A stretch of 64,000 nt of DNA from Marsupella aquatica. Lineage: Eukaryota; Plantae; Marchantiophyta. The stretch lies in the NCBI GenBank assembly GCA_973895155.1, contig OZ316891.1, forward strand, positions 7,433,808 through 7,497,807. The letters are read 5' to 3'. This document shows positions 1 to 64,000 of the stretch, one piece after another (positions within the stretch are counted from its first letter, which is position 1; every line of letters begins with the position of its first letter). A program made the position numbers and the translations under genes. The notes below the pieces were generated by a model. That model saw nothing but the letters and a program-made list of their open reading frames with translations. It searched no databases and was not told where the DNA came from.

Positions 1-2148
1 TTGTACACAGGAACGGCAGTGTGCACCATGACGCTAGAACCGAAGGAACGATGCACCTGTCAGTACAAATGTTCGCGCTTATGGGATGGGTATGATTTTG
101 TGAGCCCAAGGAATCGAAGACGACATGCAAACTATGACAAGACAGGCAGGGTCATTCCTGCAAAGTTTTTAGTGGACCGTGGGCATCCGGATGGCCATGG
201 CCTATCGCATCAAGACAGTCATTCTGCTAGCTTCTTAGGTGTTCAAATGTCCCGACAAGAACACAGATATACGGCCCCAACTGTGTTGTACAGGGCACTT
301 ACAGGAGGAGACGGGAATGATGACGTTGGAAGAAACGATTTGCAGGACCTGGATGTTGATGGGATTGGTCAGACGCTTCCCATGCAGTATGGTATCCACA
401 TAATGCCTTCTAGAATACTGACCGTGGACGAAGCAATTTATCGACAGACTTGGAGATTACAATCAATGCTTGACGAGGCTAAAATGCCTCAGGCATTGCA
501 GGATAGCATTTTGAAAATGCTATTCGGGAAGATTCAGATTCCCCCATCTACAAATTTGACACCTTCACCCGACCCTCCATCCGACATGGCAAATGTAGGA
601 CTGGGCGCACTCCTGAGGCACGCTGGTGTGACGTGGGACGGAGGACGCCATGGAATTGATGCATTGTCATCATTCAAGGGTTTGTGTGGCACGTTTGAGG
701 CATATGGTATGCCAAAAACGCAGCGGTGGAGAATGTGTATTGGACAGAAGCCAAACTGGCATGCTCCCGTAGTCCTACCGTCGTCGCACCAAGATGACTA
801 CAATGTCCGAACTGGATTGAAGTGCCGTTGTTCAATCGCAGGGACGAAGTGGCATCTAGCCAGGGATTGTTTGCGTTGTTCGGAACGTTGCCCATTGGAT
901 GGTTGCAGCACGGCTCGCAAGGAGATGCTCCGGTTTGAATATTTCCCCATTGGTCCCATGTTGCGGAAGTTATGTAGCAGTCGATCTGTTTGTCATGAGT
1001 TCCAGGCAATGTGGAGGGACAAAGATAAGTGGTTTAAGAAGGATTCCATGCCCAGACCTGTGTACAAGGAATGGTGGGACGGCTACCGTGCTTCCGAGCT
1101 ATCCTACTTTTGGGACACTGGCACACAGTTTGAGATTCCCGTGTTATGCCGAAACTGTTATGCTTGTTGAGTCCTGAGTTGTTGGATACTGCCAACTAGG
1201 ATAATGTCAGCAAACAATACGACTTCCAATGCTCAGATTGTGGATCTCGAGTCACGGCCCCGAAACAATTTGCAAAGGTTAGTGATTTCTTCTTGCGTTA
1301 CTGTTGTTGCGCACTTTTGTATGACCAGGGTATGGTATGGGTATTTTTAGGGTATTTATGGGTTATGATCTAGAGTAACTTTTGTCTAACTAGTGTGACC
1401 CACCGCATGCAGGGTGATCCCCGAAATATTGCACTCATGGCACATTGGGATGGATTTCAGTCTGCCAAGACTGCCCACAAAAGCACCTGGACTGTAGAGG
1501 TCCAAGTTTTAAGCGCCAGGTCTCAAACCAAAATTCCACCTATCCCTGTTCTTTTTATCCCGCCATGTGATGACGACGACATAGGAAAAAAAAGCTGAAA
1601 TGCTTGGATGCTTTCTTAGAACCATTCATAAGAGAACTGGAGGAGTTGTTTGTGGATGGGATAGAGGTGGATTACAATTACCCTGTGGAATTATTGGCTG
1701 AAGAGGATAATGTACCGAATGACTCCAGGTGTGTGCTACGAGCACTGTTAGCAGTTTTCACTGGAGATCATCCCGCACAATGTAAATTTGGGGGCTGGAA
1801 TGTTACAGGTTATTCCGCTTGTAGGAATTGTAAAATGAGCACTCGATGGATGAAGTGCAAGTTTGATCATCCTCGAAAGGAGACTGACCAATCACAACCC
1901 CGAGGTTTTCTGGGAAGGGCTGTGTATGACAACAATAGGATGCAGATGAGATATCCACCACCTACACAGAAAATTGAAGAGGTGAGGGAGGCGGCCAGGA
2001 ACATGACCAGGGCAGGAACAACTGCAGAGAGGATGAAGATAAGCAGGGAGTGCGGGATTTCAAACATGACCAGGGCTTGGCGACTACATGAGCTTACTGG
2101 ATTTTGTTTGAGCAAGGATCTGGTGTATGATACAATGCATATCCTTGC
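1..2148 (+). pseudogene. CACTA/EnSpm (CMC)-type DDE transposase, 5' part
   Basis: Motifs GDPRNIALMAHWDGFQ, FLEPFIRELEEL, GDHPAQCK..G..GYSACRNC and VYDTMHIL. GT-AG intron 1278-1412. Stop at 1168-1170 and an A-run frameshift at about 1586-1593. Confidence 0.8.
2144..2148. repeat. 5-bp target site duplication CTTGC (second copy at 15702-15706)
   Basis: CTTGC immediately precedes TG at 2149 and immediately follows CA at 15701. Confidence 0.95.
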
Positions 2149-3539
2149 TGTCGTATAGTGCTAAGTATCAAAAGTGACTCTTCTCACCTAAAACCAGGGT
2201 TTCGATCCCTTTAAGAACAGATTTCAGAATGAATTGTATAACTTTTATCACTCCGAGTGATTTAGAGTCTTGAGCTCTATGTTGACTTCACTTCTCAATA
2301 AAAAAAATCGAATAAACAAACAACAAAGTAACTGAACTTCTGATTTATGAATTAGAGAAGAAATGAGTAAGGATTTAGAGACTACAAGCTGCTACTGCCA
2401 CTCCTTCAGAAAGGATTTGGGCTCAGTATAGACATGAAATCTATCTCATAATTCATCCATCTCACTCTTCAAAACACAAAGGTTAATGATAATGGAATTC
2501 TCAATCTGATGAAGCAGAAGCTTTCTGATTGCAAATGAATGATATGATTTAAAATGCCGTCAACATGGTTTGACATCAGCGATACGCAATTCAGTCAAAC
2601 TCTAAACCATATTCCAGAATCAAAGCAACAGTACTAACTACTCTGAGAATCAGAATTTACTTCTCATTTATCATTAACTATTCTTGAATTGGCTAGCGAA
2701 TCCCGACTCTGCAAGCAAGCCTAGCAGTGAATTCAATACGAGTTTCAGAAATCTGCAACTGAATTCAATCACCACAGGAATCTCTTGAATTCAATCTTAA
2801 CTTCAATCAATATAGCTTTACTTCCATACAAAACACTCACAGCATGCCTTGTTACAATGGAAGGAGGAGAAAACTATTCAGAAGACTCAATTCTGAATAC
2901 AGTATTAACTCTATTTCTCTCTACTTCAAATGAGCATTCTACTCTGTCTTATAAGTGCTGGAATCCTAAAATGGAGGAGGTAAGAACAGACGTGCCTTTC
3001 CAAGCTTAAAACTAAACAAGGGAGAAGCACAGCATAAGTACTTCAACAAGGGTGGTAGAATACTACTTTACTAGTAATCTACTTCAAAAACTAAGTGTTG
3101 AGCGGACGCTGCTAGAAGCGTCGGGAGAATCTGGACGCTGCTAGAAGCGTCTTAAGTAAAACCAACGGACGCTGCTCACACTGCTCACAGCGTCAATACT
3201 AGGGTGGACGCTGCTCACAGCGTCGTGTGTTGAAGCTGACGCTTTCCACAGCGTCGGTCGAAATCCTCATAGAGTCTTGGTGGCGGTCGGGCGCTGCCAA
3301 AAGCGTCATGAGGAGGTTGGACGCTTCCGCAGGGTCTTGAGTAAAAGAAACGGGCGCTGGTCACAGCGTCGGGCAAAGTACACTAGGAATCGTCAGGAAA
3401 GCCGGAGATGTCAAATATTTCTATAAGTGTCCAGAACAAGTAAATGTTGGCTGGAAGGTGTCTAAAGTGTAAGTAAATCTTGTGATATGCTAAAAATAAA
3501 CAAGTTTCCAGAAAAAATTGCAGGGACACCCATACCACA
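2149..3539 (-). repeat. 3' LTR (1391 bp)
   Basis: TGTCGTAT...ATACCACA, a direct repeat of 14311-15701. Only two differences seen by eye (G3333/C15495, T3452/C15614). Confidence 0.96.
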
Positions 3540-3557
3540 TAGCCCTCCACTTAAATT
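3540..3557 (-). promoter_or_regulatory. Polypurine tract (PPT)
   Basis: Minus strand reads AATTTAAGTGGAGGGCTA directly before the LTR. Confidence 0.8.
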
Positions 3558-3616
3558 TCGCCGTGTCCCCACAAGACATGACCGAATTGAATCAGAAGCG
3601 AGTGACATGTTCTTCA

Positions 3617-4093
3617 TTAATAATATTCTGGCTTAATAATCCAAGTAGTGCTCAAAATCATTGACGGGAGTTGGGAGATATCCGAATCCAGAATATAAAA
3701 ATCGAGGTCATGGAATTCTTCTCCGATCTGTATTGGGACTCCTTTAACTCTTCCCCAAAGATTAATGATTCGTCCATCGATTGATATCTGAGCAGATATC
3801 GGTTGTACTTCTTGATGAACAAATTGCTGGCACAGTCTGTGGGAGAGGAAATTAATTCGAGAGCCTGGATCAATAACAAAGTGTTGAATAGCATGTCCTC
3901 CCAGTTTGATCTTGCCTTCAAAGGAATGTTGGAAAGCACGGGGTAAAGAATTCCAACAATCCATAGTAGCTTTGATGTCCCACATGAGCAGATAAATATC
4001 AATTCGAAGGAGAAAGAAGGAAACAATTGCAGGATGCTGCAAAAGTAACGGCTTATATACATATAAATGACAACACCGTTTGATATCTCTCAT
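3617..4093 (-). CDS. Retropepsin-like (aspartic protease-like) domain at the end of the accessory region
   Basis: FVIDPGSRINFLS...GRVKGVPIQIG..LDFYILD...MILSTTWI pattern. In frame with ORF 4106-5899 across a single TGA. Confidence 0.55.
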   Translation of the reverse strand: MRDIKRCCHLYVYKPLLLQHPAIVSFFLLRIDIYLLMWDIKATMDCWNSLPRAFQHSFEGKIKLGGHAIQHFVIDPGSRINFLSHRLCQQFVHQEVQPISAQISIDGRIINLWGRVKGVPIQIGEEFHDLDFYILDSDISQLPSMILSTTWIIKPEYY

Positions 4094-4105
4094 AAATGGT
4101 GTCCT

Positions 4106-5899
4106 TCAAATCTGTGTCCTAGATAAAACACCTTGAATAATCACATCCGGATAAGAAGGAATAATAGGTAGGAACGCTAAACACCTAAGCGACTTGAACC
4201 CTTGGGAAGCCGGTAGCATACATTGTTTTGTAATCAACTGCTCCCTTAGCTTAACAAGCTTCTTCTCATATTTAATTGGAATAGCAAACCCACCAGGACA
4301 AACCCAAACATAGTATGGATAGGGCCATGGAATTTCCGGCACAAGGGGCGGAAATGGTGCTTGAGCTCGTCGAAGCATATACACCCAACACCAAATTTCG
4401 AACTCCGAAAACTTATGTCGTTTGTCCTTATCAATGGGAGGAACCGCCTTCCCAGGTTCATATGTGCGAATCAAACTACGAATCCTCGGATGGGATGTCA
4501 TTGGCAAAATCTGCTGCTGCTGCAAAATGCTCTCCATCTCCAGATGTCGAAAAGCTACTCGAAAATGTTTCTTCTCCCACCTGTGAATTGAAGCCAAATT
4601 AGGGATAGGATTTCGGGGTGGCAAATCCACTGTATGCCGAAGTCGAGGAGGTACTCTGATAATGCGAGGGTCTTCGTCTTCTTCTCCATCACTTGGTGCT
4701 CCTATCCAACGGAAAATTACATCTGGCATAGCGGAAGGAATCACTGACTCCTTAACTGGTCGAATTGGCAATGTAACATGAGACGAAGGAGCAGAAGGTT
4801 CGGGCTCCAGTGGTTCAAATTCTTCTCTTGCAACAGTAGTTGGTTGATCTGCAGTGGGATGCATTGGTACTAAAACAGGAAGTTCTTCTTTAAAATTATC
4901 GCTAGGTAAAGAGACTTCCTGGTTAGTTCGATCTGCCAAAAGTACAGGAAGGGGTAGCTCGTCTGTTCCGATAGGTGCTTCTCCCTGTTCAAAATCCTGG
5001 GAAGATGCTTCAGGAAAGATCTGTCGACTGATAGCATGGCGCAACCGTTTCCAAGATTTTCGAGTATACGTCACTGAAAACTCCTCCCGAATGTTTTTAT
5101 CCTTGTTTGTAGCCAATGAAACTGGTGCTGAGCTGGTTGTCGAAGCGGGTGTCTCGGGTACCAATATGGGTACAGATATACCCATATTACCAGATACCTG
5201 ATTGCGACTCGGAAAACCAGCAGAGCCTCCTTCAATCAACTCATCTTCAGGAGAAACCCATTTTACAGGCGGAAATGAAGGAGCTCCTATCGCGGCTATT
5301 GCCTCATCTAATTCCTTAGTTATATCCAAAGGAATCGATATGAGTGAACCAGGTGTAGACCAGGCAGGGTATCTTGCGACAGATTGGGGAGAAGTCACTG
5401 GTTCACCTACTTCGTCTATATCCACAATTGCATCCTCCGAATCAACTTTAACCAGCTTCACAATTTCTGAGCTTAATATTTCTGACTCCTGGACCAGAGG
5501 GATTTCACCTATATTTGGGCTAGAACTAAGAGAGTCGGACGAATCATACTCCTGTAAAGCCTGCAAAGCATCACTATTTGCCTCTATGGGAACCAAAACA
5601 GGGGTAGAAGTAAATCCATCATACTCGTCCTCAGCAGTAGAATGTTGAAGAGGTTCCCCTGAAAAACCTTCTTCATCCACCCTCACCTCATCTTCAACAT
5701 TCATCCGAGAAGCAGAATTATCCTGATCAACATCATAAATAGGCTCGGCAGCACAAGGTGAACACGAGAGTCGAGGTGACATAGAATGCTCCAACCCTGT
5801 TGGCATTGCTGAAGGAACATCTTCGGCAACTTGAGCCTCTCTTGGTTGGTGAAGAATCGGATCGTCACTCCCTTCAGCTGATGCTCTTGTCTCTTTCAA
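4106..5899 (-). CDS. Gypsy accessory ORF, 597 aa, acidic and Pro/Ser-rich, unknown function
   Basis: Long open frame between pol and the 3' LTR, same sense as pol. Its start overlaps the stop of the 260-aa ORF. Confidence 0.65.
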   Translation of the reverse strand: MKETRASAEGSDDPILHQPREAQVAEDVPSAMPTGLEHSMSPRLSCSPCAAEPIYDVDQDNSASRMNVEDEVRVDEEGFSGEPLQHSTAEDEYDGFTSTPVLVPIEANSDALQALQEYDSSDSLSSSPNIGEIPLVQESEILSSEIVKLVKVDSEDAIVDIDEVGEPVTSPQSVARYPAWSTPGSLISIPLDITKELDEAIAAIGAPSFPPVKWVSPEDELIEGGSAGFPSRNQVSGNMGISVPILVPETPASTTSSAPVSLATNKDKNIREEFSVTYTRKSWKRLRHAISRQIFPEASSQDFEQGEAPIGTDELPLPVLLADRTNQEVSLPSDNFKEELPVLVPMHPTADQPTTVAREEFEPLEPEPSAPSSHVTLPIRPVKESVIPSAMPDVIFRWIGAPSDGEEDEDPRIIRVPPRLRHTVDLPPRNPIPNLASIHRWEKKHFRVAFRHLEMESILQQQQILPMTSHPRIRSLIRTYEPGKAVPPIDKDKRHKFSEFEIWCWVYMLRRAQAPFPPLVPEIPWPYPYYVWVCPGGFAIPIKYEKKLVKLREQLITKQCMLPASQGFKSLRCLAFLPIIPSYPDVIIQGVLSRTQI

Positions 5900-6678
5900 T
5901 TCCGAACTTCACCCACCAGTTCAGGTTCCTCACAGTCGAGTATTGCACATAGCTCTACCACTGTGGAATTGGCTCGGACTTCTCGTACTTCAGGCATATA
6001 ATTTGCTTCACCGGTAGATGCTCTCTGATTGTTGCGATAAAAATCTTTTTCCAAGACAAGCAGACAGTCATACTTATGGTAAATGTGAGCTAAATAAGGG
6101 GCCAAGTAGGTACACCTTATTTTCCCCGTTTTCAGCCTGCTACGAAAATTTTTGACCTGAGTATGAATTACTCGGTGCAAAACCTTCGTCCAATTGATAG
6201 ACTGCGTCTGTTCTAATGAACAGATCACCGTTGCAGCGAACGAAAGAGTGATGCACGTCTGGCTTTCTGGGTAGAAAATTGGTGCCAGAAATCGAAATAG
6301 ACGCTGCAGAGAATTATCTAAGCAGTCCGCCGCTAGCCATCCATTCCGCCTCTTGAAAGATCCTGGAGCGAAGAAGGATTCTACATAAACCCGAGGCTCA
6401 CAATCAACCCTCTGTAAATCCTCGCCCTCCATCGGCGTCGAATAGACCTTCGCTATGAGCGCTTCAGTCCAAACACTGGGACGCGAGCGCACACCAATCC
6501 TTTCTTCAGCGTCCCAGACACCTTGATCGATAAGGCTGAATTCGCAAATCTTCCAAGGAAGTTGAAGCAGCTTCTTCAAGCCCATTTTTGCCAGAGCCGT
6601 CTTCAACTGCCGCCTATGCACTGCATTCGATGGAATGTCTGCGAGTATTGGTCGCGTCGTCAGCTCAGTCTCCGCCAT
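5896..6678 (-). CDS. Gypsy accessory ORF, 260 aa, TE-associated domain (plant-mobile-domain / Athila ORF-like)
   Basis: ATG-initiated ORF. Clearly homologous by eye to 39341-41173 (blocks LPW, RP..WT, CLD..L.R.F.FL.P..YPE, NW.K). Confidence 0.75.
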   Translation of the reverse strand: MAETELTTRPILADIPSNAVHRRQLKTALAKMGLKKLLQLPWKICEFSLIDQGVWDAEERIGVRSRPSVWTEALIAKVYSTPMEGEDLQRVDCEPRVYVESFFAPGSFKRRNGWLAADCLDNSLQRLFRFLAPIFYPESQTCITLSFAATVICSLEQTQSINWTKVLHRVIHTQVKNFRSRLKTGKIRCTYLAPYLAHIYHKYDCLLVLEKDFYRNNQRASTGEANYMPEVREVRANSTVVELCAILDCEEPELVGEVRN

Positions 6679-7065
6679 CGCGTGACTTGTTAGCTCCGTA
6701 AGCTCAGTGAGAATCGTGTTCCATAGTGAACTAGGGCGAAGCGCAACTGCTTACTCCTCAGCGTCCCGTTGAGCTGTCGCAATCCGCCATTGTACAAGAC
6801 GCCTAGTCATCGGCTCACAGCGTCTCATGCAACTGAACTAATACAAAAGCGGACCTCTGCACAACGTCCTTTGTAAACTAAGTGGACGCTTCCCCAGCGT
6901 CGAGTTACAATGGACGCTTTTCACAGCGTCCAATGTAAAAACTGAAAGTAACTAAAAAAAATAAAAAATAAAAATATGCCGAATACTTACTAGGGAGGGT
7001 CACTAATTCTAACTAAGTATAACTACCGCCCTCCACTTAAATTGCAACCTGTCCCAGGTGGAATT

Positions 7066-10038
7066 CTAAATGGAAGACTCATAGTACCGTTTAATCCTAA
7101 ACCCATTGATTCTAGTGTTAAGTGGGTGACCATCTAAGGTAGTCAATGAAACTGAACCATTATCCCAAATGTGTGTAACTCGGTAAGGACCAATCCAATG
7201 AGTATGAAGTTTCCCAAGAAATAGCATATAACGAGAATCAAAGACTAATGCTAAATCACCAACATCTAACTGCACTACGCGCAGCTTCTTATCATAAGCA
7301 AGTTTACGCTGGTTCTGAATGGTGACTGTATGGTCTAATGCTAAAAGTCTAACTTCTTCTAATTTAACAATATTGGAAAACTGATGTGAGAGACTATCTG
7401 AAGGAGAGAGTCGGTGTGGTACCAAGATACGTTCCGTTGGTAACGAAAATTCTATTGGAATAATACTATTCAGGCCATAGGTCAGATAGAAGGGGGTGTG
7501 AAGAGTTGTAATCTTCTCAGCGGTGCGGTAAGCCCATAATGCAGAATGGAGCTTCACATCCCAATCTGTCTTGTGAGATTCTACCATTTTATTCAGAATC
7601 TTGCCCATAATGCCATTAGCTCTCTCGGTTAAGCCATTAGCTCGGGGGTTGTAAGGAGTAGTTTTGCGATGCTTGATAAGATAAAGGTCAGTGATTAACT
7701 CAATAGTTGAGTTAATAAAATGCAAACCCCTATCGCTTACCAACTCCAAAGGACAACCAAACCGGGTGATAATGTGCTCAAAGAGAAATGCAGCTGCGGT
7801 TATAGCATCATTCTTGCGAGTAGCTTTCGCCTCTACCCATTTGGTGGCATAATCAGTGGCCAAAATAATATATTTGCTTCGGCTTTTCCGAGCTGCTGGA
7901 GAAATTGGGCCAATAAAATCAATCCCCCATTTCTCAAATGGTGCCAACGGAAGGATAGGCGTAAGAGGCCATTTGGAACTAGCAGTGGGCTTCCCGATCC
8001 TTTGACAGGGATCACAGGTCTTAATAAAATTGTAAGTATCTCGATGCATAGTAGGCCACCAGTATCCAGCATCCAAAATTTTCTTAACTGTGGTATTCAC
8101 AGCATAATGCCCACCGGTTTCTCCTGAATGTAAAGCTTCAATTACTTGGGGAAGTTCCCTATCCTCTAGACAACGTCGTAATTGTTGATCAGGACCTTGT
8201 TTAAACAAAGTGCCCCGAATAATGGTATAGGGACCCACCTTATGAGCAAAGACAGCTCGTTCTTCCGCATTAAAGCCTTCAGGGAACGTTCCATGAAGCA
8301 GCATGTGCACAATATTAAAATATCGAGAAGACTCCCCTTCAATGTGCCACAAATGCTCGTCAGGAAATTCATCGGAGAGATTATGCTGATTCTCCGGACC
8401 AGGTAACCGAGATAGGAAGTCTGCATTCTCATGATGTTTGCCAGGTCGGATATGAACTTCATAATCAAATTCTTGGAGTAGTAAAACCCAGCGGGCTACT
8501 CGTCCTGAGAGATCCACTTGGTTAACCAAATATTTTAAGGAATTATGATCAGTGTGAAAAGTAACCTGATACCCCAACAAATAGTGACGAAATTTCTTAC
8601 ACGCAAAGACGATGGCCAAAGCTTCCCGTTCAGTGACGGAGTAGTTTTTCTCGGCTGCACTCATTTGGCGGCTGGCATAGTAAATTGGATGGTCACGGTT
8701 TTCCACATCCTTCTGACTGAGATTAGCTCCAATGCAGAACGCAGAAGAGTCAATGAAGACATGAAACTTCTTAGTCCAATCTGGGGGTGACAAAATAGGT
8801 GCAGAGATTAACCGATCCTTGAGCAACTGGAATGCTTGCTGCCGCTCCTCATTCCATGTATATTCCACATCACTTTTTAACAGTTGGGTTAAGGGTAAGG
8901 CAATATTAGCATGTTTATAAATGAACCGACGATAATACCCCACATGTCCCAGAAAAGCACGAAGCTGCTTTAAATCGGTCGGTGGTTGCAACTCCATAAT
9001 TACTCTAACCTTCTCTGTATCAACCTCAATGCCGCGTTGTGAAATAACATGGCCTAACAAAATTCCCTCCTTCATACCAATAAAGCACTTTTCTGGATGA
9101 AGACACAACTGAGCCTCTCTACACTTCTGAAATGTCTTCTCCAAATGGACGAGGTGTTCAGCCGCTGACCCGTAAACACAAAAGTCGTCAATAAAAATCT
9201 CCATGAAATGCCGCAAATATTCTTGAAAAATAATCATCATAATGCGCTGAAAAGTACCCGGGGCATTACACAGCCCAAAAGGCATCATGGTAAATGCATA
9301 TGTACCCCAGTCGGTGGTGAACGTAGTCTTGTCGCGATCCTCCTTCCGAATGGACACCTGGTTATAACCAGAGTACCCATCTAAAAAACTGTATAACTCA
9401 TGCAAGGCCACTGAATCAAGTACCAGATCAATAAATGGCAAAGGATAATGATCTTTCCGAGTGGCAGCATTCAACTTCCGGAAGTCTTGACAAACGCGAA
9501 TTTTCGTTTTACCATCGGGTCCCGGCTTTTTGGGGACAATGACAATTGGTGAGACCCATTCACTACTCAAGACCGGGTAGATAAATCCAGCAGTCGTGAG
9601 CTTGTCCAACTCGTCTTTAACCAGGATGGAATATTTGGGATTCAAACGGTACTGTCTCTGTCGGACAGGTACTGCTCCTTCCATAAGGTCAATACGATGT
9701 TTGCCCAAATGTGGATGGATACCTTTTAAATCAGAATGACTCCAGGCAAAGACATCTTTATACTGGGTTAATAAACTGATATACTGTTCCCGTAGCTCTC
9801 CTTCGATATGCTTACCAATATTCAAAAACTTGCCTGGCTCAATTTCGATTTTCTGACAAGCTTTTGGATCCACAATTCCATCCGTGAGGTTTGCCGGCTG
9901 AAGTCCAAGTTTGGATACTTCTGGTGCAAATGGCTCAAGGGTAGCTGACACTCCCATATCATGGTGTAAATCCCTATTAGCCTCAGTATTAGGAGGTTCG
10001 TCTGCTGCTGGGCCCACTTCCGATGACGAAGTTAATTG
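7066..10038 (-). CDS. pol: Pol (RT - RNase H - integrase), intact, in frame with gag-PR
   Basis: RT: RVCQDFRKLN, LDGYSGYNQ, MPFGLCNAP, FIDD. RNase H: FIDSS, EREALA, TDH. Integrase: H..GH..C..C, IDFIG, SDRG, NGLTER and a GPY motif. Confidence 0.95.
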   Translation of the reverse strand, partial: QLTSSSEVGPAADEPPNTEANRDLHHDMGVSATLEPFAPEVSKLGLQPANLTDGIVDPKACQKIEIEPGKFLNIGKHIEGELREQYISLLTQYKDVFAWSHSDLKGIHPHLGKHRIDLMEGAVPVRQRQYRLNPKYSILVKDELDKLTTAGFIYPVLSSEWVSPIVIVPKKPGPDGKTKIRVCQDFRKLNAATRKDHYPLPFIDLVLDSVALHELYSFLDGYSGYNQVSIRKEDRDKTTFTTDWGTYAFTMMPFGLCNAPGTFQRIMMIIFQEYLRHFMEIFIDDFCVYGSAAEHLVHLEKTFQKCREAQLCLHPEKCFIGMKEGILLGHVISQRGIEVDTEKVRVIMELQPPTDLKQLRAFLGHVGYYRRFIYKHANIALPLTQLLKSDVEYTWNEERQQAFQLLKDRLISAPILSPPDWTKKFHVFIDSSAFCIGANLSQKDVENRDHPIYYASRQMSAAEKNYSVTEREALAIVFACKKFRHYLLGYQVTFHTDHNSLKYLVNQVDLSGRVARWVLLLQEFDYEVHIRPGKHHENADFLSRLPGPENQHNLSDEFPDEHLWHIEGESSRYFNIVHMLLHGTFPEGFNAEERAVFAHKVGPYTIIRGTLFKQGPDQQLRRCLEDRELPQVIEALHSGETGGHYAVNTTVKKILDAGYWWPTMHRDTYNFIKTCDPCQRIGKPTASSKWPLTPILPLAPFEKWGIDFIGPISPAARKSRSKYIILATDYATKWVEAKATRKNDAITAAAFLFEHIITRFGCPLELVSDRGLHFINSTIELITDLYLIKHRKTTPYNPRANGLTERANGIMGKILNKMVESHKTDWDVKLHSALWAYRTAEKITTLHTPFYLTYGLNSIIPIEFSLPTERILVPHRLSPSDSLSHQFSNIVKLEEVRLLALDHTVTIQNQRKLAYDKKLRVVQLDVGDLALVFDSRYMLFLGKLHTHWIGPYRVTHIWDNGSVSLTTLDGHPLNTRINGFRIKRYYESSI

Positions 10039-13000
10039 TCAGGAGGGCCCAGTTGGTTTTATGGGAGCATCAGACAGATAAACTTCCAAGTAACGAACTT
10101 CCTCCAGTTCAAATTCCAATGGCTGCAGGACTAGCGAAGAGGTCGAAAAATCCGAGGTGTACCCATCATCTGTTTGTGTTTCTCCAAAATGTGGTTCCGG
10201 AACCCAACTAACAGTCACCTTAGGCTTCCCAAATGAAAGCTCTTGAGATTGCCAATTAACCTGAACTTGAGCCTTATACAACCATGGTCGGCCTAACAAA
10301 ACAGGAAAGCTGGATGGTATTTCCGGATTAATAACCACATAATCCAACAGAAAAGGGACACCAGCAATCAAAGTTTCTACTTTGGTCAGCTTCCCTATGG
10401 GTACCACACGAGACTGATCCGCCATGCGCAAAATCTTGGGAGTGGGCTCAAACTTAGTGAAACCCAAATTAAATGCTGCTGACTGTGTAATCAGATTAAC
10501 GCTGGCTCCTCCATCCACAGGAACTCTCCGAATGACACACCCCTGGATTTGAACCTCAATTTCCATCGGTCCTTTGTCCTCCCACTCTGTTCGTAGCACA
10601 TCCACAGAAGGTAACTTCTTCTTCCTCCGTTTTCCTGCAAGGAGGCTCCTCAGCTGTCGCCTATAAACCGGATTGTCCTGTAATAATTCCCCAATGGTGA
10701 TATGTGCAGGATGATTCTTGACATCTTCAACAATATCATAACCTGGATTTTTCAGTGGCTCTTTAGCTTTGACTACTACTGGTGGGTTAGGAGATTGCAC
10801 TTGCTCCTTAACTAGCTCTTCCAAATGGTCTTTCACTTCCAAAGAGATGTCGGGCAAGAAGTATTTTGGGTCATATCGGTCATAAGCAGGGTCGTCTTCT
10901 TTGTCGAGGCCTTCCTTACATGGCTTGCGCCCTTCATCCTTGGGAGCTTTCGCGACCTTCTGATGCTCGTGCTTCTTGGTCTCCTTTTTCTTCGAACGAG
11001 TAGTTGCGTAAATATTAGTCAGAACTTTATCCCGATTCTGAACTCGATCATTCGGCATACCAACTACTTCAGGTTTCACTAAATGACTTACCAAGACATC
11101 AGGCACCACCCCGGATACTGGTTGATGAAAAAGTGAATCTGGCTTTAATTCCACCCGATTTACATCCATATGTTGAATGAAGCTGCATTGCTCCATCTCT
11201 TCAGAATAAACCATCCGAATCTTGGCTTCAGGTCGACTTGCTTCTTTAACTGGCTCTTGAGCAAATCGAACCATCAGCCTAGGCTTAGCCGGATTCGGGC
11301 ATTCCACCGGTAAGTGTCCTTCTTTTCCACAGTTCCCACAGACAGGTGTATACCCCACCTCCTGTTTGGGATAAGGGCACTGGGGTGAATAATGATCAGG
11401 TTGGCCACAATTCCAACAAGCCCCTTTTTGACGCGGCATTCCTCGTGGTGGGTATCCTCCCGGGGGTCCCATGGGTGGTCTTGACGTTGGTTTATTGAAA
11501 GTGGGCTTAGGTGGTCCCCAAGTCGGTCTGGAAGCAGGAGGTGGTGGGAAATACTGTCCAGGGGGTGCTGTTTGGACGGTATACGCGGGATCGTACTCAT
11601 ACTCCTCAGCCTCTTCTTGACCATCTACATAATTCACCGGGGTTCGTAATGTGGGGCACTCGTTCGGGTAATGGCCCTGCTGACTGCATCGGGTGCACCA
11701 TACGTTCATTCTCATGGGAGCAGGCAACCTTCGTACTGGTTTTACCGCGGCGATATTGACATTCAACTTGGACAATTGGCCAGAGAGTTCTTCCATCATG
11801 CGATCCATCTTCTTCTGGTTGGGAACTTTATTATTCCCTTTTACAGAGGATTTCTTCTTTTTAGGAGCAACGGATTCTGAGTCGGAACTTGAGCTTGAAC
11901 TATCACTAGTGCTCGAATTTGTACTCTCGTCCTCCTCACTAGTGCTACTTTCACTTGATTCCGTCTCCGAGTCAGATTTAGACCTGGACGTTTTCTTCTT
12001 CTTTCTTTTGTCTTTCTTCAGGTCCTTCTTAACTCGTTTTCTCTCTGAAATCTCCGAGTCTACGTACTTCTGGGCTGCCTCTTGTACTTCTTCCAAAGTG
12101 GTGCCACCTTCTCGTCTCACGTAACGAGCAATCCTGGAGGGTAAACCGTTAATAAACCAGTCCTTGATAGTAGATTTCGAGGTAGCTGGATTATATTGAT
12201 CTACCAAATCCAATAATTTGTCCGCATATTTCCTCACAGACCCATGTTTCTTCATGTGCAGATGTGAGATTCGGGCAAAGGCACGCGCAGCTGCTCCTTC
12301 TTCTTTATATTTGGCCAAGAAAGCAGCCTTCAATTTCCCCCAATCCTGCTTGTCCGGAAAACGGTCATACCATTTCTGAGCACCCTTTTTCATTAGACCA
12401 CCAAACAGATTGGCTTTTTCAGCGTCTTGACTCTGTCCATTGGATGCAGCTGCAGCTTCAAATTCTTTCAAATACACCTCTGCATCCTCCTTGGAAGTAC
12501 CGAAGAACCGGTCGTACCTCACATTATTTCGAGCCATCGTGGTTGGAGCTAGGAGGGTAACGAAAGGAAGAGCTGATCGGGTAGCAAATGGGTTTGGGCT
12601 GCCCAAGCCTGAACTGCTGCTTGTCTCACTAGAAGACGAACCACCGGCTTCACTCAGTGGTTCTGGATTATCCAATTGTGAAAGATCGACAGAATTATCT
12701 TGGGCCAGCGATTCTGCAACTGTATTCTCGGGCAAACCCAAATTTCTTCCTTCGGTATGAGATAAGGCCCTCTCAGTGGTACTATCCACACCAGAGTCAA
12801 TTTGGTTCACCGAACGTACTGTCTGCTGGCGGAGCTTGGTCTTTTGAGAACCAATAAGTTTTGGACCTGAACGAAGATTTACAAACAGGGGTCGGGTCGA
12901 CGTGGGCCTTTCCAAAGAGCCACTTGCCTCTTGAATAGATCCCACTTGTTTCCACACACTACCCGGTGCAGGTGCTCCTGGTGACTGGAATTCGGGTAAC

Positions 13001-13092
13001 AATGTGCGAGGGGTCACTACTAATTTTGCAGCATCCGAATTACTGGAGGTCTTGGTAGGTTTTCTTTTATTCGGTGGATCTCCCTCAGACAT
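10039..13092 (-). CDS. gag: Gag plus aspartic protease, 1017 aa
   Basis: Retrotransposon gag core (A.KWY...W..LK.AFL), three CX2CX4HX4C knuckles, and protease motifs VDGGASVNLI...LLGRPWL. Confidence 0.92.
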   Translation of the reverse strand: MSEGDPPNKRKPTKTSSNSDAAKLVVTPRTLLPEFQSPGAPAPGSVWKQVGSIQEASGSLERPTSTRPLFVNLRSGPKLIGSQKTKLRQQTVRSVNQIDSGVDSTTERALSHTEGRNLGLPENTVAESLAQDNSVDLSQLDNPEPLSEAGGSSSSETSSSSGLGSPNPFATRSALPFVTLLAPTTMARNNVRYDRFFGTSKEDAEVYLKEFEAAAASNGQSQDAEKANLFGGLMKKGAQKWYDRFPDKQDWGKLKAAFLAKYKEEGAAARAFARISHLHMKKHGSVRKYADKLLDLVDQYNPATSKSTIKDWFINGLPSRIARYVRREGGTTLEEVQEAAQKYVDSEISERKRVKKDLKKDKRKKKKTSRSKSDSETESSESSTSEEDESTNSSTSDSSSSSSDSESVAPKKKKSSVKGNNKVPNQKKMDRMMEELSGQLSKLNVNIAAVKPVRRLPAPMRMNVWCTRCSQQGHYPNECPTLRTPVNYVDGQEEAEEYEYDPAYTVQTAPPGQYFPPPPASRPTWGPPKPTFNKPTSRPPMGPPGGYPPRGMPRQKGACWNCGQPDHYSPQCPYPKQEVGYTPVCGNCGKEGHLPVECPNPAKPRLMVRFAQEPVKEASRPEAKIRMVYSEEMEQCSFIQHMDVNRVELKPDSLFHQPVSGVVPDVLVSHLVKPEVVGMPNDRVQNRDKVLTNIYATTRSKKKETKKHEHQKVAKAPKDEGRKPCKEGLDKEDDPAYDRYDPKYFLPDISLEVKDHLEELVKEQVQSPNPPVVVKAKEPLKNPGYDIVEDVKNHPAHITIGELLQDNPVYRRQLRSLLAGKRRKKKLPSVDVLRTEWEDKGPMEIEVQIQGCVIRRVPVDGGASVNLITQSAAFNLGFTKFEPTPKILRMADQSRVVPIGKLTKVETLIAGVPFLLDYVVINPEIPSSFPVLLGRPWLYKAQVQVNWQSQELSFGKPKVTVSWVPEPHFGETQTDDGYTSDFSTSSLVLQPLEFELEEVRYLEVYLSDAPIKPTGPS

Positions 13093-14286
13093 CCCTCATT
13101 CTCCAAGCACGGGTGATTTTGAGACACCAGACCCGCTCCTCAGGAGTCTTTATGCAAGGAGTCACCATTTAGGTGCGACGTTATCACCCCACTCCGGGAG
13201 ATATGAACCTGCTTCCTCAAAGTGACTTCCCGTAGCGTCGTTCAACATCCCTTGCATGATTCCTCCCCCTTGCTATCCCGTAGCTAATACTTCCCTTCAG
13301 TGACCAGCCGAGATTCTAAAACCTCGTTTTCTCTGGTGCGTCCTTCAGGTTGAGACGCGGAAAGGCACACCAGAAGCGTCGCGCACGTTGGTTCGTCACA
13401 GATTCCTCCGGACGCTGCTCACAGCGTCCACTGGGATCGGACGCTACTCGAAGCGTCCTGACTTGCGGAATCTTCTGGGACGAATCGCATTGGACGCTCT
13501 TCGCGGCGTCCTTCCTTATCTCCTTTACGGTGGCGATTACTGGAACCGGGCGTTCCCCATAATCTCCGACTTCCTTCACCCTGAAATTTCTTTACCACAT
13601 GGTACGCTACACTAGGCCATCCTACTAATCAGACGTCTAACTCCTTCCTAATCTTCTACGCAATTCCTGGTGCATGATTCTTTCCGCTAACTCCCGAATG
13701 GAAATGACTAAATATCTCTCCTGTGTGATCCTACCATTCAGCCTTAATATTACTAAATGCAAACTTTCATCTTCCCACCAGGTGATAGTTAACCAATGTA
13801 TGCCATTCCTCCCTCTCAGGCTCAGAACCCAAGAATTAACATAACGATTCCTCAAATTCCTAATTCTTAATGTTCCCAAAGATCGGATAGGTGGCATCGG
13901 TCACACGAACCAGGATGGTTGGACAATTTTACAAATCATACGTCCCGAGCAACGTTAGAATAACTTCACTTGTCACTCAAAGTGTCTTTGGTGTCTTCGA
14001 CTATCTCCAAAGCAACTTGACGAGCAACAGCTCCTCTCTGTGAGGCCTTTTCTAGTGGGAGGGCGGTTTCTTCTCTTAAGTTTGGTACCACAAATTTTTC
14101 CAATACTCTTAAGAGAGCTTCCGGGGCGCTTTGGATAGAGTATGGCATCACCTCGAAATGGAAGCTCTTCATCTTTTTAACTGGAGTGATGACGCATCTT
14201 CACAATTATAGTAGAACGTGAATTCCTCTCCCGTCTAGCTCCTTCTGGCATACACTGCCTGTACGTCAATTCAATCTTAAATTCGT

Positions 14287-14304
14287 TCCCCGGCAGCGGC
14301 GCCA
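14287..14304 (-). promoter_or_regulatory. Primer binding site, tRNA-Asp/Athila type
   Basis: Minus strand TGGCGCCGCTGCCGGGGA, 6 nt downstream of the 5' LTR; resembles the Athila PBS TGGCGCCGTTGCCGGGGA. Confidence 0.85.
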
Positions 14305-14310
14305 AAAAGA

Positions 14311-15701
14311 TGTCGTATAGTGCTAAGTATCAAAAGTGACTCTTCTCACCTAAAACCAGGGTTTCGATCCCTTTAAGAACAGATTTCAGAATGAATTGTA
14401 TAACTTTTATCACTCCGAGTGATTTAGAGTCTTGAGCTCTATGTTGACTTCACTTCTCAATAAAAAAAATCGAATAAACAAACAACAAAGTAACTGAACT
14501 TCTGATTTATGAATTAGAGAAGAAATGAGTAAGGATTTAGAGACTACAAGCTGCTACTGCCACTCCTTCAGAAAGGATTTGGGCTCAGTATAGACATGAA
14601 ATCTATCTCATAATTCATCCATCTCACTCTTCAAAACACAAAGGTTAATGATAATGGAATTCTCAATCTGATGAAGCAGAAGCTTTCTGATTGCAAATGA
14701 ATGATATGATTTAAAATGCCGTCAACATGGTTTGACATCAGCGATACGCAATTCAGTCAAACTCTAAACCATATTCCAGAATCAAAGCAACAGTACTAAC
14801 TACTCTGAGAATCAGAATTTACTTCTCATTTATCATTAACTATTCTTGAATTGGCTAGCGAATCCCGACTCTGCAAGCAAGCCTAGCAGTGAATTCAATA
14901 CGAGTTTCAGAAATCTGCAACTGAATTCAATCACCACAGGAATCTCTTGAATTCAATCTTAACTTCAATCAATATAGCTTTACTTCCATACAAAACACTC
15001 ACAGCATGCCTTGTTACAATGGAAGGAGGAGAAAACTATTCAGAAGACTCAATTCTGAATACAGTATTAACTCTATTTCTCTCTACTTCAAATGAGCATT
15101 CTACTCTGTCTTATAAGTGCTGGAATCCTAAAATGGAGGAGGTAAGAACAGACGTGCCTTTCCAAGCTTAAAACTAAACAAGGGAGAAGCACAGCATAAG
15201 TACTTCAACAAGGGTGGTAGAATACTACTTTACTAGTAATCTACTTCAAAAACTAAGTGTTGAGCGGACGCTGCTAGAAGCGTCGGGAGAATCTGGACGC
15301 TGCTAGAAGCGTCTTAAGTAAAACCAACGGACGCTGCTCACACTGCTCACAGCGTCAATACTAGGGTGGACGCTGCTCACAGCGTCGTGTGTTGAAGCTG
15401 ACGCTTTCCACAGCGTCGGTCGAAATCCTCATAGAGTCTTGGTGGCGGTCGGGCGCTGCCAAAAGCGTCATGAGGAGGTTGGACGCTTCCGCAGCGTCTT
15501 GAGTAAAAGAAACGGGCGCTGGTCACAGCGTCGGGCAAAGTACACTAGGAATCGTCAGGAAAGCCGGAGATGTCAAATATTTCTATAAGTGTCCAGAACA
15601 AGTAAATGTTGGCCGGAAGGTGTCTAAAGTGTAAGTAAATCTTGTGATATGCTAAAAATAAACAAGTTTCCAGAAAAAATTGCAGGGACACCCATACCAC
15701 A
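14311..15701 (-). repeat. 5' LTR (1391 bp)
   Basis: Direct repeat of 2149-3539, adjacent to the PBS. Confidence 0.96.
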
Positions 15702-15706
15702 CTTGC

Positions 15707-17671
15707 CTTGTGCCTTTTCAAGAAATACTGCGAGCTTCTAGTTTCGAGTGTTCCCCGTCAACATCAAAAATAGTTTGAAGATGCTCTGGAGGAGGTTACT
15801 GCTAGGAAACCGAGAGGTTTTGATGGAAGGTGGCCTAAACAACCTTTTGAAAGATTGGGATACTTCAAGGCTGAAGAGTTCACGCGATTCATATTGTATT
15901 GTCTGCCTCATATCCTCCAACAGATGGACATTAGTGTCCACTCTGACCTTGGGACGCTTGGGATTCTTTTGGTAGAGATTGCACGCCTCTTTTATATCAG
16001 AAGTAGACAAGAGGGTTGGACTACAGCCACATTGAAAAAAGGCAGGTCTCTACTGGCTTCTTGGAGAGTTCGCTCAGAAGAGGCTTGGGGCCCAAATGGA
16101 GCAATTCTAGAGCATGTTGCTGGTGAGTCATTTTGTTTACACTTGCTACATGACCATGATGACAGTGGGTATTCATTGTTGGTCAATCCATCATTGCACT
16201 GAGGTGATGTTCTAATCCCAATGTGTTTTGATCCCAATTTTTAGGGAGCGGAGAGATATTTGATGGGATAGAACGACATGGCCCACACTATGTTTATTGG
16301 TGCTACCGCTTCGAGAGGATGGTATCAGACTATGGACGCACCAAAACAAATCAGAAGGACCAGGAAGTCACTTATTCTCTTCATTTTGCACGACGCTTTT
16401 TCAAAAAAATATCGTCGTACATTTGGGAAGATGACGATGGACTTTTCCCTCATCAGAGGGCTTTGGAGAAAGTTCATGCATCCCTACGTGTCCCTGCGGA
16501 GCATCGTAAGGAGCACAGGTGCAGAGTCACTGTACCACCATCTGAATGCCCACACTGGCACGGGAATTCGGTGCCAATAGTTTCAAGTCAAATTCTAGCG
16601 ATGGAATTGTGGGATAGTATGATATCCTCTGTGGAGTCATATGGTTGCAAGCACATGTTGTTGAGCAAAGGGGTTGGCATAGGCTCAAACAGGAAGCTGA
16701 CAAAGAAACTGGGGCTGTCCGCCAGGATGTCATTGAAGTAGCATTGGACAGATGTTGGAGTATTCAACATCAGTGAGGACCACAAAATTAGTGAATCTTG
16801 CACTCCATTGCGATCAGCTGTGTGGAGAGCTTAAGTGTACAGGCCTGGCAATCACGTTGTTGTACTGGTAGATGGGAGTACAGATGCTTCACATCCTCAA
16901 AACTGGAAAGCAGTACTCCAAAAGATTTTCATGCACGAATTCGATGGCCACATGGACATATTCTTTGAGGCGGATTGGTATAAACAACAGTATACACAGG
17001 ATCCTCGGCAAAATTTACTGTCTTGGGAACGAGATGAGTATTCCCTGTTTACTCTTTTGGAACCAAAAGTATATCACGCACATGGCAACAACTGTAGGCC
17101 TATGTCAAGAATTCTACATAAGTTCTTCCCAATTCGAAGAGGTGGGAGGGAGGTTGTAGCCTTGGAGATTGGAGATACTTTAGTATGGGAACTCCCTACC
17201 ACAATTGCAAACTGCCCTCCTTTCCCAGAGGTAGGGGACATAATGACTGCAATAGCGGACTCACTTTCCGTCCCTGACCTGTGTGTTGTAAGGGAAGTCC
17301 TCCTTCCCAGGCGCGATGCGGCAACGGAAATGCAAGCGGGGGATGTAGGAGTGGACGGTGCTTCTGACGGGGAGGAGGAGGAGGAGGAGGGAGGGGATGA
17401 CATGGCAGAATCGCACAATGCAAATGATACTGAGAAGGACCTCGGGAAGGTTGGTGTGAGCTGGTTGTCTGTACAGGGTTCTCGGTCAAGTTGCCCAATC
17501 TACAAGGCAGTGTCACAAATTGATGAACACATCACCTTTCAAAGATTAGTTGCGTTGAGGCTTGATTTTCGTGCAATTGGACTTCACCATGGTATCCCTG
17601 TACGGTGGAATACCATGGAAAGTCCCAAGTACAAAAAAAAGAAAGATACTATGGGATATGACAACACTTGA
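15707..17671 (+). pseudogene. CACTA/CMC transposase, 3' part, with a BAH-like C-terminal segment
   Basis: Removing the Gypsy and one TSD copy restores DTMHILALCLFKKY...GYFKAEEF. After intron ~16122-16244 comes HGPHYVYWCYRFER, the CACTA WMYPFER-type motif. In-frame stops at 15771, 16739 and 16832. Confidence 0.8.
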
Positions 17672-18356
17672 GAGGCGCCGTTTTGTCAATAACCAAATAC
17701 TGACCAGGATGCAGACCGTAGGATGTATGAGATGCAGGTCAGATGTGAGCCTGTGATGGTGACACTATGGTGCTTCGCACGGGGTATGATCGGGGACGAC
17801 ACGGGTCACAAATATCATTGGATTCTGGGTCGGACGTGACATAATGGATGGGTATTACCAGGTTACTTGGGAACGTGATAAAATGTACGTTGGGGGAGTG
17901 AAAGGGCGGTGCCACCGATCGGAGACAGAATCTTTGTTGTGAGATCTACTACTGAAACTGTAGTGACTAAATGATGCATGCCACTACGCACATGAACGCC
18001 CTATGAGGAATTCCTTATAAGCTTTGGGCAATGGTGCGAGCTCCTGAGCTCCACTCTTTGATTGTGTAGGTTTCGTAAATCTTTGTGGCTGACAAGTCTG
18101 CCATTGGATAACACTTGGGGTGTTAGCGACGGAAGCAAGTATCGACGAGCACGGGGTGACATTGGAGGATTGGTGAAAGTATGGTTCGTCGACATGATTG
18201 TCCAGTGCCGGTCGCATTGTTGATGCAGAGCGACAAGGATATCACAGATCGTATGTACCCCTCTTTCACTCAACTCCTTTGGTTCTTAATTCCGCATGAA
18301 GTATATTGATCGATTGTTAGAATGGCGCAACTAAGGCCTGCTTTGTTTGTACAGTC

Positions 18357-21300
18357 GTGACGGAGACAATTTGGAAGTCATGCTCGGGGAGGGTACTACG
18401 GCATTATCTAGGGATGGCCCCTACAGACCATAATTTAGCTAGAAAAGCTGGTTTGGTTCCATGTTTTGAACTCGACTGGCCCAGAGTTGCAATTCCTGCT
18501 ATAAAGGAGTTCGCAGTAGGGTATGATCAAGGTCAAAACTGTGTGTCATTCCGGGGTGCAACTTACACATTCAACAGAGAGGTATTGCGAGCTGCATTTG
18601 CCCTTCCGTCTGGAGAATGGGCCCGATTTAAACCTGGGTTGGTCCAAGGTCAACTAAATTCCATGTTTTGTGCCAAGACGAAAGGCAATCCATATAGTCT
18701 AGACAAAATCACTGCGCCATATATGCAGTGGTGTGGGATAATTAGGGCGATTTCTGAATTGCTCTTAGGCAAGAGAAAACCCACTCAAGTCACCTCAAAA
18801 GACATGTGGGTATACTGGGCGTATTGGTGGGATATGATTAGGGTACATGATCATTTTAGAGGAGCTGAAACTCCCGTGGTGAAGCCCGATTGGGCACATT
18901 TGGTGTACGATAATCTGATGAGTGAGATCCTCAGGTTAAAGTCACACCTATCGAAGAATGGTGTCGTAGACAAACGACTTCCTTGCTACTGGGGCACTGC
19001 TATAACGCAGATTCTTGTACACTACGGGTATTCACTGGAGGAGCTTATGGTTGAACAACACGAAGATGATCATGAGGAGGACGACAAGGAGGAAGGGGAC
19101 AATGGCTCACAAGAGGACAAGGACGGGGACAGTGGCTCAAAGGAGGACGAGGAAGGGGATGACGGATCACGAGAGGACGAGGAAGGAGAAGATGGCTCAC
19201 GAGAGGACGAGGAAGGGGATGGTGCGTCTGACGGTGAGGGGCAGCCATCGGAGGTTGCACCCCAATTCTCCAGGGATGAACAAAAATGTCCTCAGGGTGA
19301 GCACAAATCGCCGCCCTCTGTGCCAGAGTGCATGCGTGTTCTATCATAGCACATACGTGCGCTAGAGGTTGATCTTGCAGAAAAATCGGACATGCTACGA
19401 GAAGCAGTGGAGAATCATAAAAAAATGGTCCTCGATTTGATGAAAGAAAACGACAGACAGAGAGTCCGCATATTAGAATTGGAAAGGCAGGTTGGGTTGC
19501 ATTCAGAACAAGTTGGCAGTAAGACATCGAGTGGATAAGGTGAGAGCGGAGGTGACGAGAGATGTTGTGAGGTTCTGGTAGGTCTTGGTGCTAGGGTACA
19601 TGCAGGTTATGATGCAGAGGCATCACAGCGTAGCCCAATTTCAGAGTTACCGCCAATTTCTGGTGTTCCAGCTATAGTAGAGGTACCAACAGCACCACCA
19701 GCAGAAGCAGGTACTTTCCCAATTTATTATCCTGGTGTTCCAGCTATAGTAGAGGTACCAGTAGCAGCACCAGCAGAAGCAGGTACTTTCCCAATTCATT
19801 ATCCTACTTCAAAGATACAGCGAGAGGATTCTATGTCGAGTGGAGGTGACTCACCAGTTTTGGTAGAGTTATAGGCAGTCGCACCACCAGTACTGGCAGA
19901 GGTACCGGCATCAGAAGAAGAGATGTCACTTTTAGAAGGAGAGGCACCAAATGTTGCACCAACATCAAAAGTAGAGGTCTCAGCTACAGAGGAGGACAAA
20001 TCGTCGGGTGCAATTGCATTAGAAGTACCAGGGTCACCTCCGATTTCTGTTCTATTTCATGTTCCAACTAAGAGTCCGGGATGGGAGGCTAGGACGAGTC
20101 ACATTTCACGACAACCAAATTTTCCTCGTGCTTCAAAGAGAGGGCGAGAGGACTCTATTCCGAGTGGCAGTCACTCACCAGCAAAGAGGAGGGCTATCGA
20201 AGTGGAGGAAGAGGAAGAGGTAGAGGAAGAAGAAGAAGAAGATGAAGTGGAGGATGACGAGCATTCAGAACAAGACATTCACTGGGAAGAGTGTGCCACA
20301 GAGAGTGGAAAGGTTAGCAATTTTTTTTCCTTTGTTGTGTGATTACTGTTTTTTCAGAAACAATGTTCAAGCATATCTAACTTGGCTGTGAGCGGGATCC
20401 GCAGATTGATATCCAAGGGTCTCACTTGACAGAGGAGGCATGCCCTCCACCTGGTACAATGACTACAGCTCTATATCCACACCAACGGATTGGTCTTGCA
20501 TGGATGTTGGAACGCGAATCCGGAAAAAGCTCTCCAATTGGTGGGATGTTGGCAGATGACCAGGTACAAAAGCCCCCAAATTAAGCCGAAGTCGCACTCA
20601 TTATTTTCATTCAGCGAGATACTTTGGGGGTATTTTTGGAGTATGTTAGGGGTACGCGCGCACCTTGTCTGCAAGTGAGTGGGTCCCTGACCATTTTCTT
20701 GGCTTGGATTTTTTTAGGGAATGGGGAAAACCATGCATGTCATAGTACTATTTCTCGCGAATCGCCCTCATAAGTGTGGGCCAACTCTAGTTGTTTGTCC
20801 AGCCAGTGTGGTGATTCAATGGGGCCAAGAAATAGCTGCAAGGACCTCCAAGCTAGCAAAAGTGAAGGTCCTCCTCTACCACAACAAGAGGAATAAAGAC
20901 ATCAACTTTATTTCAAGCCATGACGTGGTTGTCACTACGTACTCAATCATGACAGGGGAGTCTCCCATTGCTCCAAAGACGTCCAGCGTGCCAAAAGGGA
21001 GTATGAAGAGACCTGTAAAAAAACCTAGACTTGCAGGTCCACTGTTTAAGATTAATTGGCTTAGAGTAGTCCTGGATGAGTGTCATGTCATGAAAAATAA
21101 AACTAGTCAAAATTTCAAGACCTCGCGTTGTCTCAAGGCAGAGAGGAGGTGGTGCCTAAGCGGTACACCCATACAGAACGAGGCTTCTGATCTGTTTCCT
21201 TACTTCAGTTTTCTGAGGTATTATCCTCTAGGAGAGTGGAAGGAATTCTTGCAGTTAAAGAAGCTGCTGAAGACAAGGCCAAAGATAGCGAATGGCATCC

Positions 21301-23092
21301 TCTCAAAACACTTGGTTGCGATTGCGCTCAGGAGAGACAAAAGTAAGCGTGCATGCATCATGGTAGAGTTCACTTTGTTTAATCCCAAGCCTAATTTCTT
21401 TATCAATTGTGCATTTACCCTGCCACTGTGCTTACATGCAGGCATACTCCCACTGCCCCCTAAGACGATCGAGGTGCAAATTGTTGAATGGAGAACACAG
21501 CACGAACAAAACGCTTATTTTGATCAAGAGGAAAAGAGTAAGGAGTTATACAAGGTACGTAAGGCTCTTAATAATCCCCAATGTTGAAGACGTATGAGAG
21601 TTCAATTTGATCCCTTGAAGGTGTCTGTTCGGTGGCAATTAATGTGCCTGTAATGTTGTAGGAATTCCGTGACGCTGAAAGAGGTGCCTTATCGAATGTG
21701 TTGAGCGTTCTGCTCCGGTTGAGACAATTTGCAGTGCACCCGAAACTTCCTTCCTTATGTAAAATTTGCAAAGAGGAGATCGGGAACAAAGTGCAAAGAA
21801 CGCCTCTTAGTGAGCCTCAACGAGCCCGACTCGTGTCAGAGTTTCAGCAATTGAAGATTGGAAGTGCTTGCGTGGACTGCAAGGTGAGTACAGTCACTTT
21901 GTGTATGGGGTATGATTGGGGTATGATTGAGGTATTTCAGTTACGTGCTTTGCCTAACAATTTCTGCACGCACTCACTTTAACGGTTGGATTGTGCAGGG
22001 GGGCTTGATTGGAAGTCCATTTCAGATTTCTGGCTGTGACCATGTATACTGTGGCATTTGTGCAATAGACCGGGAAGCTGGAACCTTCAAATCGGCAAAA
22101 TGTTCAAAATACGTGACAGCCCAGGTCCTATACAGGCCAGCTGATTTGAGGCTAATGAATGGTGGTGCGGAGTCAAAAGGGAAGGCGCGAAGAGAATATG
22201 ATGTCCGACACCCACCTTCTCCAAAATTTGATGCAGTCTTGGAATACCTGAAGTCAATTCCGCTGGACACTACAAGATAGGGCAGCAGCGAAAGCTTTGT
22301 GCCCAGGCAGAAGGCTCTTGTTTTCTCACAATGGACTTCGTGTCTCGACATGCTTGAGCCACACATTCTGAAGCCTGGTCTAAAGTTCACAAGGATTGAT
22401 GGAGGAATGAATTCCAATGTCAGAGAACAAGCCTTGAATGATTTCAAGATGACCCCAGAGGTACAACCGTCATTATCCGTCCAGATCGGTGTCTGTATTT
22501 GTTCAAAGGGTAAACTCTTTATATTCTAATTAAACTATTTCTACTCATTTCATGCAGATCAGCATTATCCTCTTGTCCTTGATGGCAACGAACACAGGAC
22601 TCAACATCACTGAGGCTACACATGTTCTTATGGTAGACGGGTGGTGGAATCCCACGATAGAGGACCAGGCCGTCGATCGGTCACATCGTATAGGACAAAC
22701 AAGGCCGGTGAAAGTCGTCAGGTTTATCGCCAAAGATTCGATTGAGTTGAAGATTTTGGAGCTGCAGGTAAGATTAGAAGTGCTTGCGTGGACTGCAAGG
22801 TGAATAAAGTCACTCTGTGTATGGGGTATTATTGGGGTATTATTGGGGTATTTCAGTTCGCGTGCTTTGCCTAACAATTCCTGCACGCACTCACTAGTAA
22901 TGATGAATTACGAATTCCATATATGTGGTCTCTAATTGTACGCATGTTGCATGTTTTGTGCAGAACAAAAAATGAGTGATGATCAGGGACATCATGTATG
23001 GCTGTGCGACCGGGAAAAAAGATAACATGGAACAAAATCTGGAGTTCATACTGGGAGAGAATCGGCAGCAGAGGTTCAATGCATCAGAGTAG
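18357..23092 (+). pseudogene. Multi-exon RAD5/16-family SNF2 ATPase with RING finger, N-terminally fused to a TE-associated domain, acidic repeats and a coiled coil
   Basis: Predicted exons ~18355-20312, 20405-20563, 20718-21342, 21442-21554, 21662-21883, 21999-22460, 22558-22767, 22964-23092. They give GGMLADDQ|GMGKT, LDECH, WCLSGTPIQN, LLRLRQ, RING CVDC..CDHVYCGIC, VFSQW, RIDG, GLNITEA and WWNP..EDQAVDRSHRIGQ. In-frame stops at 19347, ~19536, ~19872, 22278 and 22973. Confidence 0.85.
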
Positions 23093-24977
23093 CTAGATGA
23101 GTTTTAGCTAAGGTTCTCTTCGGTGCTTGAGTCAGTTAGGCAGTGACACTCTTATTGTTCGTTTACTTGTCAGTGCCACTCTCGTTTCCTCCCGTTGTGA
23201 TTTTAGTGCAGCGGGACAACGATGAGACTAGGAGGACAGAGCCTGAGTGGGTCTTTCCTTGCCACATATGTACCTGTTCGAGCCTCCTGCGGGAGCATTA
23301 TGAATTGAACACTTAATCTTTGAATCATGTCCACTGTTTCTCATGTCCACTGTTTCTTTGGTATTCTTTCTTGTGTTCTTTTGTGTGTGTTTAGGGTTTA
23401 GGTTATGCACTTGCAAGACACACCGAATGATTACCCTAGGGACATAGGTAATTTACAAGCATAGCAGCCCGTCCACTACAAGGAGATTTGGTTCCCTACT
23501 AAATATGGGACAAATACCTTACCATGAATCGCTTTGATAAGAGGGGAATGAATTCCCAACTCATCTTCTGGAAATTACCCCCAATAGTAAGGGGGCGGGG
23601 AGCATGAGGTACGTTGGGGTTAATTTCCCTACTTACCCCCTGTATTCCCCTCTTTCAAACTCCTAACCTTGCAGATCTTCCTTGTGATTTGGGCCATGAT
23701 CATGTACCGGGGGTAGGGCGGTCAGTTAATGATGGATAGGTATGAGGGGAACCCGGGTTGCGCCCAAGAAGGAGTTGTTTTGGATGAACAGTGGGTGTTG
23801 GTTTTGGTTCCGGCTTATGGCATCTAGAGGACCTATCGCTGACCTACTTACCAATGTCTGTTGAGCTTGAGTTAGAATGCTAGACCTCGTGCTAGACTTG
23901 GGAGATCTAGATCCTGAGGGGTTACTTACAAAGATGCTTGGTCGCTTGTACAAACAGTGAGGACCATTGAGTAGCGATTGCGTTGGGAGCAAGTGCGGCT
24001 TTGTATGGGAGGGACCGTTGGTGGTGCAAGGGCCACTAGATTGTTTGCTTGAGGTATTACATGGAAGCATTTGGGCACCAGGGGCACCAGGGGCACTTAG
24101 GCGTGGGTGCTAGGATTGGTGAGGTCGTTGGGTGGTAAGGTCCACCACTCTAGCTGAGGGCTGGTCGGGTCATGGGAAAAGGGCCGGGCTCAAGGTCAAC
24201 CGTACAGACCTCTAGATGGACTTTAGTTTTGAGGACTTGAGTGAGAGCTCCTCTTGGGCCCAAGGCAAATGAAGTTTACTTCATGTGCAACGGACACTTG
24301 GGGCACGAGTTACGGCCCAATCCAGGTTTGGCCGCTTGGGGGCTCTAGACGACTACGGGTTCTGAGGGCCTAGTCATGAGCATTGGGTTGGCCCAATCAC
24401 AATGAGCTAAGGCATTCCATGTACGGACACCTAACTAGAAAGTTATGGGCATAGCCAGTTGGTGGCGTGCCCAAACATGCAGGTTGGGGTCTAGGTGGGG
24501 GACCAAAATTTGGGGACCAAAGTTGGTCCGGGGGTGGCAGGTCTCCAGAAGCATATATGAGGGGAGTGGTGTCTCCCTGGGGGGCTAAGGGCGAGCCGAA
24601 GTCGTGAGCTGCGGCGGTCACGACACTAAGGGAAAATGCCAAACGGAAATAACGATAACTTCCCAACGGAAAGTCCATTGGAGGACTTTTTGGGTGCGGT
24701 GGGAAAGCTCTCAAGGAGAACTACATCCTCCTGAGCTTAGTTGGCTCTAGGGATGCCATGGATTCTTGGCGTTTGCGGGGGCTATCTCCCTCGCTTGTCA
24801 AATCCTACCAAAATAGCAGCCAAACCGGGTTCAGTCTCCCAAGGGAGCTTGCATTGGGGAGGTAAAGCGAAGTAGGCATGAAGGTTGAGTTCCAAGTCCA
24901 CTTGGCCCCTAGAATATCAGTGGGGGAGAACTGGGAGTTGGTTGTTAGAGTCGGGGCCTTTCTGGTCCCGGCGTGTT

Positions 24978-25031
24978 GGGACAAGTTTGGGACAAACTTT
25001 AGGACAAGTTTGGGACAAACTTTAGGACAAG
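24978..25031. repeat. Short tandem repeat, 22-bp unit GGACAAGTTTGGGACAAACTTTA-like, about 2.4 copies
   Basis: Read directly from the sequence. Confidence 0.8.
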
Positions 25032-25994
25032 CTATGCTAATTGGGCATTATGTTTTTAATTGCAGGCCAACCATGCAGTCAATTAATACTACATAAAATT
25101 TTCCTGTAAATACACCAGAGAATACAGTTTGCATAAGTATAGACCCTCACTAACAGAAGAATACATACTTGCATTTATCAAGTTAGTGTAATGCACGCAA
25201 AAGAAGTATTTATTTACAAGTGCAACAGACGGTTACATAGAGTAGTTGCATGCACTTATCCAAGTGAACCATGGATTATCAGGCTTGAGGTATGAGGAGT
25301 CCCATGTGTGTAGCCTGAAAACACATACGAGGAAGTGTGTAAACTTTGCAATTTTTCATGCACTTCATTGAGTAGTGCAACCAGGCACATATGGAGAAGT
25401 GCATAAATGATATCCCAGGGCACCACTAACATAGTGCATACTGTAAATAAATGGGCTACCTAGGATGCCTTCATGGGAGCTTGCAATCAGACTTAGTAGA
25501 TTGTATCCTAGTGCCCCTTGTAGTTCCTGGCCGGATTGACGTGATCTTTCCAATGAGCCTAATATTGTCAAATTTCATTGATAATTGAGAGACCTACAAT
25601 TCCCAAACCACAGTTCACTCATCTATGCAATATGTGCTATATGAGCATAGATAGGATTTTGTTGTAGTCCATCAAGATAGCAAAAATCTAGAGCATTGTG
25701 ACCAACATGGATGTCCATCCGGGCTTCAATTCCTATCACCACAATGCCAAAATAGTATTCTCTAGTCTTTGTTTTCTACATAAAACAAACTTACAATGTA
25801 TGCACCAAAAATTCAGTGTCTGCATCAGATGCTCAAAATATTCTTTAATTTACATCAAAAAATTCTTTTGACGGTTCATAAGTACTTAAAAATATTTTGT
25901 TAACTAGTCAAGTCCAAACTTCAATAACTATTTGTTTTTGAGCAAACAGGGATGGTATTATGGTAAAAGAAGTATACTCGAGAGTATACCTTAG

Positions 25995-26329
25995 TGTTAC
26001 ATGTTCAGCAATGGACCGCTCATAGACAACATACACATGTGAAACATCCAACAAGCAAGTATCTCAACACAAGTGACACGTGGTTCAATCACCCCTCTGT
26101 AGGCTATGTCCAATGGGACACACATTCAAGAGGACTTCACTAGATTGTAAGCCCAGTGACCACACCAAGTCTCTACTCTCCCTATTCTCATAAAACTTTG
26201 TAACAAAGGGGCAATTGCTGCTTGACTGTGCATATCTAATCTTGATCAAGTATGTACCTCAACATGGTTAGACTAACTATGGTTATATAGTAACTCTAGA
26301 CCCAAGAGTAACTGTCTAGCATGATAACA
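25995..26329 (-). mobile_element. Probable Copia solo-LTR remnant
   Basis: TGTTA...TAACA ends. The internal ACACAAGTGACACGTGGTTCA...AGGCTATGTCCAATGGGACACACA resembles the reverse complement of the U5 part of LTR 47336-47719. No TSD found. Confidence 0.45.
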
Positions 26330-26409
26330 CCAATTTTAGTTTCAGCTTTTTACTAGGTTACCCCGCATTCTGAGACTTATTACAAACCAGCTCAATACCC
26401 ATGCATTGC

Positions 26410-27060
26410 ACAAAATGTCATTAAGAAAAAAGATGTGGAGTCGCCCAGATGTTGTTACATGAAAGATGTCATAAATTAAAAAGATGTCATTAAGAAGAAA
26501 GAAGTAATTTTGCCAAGATGTTGTTATATATGTGAGAGATGTTGTCAAGTAAAAAGATGTCGTTAAGAAAAAAGAAGTCGTGCTGCCAAAGATGTCGTTT
26601 TGTGAAAGATGTTTTCAAGTAAAAAGCTTGGGGGTTTTATTTCCACAAAAATGGCACATCACGTGCAACGAAGAATATAGGGTTGTTTTATTGGTTTGAA
26701 GGAAAGACGTAAGAGTTTGCTTAGAAGAACGATAGTGTATTTTGAATCTAATATTGAGACATATAAGAACATGAGGGTCCTTCTAACCAAGTTTTTGGAA
26801 TATTCCAAGAATATTCTAACTTTATAGGGGTTGAAAAATATTTTTTCTTACATTTTAGGGGATCAGAGGCCTAAAAATGTCGCAGTTGATGGGGAGGCCT
26901 CCATATAGTGAGACCCCCAAGGTAAAAAGTTGTTGTGAAAAAAATGAAGTCATTTTACCAAATATGTTGTTATGGGAAAGATGTTCTCAAGTAAAAAGAT
27001 GTCACTAAGAAAAAAGAAGTCTTGTCACCAACGATGTTGTTATGTGAAAGATATAAAGAA
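26410..27060. repeat. Degenerate ~65-70 bp A-rich repeats (AAAAAGATGTC..TAAGAAAAAAGAAGT...GATGTTGTTAT)
   Basis: Several copies at 26410-26630 and 26935-27060. Confidence 0.55.
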
Positions 27061-30000
27061 AGATATCAGGTGAAAAAGCCCAACAGAAAAATTCATTCCC
27101 CTATTTATCCTTGTTTTCTTTTCCACACCTTTTTACCCTGACTTGCTCCAATATCCAGGTGTGAGAGTAAAGTGTGATGACATTGATATAGTTTTGGTCT
27201 TTTTGAGGGTGTGTTTCTGTCTTATTGCTTTGATTTTTCTATTTTTGATTTTTCGCACCGTAAAGGTCGTGGAAAATTTAATCGATGACCACTGTAAAAA
27301 AAGTGTTCAACCCTTTATTATAGTTTTTGATATAACCCCATTCTAATTTAATTAATATATTGTTCCCCATATGGTACAAGGGCTGCAGTTTCTGGTATTT
27401 GTGCCTAGGATCAAACCTATTGGCTCGAATGATAGGCAGCACGATGATCTTTAGGGAAGCACTTTGCTTGCAATTGTCACATCTCAATCACAGTCAGTTT
27501 CCCACCAGGCCCAGCCCGGCCTATTGTGTTTGCAATGAGAAAACGTGTCCAGCAACTGTCATGCCGAGGGACAGTGCCTCTTATGCACATCGGCATGTCC
27601 CTCACATGTCCGCTAGGTATGTAGTTAGGGCTAGTGTACTACTTGAGTTAGCGACATGTTCTTATAGCAAATGCCAGGCGTTCTTGAAGCAAACGCGCTT
27701 GTTAGTGTGACGTCAGGACTTTGTTTACTTAGGGCATGTCTTTGTTTGTGGGTTTTTCAGTTCTTCTTGAATCGCTGTTGACAGAGCTCAGATAGTGCTC
27801 GTCGGTTCCGTACCCGGCTGATCTTGGCATCCTGCCGGTTTTTGATTCAATTTCAGTACAATTGTTTCTCTTACGCCTTTTATTCAAGAAGAACTGTCGA
27901 GTGAAGGGAAGAAAATCAAAAACATTGTGCTTCTCAGCTGCTCATGCTGGTCTAGACAATTTCCGTCAAAGCCGGTGCAATTTCTTTGCAGAAAAATCAA
28001 GCGATGGGGTTAGAGTTAGATTTTTCCTTGTATACACATCACTTATGTGTATACACTTAAACTCTTGGACTGGCGGAGTACACCCAGGAGGAGACGAGGG
28101 GAGAGCTTGGCTGGAGGTTTTGCATGTTGCCCAGGTTTTTCTTTTCCGGCCGCAACCTGCTTCACGACCTACTGCCATGACCTTTGTCGGCGACTTGCTG
28201 CCGACTGCACACGACGCTGTGCTCTTGCTGGAGTTTTTAACGACCCTTAGAAGCCCCTTTTTCGTTGGTTTTATGGCCATTTCCCGGCCACGGCTGCCAT
28301 CTTGCATCGGCTGCCGCGCGACAACCTCAGGACTGCCTCGGCCACCGCACGACAACCTCAGGACTGCCTCGGCCACCGCACGACTGCTTCTCGACTACAT
28401 AGGGCCACGCGCCCATTTTTGTTTCGCCTTTTTTGCCATTTTTTGCCTTCGTCGCCTCGCCACTCCTTTCGCTTTGGTGTGCAGGTTGTGCATAGGGCAT
28501 CGTGCCCCTTGCCTCGCCCATTTCCTTCCTTCTTTTTCCCTACCGTTATCAGCAATTAAAGCAGCTGGATGGGGGGGGAAGCGAGCGTAAGGAGAGGGCA
28601 CAAGGCCCTATGGAGAATAAAGAGGGGGAGGGGGAGTAATCATTCGACTCCCTCTCTTGGGAGTCCCCCCCTGCAGAGCACAAAGCCCATCCAGCAGCAT
28701 TAAGGAAGGAGGGGGAAGCGAAAGGAGGGCACCAAGCCCTAGGTAGCATTAAGTGGGGAGGAGGTGATTTTTGGCAGTAATGGAGGAGCCTTGCCAGAAG
28801 CAAAGCGAGGGAGAAGGCATGAGGCCCAACAGGAATCATTAAGGAGGGGAGAGGGAGCTCGTAGCCTCTCTTTGGGAGTTCATAAAGGGGGGCACGAAGC
28901 CCTATGGAGGGTTCAGGAGCCATTAAGAGGGGCTCATTTCTTTCTGTTCACCCTTGCCTTAATTTTGCCTCGGTTTTTCTTTGGCACTTACCCTGCCTCG
29001 CCTCACCCTTTCTTTGTCTTTCGGGCTGGATTCTTTCCTTTCGCCTTGCTCGACAGCATAGGGCCGCGCACCACTTTTTTAGTTGTGTATAGGTCGCTTG
29101 CCTATACACATTCGGCCGGTCGGCCTTAAACCCAATGTGTATACACTTAGGGGTGGGCCCATTTTTCTCGTATTTCTTTTCCCTCGATGCGCCTCCCTTG
29201 CTTTCCATTCCGAACGGCTGCACTTTCCTGGTCCACAATGGGGCCCGATGTGTATAGATTTTAGGGGCCCTCCATTACGCCCTCCTCATATGCATACCGC
29301 TGCGGGTCCTGTGTCTACACATCGGACGGTCAATTTGGCATATAATAGGCAAATGTGAAGGGGGCTGAATTTGCGCTTTTAAGGGTCATTTTTTTCCGAC
29401 GGTTTTTCTTTGTAATGGTTTTTATGTGTGTTCACACATTTTGTACATTTGGCACCCCAGGTTAGCATGCAGCATGTCAGCAGACGAGCCAGGAGGTAGC
29501 AGCACATCGCCACCGACACCCACACCACGCCATCCTTCTGCTACATTTGGCGGTCGCTTCACCACTACGCCGAAGCCTACTATCACTTCATTGCCATTTA
29601 CCCCTTCTGCATCAGTGGTTGTTCCAGCTTCACCGACATACAACATGGATGCCAACCACTCATCTGGCCGCATTGAGCGCTTCAGCGGGCGGCCAGGCAC
29701 TGTTTCTTTGTGTGAGTTCAAATCCACTTTCTACACTGTCGTATACGAATTGGAGTTGAAATGTGGCAACAATTTCACAAATGCTTTTGCATTTAAGCAG
29801 CTAGCCAGGTATGTGCACCATGAGGCTTTGGATGTGTATGAGCAGCATTCTCAACGGCTGCTTGCTGTCACACAGTTGCCTAACCCTACCTATGCCAGTG
29901 CAATTGCGGCAGCCTCACAATTGGCCTTACAGAATGTCATTGCAGCCCATGCTGCTGCTCCTGCCACTTCCCCTCCTACTCTAGTTCCTACCACTGCGCC

Positions 30001-32489
30001 AGTTACTCCCACTGTCTTGGCACAGGCTACATCAGGCATTTCTCCCACCATTGATTCTCCTGCCTTTGCTGATCCAGTGGCTGAGTTTTTCCAGGTTCTT
30101 GAATTGGAATTCCCAATCAAGAGTGCTAACAAAATCATGCAGTTGGCCACCTTTGTGAGGCAGCGCGATGAAACCTTGAAGATGATGTATTGTCGGCTTC
30201 TCAAGCTGAAGGAGGACACCCAGAGCATCACTGACCTGGAAGTTGCTCATCGCTATCTTCGCGCATTGGAGGGCACACCAGCTCTCCATTCGCAAGTGTT
30301 GCAGCAAGTATTCTCAGAGTTTGGAGACAGCTACACCCTGCTCAATGTCTATGACACTGCTGAGAAACTTGAGTTAGCCCATGCACATTATGAGGCCAGT
30401 ATTGCTTGTCCACCGTGATCCAGGTACCAGGCTGCTGCCCCTACAATGGCCACCCCTTCCCGTGTGCCACAGTATGCTTCCAAGACCAAACCAGCACATG
30501 CTGCTTTCATGCTGCCATCTTGCAACTACTGTGGCAATCCTAATCACAAAGCTAATGAATGTGATATTGTTGCTAAGGACCTGTCTTGTGTTTTTTGCGG
30601 GAAAGTGGGCCACTTGGAGGCAGTTTGTTTTGCCAATTCCCAGAGAGGAAGCAGCTACGACAACAGGCCACTCATCTTGCTCTTGTTTCCACTCCCCCAC
30701 CAGCTAGGAGGGCTCCTACTGCATCAGTTGCTCCTCCTTCCAGTGGCAAAGCACCCAGTGCCAACAAATTGCCCAAGCAGCAACAGAAGCAACCAGCTCA
30801 GAAGGAGGCTCATAATGCACAGGCAACTCAACTCCAGTCTCTGACTCATGAGGTTGAGTCCCTACGTGCCCAACTTGCCAACATAAAAGGCAAGTCACCT
30901 GCCTCTGCTGGTCCTTCTCAACTGGCTGGTCACGTGCAACCCATCCCGGGCCCAGGCACCACTGACAGTTCAGCATCTCTACCCCGCTCTTTCTATGGCT
31001 TGCCATTTGATGCTCATATGGGTGAGTGTGTGCTATCCTCTGCTACACAGCCTGGCCTTACAGCAGAATTTTCAGATTCATTCTGCCCTTCCTATTTTGC
31101 TTACCAGCAGGCTAGTGCAGCCTCCCGTATTGCTCCCACACGCCGTATTGTACAGGCTGATGGTCTTGCTGCCGGTCCTATGACTAGAGCCAGGGGAGCT
31201 CGGGCTGTCTTGCCCCAATCTTTTCAGCCACTCACACTTGCTGAAGAGCGCACCTTGTTGGCGAGGGGGGAGGGAGCTGCAGCTACATCCATTCCACCAC
31301 CAGGTGTTGTTGACATTTCACAGGGAGTTGTTTCTCCTGAGTTGCTCGAGCATTTCACCTCCGGTATGGCACAAAAGATTCTTACAACTCCACTTTTCAG
31401 TTGCCATGATTTACAACTGGATGCTAGAGTTGTCATCAGAGCGCTAGAGGGCTCACTGCATTCTTTATCAGCCCCTGTGACACCGGTTTTGGAGGTCCGA
31501 TCTCATGTACATACTGGACCTTCTTCTTCTCCATTATATATTCACTGGTTTGGCTATCCCAGTACCAATTTCTAGTGGTAGAGATGATAGTATTGCTGCA
31601 GATTGTGTGACCAGAGCTACACTTGATTCTGGTCATGCTGCCCCATCTTTCCTGACTATGCTGTTGAATGCAAAAACCGTGGACACTGACTCCCTTCACA
31701 AAGTACCTCATCATTTGCCAAAAGTGGTGTCTAGCGACAGGACTTCAGTTTCCACCACCATTGCCATTGTTGACAACAGGAATTCAGCGGTCAAGTTGGA
31801 GGGTCACACTCCTCAGGTGGTCATGCTAGACACAGGTGCTCAACCAATGATATTGGGCATTCAGTTTGCCAAGAAGATGGGACTGCTGACTGATCATTTA
31901 CAGCAATCCAAGTGGCACATTTGGATTGCTAGTGGCACTGTGGAGGATGTGCTGGGTGAGAGTACGTTCTACTTTACTCACTCTCACTTTTAATGGAGGT
32001 ATAGATCAGGAACTGCATTTCCCAGTCAGATGTTTGGTTACCAATGCCACTACGTATGATGTGCTCATTGGCCAGGAGGCTTTGTTCCCACCAGGTTTTA
32101 CCATTGACAATTGGCATGAGCATGCATACTACAGAGTTGATTGGCATACAGATGGCTCACACTTGGGCTACATTCCACTTGATTTGCATGGTGCTCATAC
32201 ACCTATGGCTCACCACTGTGTTTTGAAAGCAGTGCACACAGCTACCTATGTCAACCACCCATTGCAGGATTGGATTGAGGAGAATGATGATGAGGTGGTT
32301 GCTGCACATGCTGCTGCACGTATAGCAGCACTTTCCATCAACGTGGATCATCAACCAGAGGTGGTACAACGGCTCCAAGCAGCCCATGGACCTTTGGTGG
32401 CTGCATTGCGCAAATTTGAGGACCTTGGGCAGCACAATGGACAACCAATAGCCCCAATCTTGAGCGCACCAGTTACATGGACTCCTCCT

Positions 32490-33450
32490 CCGGATGGCCT
32501 TACATTGTTTGAGCTTTTTGGTGGCATTTCTACAGGCCTGGAAGCTCTCCTACAGTCTGGCATGGTGGTGAAGCAGTACATCTACGTGGACATTGATCCA
32601 GGTGCAAGGCAAGTGGCTGAATCCCGTCTGCTAGAATTTTCAGAGCAATTTCCCCAGCAGTTTCCACATAGTGCATGGAAGTCTGCATTTTCTTTCTTCC
32701 CTCCAGCTTGTCCAGCACCGGCACTTAACTTGGCTCCCTTGATTTGATCATAGCTGCTTGGGAATGCCAAGGGTTTTCAGCTGCTGGTCACGGTGCTGGA
32801 TTGCATGATTCTCGTTCTGGCCTTTTCACAGCATTGGTTCAGATTCTCACTTGGGCTCAATCCCTTTATCCTGCTATTGGCTATATCATTGAGAATACTC
32901 CATCTAAGTTTGACCAGCGTCCACAGGTCAAAGAGGATTTCAGTGTGGTCCAACATTACTTGGGACCACCCCTTCTCATTGATGCAGTGCACTATGGTTC
33001 TTATGCACGTCGTCTTCGTAACTTTTGGACTAACCTTGCACCACCTTCCTTGTTGGAGTTAGCTCTTCACCACACATCCAGGGACACTAACCTCACAGTG
33101 GACCAGATTTTGGATCCTGACAATTCTTGCCAACCAGTTACACGGCAAGAGCCAGCACCTTGGTATCCAGCCAATACCATTGGATAGTCCCGTGCTGCTT
33201 GGCCTACATTTGTGTCCTTTCCAGGTGCACATGCTTTTCAGGCTGATGGTCCTGGCCTGGTTTACCGACATTCTACCGGTACATGGGATGAACCTAGTCG
33301 TGAGGAGAGAGAACGGGCTATGGGCTTCCAACCCGGTACTACATGCCACACCAAAATCACCAAGCTGGCCAGGAATGCTTTACTTGGCAGGGTAATAGAT
33401 CTTAATGCTCTCACTTGGCTTCTGGTCACTTGCATCCTTTTTCAGATGTA
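32490..33450 (+). pseudogene. DNMT3-like C5 cytosine methyltransferase domain within pol
   Basis: Motif I LFELFGGISTG, II YVDID, IV WECQGFSAAG, V DSRSGLF, VI IIENT, VIII ARRLRNFWTNL, IX ERERAMGF, X LARNALLGR, in canonical order. Confidence 0.88.
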
Positions 33451-36400
33451 CATTCATCCAGCATCAGGAGTTCCAGCCCTACCACTCCATGGTGCTGCTA
33501 CATGGCATCCAGACCACGTGCACTTACCTCTATTCAACACTCACCGCTTCAGTCCAAGTGTTGGGGGGGGAGGAGGTCCCTTGTAACGTGGCTGATATTA
33601 TTTCTGAGTTTCATGGTGTGGATCAGACCAGAGCAACAGATACAACAGGCCTTGGAGAGGCCTCATCACCTTATCAGCAGCATGCTAGCAGCTTGGACAG
33701 TGGAGAGGCTAGCACTTCTGGCTCTTCAAGCACGAGTACATCAGGTCCTATTCCTAGTGTTGCCAACTACACATTCATCATGGGCAACCACCTGAGTAAA
33801 AGACAGAAGGACCAGCTGCTGAATTTTCTCCTCAAGCATGAGAACGTGTTTGCTTTCTCTATGAAGGACTTGGGTAAGTGCAAGACCATGCAGTTCTCCA
33901 TTGAGTTGGCTGATGAAACACCTATCTTCAGGCGGAGACATCGTTTGAGTAAGCATGAGTGGCAGCTGGTGGATGAGAGGTGCCAAGAGTTATATGAAGC
34001 TGGTCTTATTTAGCCATCTACATCAGATTTTGCAGCAGCTACAGTGATGCCAGCAAAGAAGGATTCCAGTGGATTGTGGACAGAGAAGCGCATGTGTGGG
34101 GACTACAGGCCACTGAACCTGGTCACACCCCAGGACAGGTACCCCATGCCACGGCCAGAGGAGCTATTTGACAGCATTGGAGACTTAGACATCTTCACTC
34201 TTGTGGATCTAAGGCAAGGCTTTAACCAGATTTTGCTGCTTGTAAAGGACCGCAAGAAAACAACTTTCCATGGTAGTAACCAACTATGGGAGTGGTTGGT
34301 GATGCCATTTGGCTTGAAGAATGCGCCCATATTCTTTCAAAGAGTCATGGACCAGGTTCTTCAAGGTGCTGAGTTTCTGAAATGCTACATTGATGATGTG
34401 TTGGTCCACAACAAAGGATTTGACCAGCATCTACTTGACCTTGAGGAGCTATTCATGAGGCTTAAGAAGGTGAACCTAAAGATACACCCCAAGAAGTGTG
34501 AATTTGCTGTCAGATCAGTAGTATACCTTGGGCACCGCATTCTTCCAAATGGAACCATGGCGCACTGGGCCAAGGTGGTATCCATCTTGGAAATGCCCAC
34601 TCCTAACGATGTTCACACTTTGAGGAGTTTTATTGGGTTGTGCAATTACTACCGGATCTACATCAAAGATTTCAGCACTATTGCACACCCATTGTATGCT
34701 TTGTTGAAAAAGAATGTGACTTGGACATGGAGTATAGATGCTGAGGCAGCATTTGCCACTTTGAAGGAGAAGCTCTCAGAATACCCGGTGCTGAGAAGAC
34801 CTGATTTCAGCAAGGTCTTTGTGCTACACACAGATTGGAGTGCCCTTGGGATTGGTGCCATTCTGGGCCAGCATGATGAGGAAGGTAAAGAGTACGTCAT
34901 TGCCTATGCATCCAGGAGCAACAATTAGGCAGAGAGTCATTATTCTTCGTATGAGGGTGAATGCCTTACTGTTGTGTGGGCTGTCATACATTATAGGCCC
35001 TACCTTTATGGGACCAGGTTTGTCCTCTACATCGACCACCAGCCCTTGATGTGGTTGATGACCAACGACAAGCTTACTGGCAAGCTTGCTCGTTGGGCGC
35101 TCATACTCCAGGAGTATGATTTTGAGGTAATTCATAGGCCTGGTGTGACACATCAAAATGCTGACACTATGTCCCGCAGCCCTTTGATTGCCTCTGATGA
35201 TTCCTCAAATGCACGGCAGGATTTTGACCAGGTTTCCATCCTGCCTACATTTCATGCATCTACCTATCTTGCTTTGCTGCCATGCTATGTTGTTGACCAA
35301 CTTGTGGTGGACATATGGGAGGACAGCGACACTCTGAGATTTCTGCAGCATGGGGAGTACCCCACCCATGTTACTACTGCCCAGAGAGACCGAATTTAGC
35401 AAAGGTCCAAGCGCTACTTGTGGAAGGGAGATCATCTTGTGCGCTGCTTGCCAGACAGGGAAGTGGTGGTTCCACCCATTCATGAGAGGGTTGGCCTTAT
35501 CCGTAAGGTACATTCTGAGCTTGGTCATTTTGGTGTTAAGAGGACTTATAGCCTCTTGGTCCCCCATTATCATTGGCGAGGCATGCATGGCCAGGTTCGA
35601 GATGTTATTGCCCGGTGTGAGCAGTGTGATAGAGTAAGGACTTCTTTCACATCTCGGCAACCCACACTTCATCCACTCCCTATTCAGGGCATGTTTTATC
35701 GTTGGTCATGTGATTTGGCTGGAGAATTACCCCTCACATCTCGGGGTAATCTCTACATCATGAACATGATAGAGCATTTCTCCAAGTGGATAGAACTTGT
35801 GGCATTGCCAGATAAGACCTCCCGTAGCACCAGCCAGGCATTCCTGCAACAAGTTCTCAGCCGTTTTGGAGCTTGTGCAGAATGTCTCACTGACTAGGGC
35901 TCAGAGTTTAGAGGAGAGTTCCAGGAGCTGCTTGATCAGGCCCTCATTGATCATCGTCGGACATCACGAGATCACCCACAGGCAGATGGCTTGGCAGAGC
36001 GCATGGTTCAGACATGCAAGAAGGGCCTCCGGAAGATCTGCCTCACCAGAAACAAGGAGGATTGGGACCTGGCCTTAGTTACCCTATATTGCCATGGGGT
36101 ATAGGATGTCCAGACATGCATCACTGTCTAACTTTTCTCCCTACTTCCTGTTGTTTGGTCGTCACCTAGTTCCACCTTCTGCTATTGCTGCTCACATGCT
36201 TCAGGTGGTGGACTTGGATTCAGCTGTGACTTGGTCTGATGTGATCTCTGAAAGGGCTGCCCTATTCAGGAGGGTTATGCCCATGGCCATGGAGAATTTG
36301 GCCATTGCACAACACAAGGACACACTGTGTTATGCACACACACGAGGGGGCACTTTTCAGCCCAAGGTCAGGAAGTTTGATGTGGGAGATTTTGTGTACT

Positions 36401-36609
36401 TGCAGCGGCAAGCTAACGACACCCTGGACACCTCTACCAGTCGTACTATTCTCAGGGTTAAAGCTATTCGACCGTCTGGAGTGCTAGAGTTACAAGGGGC
36501 AGATGGGCGCATAATTGCTGACAATGCCAAGAACTGTGCCCCTTGTCATCTACCTAACCTGGATCCCACCATTGTGACTTCTACTTGGATTCCACCTATG
36601 GACTACCCT

Positions 36610-36744
36610 TGCAAAGTGTGTTTGCGAATTGATGATGCTGACCAGATGCTGCTGTGTGACAATTGCAATGGAGGGTACCATCTTTTCTGCCTTTGGCCTG
36701 AACTTACCCAGGTGCCAGAAGGGTTATGGTTTTGCCCTTCCTGT
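36610..36744 (+). other. PHD finger (C4HC3) at the integrase C-terminus
   Basis: CKVC...MLLCDNCNGGYHLFCL.P.L..VPEGLWFCPSC. Confidence 0.92.
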
Positions 36745-37103
36745 GCTCCACGTGCTACCTGAATTTTCTTCAGTCCTCCTTTTGGCTGTGGTCTGGGGGG
36801 GATACAGAGGTTTACACCTCCACTACGTACATACCACTTCATTTGCTTTTTCTTGGCACTTGTGAATGTGATTGGAATTTTTCTATGCATGTTGGTTGCT
36901 AGCAGCTTGAACAAATGCCTTGCCGGTGACTTGTATGTTTTCGATACACTATGGCTACGATACTATATGTCACGACACAACGCACAACTCTGGCCAGTTT
37001 GCTTTAATTGCTGCCCGACAGCATTTTGTTACTGAGTAAAGACAAACTTTCAGCTTGCGATTGGGCATTGGCTGATTGAGCACTGCTTGAACAATCAGGT
37101 AAA

Positions 37104-37390
37104 GATTGGAGCGGTTATAGACGATTGGAGCTCACAATTCAGCTGATTGGAGCTGACAATTTCAGACTATTGGAGCTGACAATTTCAGGATATTGGAGCC
37201 TCACAATTTCTGTTGAAAGTGAACATGCTCTTTAATAGGAGTCTGTGACAATGAGTCATTGGGCTGCAAGGGCCATCATAACCCAGACTGGCAACCAAGG
37301 ATCAATAATCCACAAAGGGCTAATCTAAATCTTATGTGGAGATCAACGATCCCACTAAGGGCTAATCTAAATTTAAGGTGGAGATCAATC
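37104..37390. repeat. Short tandem repeats: ~23-bp ATTGGAGCTGACAATTTCAG units and a ~41-bp duplicate
   Basis: Read directly; possibly part of the 3' LTR of the DNMT-Gypsy. Confidence 0.6.
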
Positions 37391-37633
37391 TTTACAGTAG
37401 CAAGATAACGCAACACGAGTGGATTCCGGAATGAATTTTGGTAACGGTGAGACTAAGGTCCACTACTATCTGTACATTTTAAAGTGGAGCACAGTTTGTA
37501 TGACAGTTTTCTACAATTTTGGCTGCCTGGTTGGAGCTCACAATTTCAGCTTACGATTGGTAAGAGAGTGGTAAAATGCATCCAAAAAATGCATAACTAG
37601 TGGGCTAATTTGCTTTGCTGTCCGACAACATTA

Positions 37634-37989
37634 TGTTAGACTCACTCAGGTCACAATTTGAGGATTGGATGGATCCCTACAAAATTTGAGGTACTCACAT
37701 CCACAATCTCTACAAGAAACTGTTAGCTCAGACTAGACAACAAATGCAAAACACGAGTAAGAGCATACTCAATTAGATGTTACACCAACAAGACACCACA
37801 AGTGGACAAATTTCTAAAGGATCCATAGCATATGAGAGTTCATGTGAAGAAGAGGCCAGGTGAGATGTGTGGGCCAAAACTAAATGTATCTTATCCTAAT
37901 GTAGTCAAAGGTAAATTTAATAATCAAAGGTAAACTAATAAAGGGTAAAGTCGGGAACTTGAGTCAATTCTTAACAATCTTCACCTTGA
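37634..37989 (-). mobile_element. Copia-type 3' LTR remnant with PPT
   Basis: TGTTAG...TTAACA (37634-37976). On the minus strand it is preceded by TCAAGGTGAAGAT, similar to the PPT TCAAGGGGAAGAT at 47323-47335. Confidence 0.6.
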
Positions 37990-39340
37990 AATACATTGTT
38001 AACTTGGAGTATATTTTGGGGCAGCATATGTGATCATAGCCTAATATAAATACAATTAATTTATAAAAAAAATCCAAAAAATTATCTATTTTTAATATAA
38101 ATGATTAATTTTATTTTGCAATAAGTATATTTTAGAGAATATTTACAGACCCCACTAAAGGTCCCTTCCAAAATTCAAGACTCCATAACATGCCATGTCA
38201 TCATGATGCACTGCAAATAGGTACGGATTGGTTTACAAAATAAAATTACTTCAACAGTCGTGTTTGTGGCAGGATTTTGGTAAAATTGAGAACGCCATGC
38301 CGTAAACCTTGATGTAAAAATGTTTCAAAAATAACCGCTTTATTTACCTTGAGTTGTAGCAAGGTGATAAAGAGATAAATGACTATTTACTCCTTAACAA
38401 CTCGATTTTGTTCCGGTTAGGAGTGGATAAGATCAAAAAGACCTAATTAACAAGATTTGAGAAGTTTACACCAACATTCTTAGGTTGGAGAGATTTCTAA
38501 TGATCTCCTTAACATAAGTGTTTAACCACAAACTCAAGTGGGTAATCCTTAGGATTCACGGTGCAATAATAAAGACTAGAATTAACAAAGATTGAAACTA
38601 GAGAGAGAGTAGATAAGAGTTTTCAAAGTGCAAGGGAATTGAATTTCTGACCATCACCACTCATTCAATAAGGATTATGGCCTAATTTAAGATTCAGAAA
38701 TCAACATTTTCTATGCTTTTTGATTTCTCGTAGCAACTCTTCTCCATCTATTGAATTTAGAAGATATGAACGTAAATCAACCCGAGACACTTTTCTGGTC
38801 CTGTTGAGGACGGTACTAGGATACTCGAATTGGCTTACTTCTCCTACAATCCTTAAGATTGCTTGGTTGAGTTTTGTGCAAATGTCAATTTTCTCTTTGG
38901 TGAATCTTCCAAATGTATTGGTCACAAATCTCATTGATCTTCCAATATCATTATAGGCACACTCTAGCATTCATTGAACATTTCACAACAACTCAAGGGT
39001 TGCTAAACTTCTTCCTTTTACTCAACCATGGTAAAAAGAAGGGAAGAAAAGACATAGATTTCTCCAAAATCAAAATGGGGAAATCAAATGCATCTCTCTC
39101 TTCCGTTGACTTTGGGTTCTCCTCCTTTTGTACTAAAAGTGGAGATTATGAAAAGACATGTCTTTTCAAAACCCAAGTCTAAAGAAGTAGGTAAATAAAA
39201 GTAAACTATCCTAGTCAAAAATGGAGTAGAGACTACAATGGATATATCAACAAAATGCTGGAGTCTATTTACTCATATACTAATCTATATAGCTATTTCT
39301 AGGTCTAAACTAATGTGGCTCTAACTCTCTAAATATAGTT

Positions 39341-41173
39341 CTATTCAGGTCCTATCTTCTGGGAAGGATCCTCCTCAGGGTTGGCCATGGCAAGGGGTTC
39401 TGGCCGAAGGTAAACTCCCTGCTGGCCAGTGGTAAAAGGGATGGACGGGTCAATATCCATGTTCTCCTGATGGGCACTTGGGTCATGAGAATAGGTGTAA
39501 GAATGGGAGTGGAAGTGTGTACTGGGAGTGGGGAAACCAGGAGGGTTGAGGGGTGATGAGGGGCCAGTGGAATAGACTCCTTCATGAGGACGAGGAGAGA
39601 AAGATCTGGTAGTAAATGGAGGAATCTCAGTATCAGCTAATAGCTCCTCAATAGTCAAGTCACTCATCTCCCTTAAGGCTTCACAGGTCTTTGAGAGGCC
39701 TGTAAGTGCATCATCCACCTTGGTACTCACATCTACCACTAAATGGTTAATCTTGGAGAAAAGGATGGGTGTGGTGTTCTTGGCCAAATACTCATCATAA
39801 ATTTGGGCCTTAAGAAGATCCAGAGAAGCTATCTTAGTCAAAGGCTCAATCAGATCCAAAGATTGAGTGATACTGAGTTGGAGAGTATGCTCAAGCTCAT
39901 TCTTCTTCTTACTCCTTTCCAACTGCTGTTTGAGTTCAGATACCTTCTTCTTGAGGAACTCATTCTCCTTCTCCAACTTCTTCTTATCTGTGGCATCACT
40001 CATGGTGGAGATCTTCTCAAGAATCTGCCCTGGTTTCACTCCTAGCTTCTGCGAAATGTCGGTGATGACCTTCTCCATCACAGTGGTCTTCCTCTTCACC
40101 TTCTGGAATGTGTCTGAGATGATCTGGAAATCAGCTAAGGTGTCTTGGGAGGCATGGCCGGGTGCATCCGGAAATTCAGCCGGGTCGACGAAGGCCGGGT
40201 CGGAAAAGTCCGGGTCGAGGTTCCGGGCAGTAGACCGGGTCTTTCGAGGATTTGTCTCTGCTGGTTCCTCATCCTCACTGTCATCAGAGGTGGCCTGGGT
40301 GATATCTGGATCTGTCTCTCCATACTTGATGAAGTTGTACTTGGCCAATAGTAATTTCTTCTCCTCTCTGAACAAAACTCCTTCAAAGCTATATAGATGT
40401 ACCAGGTAGCAGGAGAGGGGAGTAGGACTCTTGTTGGATAGGTTCTATACCAACTTCCTTATCAAATCAAAGATAAGCTTAGCCCAGTTGACTTTTCTTT
40501 CTCCCTTGTAAGCAGCAACAATGGTAGAGCCAACTCCAACAGTAACTCTTCTCGGCTTCTCAGGGTACACCAGGGGTAGCAGAAAGCTGAAGACTCGTCT
40601 CAGATCAGGATCCAAACACTTAGAAACATTGAACCCGTCCTTACTGTTGATGGCTCCTTTGAAGTAAGAAAGGATTAGATTGACAGCTCTTCCCACTGGA
40701 CCTTCTCCTTCATCTTCCAATACAAAAGCTTCTACAATCATCATCTGAGTCCATCGCTCAGGTCAGCCTCTGGAGGTATCCTTAAACTCAGCCGGACACT
40801 CCTTGGATCGGATCTCTCTGATCATATCTTCGCTCTGATAACTCCAGGGTAGCTCCATCAGAGACTCATAGCCCATCCTGAGCAAAGACTCCCTCAGTTT
40901 GACCTTCTCAGCTTCACTGTCCGGAATAGTTGGCCTCAGAATTTTCATGGCAATAGGGACCTCCTTTCTCTTCGATCGTCTCATAGGGGCTTTAACCGAA
41001 GTAGGTGCAGGTGATGTTGAGGTTGAATGCCCCTTAGAGACGCGAGAAGTGGACATTCCGGCTGGATCCGTCCCTTGCTCCATAGGACTTATCGAAGCAG
41101 CAAATGGATTCCCAATAAATGGCTTGCCTCCTCGTCGGTGAGCTCTACAATGCTGCGACTTCAGAATGGTCAA
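39341..41173 (-). pseudogene. Retrotransposon accessory ORF (~610 codons): TE-associated domain, acidic linker and coiled coil
   Basis: ORFs 40763-41173, 40445-40744 and 39341-40375 share one frame, separated by single TGA and TAG stops. Homologous to 5896-6678. Confidence 0.75.
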
Positions 41174-42831
41174 TCGCTTCGGTGTCGACCAATGGTAGAA
41201 ATGTCCGGGTCGACTTGGCTACGGCGTTTCTGATCAACTGACAAGCGCTTCTGGAAACGTTGATCAAGATCCCGTCAATCAGAATTCAGGTGCATCGAAC
41301 GTGGGGCAAAGATAGACTCAAACGGGCCTGCAATGTGGATGTCCGGATCGACCTGGCCTTCCTTGTCATCACCGATGTATGCACGATCAGAATCTCAAAC
41401 TTCCTGCCTTCACTCCCAGCGGCGGAGTTGGCATTCCCCTCACAACGAATCAGTCAGTACCCTCATATCCAGGCTCTCATCAAGAAATTCAAGATTAGTC
41501 CTATAATCCGGACCCAAGATCCTCTACCAAAAGGGTAGAGCCTCCTCACTCTACTGCTTTAATAGCCTAATGCGCTCGGAAACTCAAAACCTACTAAGTT
41601 CGGCTTTGAGAGGTGTGAGAGGCCGGATCGACTCTCCTTCCTTATATCCAGATTCTGCTGTGGTTGTGCCCGTGTTTGACTTATGGTTTTAAAAACTTTG
41701 GCAATGGACAGCTGTTGTTGAGTAGAAACGGGATTTCATGACAATTTTTCCAGTGTTGAGTGTCGGTGGATTTCCCAGAGTTCCGTCGCATGAAACTTGG
41801 AGTTTATGGGCTCAACGGATAGATCAGGGCAAGAGCTTTCTAAAGGTGTGAAGAAATCACTGAACGGAGCTCGTGGTGCAGAGAGATCTAAGTTTTTGTC
41901 GTTCTGGATTTTGTGAAGAAAGTTGGCAATCGACTCGGAGGGAGAAGCGTCAAGTGTTTTGACTCAACGGAGAGATTGAGGCAAGACGATTATTTTGAGT
42001 CCGGGATTGGCTCTTTGATGCAAAGAGGAAGGCTAAGCAAAATCAATTACCTTGTTGGACTTGGTGACGGCACCAAGTGCAATTGATCAACATTCATTGT
42101 TGACAAGGTACCATTTTTTTCTCTTTGAAAAACTGATTCGAAATTGGCTATGGCAATTGAGAGAAATCTGTCATCTTTACCAATTTTTTTCTCCCTCGTT
42201 CTTTCCTTGTTTTGGGTGCTTCTTATATCGATCTTCACCGCCTCGGAGTCTAGTTTCCAAATCTGAAATCGGATCTTGATTTCGTCAAAACCCGAGTGAG
42301 ATATCTTGCGTTTGGTGTCGAGGGGTACATTCTGCCGTGTGTATTTCTGCGCGCGCGACCAGATTTCGACGACGAAGGGTGGTAGGGGGTTTTGGGGGTT
42401 CGAGGACACGTGTCAGCCCCTCGATTGTTCTTCCAAAATTCCCACAGGGCCTGTACAAGGGTCATAGAATATTCCAAAAAACCAGAGAACTATTTTTTGA
42501 CCGTCTGACAAAGATTTCATCCGCCGAACGGTAACTTTTTTGGTTATTTTTTGGCGAGGTCGTAGCCATTGAAGTTGGCAACGCGGCGCACCAATCACAT
42601 CACAATTCCGACAACGGGTTGTACTTGGTATTTCGGTTATTCCCTGAGGTGGTCAAAACGGGGGAGTTTCCCAAGGTTTTACCCACCTCGATCAAAATTT
42701 GAATAACTTTTCCGTCAAATTTGATTTCGGTTTTCAGTATTGGACTCCTAGCTTTGTGGGCTATGCGGTGGTGTTGAGTTTCGAGTTTTTTGAGAAGTTG
42801 TGAAAAACAAAATTTTTTGTGATTTTCTCAT

Positions 42832-45800
42832 ATGAGTGATTCGGAGGAGTTTTTCGAAGACGTGGAACTTGAAGCACGAGGATCACCGTGGAGGTTTCAG
42901 GGGCAGAGAGAGGAGCAGGAAGAAGAGCACGTGACACCGATACCATCACCGGTGCGGCGTGTGGTGGAGGAAGCAGTACTACTACCGGAGCTCACGGTAG
43001 TGCCAAAGAAGAAGATGGGAACTTTCAAGCTTGGGGGACCCAAGTATGAAGTGACAAAGTATGATGGGCGCTCTGACTACTTGCTATGGGAGAAGCAGGT
43101 GAAGGGAGTGCTCTATGCGTCAGGGATGGGCCAACTGCTGAGCCCTCGTGAAGACGATGTTGATGAGAAACAATGAGACCGCATGCAGGAGCAGGGAGTG
43201 TGGTGTGTTACACTCTATCTCATGCCTCCCATCATCAAGCAGTTGGGTGCACATAAGGATTGCATGTCCTTGTTTGCGGAATTGCAGAGCAAGTATCACC
43301 GCAAAGAGTTGTCGAACCGGCTCTACACTTCCTACAAACTGATGAGTTTCAGGATGAAGGAATCCGGTATGAAGTTGCAAGACCATGTGGATGCTTTCAA
43401 CGACATGGTCGTTGACTTGGAAAACCTTGGGGAGACTTTGAATGATGAGACGAAGGCTCTACAGCTTCTTAGTTCATTGCCTCCATCTTACCAGTCCCTA
43501 TCACGAGTGTTGTTGCATCGTGATAGGGATACCATTTCATACAATGACGTGGTAAGTTCTCTGCTTAGTGATGATCTTCAGCAGAAGATGCACATCACGT
43601 CACAGCCTTCATCATCTGGTGCTGCCCTCAATGTTAACCGTGGGAGGAGTATGCAGCGACCAATTGGGGACCGTAGAACCCAGTTTAGATCTAAATCCAG
43701 ATCTACGTCCAAGGGTAAATCCCCTCAGAGGAGGCAGGTGACATGTTGGAAGTGCAACCAAGTTGGACACTTCAAGCGAGACTGTAAGGGAAAGGCAGCG
43801 GAAACTTCATCGGCAAATGTGGCTAGGGCTGATGGAGAAGCTGATTTACTCAATGACGAGTATGTTTTATGAAGCCGGGGGTATGCCCTGTGCACGTCAT
43901 CTAGGAGAGCAGATGATGTGTGGATTCTTGATTGTGCTTGCTCTTTTCATATTTGTTACATTCGTGAGTTTTTCAGTTCTTACTCTGTTTCAAACGGTTC
44001 AGTTCTGATGGGAAATGATCACTCTTGTCAAATTGAGGGAATTGGGTCTGTGAAGATTCAAATGTTTGATGGCACTGTGCGCACAGTGTCTGGAGTCAGG
44101 TATGTACCTGGCATGCGTAAGAATCTGATTTCACTCGGTGTGTTGGATTCAAATGGTCATCAATGGAGCGTTATTGATGGTGAACTTCAAGTCAGGTCGG
44201 GAGAGACAATGATTTTGAAGGGGAGTAGACAAAAGAATTTGTATGTGTTACAGGGCAATACTGTATGTGGAGAGGCCAATGTAACCAAGTCTCACGAGAA
44301 GATGACTCAACTGTGGCATTCACGGCTAGGCCACATGAGTGAGAAGGGTTTGGCTATCTTACGGAAGAATGGACTCATTTCTGATTTGTAATCTTGTAAA
44401 TTAGAGTTTTGTGAGCATTGCATTCTTGGAAAGCAGCATCGTCGTGCTTTTGATGTTGGAACTCATCGTTCCAAAGCGGTTCTTGAGTACATACATAGTG
44501 ACGTGTGGGGTCCATCCCCGACTCCCTCACACTCTGGAAAGTTGTACTATGTATCATTTATTGATGATTACTCAAGATTTGTGTGGATTTATTTCATGAC
44601 ACATAAGTCTGATGTCTTGTCCATTTTTAAGAAGTGGAAGGCCCAGGTGAAGAATCAGACTGGAAACACGATCAAGTGTTTGGATACAAGGATGAAGAGT
44701 CTGAGGTCAGACAACGGCGGGGAGTACACTTCAATGGAATTTGAAGAGTACTATTCAGAACAGTGGATAACTCGCCATCTCACCATAGTTTATACTCCGC
44801 AGCAGAATGGTGTCGCTGAGAGGCTCAATCAGACATTGTTGGAGCGGTCACGGAGTATGTTGAGCCAATCAGGTTTACCACAAGAATTTTGGGCAGAAGT
44901 TGTCAATACCGTAGCTTATTTGGTAAATCTTTCTCCTTCTAGTGCTATCAATTTCAAAACGCCGTTTGAGATGCGCTATAAGCGGCAAGCAGACTATCAT
45001 GGCTTGGTAGTTTTTGGAAGTGATGCATATGCTCTCACACCGAAGCAGAATAGGACCAAGTTGGATCATACCTCCAAGAAATGTGTTTTTCTTGGGTACC
45101 AGAGTGGTGTGAAAGCCTATAGGCTATGGGATCCTATTGCCTGTAAGCTCGTTGTCAGTAGGGATGTTTCCTTCAATGAATCCAGATTATTGAAGGAGGG
45201 GGAGAATACTCAGGTCTCCCGTACTGACAAAGGAAAATCTCCTATCCCGGATCTCGTTGAGGGGGAGATTGGTTATGAGGTGCATGACCGGAGAGAAGGA
45301 GTTGCTCCAATTATGGAACTGGTTCCTGTGCCAGAGGAACCAGAGGAGTTTGTTGATGTTGGTGAGCAGCAAGTGGATGCTGTTGAGCTTCAAATTGTAC
45401 CAGCACACGCAGATCAACCGGAGTCATCGGCTAGAAGAACATCTGGTCGCACTGTACGCGCTCCACCAAGGTATGGACAGTGGGTTGATTCATCTCAACT
45501 GCAAGAGGATGATTTTACAGCTGATGATGAGGATGATGCGTTAATTTTGGAAGAAGGGGAACCTTCTTCATTTCATGAGGCAAGTGCTTCAAAGGAGAAG
45601 CAGAAGTGGACTGTAGCAATGCAAACGGAGATGCAGTCACTAAAGGACAACAAAACTTGGGAGCTTGTTAAGCTGCCTAAGGGTCAGCAAGTGGTGGACA
45701 GCAAGTGGATTTACAAGCTGAAGGATAATTCCATAGGAGGTGGATCGAAGGTCTACAAGGCTAGGTTGGTAGCAAAGGGATTCACACAAGAGAAAGTTGT

Positions 45801-47145
45801 GGATTACAATGAGGTCTTCTCACCAGTTGCTAAGTACTCTACAATACGACTATTGTGTGTACTTGTTGTAATGTTTGGTCTGCTGCTAGATCAGATGGAT
45901 GTTGTGACAGCTTTCCTCTATGGCACATTGGAAGAGGTGATCTTCATGAGACAACCGCTAGGTTTTGTGAAGAGAGGACAGGAGGAATTGGTTTGCAGAT
46001 TGCTGAAATCCTTGTATGGGTTGAAGCAGTCACCAAGACAGTGGAACAAGCGGTTTGACGATTGGATTCGGTCACAAGGTTTTCACAGAAGTGTATTTGA
46101 CCCTTGTGTGTATTTGAAACCGGTAAAGAATGTTGTCTTTGGGTTCATTGTTTTAGTACTTTATGTGGATGATATGCTAATTGCAGCCAAGGATAGGTCT
46201 GAGATTGTTAAGCTCAAGGCACTGCTTAGTGTAGAGTTTAAGATGAAGGACTTAGGGCCAGCTAAGAGGATTTTGGGTATGGAGATCACTAGGGACTTGG
46301 AGACTGGCAAGCTATGGTTGACGTAGAGCAGTTATGCAAGGAAGGTAATTGCAAGGTTCAACATGGGGAATAGCAAGCCAGTAAGTACCTCGTTGGCTCC
46401 ACACTTCAAGTTATCATCAGCGTTATGTCCTACGGATGACACAGAGAAGGGGTTGATGTCAAAGGTTCCGTATGACAAGGCAGTGGGGAGTCTCATGTAT
46501 TTGATGACTTGCACTAGACCTGATCTTGCCATGGCTATGGGCAAGGTGAGCAGGTACATGTCGAATCCAGGGAAGGTACACTGGGAAGCAGTGAAGTGGA
46601 TTATCAGGTACTTGAAGGGTACCGTGGATCATGGTCTTTTATTTGATGCGAATGCAAAGAATGCTAAATCATTGATTGGCTATGTTGATTCTGACTATGG
46701 ACAAGATTTGGACCGAAGGAGATCAACAACAGGATACGTGTTCACACTTGGCGGTGGATGCATAAGTTGGAGGTCTACTTTGCAGAAGTGTATTGCTCAG
46801 TCTACTACAGAAGCGGAGTATGTTGCAGCTGCGGAAGCAGCAAAGGAAACGATTTGGTTGGATAGACTTATCACTGAAATGGGATTGCCACAGGGGAATG
46901 TGAAGCTCCATTGTGATAGTCAAAGTGCGCTCCACCTTGCTGTGAACCAGGTGATGGACAACAGAGTGAAGCACATTGACGTTAGGTACCATTTTATCAG
47001 GCAGGCTGTGTCTGATAATTTGTTTGAGCTAGTCAAGATTGATGGTAAACTTAACCCGGTTGACGCATTTACCAAAGTGATTCCTTTGGAGAGTTTCTCT
47101 AGACACCGTGACGTATTGCAGGTTTTGCAATTGCATCACAAGTAG
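42832..47145 (+). pseudogene. Copia gag-pol polyprotein in a single frame with four in-frame stops
   Basis: KYDGRSDY.LW, CWKCNQVGHFKRDC, WILDCACSFH, LWHSRLGH, CEHC, RSDNGGEY, QQNGVAER, YKARLVAKG, LYVDDML, GYVDSD, KHIDVRYHF. Stops at 43174, 43870, 44389 and 46324. Confidence 0.93.
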
Positions 47146-47335
47146 AGTTTTCTTAACATTCATTGTAATTACTGATATATGCTCTTCCTCATTCCTATGT
47201 ATTAGGCTACGGCTTAGTTCTGGTTTGCTCTAGTTAGAGAGGGAAACTGGTTTGGTTTTTGTCCAGAACTTCCCGCCGAGGGATCATATACATTGGCAGT
47301 ATTACTCTCCCCTAGACCAGAGTCAAGGGGAAGAT

Positions 47336-47719
47336 TGTTGGGTATTTACTCTTACGTCTAGGTTAGGTATGACGTGGTTGGTACAACTACGTGATTAGGT
47401 ACAACTATGTGGTTAGGTACAACTACGTGATTAGGTACAACTATGTGTTAGGTACAACTAAGTTGCACACTATATCATAAGAGACATGTGTGCTTGGAGA
47501 GGTAGAACCAAGGCTCATTGTTATGGAGCCACTTGAGAGATAGAGAGAGCTTACACTGTGGAGACTCGGTATAGCCGACGGGCTTAGAGTTCAGTAAAGC
47601 TCTCTTGTGTGTTCCCGTGGACGTAGCCTCAAGGAGGTGAACCACATATCTCTTGTGTCGACTATTGTGCGTTGGATGGTTCATGGGCTTGCCGTTACGA
47701 TCGTCGTCTATGCTCAACA
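47336..47719 (+). repeat. Copia 3' LTR (384 bp) with ~18-bp tandem repeats in U3
   Basis: PPT AAGGGGAAGAT followed by TGTTG...CAACA. About five TTAGGTACAACTA(C/T)GTG units at ~47378-47460. Confidence 0.85.
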
Positions 47720-49500
47720 TTCTCAACCTTCTGCTGCCACTAGCTTTTTAAGAAGAAGGAAGAAGTGGACAAGATTCTATGCCACTAAGTATGCAATCGG
47801 ATTGACGAAGGCCCGCTTCAGCGCAATTATTGTCAATACTATCTTGGGAAAAACTAAAAACTAACACAACCAGAGACTATGACTGGGAGTCAATGCCATT
47901 TGGAAGGAGTAGGACTCATTGCCTCACTTCATCAAACACAAGCAAATTATTCGAAATTGCGAAACATTACTCAATCAAAACAGATGGGGTCCACAAACGA
48001 ATTTGTACATGTGAGTTCATAATATATTCTATTATTTTTTACAGATTTTAAAAATTTAATTAATCTCTATCAAAAATACCTATTTTGGATGATATATGAT
48101 TCCTAAGATTCTGATAATCAACTCCCCCAGTTCAAGGACTTGGTAAAGCTGGTGAATATTTTTTGTGGTTAGGCACCACACATGGAGTTAGGCACCACAC
48201 ATGGATTTCAAGGAACTATTTGTAGGCATTTTGCCTGGGGATCCAAAATTGTTATGAATGAAAAAGGGTACTTGATCAAAAGCAAGATTCCTTGAAGGTA
48301 GTGGCACTTTCATCATCTATGTTGACCACCTGAAAGTGATCCACTCGTACAGGCATTCTACCTATGAGTAGGGTGATTTGTCATTGTGTGGGGGAGGGTG
48401 TAAGAGAGCACTGAATAGTTCCAACTGCGACATCCCACTGAAGCTGACCTCTCCGTTCCTCAGGATAGTGATTTGCCAAGTGAAGAGTACCAGTGCTCTT
48501 AGTTTACAGCAGCTTGTAGATTGGGAAGAACTCTCCAGATCTCTAATTTATTTGTGTCGAACATTCTTGTTGACAATAAAAACGCAAAATAAAGAGCAGT
48601 TCTGTCAATTAAGTTTTCTAACTTCGCTGTTATGTAAGATTGGAGCATGAAATATGAGAAAGAATCGGCGCAGATCAAAAACCAAAACAAAAATGACAAA
48701 CATGCTAAGGTAAATCATTGTTTAGCTTCAGCCAGTATCAGATTCAAGTCGGACGGATGGTAAGTTTCTATTATGACCACAATTTCAGGACACTCGTCAC
48801 AGATGTACAGGATTCTCCAAACATCCTTTCACTCGTTACCAGTCAAGCTGACTTGCCTTTCACGTACTCTCTCATGGAAGGATTAATATCAAACTAAATG
48901 ATCAGATGTTATCGTGGGCACAGTGGTCATACAAGTGGTACAGTCGGTCTGTCTTTATGAGTCGACTGGGTTAAAAAACTTGGTGATCAAATTTGGTAGA
49001 TAGCTTGATGAATTGACTCGACGGGTAGCCTTAATCGATTTCATCCTCCAACCTCGTCATACATCCGTTGTACTGTAGTCGAATTGAATTCCTCTGAATA
49101 GATAACGTAGTACAAAAATGGCAACCTTTGTCGATTGGTTTTGCACTGAAAGAATTGATGCAATTTACATACCAGTTTGCTACGAGGTTACGGCACTGGT
49201 CCGCAGAAAATCTGTGGTGTTGGACGTAAACCAGGCTGTCTGAATGCCAAACGTTCAAACAATAAACTTAGGAATTTATGTCTAGGAGACTCTGTAACCT
49301 CAGTACCTAACAGCAAAGCTGATCCATCCTGTTTTACACAACGGAGCTGTTCAAGCATCGAAAGCCATTGAAAGTTCATCTTGGAGTCCTATCTTCAAAC
49401 TTTGAAGATAAGCTTTTTAAGTGGACAAGATTAAAATGGCTACAAAGATACACAAGGGACATTACAGTTGAGGAAGTAGTACGTCTAGGACGCCACGCCC

Positions 49501-52500
49501 TTAATTTAACGGCCAAATGGTGAGAGGGAATTCTCGCAAGCCATACATATATACATCATTTCCTTTCCAGGTTCCCTGGATCGCCAAAAGAACTAGAGTC
49601 ATTACAAAAGTAGCTGGAGAAGAATTATATTGTGCACACCAACCTCTACAGCACCCGCTTGCATTCTCTGGATAAGAAATCAGTACAACTTCAGTCAAAC
49701 TTGATTTGGAGACAATAACATTCCTACACAGAGAACGAAGTCCTGGTCTGGAGAACGGGCTACTCCTAGGATAAGAAATTCCGCTCTCCCTCACCTTCTC
49801 CTGGAGCAGGAATTATGCAAATACAGCATGTCCACCCCAAATTCCGTTAAGAGTATATTACAGCGCAATACTATATCAGCAAAACCGTTCTCAAACAGTA
49901 GATATACCACACCAATCCATCTCTATGGCTGAGTCAAACTGAGATGAACTTGGTCTATACAGGGTGCATTGATTCCTCTGGCCAGAGTTGCAGAACTATA
50001 TCAACGCAAAAGGAAAAGTAAAGTAGAATGGCTCGTTCTGCTACATCTGATGTTTGGCATGGAGGTCAGTACACGAAATCAAAACATGGGCACTACACCT
50101 GACATGTTGGTTTGATTCTACACTTGACAAAGAAACGTTTTTGACGTCTGCATACAGTACCCTCATTTACCTTGAATTTGAACTTGTTATATAAGCGTTG
50201 CGCTGCTATGTTAGTAGAGTTTACATGCACATATAACTCTTTGAGACCTACACAGAAAATAGACAAACAACTTAGACGTGCAGTGCTTTCATAGGAAGCG
50301 TAATGTGAGGGTAAAGAGCTAAGACTATGACGACATCCATTACCATAACAGATTTTTAGGCATCTAGAGTCAAACAAGAATTTTGATGAGACATGAAAGG
50401 GGACCATACTCCAAAACGAACGGAACAAATAAACATGTAAGACTAGCGTATAGGAAACAGGTACTTTGTTTCAGTAGAAAATACGGTAGGACTCAACAAG
50501 TCATGAAACTCTACCAAGAGTCTACTTTAAGACGACAAGACAGTAATAAAGTCCAACGACTCTAGTCAATAGCACAAGTTAACTACCCTGCCTTGATGTA
50601 CTACCCTGCCTACTTCTTGCTCAATCACCACTCTCCTCAAGACTGCTCCTTGTATATATCAATGCAACTCACCCCAATCTTTACCAGCGTTGATAGCTTT
50701 GCCTAGTAGACTCGACCCTATGCCATTTTGTCGAGCAGCCTTTGTTACACATACATTGGCTATGTACCCATATTGATGAGAACCTCGAAAATCAAGTGCA
50801 CCCACCGATAGTGTGGCTCTGATGGAGTCCTAAGCAGGAGCAACAGACAATATTTTAAATAGAGCAATTTCGCATCTCTTTTCTGCAAAAAAATAATTGC
50901 ATTTTTAGGTCTACACCTTCGGATAAAATGGCAGCACCACCTACCCCCGGAAACGTTTCTCCCTGTGAGAGCTGTCTGATGCTCAGATCCAGAGTGCCAA
51001 CCACACGCTCTAATACGGTTGCACTTTGAGAGCCATTCACTGTAATATTTTGTGAAGAACGTCCACTGACCTGCATACAAAAGCCAACCCACTCATGATC
51101 TGAGCTTCACAGGGTAATCTATGTGTAAAGAAATGTGGCCCATTCCCCGAAGCCAGCAAACAGCAAACCCCCGAGAATCGATTGGAAGCCTGTGTAAGAC
51201 ATACGGAATGTACTTAAAATTGACCCGTCAGCGAACGCACGCACAGATTACGATTGCTGTAATGATCGACCGTGTGTGTAGACACAAAAGTTACATATTG
51301 AAAGTCTTCCATAGAGACTCACATCCTTCAAAGACTGGAAGGGTCATGAGCAAGGGTACACCTCCTTCGCTAGTTAGGAAAACAAAGTGCATTGCCGTAT
51401 CTCAGAAATGCATATAGTTAGCATACCGCCACAAGACAGATGCACCTTATGGACTGTCCATATTTTCCAAGAAGACGTCTTTTCAAAGCATCAAATTCCT
51501 GCAAAGGGTGAGCAACCATACATAAGCTGCCATATTGCTTACATTCTTTTCAAACGGCTTTCAGATTGCAATTCTCCTACATCTGCTGAAAATCTTGACT
51601 AAAACTTGTCGGATGCAATTTCAAACCATAATGGACTCGGCGCACACTGCGTTACAGGTTAGAGGTACGGTCTGGAATACCTGTTCGGCAAACCTCTTTT
51701 TGTAACTCTCAATATACCTGCAGAAGATATAAGATATTAAAATTGTATCGTTCCAAATGCACAGGTATTTCCAAGCATCCAATTAACAGTAGTTACCGGT
51801 CATGAAAGTAAAGATGACAAAATGCTTAGTTCATTTATTTGCGCCTCACGGATGGTATCCGCGGGCATAATCGACCTCTCTCTGTATCGACCTGACACGT
51901 TTGACATCCCAACTGAATACTTAAACAGATAAAAGTAGAAAAAACAGAAACTCGATGAACATATGAGAAAGCGAATGGACAAGATCTTAAAAGATGAATG
52001 GCACTAAACGCTTAACATAGTAACACACCGCACGTAAGGCTGCTCCTCGCAGTAACTCTCCGCCCTTATCCATGCTGCCGCCTACAATACCCCAAAAAAG
52101 ATATAAATCACAAGGCCTCGATTTTCAGGCATTCCTCCTATACGGATGTCTTCCCATAAAGTGACCTTAACCCTGCTCTTTCAGAATTGTGAATGGAGAA
52201 CCTGACTTTCCCTGTTAATGTAGATTCTCCAACTTTGTCTTACTTTAATTACACAGGGCCCTGATGCAACCGAAGCCATAGAGAAGGGTACGAACGGGCC
52301 CATATCTGACGCTTGGTCATAGAGAAGGTCCCCAGAAATTACCCAGAACTCCTCGTCGAGTTTGGCCTCGCGTACAATGTAGTCCTTGCCAGACTTCGAC
52401 GCTGGTCCACATTCTTTGTCAACCCCAACTTCATTCTGGGAAGATGTTGCAGTGCCAACAAAAGTAGACGCGGGAAATGATCTGGGCTTCCCTAATCTTG

Positions 52501-53030
52501 AAGAATTTGAAGAAAGGAAACCACCAACGTCACTTAAGACTCTCTGAGTCTTCCACTCCCTGTAGCTAAACGTTGCCCTGCGAAAACATGAGCGACCGAC
52601 ATGTGTCTCTGTAAACTATCACAAACTGCAGGGTGGCATTGACACTACAAGTCGAACTCTGTCGCAGCTAAGAGGCTAAGACGCGGGTCCATAAGGTCCT
52701 GCAAGAGCTCAATCGTTTCTGTAGGTACTACACCACTTCGCGTCAAAAAACGGAGCACCGCGGGTTGCAGCCAACTATTTGTGCACAAAAGTTATGGGTG
52801 CATTGTTCTCAATATTGTTCCACGAGAAACCACAAATCACATCAATGACCATGCACGAAAGTGAGGAGACCTGGCGCTATGAACGAGTAAACGAAGTGAG
52901 TAGTGTAAGAAAACCTTGAAGAAGATCTAGAAGAACCAAAAAGTTGTTGTCGACATTGGCAAGAGGATACAGAACGATGAGAGGTAACTTGTACGCATAA
53001 TGTTAAAGGGGAAAGCGCCTGGCACGCCAT
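49501..53030 (-). CDS. GCN5-related N-acetyltransferase, plastid GNAT6-like, about 8-9 exons
   Basis: Phase-compatible GT-AG exons 53030-52915, 52577-52343, 52081-52029, 51717-51681, 51498-51427, 51070-50945, 50829-50673, 50247-50171 and a tentative 49800-49501. They give VREAKLDEEFW|AAAWIRAES..., KRFAEQ|EF.ALKRR, VVGTLDLSIR, YGYIANVCV.KAARQNGIG (acetyl-CoA motif A) and LYVHV...N.AA..LY.K. The Ser-rich N-terminus looks like a transit peptide. First and last exons are less certain. Confidence 0.85.
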
Positions 53031-53945
53031 TCCTTGGTCACGCCCTCAGTCCTGTTTCGTCGTCCGTACTCTGAACCAATTACTAAGTCTGTCCACCACC
53101 GCGCATGCTCTGCTTCTCCACCTGCCGCTGTCGCTCAGAATGACTCCGCTTGGAGTTCTCAACTTAATCTCGATCTTCCTCATTAAACAACCCCAAAATT
53201 GCAATATCTTGACCGATTCTTCAGGATAATTGAAAAGGTGCTGTTCACTGTTCACCGACTGCAACATTCTTCCGTCATGTAACCTTTTCCTCCTACCCTA
53301 CATTTCTCCTTACGGATATAAACTAAACTGAGGGCAGGCCACATGTTCAACTATCCAAAATTCCCGTGTCCGATCTCTGCTGCCGGGTGAAGGTCATCTG
53401 GTTCTAAGTACTTCGCCGCTATGAGCTTCTGGCAGTTCACTGGGGACAACAGCGAAAACACGAATTCTCAACAAGCATCCTCATTCACAAGCACAACGTT
53501 ACTTACTCCCGGGAGCTCCTTCTTCCACACTACCACCCGAACACTCCTACAGAGTGGTGGCAGCCGATTAGATTAGGGCTACAACATGTCGACAACTATG
53601 GAAAGAACGGTGCACCATTGACATTGACAAAAATGAGCACACTTCAACTCGAGAAATCACCGCGACGATGTGGTATCCAGTGAGACCGCACATGAGAATT
53701 GCGTGGAGGGACGGACGGATAGAGAGAGAGCAGGAGGAAGGAACAATTCAATGTCCAAAAGCAAAGCAGAATTTCGTCTACTCACCGGGGTCTCCTCCAA
53801 CCGGTATCATCCGAACACTGTCGTCTCAAAAATGGTGGCAGCTCATTAGGGCTAGAACAAAACGTCAGCGACTAGACCTGTGCGCCACCGACATTATCGA
53901 CAATTGCCAACCTCAACTTCCAATTATTCAGACCCCACCGCGAGC

Positions 53946-53949
<4 letters not shown>

Positions 53950-53989
<40 letters not shown>

Positions 53990-53995
53990 GAGAGA
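53950..53995. repeat. (GA)n microsatellite, probably in the 5' region of the GNAT gene
   Basis: About 23 GA units with one interruption. Confidence 0.9.
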
Positions 53996-54248
53996 ATTGC
54001 AAAATCGAGCAGGAAGGATTTGGATGACGAGAGGAAAGTGGAATTTTCGTCGAAGAGATGGAAAAGGAAAGTCGAGCGTATCGATTTCCAATAGAGCAGA
54101 TCAGTAGCACCGTCGTGATAGGTGGTGGCCAATCGAAGGTGTCCCTTTCCAGTCGTGCACAATCATCGCTTTGCAGGCTTTTCAGGCTTTTCAGGCTTTT
54201 GATCTTTTCGACGTGTACAGAGCGAAAGATCGCTGAAGATAGCGAATA

Positions 54249-54799
54249 CTGGAGTCATTGTTCCTATCTTAATTAGCACTAGTTACTTTGACTTACAGTA
54301 TAGCTAATCCTGGTGTCATTGTTCCTATCTTAATTGTGGTTACTTTGACTTACAGTATAGCTAAGCCTGGTGTCATTGTTCCTATCTTAATTAACGCTAG
54401 TTACTTTGACTTACAGTATAGCTAATCCTGGTGTCATTGGTCCTATCTTAATTGTGGTTACTTTGACTTACAGTATAGCTAATCCTCGTGTCATTGTTCC
54501 TATCTTAACTGTGGTTACTTTGACTTACAGTACTTTGACTTACAGTATAGCTAATCCTGGTGTCATTGTTCCTATCTTAATTAACGCTAGTTACTTTGAC
54601 TTACAGTACAGCTAATCCTCATGTCATTGTTCCTATCTTAACTGTGGTTACTTTGACTTACAGTACTTTGACTTACAGTATAGCTAATCCTAGTGTCATT
54701 GTTGCTATCTTAATTAACGCTAGTTACTTTGACTTACAGTATAGCTACTCCTGGTGTCATTGTTCCTATCTTAACTGTAGTTACTTTGACTTACAGTAT
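54249..54799. repeat. Minisatellite with a 57-bp basic unit and 61/76-bp variants, about 9 copies
   Basis: GTTACTTTGACTTACAG recurs at 54282, 54339, 54400, 54457, 54514, 54590, 54647, 54723 and 54780. Confidence 0.92.
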
Positions 54800-57700
54800 T
54801 GGACTTGTCACTCATCTCTGCAGGTTATGGGGGAAATGCTTACTGTACTAAATCTACTTTGAATTTTTTTTCTAATGCTAGCCTGACTACCAGTTCTTTG
54901 AACATAAATAGAGGTGATTGCCCAAAAAGAATTTGATTCTTCGTTCCCATTCACCTTTGCTCCATCATTGATTGCATCCTCAACTTTCAGTTATGCCCCT
55001 TATCTGCACCCTCAACTTTCAGTTATGCCCTTAAAGTCAAGGTTGACCCTTCTCCGTCTGCACTCTCACTTTCAATTATGTCAGTCACTAGAATAGGGTT
55101 AAGAAGTAGATTGTGAGTGCATACTTATAAATTCTCATATTTACACATACTATACACATATTACACATGAGATAATGGTTTTTAGCAGGGAGAGAGCACT
55201 AAGGGGAAATCACTAAGGGGAAGTAGAATAAATTGACATTAAATTATTTTGGCTTTTGCTTTTAAAAAAGAAGATTTAATTTTTTGGAAGTTAGTCAGTT
55301 TTTACTTATCTCGTGACTCGGATCCCCAATTTCGATGTGCAAAGTACAGTTTATAAAACGCCACCACAACAATTTTATCTTACCTTGAGATCTCTTTCTC
55401 TTATCTCGCCATTTTTACTCACATTCACATCTTTATCTCACCAGGACATTGTTTCTCACCTCTGATATTTTTTCTCTACCCGTGTGGTGAGCATTGGTGT
55501 CCTGGATCACTCACTCAGTATTTGTCCTTGTGGATGGAGCGACCGACAAACAGAGTGAGTGAACATTTGGACAAGTCTACTATGGAAGCCTCTTTTGTTT
55601 GTCAATTTTTATGTTTACACCTAATCATGATCTCTGTTCACCAAAACATCTACAAGACAAGGTATCTGCAACCCACAAACCAGTGGCGCGAACCAATATG
55701 TGTCTGAGGTAGGTGTAGATTTAATGCATAGTTTTCTTTACTGGTAAGACTAGGAATTATTGAGGCCAACCCTTTGAATGTACTCACAGATTGATTGCTA
55801 TGTTATCTGCAACGGTTGGCATTTGAGAGCTATCGCATGGTGTGCCATTCCAAAAGTACGCGTTAAATTTAGACTTGCCCTTTGTCAGAACGCAAATGTA
55901 GACACACACTCGTGGTTTGCAGGAAATACATTCAATGTCGTGCTTGCTTAGGTGTAGATTTAACTAAGTGATAGGAACATGCCCCGCTCGATCATAACAA
56001 GGGGGCTTCGGGCAGGTTGGTTGGAGCAGTACTAACAGTACTGTATTCCACCGTTGAAGTTGGATTGAAATTGGACAGCAGTTCCTTCAGTAAGTTAGAG
56101 GGCAGTGCTATTGGCATCTGAGTGGAGTACGCGATCGAGCACGACTCAGTACAGTGCCAGCCACAAATTTCAGTCTCCGGTGGGCTAGGGTGAAACAGCA
56201 TTCCAGTGATTCTTCTTCTAATGGCCATCTTTGTCGGACTCCGGTACTGAGCAGAGTCATGCAATCACTGAGAGAATGCCTTGACTCGTCTTTATGCTTT
56301 TTAGCAGTCCAAACGCAAAGGAAGTCGAACTCTAGCCATTCCGAACCGTGATCGACTCTTGCAAGGACTTGTTACGTACACTGGGCAAGGCACGGATTTT
56401 GGAATGATTGGCTAGTCTCTCTTAATGTGTGACTATCTATGTTTGATTTGCCTTTGACCGTTGTTAGACTACGAAGACAGTTACATGTTTGTGTAGTGCG
56501 GTGAATGTGGCAAGCCAATTGCTCGGCGTCTCATTTTCACTTCTTTGGAAGATGCATTTGTAGAGCACAAGTGCCGAGATTAATCACTGGATCCGGTGTT
56601 CTGCTGAAGAACCATTCAGGCAGTCAAAACCTGACAAGTCACGACCGAGGTCACAACCCATCATTTATTTGGGTTCTGCTGTGAATGTCTGTTTCAAGGA
56701 GATTACGATTGAATATGCTCTCATTACAATGCAGGTAGGCTCGCTACGGCAACTGAAACGTATCATATATTCCTAGCTTAGTTGATCTTGAACGCAAAAG
56801 TTTCCTTTCCTGACAGCCTAGATGTTCAAATGAAACGGAACAAAGGGTAGGTACTTTGAGACTCTGGATTACGGACACCGCATCTAACTCCCAATGCAAG
56901 TATAGTACATTCATCATTTGGATGGCTTAAGCATCGACCTGATGCGAAGGGACTCCTGCATGCTCAGGCGGGGTACATAGAAAGATATAAAGGTTACCAA
57001 AAATGGGCGTGCACATTTTAGTAGTTCGTGGAATCGCTGTACAATTCAAAACTTTGACATTGAGTCCAAGGTTCCGAATCTCGATTACATATACAAGGGC
57101 TAGCTGGAAACCCTGGCTCTAGGCACTAGCATGTAATCTGATAACTGGAAAAAATGCAATCATACGAAAACTTCCAATGTTCTGAAGACACTGTCGGAAG
57201 TGTCAATTGCGATCGTTGAACGGACTCTAGCTGGCCAGTTTGTGCATTCTTAATGGGAAAAAGGCCGGGAATTTGAATGGGCCACGAAACTATGCGGTGT
57301 ATTTTAAATCTTGAGTTCAGAGACAAGAAGCATAATTGAAAGGCTGTCTTTTGAATGCTGAGAGAATGGCACACCTGTGGCAGTTCCGGCTTCGACGGGA
57401 GAGCTTGTTGAAAGTCAGGGTTGGTTCATAAGCGATATTCGGAAGTCCAGGAAAGTGATCATTACGTTATCTTTGTTTGTCATTATCGACCTATCTAGAG
57501 AACAAAGCAATGGCAACAATCTCAAGACGTCTTTCTAGAGGGGTTGACATTCATCTTAGACATCTGTTTGCACCGAAAGGATTAGATACATAGAAATTTC
57601 AAGCCTGTATGCATCTTTGCGAACTACATGCTTGGGAAATTTCGGCAATATGCCGAAGCTCCGTCCTGAAATGTGATACCACTTCCGCTCCAGCGCTTGA

Positions 57701-58432
57701 AATCTGTAGGATCTACACTGCCTACTTCTGAAGCTTATTTCGTTCTGCAGAACACGTTGGGCGATCTAGAAGACGACATTTCGTCGCAGACGGGTATTTT
57801 ATTATTCACGCCATCGGGAAAAATGAACTGCAGTGAACTCAAAACAATCTCTGTGAGATAACTTTGCTACTCACACTTTGGTGTCATTCACGGTACGTTG
57901 ATCTGAGCAGCGTCATTATGCTATTGTCAAACGAACTGTTGCGCTTATGATCCGTGCTAGACTGATGTTCCCCCGGTGGCGAACTAGCTATAGTGTCTCC
58001 AAATTTAACTTATTGAATTCCGCGAAGGTGACTTCACAATGATCTGCGAACGCAAAGATAATTAGATGTACCATCCCGTCTGATCATACCGAAATGAGGA
58101 CTAATTTGACCGTCGTGAAACTATAATCAATCAGTGCTTATTTTTTTGGAGGAGTTGATGGCACTGAAGTGTCACTCGATCTTATGCATGACTCCTAATC
58201 TCATCTGACTACTTCTTTAACTTTGAAGCTCGAGCAGTCGCGCGTTGCCTTTAAACCGTCTAGGTAAGACTTCAGTATATCTGGCATTGCATCTAGATTT
58301 TATCTCCCGATTAGGTACGTCAAAGAATCTGTGGCACTCGGAAAGAATTCGTAACTTAGAATTACAAGAGAGAAAACTGGCTTCACGCAAATTTTATACA
58401 TTCACGTGAAATGCGTACCTCAGGAAAGTGCA

Positions 58433-61156
58433 TTATGGGCAGTTGCCCGACTGGTCGCAGATCGCCCCGTTGTTATCAATGTGTTTCTTAAACTTAAATA
58501 TAGTCTGTTCACCGAGGGGCTTTTCGTACTTTGGAGGATGAACGTACTTTGGAGGATGATGGCCAAATCGATCAGCTGAGGAAAATTCGGTGTCTGAACT
58601 GGGGAATGTGACGCTCACTTTGGGTAACTGTCCGAGTTCAATCTGCTCATTGATGTTAATATCTGTAGGCAACTCCCAGGGCCCAAATCTTCTACCGGTC
58701 GAGCCTGCTGGAGCACGGGCAACGGGTATGAATTTAGGGGGGATTTCGATAGTAGGAAAGCCCGACTTTGGAGAAGTTGGTGCCGTTCCAGATTGCGGAG
58801 AAGTGGACTTCGGCGAGAATGGGAAAGGTATCGTCGGAAAGCCAGGGAAGCTGAAGGAAGGTATCTGTGCAGAAGGTGGCGTTTTTGTCGGAAAGCCAGG
58901 GAAGCTGAAGGAAGGTATATGTGCAGAAGGTGGCGTTGTTGTCGGAAAGCCAGGGAAGCTGAAGGAAGGTATCTGTGCAGAAGGAGGCGTTGTTGTTCCT
59001 GGAGCGAATGCGGGAGATTCTGATTGCGGTGGTGATGATGACGGACTTAGAGTGGACGGAGGTGTTAACACTGCTGGAATGGGAATGCCGCTAGGGAAGC
59101 CTGGAACCGGAATGGGCGTTGGAGCTTGCGGTGGTGATGGCGAAGTTGTTGCCGAACCTGGAGTTGAGGTTGATGGAGAAGAGGGTGGTGGAGTTGATGA
59201 CGATGGAGGTGGGGTGCTTGGTGGTGGAGGTGACAAAGGTAGGGGGCTTGGTGGTGGAGGTGTGAGTAAAAGAGGTGGGGAGCTTGGTGGTGGAGGTGTG
59301 AGTAAAAGAGGTGGGGTGCTTGGTGGTGGAGGAGGTGTGAGTAAAAGAGGTGGGGAGCTTGGTGGTGGAGGTGAGGATAGAGGAGGGGAAGGAGGTGGGG
59401 GACTTGGGGGCGGTGAAGGCGGTGGAGGTGGTGGTGAGCGTGGGGGAAGCAAACGAGGTGGTGGGCTTTGGGGTGGAGGTGGGGGTGGTGAAGGCGTTGG
59501 AGGGGGAGGTGAGGGTGGAGGAGGTGTGAGTAAAAGAGGTGGGGTGCTTGGTGGTGGAGGAGGTGTGAGTAAAAGAGGTGGGGAGCTTGGTGGTGGAGGT
59601 GAGGATAGAGGAGGGGAAGGAGGTGGGGGACTTGGGGGCGGTGAAGGCGGTGGAGGTGGTGGTGAGCGTGGGGGAAGCAAAGGCGGTGGTGGGCTTTGCA
59701 GTGGAGGTGGGGGTGGTGAAGGCGTTGGAGGGGGAGGTGAGGGTGGAGGAGGTGAAGGAGGTGGTGGGCTTGGGGGTGGAGGTGGGGGTGAGGGAGGCGG
59801 GGGGCTTGGCGGTGGAGGTGCAGGTGGGGGTGGTGAAGGTGTTGGAGGTGGAGGTGAGGGTGGAGGGGGTGAAGGAGGCGGTGGGCTTGGGGGTGGAGGA
59901 GAGCGTGAGGGAGGTGGGGGGCTTGGTGGAGGTGAGGGTGGAGGAGGCGAAGGAGGTGGCGGGCTTGGGGGTGGAGGTGAAGGTGTTGGAGGTGGAGGTG
60001 AGGGTGGAGGTGGTGAAGGAGGTGGTGGGCTTGGGGGTGGAGGTGGGGGGCTTGGTGGTGGAGGTGCAGGTGGGGGTGGTGAAGGTGTTGGAGGTGGAGG
60101 TGAGGGTGGAGGAGGTGGTGGGCTTGGGGGTGGAGGTGAGGGTGAGGGAGGTGGGGGGCTTGGTGGCGGTGGGGAGGGTGGAGGAGGCGAAGGAGGTGGT
60201 GGGCTTGGGGGTGGATGAGAGGGTGGCTGTGGTGAAGGAGGTGGTGGGCTTGGAGGTGGGGGGCTTGGTGGGGGCGGTGAAGGTGTTGGAGGTGGAGGTG
60301 AGGGTGGAGGAGGTGAAGGAGGTGGTGGGCTTGGGGGTGGAGGTGAGGGTGAGGGAGGTGGGGGGCTTGGTGGCGGTGGGGAGGGTGGAGGAGGCGAAGG
60401 AGGTGGTGGGCTTGGGGGTGGATGAGAGGGTGGCGGTGGTGAAGGAGGTGGTGGGCTTGGAGGTGGTGGGCTTGGTGGGGGCGGTGAAGGTGTTGGAGGT
60501 GGAGGTGAAGGAGGTGGGGGGCTTGGGGGTGGAGGTGAGGGTGGAGGAGGTGACGGAGGTGACGGAGGTGGTGGGCTTGGGGGTGGAGGTGAGGGTGAGG
60601 GAGGTGGGGGGCTTGGTGGCGGTGGGGAGGGTGGAGGAGGTGAAGGAGGTGGTGGGCTTGGTGGCGGTGGGGAGGGTGGAGGAGGTGAAGGAGGTGGTGG
60701 GCTTGGGGGTGGATGAGAGGGTGGCGGTGGTGAAGGAGGTGGTGGGCTTGGGGGTGGAGGTGAGGGTGGAGGAGGTGAAGGAGGTGGTGGGCTTGGTGGT
60801 GGAGGTGAGGGTGGAGGAGGTGGAGGAGGCGAAGGAGGTGGTGGGCTAGGGGGTGGAGGTGAGGGAGGTGGGGGCCTTGGTGGCGGAGGTGAGGGTGGAG
60901 GAGGGGAAGGAGGTGGTGGGCTTGCTGCTCTTGTTGGAATGGTTACCCTAGGTGTAAGAGGAGAAGTGGTAGTGAAAACTGGAACTACAATGCCTCCAAA
61001 ATCCACAGGGGTCAATTTGTATCCTGGACCAGTCACAGTCACAGGATTGACTTGACGAGCCACAGGGGTGAAGCCGAATCCTTGACCTTCTACTCCCAAC
61101 AAACTGCAAGAGATCAATAGTACCCCGGTGAACAAAGCTGGGAGAATGGAAGCCAT
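58433..61156 (-). CDS. Secreted extensin-like hydroxyproline-rich glycoprotein, 907 aa, single coding exon
   Basis: Signal peptide MASILPALFTGVLLISCSLLGVEG, a long SPPPP array, three 18-aa PPSAQIPSFSFPGFPTTT repeats and a unique C-terminus. Confidence 0.9.
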   Translation of the reverse strand: MASILPALFTGVLLISCSLLGVEGQGFGFTPVARQVNPVTVTGPGYKLTPVDFGGIVVPVFTTTSPLTPRVTIPTRAASPPPPSPPPPSPPPPRPPPPSPPPPSPPPPSPPPPPPPSPPPPSPPPPSPPPPSPPPPSPPPPSPPPPSHPPPSPPPPSPPPPSPPPPSPPPPSPPPPSPPPPSPPPPSPSPPPPSPPPPSPPSPPPPSPPPPSPPPPSPPPPTPSPPPPSPPPPSPPPPSPPPPSHPPPSPPPPSPPPPSPPPPSPPPPSPSPPPPSPPPPSPPPPSPPPPTPSPPPPSPPPPSPPPPSPQPPSHPPPSPPPPSPPPPSPPPPSPPPPSPSPPPPSPPPPPPSPPPPTPSPPPPAPPPPSPPPPPPSPPPPSPPPPSPPPPTPSPPPPSPPPPSPPPPSPPPSPPPPSRSPPPPSPPPPSPPPPSPPPPTPSPPPPAPPPPSPPPPSPPPPPPSPPPPSPPPPSPPPPTPSPPPPPLQSPPPPLLPPRSPPPPPPSPPPSPPPPSPPLSSPPPPSSPPLLLTPPPPPSTPPLLLTPPPPSPPPPTPSPPPPPPQSPPPRLLPPRSPPPPPPSPPPSPPPPSPPLSSPPPPSSPPLLLTPPPPPSTPPLLLTPPPPSSPPLLLTPPPPSPLPLSPPPPSTPPPSSSTPPPSSPSTSTPGSATTSPSPPQAPTPIPVPGFPSGIPIPAVLTPPSTLSPSSSPPQSESPAFAPGTTTPPSAQIPSFSFPGFPTTTPPSAHIPSFSFPGFPTKTPPSAQIPSFSFPGFPTIPFPFSPKSTSPQSGTAPTSPKSGFPTIEIPPKFIPVARAPAGSTGRRFGPWELPTDININEQIELGQLPKVSVTFPSSDTEFSSADRFGHHPPKYVHPPKYEKPLGEQTIFKFKKHIDNNGAICDQSGNCP

Positions 61157-63473
61157 CTTTGAATTATAGCCGGGGTGTGTAGTTCTTCGTTTATCTACTT
61201 CTCAGCTTGCAACTGGCAAGACAACAGCATCAAGCAGGCAGATGATCCAATTAGTCCAAGAGTGGCATTAGTTTGAGAGAAACCTACTGTAGCATATTAC
61301 CTAGAGTCCAGAAAACAAGAATATTAGCTAGAGTCATAACAGTTAAAGAATATTTTCTGCTTGGAACTGGCAAGCTAGAATACACTTCAAGCAGTGAGAT
61401 CCTCTAATTAGTGAGTGCCATCACTATTTCAATTGAGAGAATTGAGGTTTCCTTACATACAATTCCAGTTGAGATATCTGTCCCAATGGGCACTTGTGGC
61501 TAAACTGGAGTTAGGTTGGAATGATCTCTTTGACAGTCACTCTTTTAACTAGCTTTTGGCTGACTGAGTGAATGTCTATCTAAACTGGCAGGACATTTTC
61601 AGATTAGGAAGAGAAGCATATGTATGAGTCCTAATCCCCTGCCTTTAGACTGTACGCACTAAGCTTCTTCTGCAAGACTAGTAAGCAATGAAATTTCAAT
61701 TCCCTGAGGAAAAATTTGAAGGCCCTAGCACATGTGAAATAGCAATCTCTTGAAGTTCGCTAGTATAATTGGTTCTCACTTTATCTAGCCTAGCGAGCGA
61801 CGGTGTTTTCATCAGCGAAGTATCTACTGGAAATCACTTCATCCACAACTTTGAACTCCCATGTCGACGTACTCTTTACAGAAATGAGAACAACCCGTTG
61901 TGTCATTTATTACACAGTTTGCACGAGGTTCCACATGCAATCTTTGGGCGACAGAAGGCTGGAGCTTGGCCCGCAGTTCTTATCGGAGAAAATGTAGGTC
62001 GGAACCTGGAACTCATTATTGTAAAGCAGGCTTCATTATAAAAACACAGACTCAGCTTCTATTTACAGTCGGAATTTATTCTCGATCTAATTTAGATATA
62101 TCAGAGCTGGGATGGAAGAGTAGAATGATACAGAATTCTCCCTGGACATAACTTGTATATGCACAACAATGGCTTAGCTTGAATTCTACATACCTTGAAC
62201 TATAAGTTAATTCAAGGATCGAGATTTCGCATTCCACGATCCAGCAGTTGTGTGGACCTCGGGTGAGGTCAGCTTCGCAGCTCGTTAGCTGCAACTTACT
62301 TGCTCCTTGAGGTCGCATGCCGGACCTCCCCTGCGTGTCTAGCTAGCCGCAGTGAGCTTGATCAGGGCGAGTCGCAGGGCCACCTGGTGTTCTCAAGTGA
62401 AGTCATCAGAAAGCTCATTTCGGGCTAGAAAATTCGGTTTGAAGCATCACGTTACTCGTACTCGCAGCTGACGGCTTTCGCCCTCTTTCTCCATTCGGAG
62501 CTCTCTTTTACCATGCAGAGATCGAGGCAGAAATGATCGAATTCCACACAAATCTTATACACACTGAAAGTGTTTACTCCGTCCCTACATGTATGTGCGA
62601 GAAAGATCAGCGTCATTCTTCAAGCTGCCTCCTTTCTTACGGTAGCTAGGACTCAAAGTACCTTCGTCGCTCGATTGATCGTCCAACTACCCTCGACCGA
62701 GATGTGATCGATTACCAACACTACTACCGTCACGACGTAGTTGCTCGATAGATCATCCATACCGTCGACCGAGATGTGCTGATTTTTTACCAACACTTCA
62801 TCTGGTGGGATGACTAATTAATCGCCCTGACATACACGAGGTAGGTTTCCCAATGCAAGCCGGATTATTATGTTCAATTCGCAACTTCATCATTGCTCGG
62901 AGCTGAATTGTCGTTCTCCCGATTATTTTCCATGAGACTTCCATCATCACTTGTGGATAGTTCAGCACTTTAGCCGGAGGTGTCACCCTGTACACATTCT
63001 CCGGTTCCGACAGTCAGGTACCTGGAACCCCGAGACAACGCCTAAACATTGACAAATTCAAAGCTTGAGTTCTGAACCACTGAGCTCAGTCTTCGATCAA
63101 CAAAGATAAGGGGTTGACGCCCTCACGAAGTTACCGGACTCTAATGGATTCCTACCATGGCCATTAAATAAGACTGTTGACTCTCCAGCCAGATAGCCAG
63201 AAGAAGCTAACATCTGGTCTCGTACTACATAATAATTTGCATACGGTAGCCACCAGCTTTTGTGGTAGACTCTCGGCAGCTATTCTAGCTAAAGGAGTTG
63301 CGATTACAGGACTCAGTCCGGCCTTTCCTGAGTACCTCAAATTAATGACGAACCTGCATAATCATGATGTCTGGCTCAATGAGTCGGTTTGGTCACTGGT
63401 AAAACGTCGTAGACCAGCTGCACTAGCGCAGTACCTCAATGAACATCAAGTTAGCACAATCAATACATGTTAC

Positions 63474-63604
63474 AAATAAATCAACCTAGAGTTGGGGTCT
63501 AGGTTTATACAGCAAGATAAATCAATCTAGAGTTGGGGTCTAGGTTGGGTCTAGGTTTATAGAGTAAAATAAATAAACCTAAAGTTGGGGTCTAGGCTTA
63601 TAGA
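63474..63604. repeat. Short degenerate tandem repeat (ATAAATCAACCTAGAGTTGGGGTCTAGGTTTATA, about 3 copies)
   Basis: Read directly from the sequence. Confidence 0.7.
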
Positions 63605-64000
63605 GGAACCTCTAGCCCTGAACCTCTAGGGGTCTTACCAAAATTATGTTCATAGAAAGAAAGATGGGATTTATGTATCTAAGGAAATGTGTATGATGTT
63701 TTTATCATCATGTCTATTGACTGTACATTCATGCTCAAAAATACTGAAAATCTGAGTCTGTGCAAGAAACTCTCCTGTGGGTCCTTTTTAGTAAAACTTG
63801 CAAAAACATTTACAATGGGTACTTCAGCAATATTCTTAGAATTTTGCTGTATAGCACTGATAGACTTATCACTGTTGACTTTGTGTCAAATAATAAAAGA
63901 ACTGAAGTAGCAGTAGGAGAAATGGAATTGCGCTGTCCTTTGTAAGGTAAAGATATTAACAGGTTTTGCACCCCCTTCTCCAATTTCACTTCCCCTATCC

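Follow-up and report, generated by a model that had tools for sequence, protein, structure and literature searches.

A SNF2-RING gene as probable cargo of a CACTA/EnSpm-like transposon in Marsupella aquatica

Results

The left ~23.7 kb of the 64,000-nt stretch of Marsupella aquatica DNA analysed here (GCA_973895155.1 OZ316891.1:7433808-7497807, hereafter the window) represents a single decayed CACTA/EnSpm-like transposon copy, interrupted by a young Ty3 insertion, and the gene for a SNF2-RING ATPase that lies within it is very probably cargo of the mobile element, a linkage known from this one family. The visible part of the element (1..23686, plus strand) measures 10,128 bp excluding the nested Ty3 element, its left end preceding base 1. 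That it is a CACTA-like DNA transposon, as a first-pass annotation of the sequence had proposed, is borne out by a Tnp2 transposase, a right end reading GTG-3' and a repeated unit. We call it EnSpm-like, and not a formal EnSpm/CACTA member, because the strict H(3-4)H motif is missing from the transposase model; only the right terminus falls within the window.

The transposase matches PF02992 (Tnp2) at 1574-2155 (E 2.3e-8; 33.9 bits against a cut-off of 28.6), and its frame starts before base 1, contains two introns (1278-1412 and 16123-16244) and ends in a stop codon at 17669-17671. The 5' part (1..2148, plus strand) holds the first two acidic motifs and a CxxC, with frameshifts near 1164 and 1590 and a stop at 1197; the 3' part (15707..17671, plus strand) bears a W.Y.FER motif and stops at 15771, 16739 and 16832. 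The gene is split by the 13.6-kb Ty3 LTR retrotransposon (2149..15701, minus strand), whose 1391-bp LTRs (2149-3539 and 14311-15701) show 2 mismatches and which has a 5-bp target duplication; this insertion is young. The acidic motifs are kept in six relatives, and the second is followed by CRNC, CxxC after the second acidic residue being described as a feature of CMCT-clade transposases (PMC12730594). No H-x3/4-H occurs in the stretch of the model that corresponds to the strict H(3-4)H of CMC transposases; the single His in this stretch, just before an intron, is kept in six relatives. A JGI metagenome scan returned three loci of 1.0-3.6 kb with the transposase only, too short to bear on its linkage to SNF2, and a viral-contig scan returned no loci.

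The 3' tail of the element (23093..23686, plus strand; three GGGTA motifs on the minus strand) ends in GTG-3' at 23686, 594 bp beyond the SNF2 stop; GTG-3' is described as an EnSpm terminus (PMC12730594), and EnSpm/CACTA elements are characterised by 5'-CAC..GTG-3' ends in inverted repeat and by target-site duplications of 2-3 bp. Contig junctions place the end here and not at 23092, the boundary first annotated: the family contig in public run X1 terminates at 23686, two X1 contigs there pass into other DNA, and the sequence preceding 23687 is different in three flanking-repeat contigs of X1, seven of X3 and nine of X4. By contig depth and junctions, the adjoining sequence (23687..25046, unstranded) is a very high-copy host repeat outside the element, in which this copy is inserted. 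Two candidate termini were rejected: near 25030, a drop in GC and tandem repeats of 23 bp are part of the separate high-copy repeat, and a forward CACTACAAG near 23474 has the wrong orientation for a right end, lies within shared sequence and was treated as chance. The element's last 594 bp contain no dense subterminal array.

Contig depth in the public runs X1, X2, X3, X4 and X6 is a rough proxy and gives no copy number. In X1, the best run, which may be the same sample as the window, six element contigs have depths of 198-265 against 24.8 and 23.6 for two window-identical flank contigs, and bins over 15968-23711 lie at 7-13 times flank depth (median 10). The plateau is flat, at ~8-11 times the unique flanks, over the transposase, spacer, SNF2 gene and 3' tail; together with the differing DNA past 23686, and with depth taken as a proxy, this indicates repeated, dispersed copies. 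One contig (depth 198) bridges 17431-19688, running past the transposase stop into the second gene, and single contigs concur in X2 (820-2778 against 104-142) and X3 (1288-1736 against 62-98). Because of the shared depth plateau, the bridging contig and the exact end at an EnSpm-type terminus, we place the SNF2 gene inside a multi-copy element and not beside it as a host neighbour, in agreement with the first-pass annotation. A single-copy SNF2 gene, or element copies lacking it, had been named there as evidence to the contrary; the public contigs of X1 showed neither. Against cargo status stand X2 (57% of it read), where bins over 19840-23227 lie at 850-1700 and transposase and spacer at 3200-6400, and X6, where one transposase bin reaches 820 versus 0.5-20 across the second gene. 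These imbalances may reflect copies or related families without SNF2.

The SNF2 gene had been located within ~0.7 kb of the transposase on the same strand, and the distance to its next conserved exon (18355) is indeed 683 bp; this spacer (17672..18354, plus strand) likely houses one or more unmapped first exons. Eight exons joined over seven GT-AG introns give a reading frame of 1272 codons that opens at the ATG at 18414 and has zero frameshifts and five internal stops. The eight exons originally described do join, but the gene has at least nine, because homology extends beyond that ATG in the upstream direction, as far as an acceptor at 18352-18354; a 66-bp intron at 19540-19605 is possible. 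All on the plus strand, an N-terminal globular domain (18355..19043) is followed by acidic repeats, a low-complexity linker and a likely coiled coil (19044..20312; stops at 19347, 19536 and 19872), SNF2 ATPase lobe 1 (20405..21554; exons 20405-20563, 20718-21342 and 21442-21554), an inter-lobe RING (21662..22110, interrupted by the intron 21884-21998) and the Helicase-C lobe with a tail (22111..23092; the remainder of exon 21999-22460, then exons 22558-22767 and 22964-23092; stops at 22278 and 22973). The full set of helicase motifs reported earlier is present: the gene matches PF00176 and PF00271 and contains motifs I, Ia, II, III, IV, V and VI. The inter-lobe RING is there too, but the window copy has seven of eight ligands, the seventh being Phe where public contigs have Cys. 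The RING ligands line up with those of Ceratodon, the eighth being supplied in other copies, and the Pfam RING match on the half-exon is weak (E 0.013). The ORFs scanned, second gene included, contain no TnpA-type Pfam family; a TnpA-type second gene is usual but not universal in EnSpm/CACTA elements, and here the SNF2 gene occupies that position.

The N-terminal domain (228 aa, 21 relatives) was predicted poorly from a single sequence (pLDDT 43) and well from 23 sequences (pLDDT 88.7). Weak Atlas leads to ATHILA/PMD/Transposase_32/DUF1985 (scores 0.81-0.86, all <0.9) hint at a VANC/PMD/ATHILA-type transposon accessory domain. One of 23 family members touches Transposase_32 (PF20167) at E 0.0046, below the cut-off, and the window's own domain has no Pfam match. 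Foldseek against the PDB and viral models found no match at E <= 0.001, a profile search of PDB sequences gave just weak coiled-coil matches outside the domain, and the accessory ORFs encoded by retrotransposons in the window did not match the domain's profile (best E 1.5). The N-terminal and ATPase frames are connected by a GT-AG intron of matching phase (20313-20404), and the two likely form one protein.

CHR27/28 proteins are the best matches throughout, as with Eutrema CHR27 (36.5% over 643 aligned residues, E 1.6e-115). Three proteins have the same exon at 54-59% identity and retain the same SNF2 motifs, other matches reaching at most 45%; because these three share the exon and form a clade with the window's SNF2 (100/98), this lineage is conserved far beyond the one family. 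In a tree built without true RAD5, RAD16 or SHPRH rows, SNF2 sits on a long branch in a group with red-algal and green-plant homologues (93.7/96); the exact position of this branch is without support, and its terminal length is 2.03 versus 0.48 (Riccia) and 0.36 (Ceratodon). The affinity to CHR27/CHR28 (FRG1/2) suggested at the outset is supported by the best matches, and the gene is a long-branch relative of plant CHR27/28. It resembles Arabidopsis CHR27/CHR28 in those matches, a DDQG-type motif I, the inter-lobe RING and two exon borders, which coincide with those of CHR27-like ORFs (P0138 and P0141), and differs in its long branch, DECH for DEAQ, an unrelated N-terminal domain and its location in a repeated mobile element. 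The FRG/CHR27/28 group is reportedly needed for RNA-directed DNA methylation (RdDM).

The non-coding DNA of the element is rich in GGGTA, with 19 occurrences in 2,395 bases where shuffles give 4.0 and none of 500 reaches 19. It ranks first of 487 5-mers for enrichment there, occurs in 9 of 11 segments and has a density of 7.9 per kb, compared with 1.0 in coding sequence and 1.6 elsewhere in the window; because one motif-rich intron is in part a duplicate of another, these counts are not wholly independent. Introns rich in GGGGTAT had been claimed for both genes. The core GGGTA is enriched across both, but the exact heptamer occurs in three of seven SNF2 introns and neither of the two transposase introns, which have GGGTAT. 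Two introns contain 11-bp tandem repeats of the GGGGTAT motif (21906-21935 and 22822-22852, within 21906..22852, plus strand), whose unit number varies between copies. GGGTA is dispersed over introns and spacer and not clustered at the visible end.

Both genes were said to have decayed alike through C>T changes at CAG and CGA. Two of the three stops that could be compared with other copies fit (one CAG, one CGA), but the stop at 16832 arose by G>T, and the transposase additionally has two frameshifts. The main contigs of X1 or X4 are free of the window copy's RING change and of its stops at 22278 and 22973. The stop at 22973 may nevertheless be common to other copies, because 27-49% of X2, X3 and X4 depth is without the C. 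Among 20 hand-picked majority differences, 15 are protein-changing, and the window copy has C>T or G>A at 14, a pattern to be expected if both genes decay neutrally under methylation; of nine minority differences listed, a small sample, five are synonymous. The family looks young, and an intact copy may therefore exist.

Discussion

The second gene has probably been kept for a function. On an evenly balanced judgement, it may encode a self-targeted chromatin remodeller that reads GGGTA and opens the element's own chromatin. A host CHR27/28 (FRG)-like gene would have been captured by the transposon, introns included, and then have evolved fast; the N-terminal domain, VANC/PMD-like, would bind the element's GGGTA repeats, and the SNF2 motor would then move or strip nucleosomes on the element. 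Chromatin opened in this way would allow silenced copies to be transcribed and the transposase to gain access to the ends. The inferred chromatin-opening role has circumstantial support from an N-terminal domain of accessory type and from non-coding DNA rich in the motif; against it, host FRG1/2 promote silencing and so act in the opposite direction. More tentatively, a bryophyte CACTA-like lineage may have fused a VANC-like reader to a captured FRG-type SNF2-RING motor, giving a one-protein, sequence-addressed opener of GGGTA-tagged DNA.

Rad5 has fork-remodelling activity, and the SNF2-RING cargo could instead be a Rad5-like translocase and RING ligase that serves transposition or repair without desilencing: it would clear the ends or target, dismantle the transpososome, or steer the excision-gap repair that restores the donor copy. 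RAD5 is the second-best solved-structure match and, among the top matches, the sole one aligned over most of the exon; the depth plateau and the end at 23686 apply equally to this explanation. The second gene has no TnpA-type Pfam family, and maize TnpA, the protein usually encoded second, is required for transposition (bioRxiv 10.64898/2026.08.24.746577). We nonetheless regard such a role as rather unlikely, given that the nearest named relatives, CHR27/28, are linked to methylation and chromatin and that GGGTA occurs throughout introns and spacer without clustering at the visible end. Transduplication of a host CHR27/28-like gene, which the element would then have copied as a passive passenger without benefit, would suit the retained introns, the two exon borders matching CHR27-like ORFs and the long branch. 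It is improbable, however, since the main family contigs keep full ATPase motifs and a full RING despite ~36% identity to the nearest named homologue, the 54-59% relatives keep the same motifs, and the small sample of minority differences is 5/9 synonymous. We also doubt that the protein serves as a decoy or a self-limiting factor, competing with host FRG proteins in RdDM or keeping its own element methylated to limit damage: catalytic motifs are retained that would be superfluous for a pure decoy, and a global RdDM block would be costly for the host, unlike sequence-specific systems (PMC5735166), although its derivation from the FRG/CHR27/28 group, needed for RdDM, and a modest copy number would fit.

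Two further readings seem very improbable. Cargo consisting of two unfused accessory genes, one for a VANC-like, coiled-coil-bearing protein and the other for an independent SNF2 beginning at ATG 20459, draws on the position of this in-frame ATG just upstream of the first conserved ATPase block, where the Ceratodon homologue begins, and on the N-terminal domain relatives, none of which (0 of 21) exceeds 479 aa. Most of these relatives are, however, single ORFs from short contigs, four of the five examined end in what we read as apparent splice-donor read-throughs, and the phase-matched intron 20313-20404 links the frames. Separate genes would alter the anatomy, not necessarily the function. 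Segmental duplication, multiplying a host SNF2 gene together with an adjoining transposase, gains from the left end and target duplication lying beyond the window; yet the shared sequence stops to the base at GTG inside an unrelated high-copy repeat, with differing DNA beyond, the non-coding motif is common to both genes, and SNF2 has diverged much further than the CHR27/28 genes of bryophytes.

The self-targeted remodeller that we favour can be set beside several described systems. Like EnSpm/CACTA elements of the CMCT clade, which encode TnpD and TnpA (PMC12730594, bioRxiv 10.64898/2026.08.24.746577), the window element has Tnp2 (PF02992), CxxC, GTG-3' and a same-strand second gene downstream; unlike them, its second gene is a SNF2-RING ATPase without a TnpA-type Pfam match, and it lacks H(3-4)H and a dense subterminal array. 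TnpA is described as giving sequence-specific anti-silencing that depends on host demethylases (bioRxiv 10.64898/2026.08.24.746577). VANDAL Mutator-like elements with VANC (DUF1985/DUF287) likewise have an accessory gene beside the transposase (PMC5735166, bioRxiv 10.1101/2024.09.27.615353, PMC13547354), and VANC binds short motifs in tandem repeats within the introns and spacers of the element that encodes it (PMC5735166). The window element shares a short motif in intron and spacer tandem repeats of copy-variable unit number, a second gene with a globular domain and then a likely coiled coil, and the weak DUF1985/PMD/ATHILA leads, a likeness short of established homology; the transposase superfamily differs, and the accounts cited describe no ATPase for VANC. 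Fungal EnSpm, ESTA and Plavaka elements that carry TET/JBP are also CMCT-clade cut-and-paste elements with an intact epigenetic enzyme, proposed to evade methylation-based silencing; there the cargo is a dioxygenase, here SNF2-RING, and the main text of that report does not contain the word SNF2 (PMC12730594).

The plant transposon anti-silencing proteins VANC and TnpA are, in these accounts, DNA-binding factors, and how silencing lifts after binding is named as an open question (PMC5735166). If our reading is right, a remodelling motor taken from the silencing pathway would be a direct, one-protein answer: an anti-silencing factor that is encoded by a transposon and brings an ATP-driven motor of its own, repurposed from a host silencing enzyme, and a natural design for a sequence-targeted remodeller. 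Whatever the function of the protein, the literature searched yielded neither a plant cut-and-paste element with a complete, intron-bearing SNF2-RING gene as its fixed cargo nor a published CACTA element that bears SNF2. A list of 823 candidate fusions does include cases in which SNF2 remodeller domains are linked to transposon-associated domains (bioRxiv 10.1101/2021.11.30.470311), in a report whose main text does not contain the word CACTA and whose Supplementary Table 6 could include related cases. The SNF2_N-transposon fusions described there are gene models, whereas the window case is a bounded element.

The SNF2-RING gene very probably lies within a repeated transposon unit

The first-pass annotation had proposed that the SNF2-RING gene 3′ of the transposase is cargo of a CACTA-like element, given there as 1–23092, rather than a neighbouring host gene; the visible part of the element runs to 23686 on the + strand. 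Part of 15710–25400 is contained in six public sequencing runs (X1–X6) from four studies. We aligned contigs of X1, X2, X3 and X6 to 15000–29500 and of X1, X3, X4 and X5 to 21600–23745, taking contig depth as a proxy only for copy number; X1 may be the source sample. Six element contigs of X1 had depths of 198–265 versus 24.8 and 23.6 for two window-identical flank contigs, and the depth of 16 bins over 15968–23711 was 7- to 13-fold that of the flanks (median 10), staying level from one gene to the other. A single X1 contig (depth 198) links the transposase to the second gene by covering 17431–19688, spacer included. For single contigs of X2 and X3 the element/flank depth ratio was about 6–28. 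Against the cargo reading, X2 (57% of the run read) had less depth on the ATPase exons than on the transposase, and X6 showed one transposase bin of high depth. The X1 family contig stops at 23686, where two X1 contigs run on into other DNA, while contigs of the flanking high-copy repeat have other DNA before 23687 (three in X1, seven in X3 and nine in X4). The element's final bases, at 23686, are GTG, given as the EnSpm terminus in PMC12730594. The flat depth over both genes, the bridging contig and the shared end leave us highly confident that the SNF2 gene is cargo inside a repeated element.

Anatomy of the two genes

The window starts within the transposase reading frame, which has introns at 1278–1412 and 16123–16244, ends at a stop at 17671 and matches Pfam Tnp2 (PF02992) at 1574–2155 (33.9 bits versus a cut-off of 28.6). 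A minus-strand Ty3 element (2149–15701) interrupts the gene after base 2148, and the frame is restored when it is skipped; besides this insertion, the transposase in this copy carries two frameshifts and four stops. Six relatives (49–68% identity) support the modelled exon borders, their ORFs starting and stopping close to the same positions. The closest named relatives are from Riccia sorocarpa (42–44%) and Adiantum (43%); a liverwort is the likely host. Although the element works like an EnSpm/CACTA transposon, its transposase model does not show the strict H(3-4)H motif of that group, and its left end, needed for the TIR pair and target duplication, lies before base 1; we therefore file it as EnSpm-like. 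The interrupting Ty3 element is young, with 1391-bp LTRs that differ at two bases and a 5-bp duplication. Its gag and pol ORFs (1018 and 990 codons, stop to stop) adjoin in the same frame, separated by one stop codon; another two ORFs after pol on the same strand (5896–6750 and 4106–5908) had no Pfam match.

Our model of the SNF2 gene has eight exons and seven GT-AG introns (92–196 bp); its 1272 codons stay in frame throughout and include five internal stops. Eight exons had been described originally, but first-exon homology extends 5′ of the ATG at 18414 up to an acceptor at 18354; the second gene therefore has at least nine exons and starts at most 683 bp past the transposase stop. Its final 640 residues form an SNF2 ATPase with every helicase motif and, as first noted, a RING between the lobes, whose seventh ligand is Phe in this copy and Cys in aligned contigs of other copies. 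The suggested CHR27/28-like affinity is also supported: of the homologues fetched, Eutrema CHR27 matches best (36.5%, E = 1.6e-115), and the named matches in the protein search are mostly CHR27/28-like. CHR27/28 (FRG1/2) are treated in PMC7865151, whose reference list includes Groth 2014. Intron 7 contains, at 22770–22895, a second copy, 92–97% identical, of the exon 5/intron 5 junction (21854–21978).

At 20 coding sites, chosen from the best-supported contig differences listed, the contigs of X1 or X4 disagree with this copy at nearly all of their depth. Of these differences, 15 alter the protein and 14 are C>T or G>A changes in the window's copy, a pattern consistent with both genes having decayed neutrally once inserted into methylated DNA. 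The first-pass annotation had attributed the stops to C>T changes at CAG and CGA codons; two SNF2 stops did arise in this way, but one transposase stop derives from GAA, so the rule is not general, and the remaining six had no differing letter among the contig differences listed. At 22973, 27–49% of the depth in three runs is without C, so the late stop there may be shared by some other copies.

An N-terminal domain and enriched GGGTA repeats

The product of 18360–19043, an N-terminal domain that is probably fused to the ATPase, folds well when modelled with an alignment (pLDDT 88.7, pTM 0.86). It has 21 relatives among 1.84 billion representatives; of ten looked up, the one with an organism name comes from the liverwort Calypogeia fissa. 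A Pfam scan of the window protein and a Foldseek search against the PDB gave no match, and one of 23 family members matches Transposase_32, below the cut-off. Atlas clusters point to ATHILA, PMD, Transposase_32 and DUF1985, all with scores <0.9 and as leads only. PMD is reported to resemble VANC's DUF1985 domain in structure (bioRxiv 10.1101/2024.09.27.615353; PMC13547354). The N-terminal domain here may be VANC-like.

The element's 2,395 non-coding bases contain GGGTA 19 times, compared with 4.0 when dinucleotides are shuffled, and none of 500 shuffles reaches 19. The word ranks first of 487 5-mers in this DNA and is present in 9 of 11 non-coding segments, among them the two introns of the transposase, five of the SNF2 gene, the spacer and the 3′ tail; elsewhere in the window its density is 0–2.3 per kb. 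Two introns, one of which partly duplicates the other, hold it as 11-bp tandem repeats whose unit count varies between copies. These repeats resemble VANC target motifs, which are found within rapidly changing tandem repeats of the element's own introns and spacers (PMC5735166).

Relatives of the SNF2 gene

Three of 83 matches in one protein search are ORFs spanning the same exon at 54–59% identity, every other match in the two protein searches being at ≤45%. These three and the window protein form one clade (100/98) with a common DECH motif. In an 18-row tree (558 columns; no true RAD5, RAD16 or SHPRH rows), the window protein groups among red-algal and green-plant homologues (93.7/96), its exact placement being without support, on a terminal branch of 2.03 versus 0.48 for Riccia and 0.36 for Ceratodon. 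Two SNF2 exon borders match borders in CHR27-like ORFs, which suggests that the gene was captured as DNA. No SNF2 relative could be located next to a transposase, and a metagenome scan yielded three short loci with the transposase only. A second, very long-branch SNF2 pair with a DECQ motif (proteins P0139 and P0146) joins the window clade (98/96), a grouping flagged as long branches meeting; the pair could be another element-borne lineage.

We regard the SNF2-bearing EnSpm-like element as real. Full-text searches, with most subscription journals, Repbase and Dfam outside their scope, listed no paper that describes a CACTA or Plavaka element bearing SNF2 in its title or the start of its abstract. 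Candidate gene models that fuse SNF2 with transposon domains do form a known class; the paper reporting them (bioRxiv 10.1101/2021.11.30.470311) may hold related cases in its Supplementary Table 6. TET/JBP enzymes are carried by fungal EnSpm and Plavaka elements (PMC12730594).

A possible self-targeted chromatin remodeller

We give roughly even odds to the second-gene protein being a chromatin remodeller targeted to its own element. The accessory N-terminal domain would bind the GGGTA repeats, and the captured SNF2 motor, if active, would open chromatin along the element, permitting transcription and access to the element ends. What the data show is the gene anatomy, the repeated unit with its right end and the enrichment of the motif; the fusion, the VANC-like character of the domain, the binding and the activity are inferred. 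Alternatively, the SNF2-RING cargo might work in transposition or gap repair, which we consider unlikely although it is the strongest of the competing accounts.

Less probable still, and to the same degree, are that the gene is passive luggage and that its protein acts as a decoy or self-silencing factor. We find it hard to credit that the N-terminal domain and the ATPase belong to two separate accessory genes, given exons that join without a frameshift, and equally hard that the SNF2 gene is a duplicated host neighbour. A self-targeted remodeller is our leading reading.

Other features of the window

Immediately beyond the element, a 1.36-kb repeat (23687–25046) reaches several hundred to more than 1000 times unique depth in X1 and has similar sequence at both ends, suggesting a tandem unit or a cut LTR. 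A decayed LTR-type retroelement (29369–36762, + strand) has a piece of C-5 cytosine methylase (PF00145, E = 1.7e-5) ahead of its reverse transcriptase, and its last ORF includes a PHD finger (E = 2e-11); this makes it a second element in the window with chromatin-related cargo. High-depth repeats of 73-bp tandem units upstream of it (26415–27068 and 27584–28067) are possibly its LTR or leader. Ahead of a Copia element (42823–47145, + strand) lie broken ORFs of opposite orientation (39341–41218) with no significant Pfam match. Three ORFs scanned from an apparent multi-exon host gene (49500–53900, − strand) likewise gave none. A 922-codon ORF (58433–61201, − strand) without a Pfam match overlies a long repeat that is very G-rich on the plus strand; proline-rich on the minus strand, it appears extensin-like by composition. 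A tandem array at 54239–54806 consists of 57–72-bp units with a 133-bp higher-order period.

Follow-up and report, generated by a model that had tools for sequence, protein, structure and literature searches.

A decayed Ty3/Gypsy-type retroelement from a liverwort carries a DNMT3-like domain in Pol and has ends that may derive from inside its LTR

A 64,000-nucleotide stretch of Marsupella aquatica DNA (here called the window) contains a retrotransposon with a cytosine methyltransferase (MTase) domain inside its pol region, which raises the question of whether the domain is a genuine part of the element and, if so, how such an element replicates and integrates. An initial annotation, made from the letters alone, described an LTR retrotransposon at 29474..36762. 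Its coding domains stand, and the protease (PR), MTase motifs, reverse transcriptase (RT) and PHD finger that it named are all found where it placed them on the + strand, but the LTR part of the description does not hold. No LTR pair surrounds the coding region in a search of the window; instead, split direct repeats delimit an element that extends from 27557 to 36977 on the + strand, has the termini TG...CA and lies between the two copies of a 4-bp target duplication (Table 1).

The domain order of this copy is Gag-PR-MTase-RT-RH-IN-PHD. By its PR-RT-RH-IN order, Ty3-like RT and DDE integrase the element is of the Ty3/Gypsy type, and the best match is Ty3-G Gag-Pol (E 1e-85). Pfam searches matched RVT_1 (E 1.8e-27), RT_RNaseH, Integrase_H2C2, rve and PHD (44.1 bits, E 2e-11), and DNA_methylase, the profile proposed in the annotation as a check, matched 32729-33184 at 24.9 bits (cut-off 22, E 1.7e-5). 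The Gag-like region matches Atlas Retrotrans_gag clusters at 0.92-0.93 and is 70-72% identical to P0025 and P0004, while the longest ORF of the leader has no Pfam match. The copy is dead, as first claimed: its coding region is broken by six in-frame stops (those in Table 1 and one at 35397, just upstream of the integrase region) and six frame changes (those in Table 1 and one near 33565).

Table 1. Features of the element, in window coordinates.
Feature	Position	Strand	Evidence
Target-site duplication, left copy CAAC	27553..27556	+	Repeat ends and duplication count
Repeat A, element 5' end, starts TGTCATG	27557..27883	+	Depth step, joints, relatives' start
Self-priming duplex, 5' arm; predicted transcription start	27758..27772	+	Duplex search
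Self-priming duplex, 3' arm; putative primer-binding site right after A	27882..27896	+	15/15 Watson-Crick pairs
Long non-coding leader, varies within family	27897..29473	+	Low summed depth compared with A and gag
Gag-like region, CCHC knuckles ~30518-30631; broken by a stop at 30416 and by frame changes near 30634 and 31570	29474..31575	+	
Aspartic protease with DTGA at 31829-31840; broken by a frame change near 31962	31790..32120	+	Pfam, translations
DNMT3-like C5 cytosine methyltransferase, unpermuted, with motifs I to X; broken by a frame change near 32715 and a stop at 33185	32499..33445	+	
Reverse transcriptase, YIDD 34386-34397; stop 34011	33840..34727	+	Pfam and further homology match
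RNase H; stop 34926	34728..35117	+	Pfam
DDE integrase with H2C2 finger, rve core and C-terminal part; broken by a stop at 35895 and a frame change near 36075	35475..36600	+	
PHD finger closing the polyprotein; stop codon 36760-36762	36610..36744	+	Pfam
G-run polypurine tract adjoining repeat B	36795..36801	+	
Repeat B, 3' end of copy, ends CACGACA	36802..36977	+	Joints, relatives' layout
Target-site duplication, right copy CAAC	36978..36981	+	

Frame breaks near the MTase domain, and nothing more, would favor the view that the element picked up a fragment of a host DNMT3 in a single event or that the assembly is chimeric here. The relatives refute this view, and we consider it extremely improbable. 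MT2 is present in 80/80 loci (picked by an MTase query) at nearly constant spacing to PR and RT, which is not the pattern of a one-off insertion, and PR, MTase and RT are in frame in Calypogeia CAM6101866 and others. Further evidence against a one-off event comes from the purifying selection discussed below, from 489 representatives below E 1e-30, and from Pfam scans of the window and 24 relatives, which gave no match to DUF3444, the domain found at the C-terminus of DNMT3 in plant hosts (PMC6453930). The proposal that the MTase is made as part of the Pol polyprotein is likewise supported, because a single gag-pol ORF includes it in relatives P0025 and P0020. MTase bins and RT bins are alike in coverage in the sequencing runs that contain the window's family; these runs include no listed RNA data set, which says nothing about expression. 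Many RT-IN-PHD proteins have no MTase in the same ORF, and these may represent split ORFs.

The resemblance to DNMT3 noted initially is evident in both profile and predicted fold. Motif I (FGGIS) begins at 32517, and the domain also carries AWECQ (motif IV), ENT (motif VI), ARRLRNFWTNL, ERERAMGF and KLARNALLGR. In a profile search, DNMT3A/3B/3C ranked best (E 4e-20), followed by DRM (4e-10) and M.HhaI (4e-9), and no DNMT1/CMT chain was among the 57 matches. Foldseek comparison of a structure model (pLDDT 89) returned only DNMT3A/B/C as top matches (TM ~0.7). On these rankings the domain is best classed as DNMT3-like, ahead of DRM, DNMT1/CMT, DNMT2 and bacterial enzymes. It shares motif order, sequence profile and predicted fold with host DNMT3 proteins (animal DNMT3A/B; moss PpDNMT3b, PMC6453930), but differs from them in its identity of ~20% in structural alignments, in its EC and ENT motifs, in the lack of PWWP, ADD and DUF3444, and in being embedded in a polyprotein.

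As judged from sequence comparison, the MTase domain is under purifying selection. Between the window and 24 loci, its pN is 0.21-0.22 and its pS 0.67-0.75, with pN values of 0.36 for the linker and 0.12 for RT; synonymous sites are saturated for PR, MT2, RT, IN-C and PHD, and dN/dS there is uncorrected. Even in 24 decayed loci, WECQ is kept in 20/24, ENT in 19/24 and FGGIG in 16/24.

We lean slightly toward the idea that a co-packaged MTase would methylate the new cDNA of the element, which would then arrive already marked. The PHD finger might steer or tether the complex via histone H3 tails with unmethylated K4, a step whose chances we see as evenly balanced; a search of the relatives for a pattern of the PHD cage residue gave no hits. 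A different possibility, which we find unlikely although worth weighing, is that the domain is maintained without being an active DNA C5-methyltransferase, its role being to bind nucleic acid or SAM or to support the structure of the particle. Catalytic motif IV has EC in place of PC and motif VI has ENT in place of ENV (two changes on which the initial annotation was silent), and these forms are shared by the bryophyte clade and by many distant relatives, as might be expected of an inactive domain. Marchantia and Klebsormidium copies have PC and ENV. However, the EC form occurs alongside PC forms in many long intact ORFs, the predicted structure has the full DNMT3 fold, and decayed copies have kept the catalytic Cys, the glycines of motif I, the Glu-Asn of motif VI and the arginines of motifs VIII and IX. 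The 2018 study of related elements (de Mendoza et al., 2018, PMC5890265) can be cited on either side: the Klebsormidium Dnmt3 domain produced no methylation in yeast, a result that the authors call inconclusive (section 10), whereas the domains of the related SymbioDIRS-Dnmt3 are active. The absence of CG loss specific to the element is also compatible with inactivity. CG o/e is 0.28 in the element and 0.57 in the window, but the flanks of 6/7 metagenome loci are poorer in CG than the element, and we rejected CG loss as a sign of self-methylation. An inactive MTase would concern the function of this domain alone and is compatible with the integration model presented below.

Relatives are found in Calypogeia, Sphagnum, Marchantia, Closterium, Klebsormidium and Scenedesmus, and the nearest are bryophyte elements. 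The suggestion that a lineage combining a methylation writer with a chromatin reader reaches into embryophytes is therefore borne out by its members in the land plants Calypogeia, Sphagnum and Marchantia; our literature search found no description of the lineage in land plants. With Scenedesmus, the lineage is broader than the streptophytes. Elements from Scenedesmus to bryophytes combine MTase and PHD, even though the MTase has two different places in Pol, being located after RNase H in the Scenedesmus group. A viral collection yielded no relative with three queries, each able to detect close relatives only.

The element probably belongs to the lineage of KnitGypsy-Dnmt3, a Gypsy element of Klebsormidium nitens with a Dnmt3-like domain in its Pol ORF (PMC5890265). 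In the RT tree, the K. nitens RT joins the window's clade (FastTree 0.93) within a 0.99 clade of MTase/PHD elements, with approximate supports; the RT coverage cut excluded P0420 (Marchantia), P0384 (Klebsormidium), P0380 and P0385. MTase trees place the K. nitens MTase as a homolog, with branching among streptophyte sublineages that lacks resolution; supports beside the midpoint root of one of these trees are unreliable. The link to a charophyte element drawn at first holds, and by the RT clade it is closer than an analogy. K. nitens proteins KFL_013780020 (MTase; 36% identity) and KFL_013780010 (RT-RH; RT 52%) are homologous to the window element, and we infer that they represent the published KnitGypsy-Dnmt3. 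The two share an unpermuted Dnmt3-like domain in Pol and, according to a figure legend, a DIRS-like repeat layout, but K. nitens has GFPCQ where the window clade has WECQ. The same paper describes a K. nitens lineage acquisition, whereas the present lineage also includes liverworts, mosses, Closterium and Scenedesmus; 'PHD' does not occur in its main text, and its available sections mention neither TG/CA ends nor a target duplication, a G-tract or self-priming in KnitGypsy-Dnmt3.

Other known systems share individual features. Tf1/Sushi and Tcn1 have the Ty3 domain order and a primer site matching the 5' RNA of the element itself rather than a tRNA, and Tcn1 chromoviruses occur in mosses (PMC6317226, PMC4600332). 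The window element is set apart from these by features: a PHD finger instead of a chromodomain (no Chromo match follows the integrase in Pfam scans of the window translations and 24 relatives), an MTase in Pol, and an integrated form lacking an LTR pair. Elements of the DIRS order, including SymbioDIRS-Dnmt3, resemble this lineage in their A-coding-B-A-B layout and in a Dnmt3-type domain in the RT ORF (PMC5890265). The window lineage differs from them by its DDE integrase, TG...CA ends and 4-bp duplications, and no tyrosine recombinase was detected by Pfam in 14 window translations or 24 relatives. EpiLTRs and DAM-LTRs are LTR retrotransposons that also join a DNA methyltransferase to a chromatin reader, but their DNMT is sister to DNMT4 and is accompanied by DAM and a chromodomain, and the preprint separates them from streptophyte Gypsy-DNMT3 (bioRxiv 10.64898/2026.05.21.726589).

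The repeats are best understood from full copies, which are arranged A-coding-B-GC-A-B. The complete A...B-A-B series is present in seven loci, and an eighth has B2 partly deleted. The window copy has A...B only, lacking the A-B that otherwise follows. Repeats A and B of the window gave no blastn match in the 80 loci, and so their equivalence with those of relatives rests on position, termini and joints. Within the window's own family, joints connect 36975-77 to 27553-57 and 27883/4 to 36802. Position 27557 coincides with a step in summed contig depth (which is no measure of copy number) and with 16 contigs that have unlike flanks, and relatives start at the same point. In the pairs L009/L011 and L047/L044, two assemblies have the same flanks but differ in what these enclose, B-A-B or only B, and B-only forms at short-read loci may reflect assembly collapse. 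Target duplications of 4 bp are exact at 8 of 12 distinct sites, match at 3/4 positions at two and fail at two, a count made without L041 (5' end truncated) and without L010, L011 and L073 (repeats of one site). An ordinary LTR element with decayed or truncated LTRs, in which the short repeats are incidental, would explain the lack of a visible repeat pair in the window. This reading is contradicted by both termini and the exact duplication of this copy, and by identical termini and layout at independent sites and in its own family, and we regard it as very improbable.

Several features of these repeats resemble signals for LTR-type reverse transcription. A G-tract precedes B1 (6-8 G within the last 8 bases in 23/24 loci). 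The primer site after A1 is self-complementary, with no TGG start after A1, and the self-priming duplex has 12-15 of 15 pairs in 23/23 loci, with arms 116-143 nt apart and compensatory changes in the window and L020. Its longest run exceeds that of all 200 shuffles in 5/9 sequences, the remaining four having internal mismatches; on the other side stands a z value of only -1.6 for folding of the whole region. Because the polypurine tract precedes B and the duplex follows A, the cDNA LTR should be B+A, in which B would be the upstream part and A the downstream part with R and U5. The integrated TG and CA ends would be supplied by a palindrome, CA-GC-TG, at the B-GC-A junction, whose two-base spacer is found in 15/15 motif-scan loci (12 distinct).

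We favor, with some reserve, a model in which the MTase of this Ty3/Gypsy-type element methylates its own cDNA and the integrase cuts the palindrome inside the LTR rather than the cDNA ends. The transcript would probably start inside A1 and end in A2. Tf1-style self-priming of the RNA at the end of A1, with plus-strand synthesis from the G-tract, would very probably yield a linear cDNA with the LTR B-GC-A, whose ends (ATAC.../...CAAT) are not integrase sites. It then seems fairly likely that nicks made by the integrase behind CA, one on each strand of CA-GC-TG, generate at once two processed ends with 2-nt 5' overhangs that are inserted 4 bp apart, and that joining of the free cDNA ends, earlier or later than this step, forms the A|B join. 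The integrase substrate is likely to be a joined or circular DNA copy rather than free ends. Among 11 A|B joins, 7 are flush, 3 lack 2 nt and 1 has another last base, variation that is expected of end-joining. The A-coding-B form in the window is likely to be the product of either recombination between B1 and B2 or a one-LTR circle; such a copy could not replicate even with intact genes.

PAT and Ngaro elements are split-direct-repeat retroelements that use a tyrosine recombinase. A comparable route, which we consider improbable, would have an RNA running from A1 to B2, template switches by RT that build a circle inheriting the A|B join, and a DDE integrase that replaces the recombinase at B|A. 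The DIRS-like A-coding-B-A-B layout fits this route (also legends to Fig. 1e and 4c of PMC5890265), and it would explain the strict polarity described below. It is also compatible with repeat identities within and between copies, in which a repeat's own partner is the best match in 2/10 cases for B and 5/8 for A. But B1 begins exactly at the G-tract and A1 stops exactly at the self-complementary primer site, and the A|B join differs by 1-2 nt among copies, whereas the length of the B|A spacer does not vary.

A symmetric two-LTR circle opened at an internal site should also give A-B-GC-A-coding-B, and this counts against the internal-site model. That orientation was observed at 0/22 distinct 5' sites, and some further factor must therefore fix polarity. 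CAGCTG has CHG cytosines on both strands, and the spacer is changed by C-to-T or G-to-A in 10/13 copies (0.40 expected; copies not independent). We entertain as a speculative and rather doubtful extension that the MTase methylates the CAGCTG site, determining which of two sites is cut and shielding the chromosomal one by a restriction-modification logic, which would explain both the polarity and the spacer changes. An internal att site within the LTR that is opened by the DDE integrase, with no coupling to the MTase, appears considerably more plausible.

Previously, DNMT3-bearing Gypsy elements had been shown in one charophyte alga, and without a mechanism. Their occurrence in Marchantia, Calypogeia and Sphagnum brings them into transformable land plants with methylation mutants, and for this reason the question of why a transposon carries its own silencing enzyme becomes testable. 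Pipelines that find LTR elements need an LTR pair (PMC6317226), and they would therefore overlook the whole group. Integrated ends drawn from within the LTR, in a retroelement with a DDE integrase, point to a route of integration that differs from those of retroviruses and Ty3. If this is true, an old group of green-plant retroelements has abandoned the retroviral rule of integrating the ends of the cDNA.

The coding region of the element (27557-36977), at 29474-36762 on the plus strand, survives in pieces encoding a Gag that bears CCHC knuckles, the protease, a C5-methyltransferase (MTase), RT with RNase H, and the integrase, followed by a PHD finger. In a Pfam scan of the window translations, the middle piece passes the DNA_methylase cut-off of 22 with 24.9 bits, the PHD finger is matched with an E value of 2e-11, and the RT, RNase H, and integrase families are matched as usual. 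The Gag region is without a Pfam match, and its closest Atlas clusters are Retrotrans_gag. The domain order and the DNA_methylase and PHD matches establish that the MTase between protease and RT and the PHD finger after the integrase, both claimed in the initial annotation, are real. The window copy is dead, as had also been claimed, because it carries six stops and six frame changes. In two relative proteins, P0025 (Calypogeia fissa) and P0020, a single reading frame spans Gag and MTase and continues into RT, and therefore the MTase belongs to the polyprotein as originally proposed.

When an MTase profile of 11 rows was searched against solved structures, DNMT3A/3B/3C ranked first (E 4e-20), followed by DRM (4e-10), M.HhaI, and DNMT2, with no DNMT1 or CMT chain among the 57 hits. 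A structure model of the intact P0020 (pLDDT 89) matches DNMT3A/B/C with a TM of about 0.7, and the suspected DNMT3 likeness is thus borne out by both profile ranking and predicted fold. The window clade has WECQ instead of xPCQ in the catalytic motif IV, and ENT in motif VI. These forms are a trait of the lineage and not a product of decay, because many long intact ORFs carry the EC form of motif IV alongside others with PC; an intact EC-type domain is that of Calypogeia CAM6101866. Comparison of the window with 24 of the 80 fetched metagenome loci, in which synonymous sites are near saturation, gave nonsynonymous differences (pN) of 0.21-0.22 for the MTase, close to the value for Gag (0.23) and between those for RT (0.12) and the linker (0.36). 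These values show past purifying selection on the MTase domain.

The PHD finger is closest to those of WSTF, CHD4, KDM5/Lid PHD1, and BAZ2B, which read unmethylated H3K4, and it has Gly at the position of the cage Trp in H3K4me3 readers. A PHD finger is also carried by the Chlamydomonas element REM1.

Homologues of the MTase, 489 representatives of which score E < 1e-30 in the profile search, occur in liverworts (Calypogeia fissa; Marchantia polymorpha MARPO_0091s0058), in Sphagnum (S. magellanicum and S. compactum), and in the algae Klebsormidium nitens, Closterium, and Scenedesmus sp. PABB004. The proposed extension of a writer-plus-reader lineage into embryophytes is upheld by these land-plant homologues. 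Two MTase positions are seen across the 173 scanned proteins, one before RT, the layout of the named streptophytes, and one between RNase H and integrase; 35 of the proteins, Scenedesmus included, have the full order RT, RNase H, MTase, integrase, PHD. The second placement is seen in P0007, P0013, P0033, and about 70 more proteins, with the chlorophyte Scenedesmus as the only named member; one protein of this group, P0140, has an additional G-patch. A tree built from 193 RT sequences (supports are approximate FastTree values) places all MTase- and PHD-bearing proteins in a single clade (0.99). The window element clusters with Calypogeia and Sphagnum-like sequences (1.0), and this group adjoins a clade with the charophyte protein K. 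nitens KFL_013780010 (0.93). Identity to the bryophyte elements is 70-85%, and the Marchantia copy represents a second sublineage with PC/ENV forms and 39% MTase identity. The high identity to bryophyte elements, with the intron-rich GNAT gene and the extensin-like ORF found elsewhere in the window, makes a bryophyte the likely host. We conclude that the window element is real and probably a member of the KnitGypsy-Dnmt3 lineage, named for the K. nitens Gypsy element with a Dnmt3-like domain in Pol, and not a new kind. The earliest branch in the clade is P0425 (1975 aa), a protein that lacks the MTase but combines protease, RT and RNase H with integrase and PHD.

Functionally, the element resembles Ty3 elements that use a DDE integrase, yet no LTR pair flanks it in the window, contrary to its initial annotation as an LTR retrotransposon. 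Contigs from sequencing runs with the window's element family instead contain two joints, one leading from 36975-77 back to 27553-57 and the other linking 27883/4 with 36802, with a depth step and diverse flanks at 27557, and therefore define a 5' repeat A and a 3' repeat B (see table). The window copy starts with TGTCATG, finishes with CACGACA, and has CAAC on each side. Among the 27 long loci, out of 80, that were compared with themselves, 7 have the complete arrangement A-coding-B-A-B, and one more has the second B (B2) partly deleted. A 4-bp target duplication is exact at 8 of 12 distinct two-ended sites, matches at three of four bases at 2, and fails at 2. At two sites, one assembly has B-A-B and another has B alone. 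A motif scan found 15 loci with the internal junction of B with A, and in every one a two-base spacer separates CA from TG. This spacer reads GC, which prevails in contigs of the window's own family, or AC, GT, or AT, variants as expected from C-to-T or G-to-A decay. The GC spacer between the first B (B1) and the second A (A2) is altered in 10 of 13 distinct loci, whereas the rate of CTG decay in the repeats predicts 0.40 (P about 0.008, for copies that are not independent and a test picked after the data were seen).

Two further features point to how such an element would be copied. First, a G-tract lies directly 5' of B1 in 23 of 24 loci. Second, a 15-mer located 116-143 nt upstream pairs with the bases after the first A (A1) in 23/23 loci, with 12-15 Watson-Crick pairs; two paired positions differ in the window duplex, with both arms changed, and L020 has one more compensatory change. 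We liken this duplex to the self-priming known for Tf1, Tj1, and plant Tcn1 (PMC4600332, PMC6317226). The G-tract and primer site would be the strand starts of LTR-type reverse transcription, which predicts a linear cDNA with B-GC-A as its LTR.

The integrated ends, the start of A and the end of B, are the halves of a palindromic CA-GC-TG in the middle of this predicted LTR. If each strand were nicked 3' of its CA, recessed CA-3' ends with 2-nt overhangs would result, and such ends are used by retroviral integrases; foamy-virus integrase cleaves LTR-LTR palindromes. The integrase would open a site inside the LTR. In joined linear ends, by comparison, CA and TG would be four bases apart. A simple circle model is disfavored, given that none of the 22 distinct 5' sites has the mirror form A-B-GC-A-coding-B. 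According to the LTR-internal model, the true cDNA ends would be end-joined, as supported by an A2-to-B2 join that varies between copies (flush in 7 of 11, 2 nt missing in 3, one base different in 1). Being synthesized as part of the polyprotein, the putative MTase would modify the cDNA in cis, a role put forward in PMC5890265.

At locus L014 (5685-5697 and 14748-14761), GC precedes the TG start and AC follows the CA end, and the bases beyond these are TCTA and TCCA; in this one case it is as if both ends had kept the 2-base spacer that a staggered palindrome cut would give. An inverted lone B repeat within the element's own gag-protease region (L037:9121-9281, L045:9121-9281) is possibly an auto-integration or a nested fragment.

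Elsewhere in the window, the young Ty3 element is inserted in a CACTA-like transposase (Transposase_21 at 1574-2158), and its further ORFs on the minus strand (5896-6750 and 4106-5908) have no Pfam match. The CACTA-like element likely continues beyond it, and the SNF2-family helicase gene is possibly transposon cargo. The 367-aa frame may belong to a different retroelement as an accessory ORF. The segment at 47558-47720 resembles 26001-26176 in inverted orientation (69%).

Features of the window, by position
Feature	Position	Strand	Details
Young Ty3 element	2149-15701	-	1391-bp LTRs, 99.86% identical
Ty3 element gag and pol	10039-13095 (gag); 7066-10038 (pol)	-	open, same frame, single stop between
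Continuation of CACTA-like element (likely), then spliced SNF2-family helicase gene	16232-23100	+	helicase from 20718, Pfam E 2e-36
Repeat A	27557-27883	+	contig joints, depth step at 27557
Repeat B	36802-36977	+	contig joints
367-aa open frame	39341-40444	-	within repeated region 37822-41700; no Pfam match
Copia element	43177-47145	+	four in-frame segments, stops between
Host gene, intron-rich GNAT acetyltransferase	50588 to about 53900	-	Pfam match, one exon
Host gene, extensin-like ORF, 922 codons	58433-61201	-	signal peptide, Ser-Pro4

The main text of PMC5890265 describes KnitGypsy-Dnmt3 in K. nitens only and does not contain the term 'PHD', and a legend mentions DIRS-like repeats. Where PMC12344493 and bioRxiv 10.64898/2026.05.21.726589 cite this element, they speak of 'streptophytes' and name no land plant, and the pertinent passages of PMC6453930 and bioRxiv 10.1101/2021.02.12.428880 concern host DNMT3 only. 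Full-text literature searches, whose coverage lies outside subscription journals, turned up neither land-plant members nor the end structure in any title or abstract, and the term 'KnitGypsy' was confined to one paper. Relative to this literature, and with the proviso that the figures or supplement of PMC5890265 may show a PHD finger or termini, the new elements are the land-plant and chlorophyte range, the two MTase positions, the PHD finger, and an end anatomy that points to an LTR-internal integration site.
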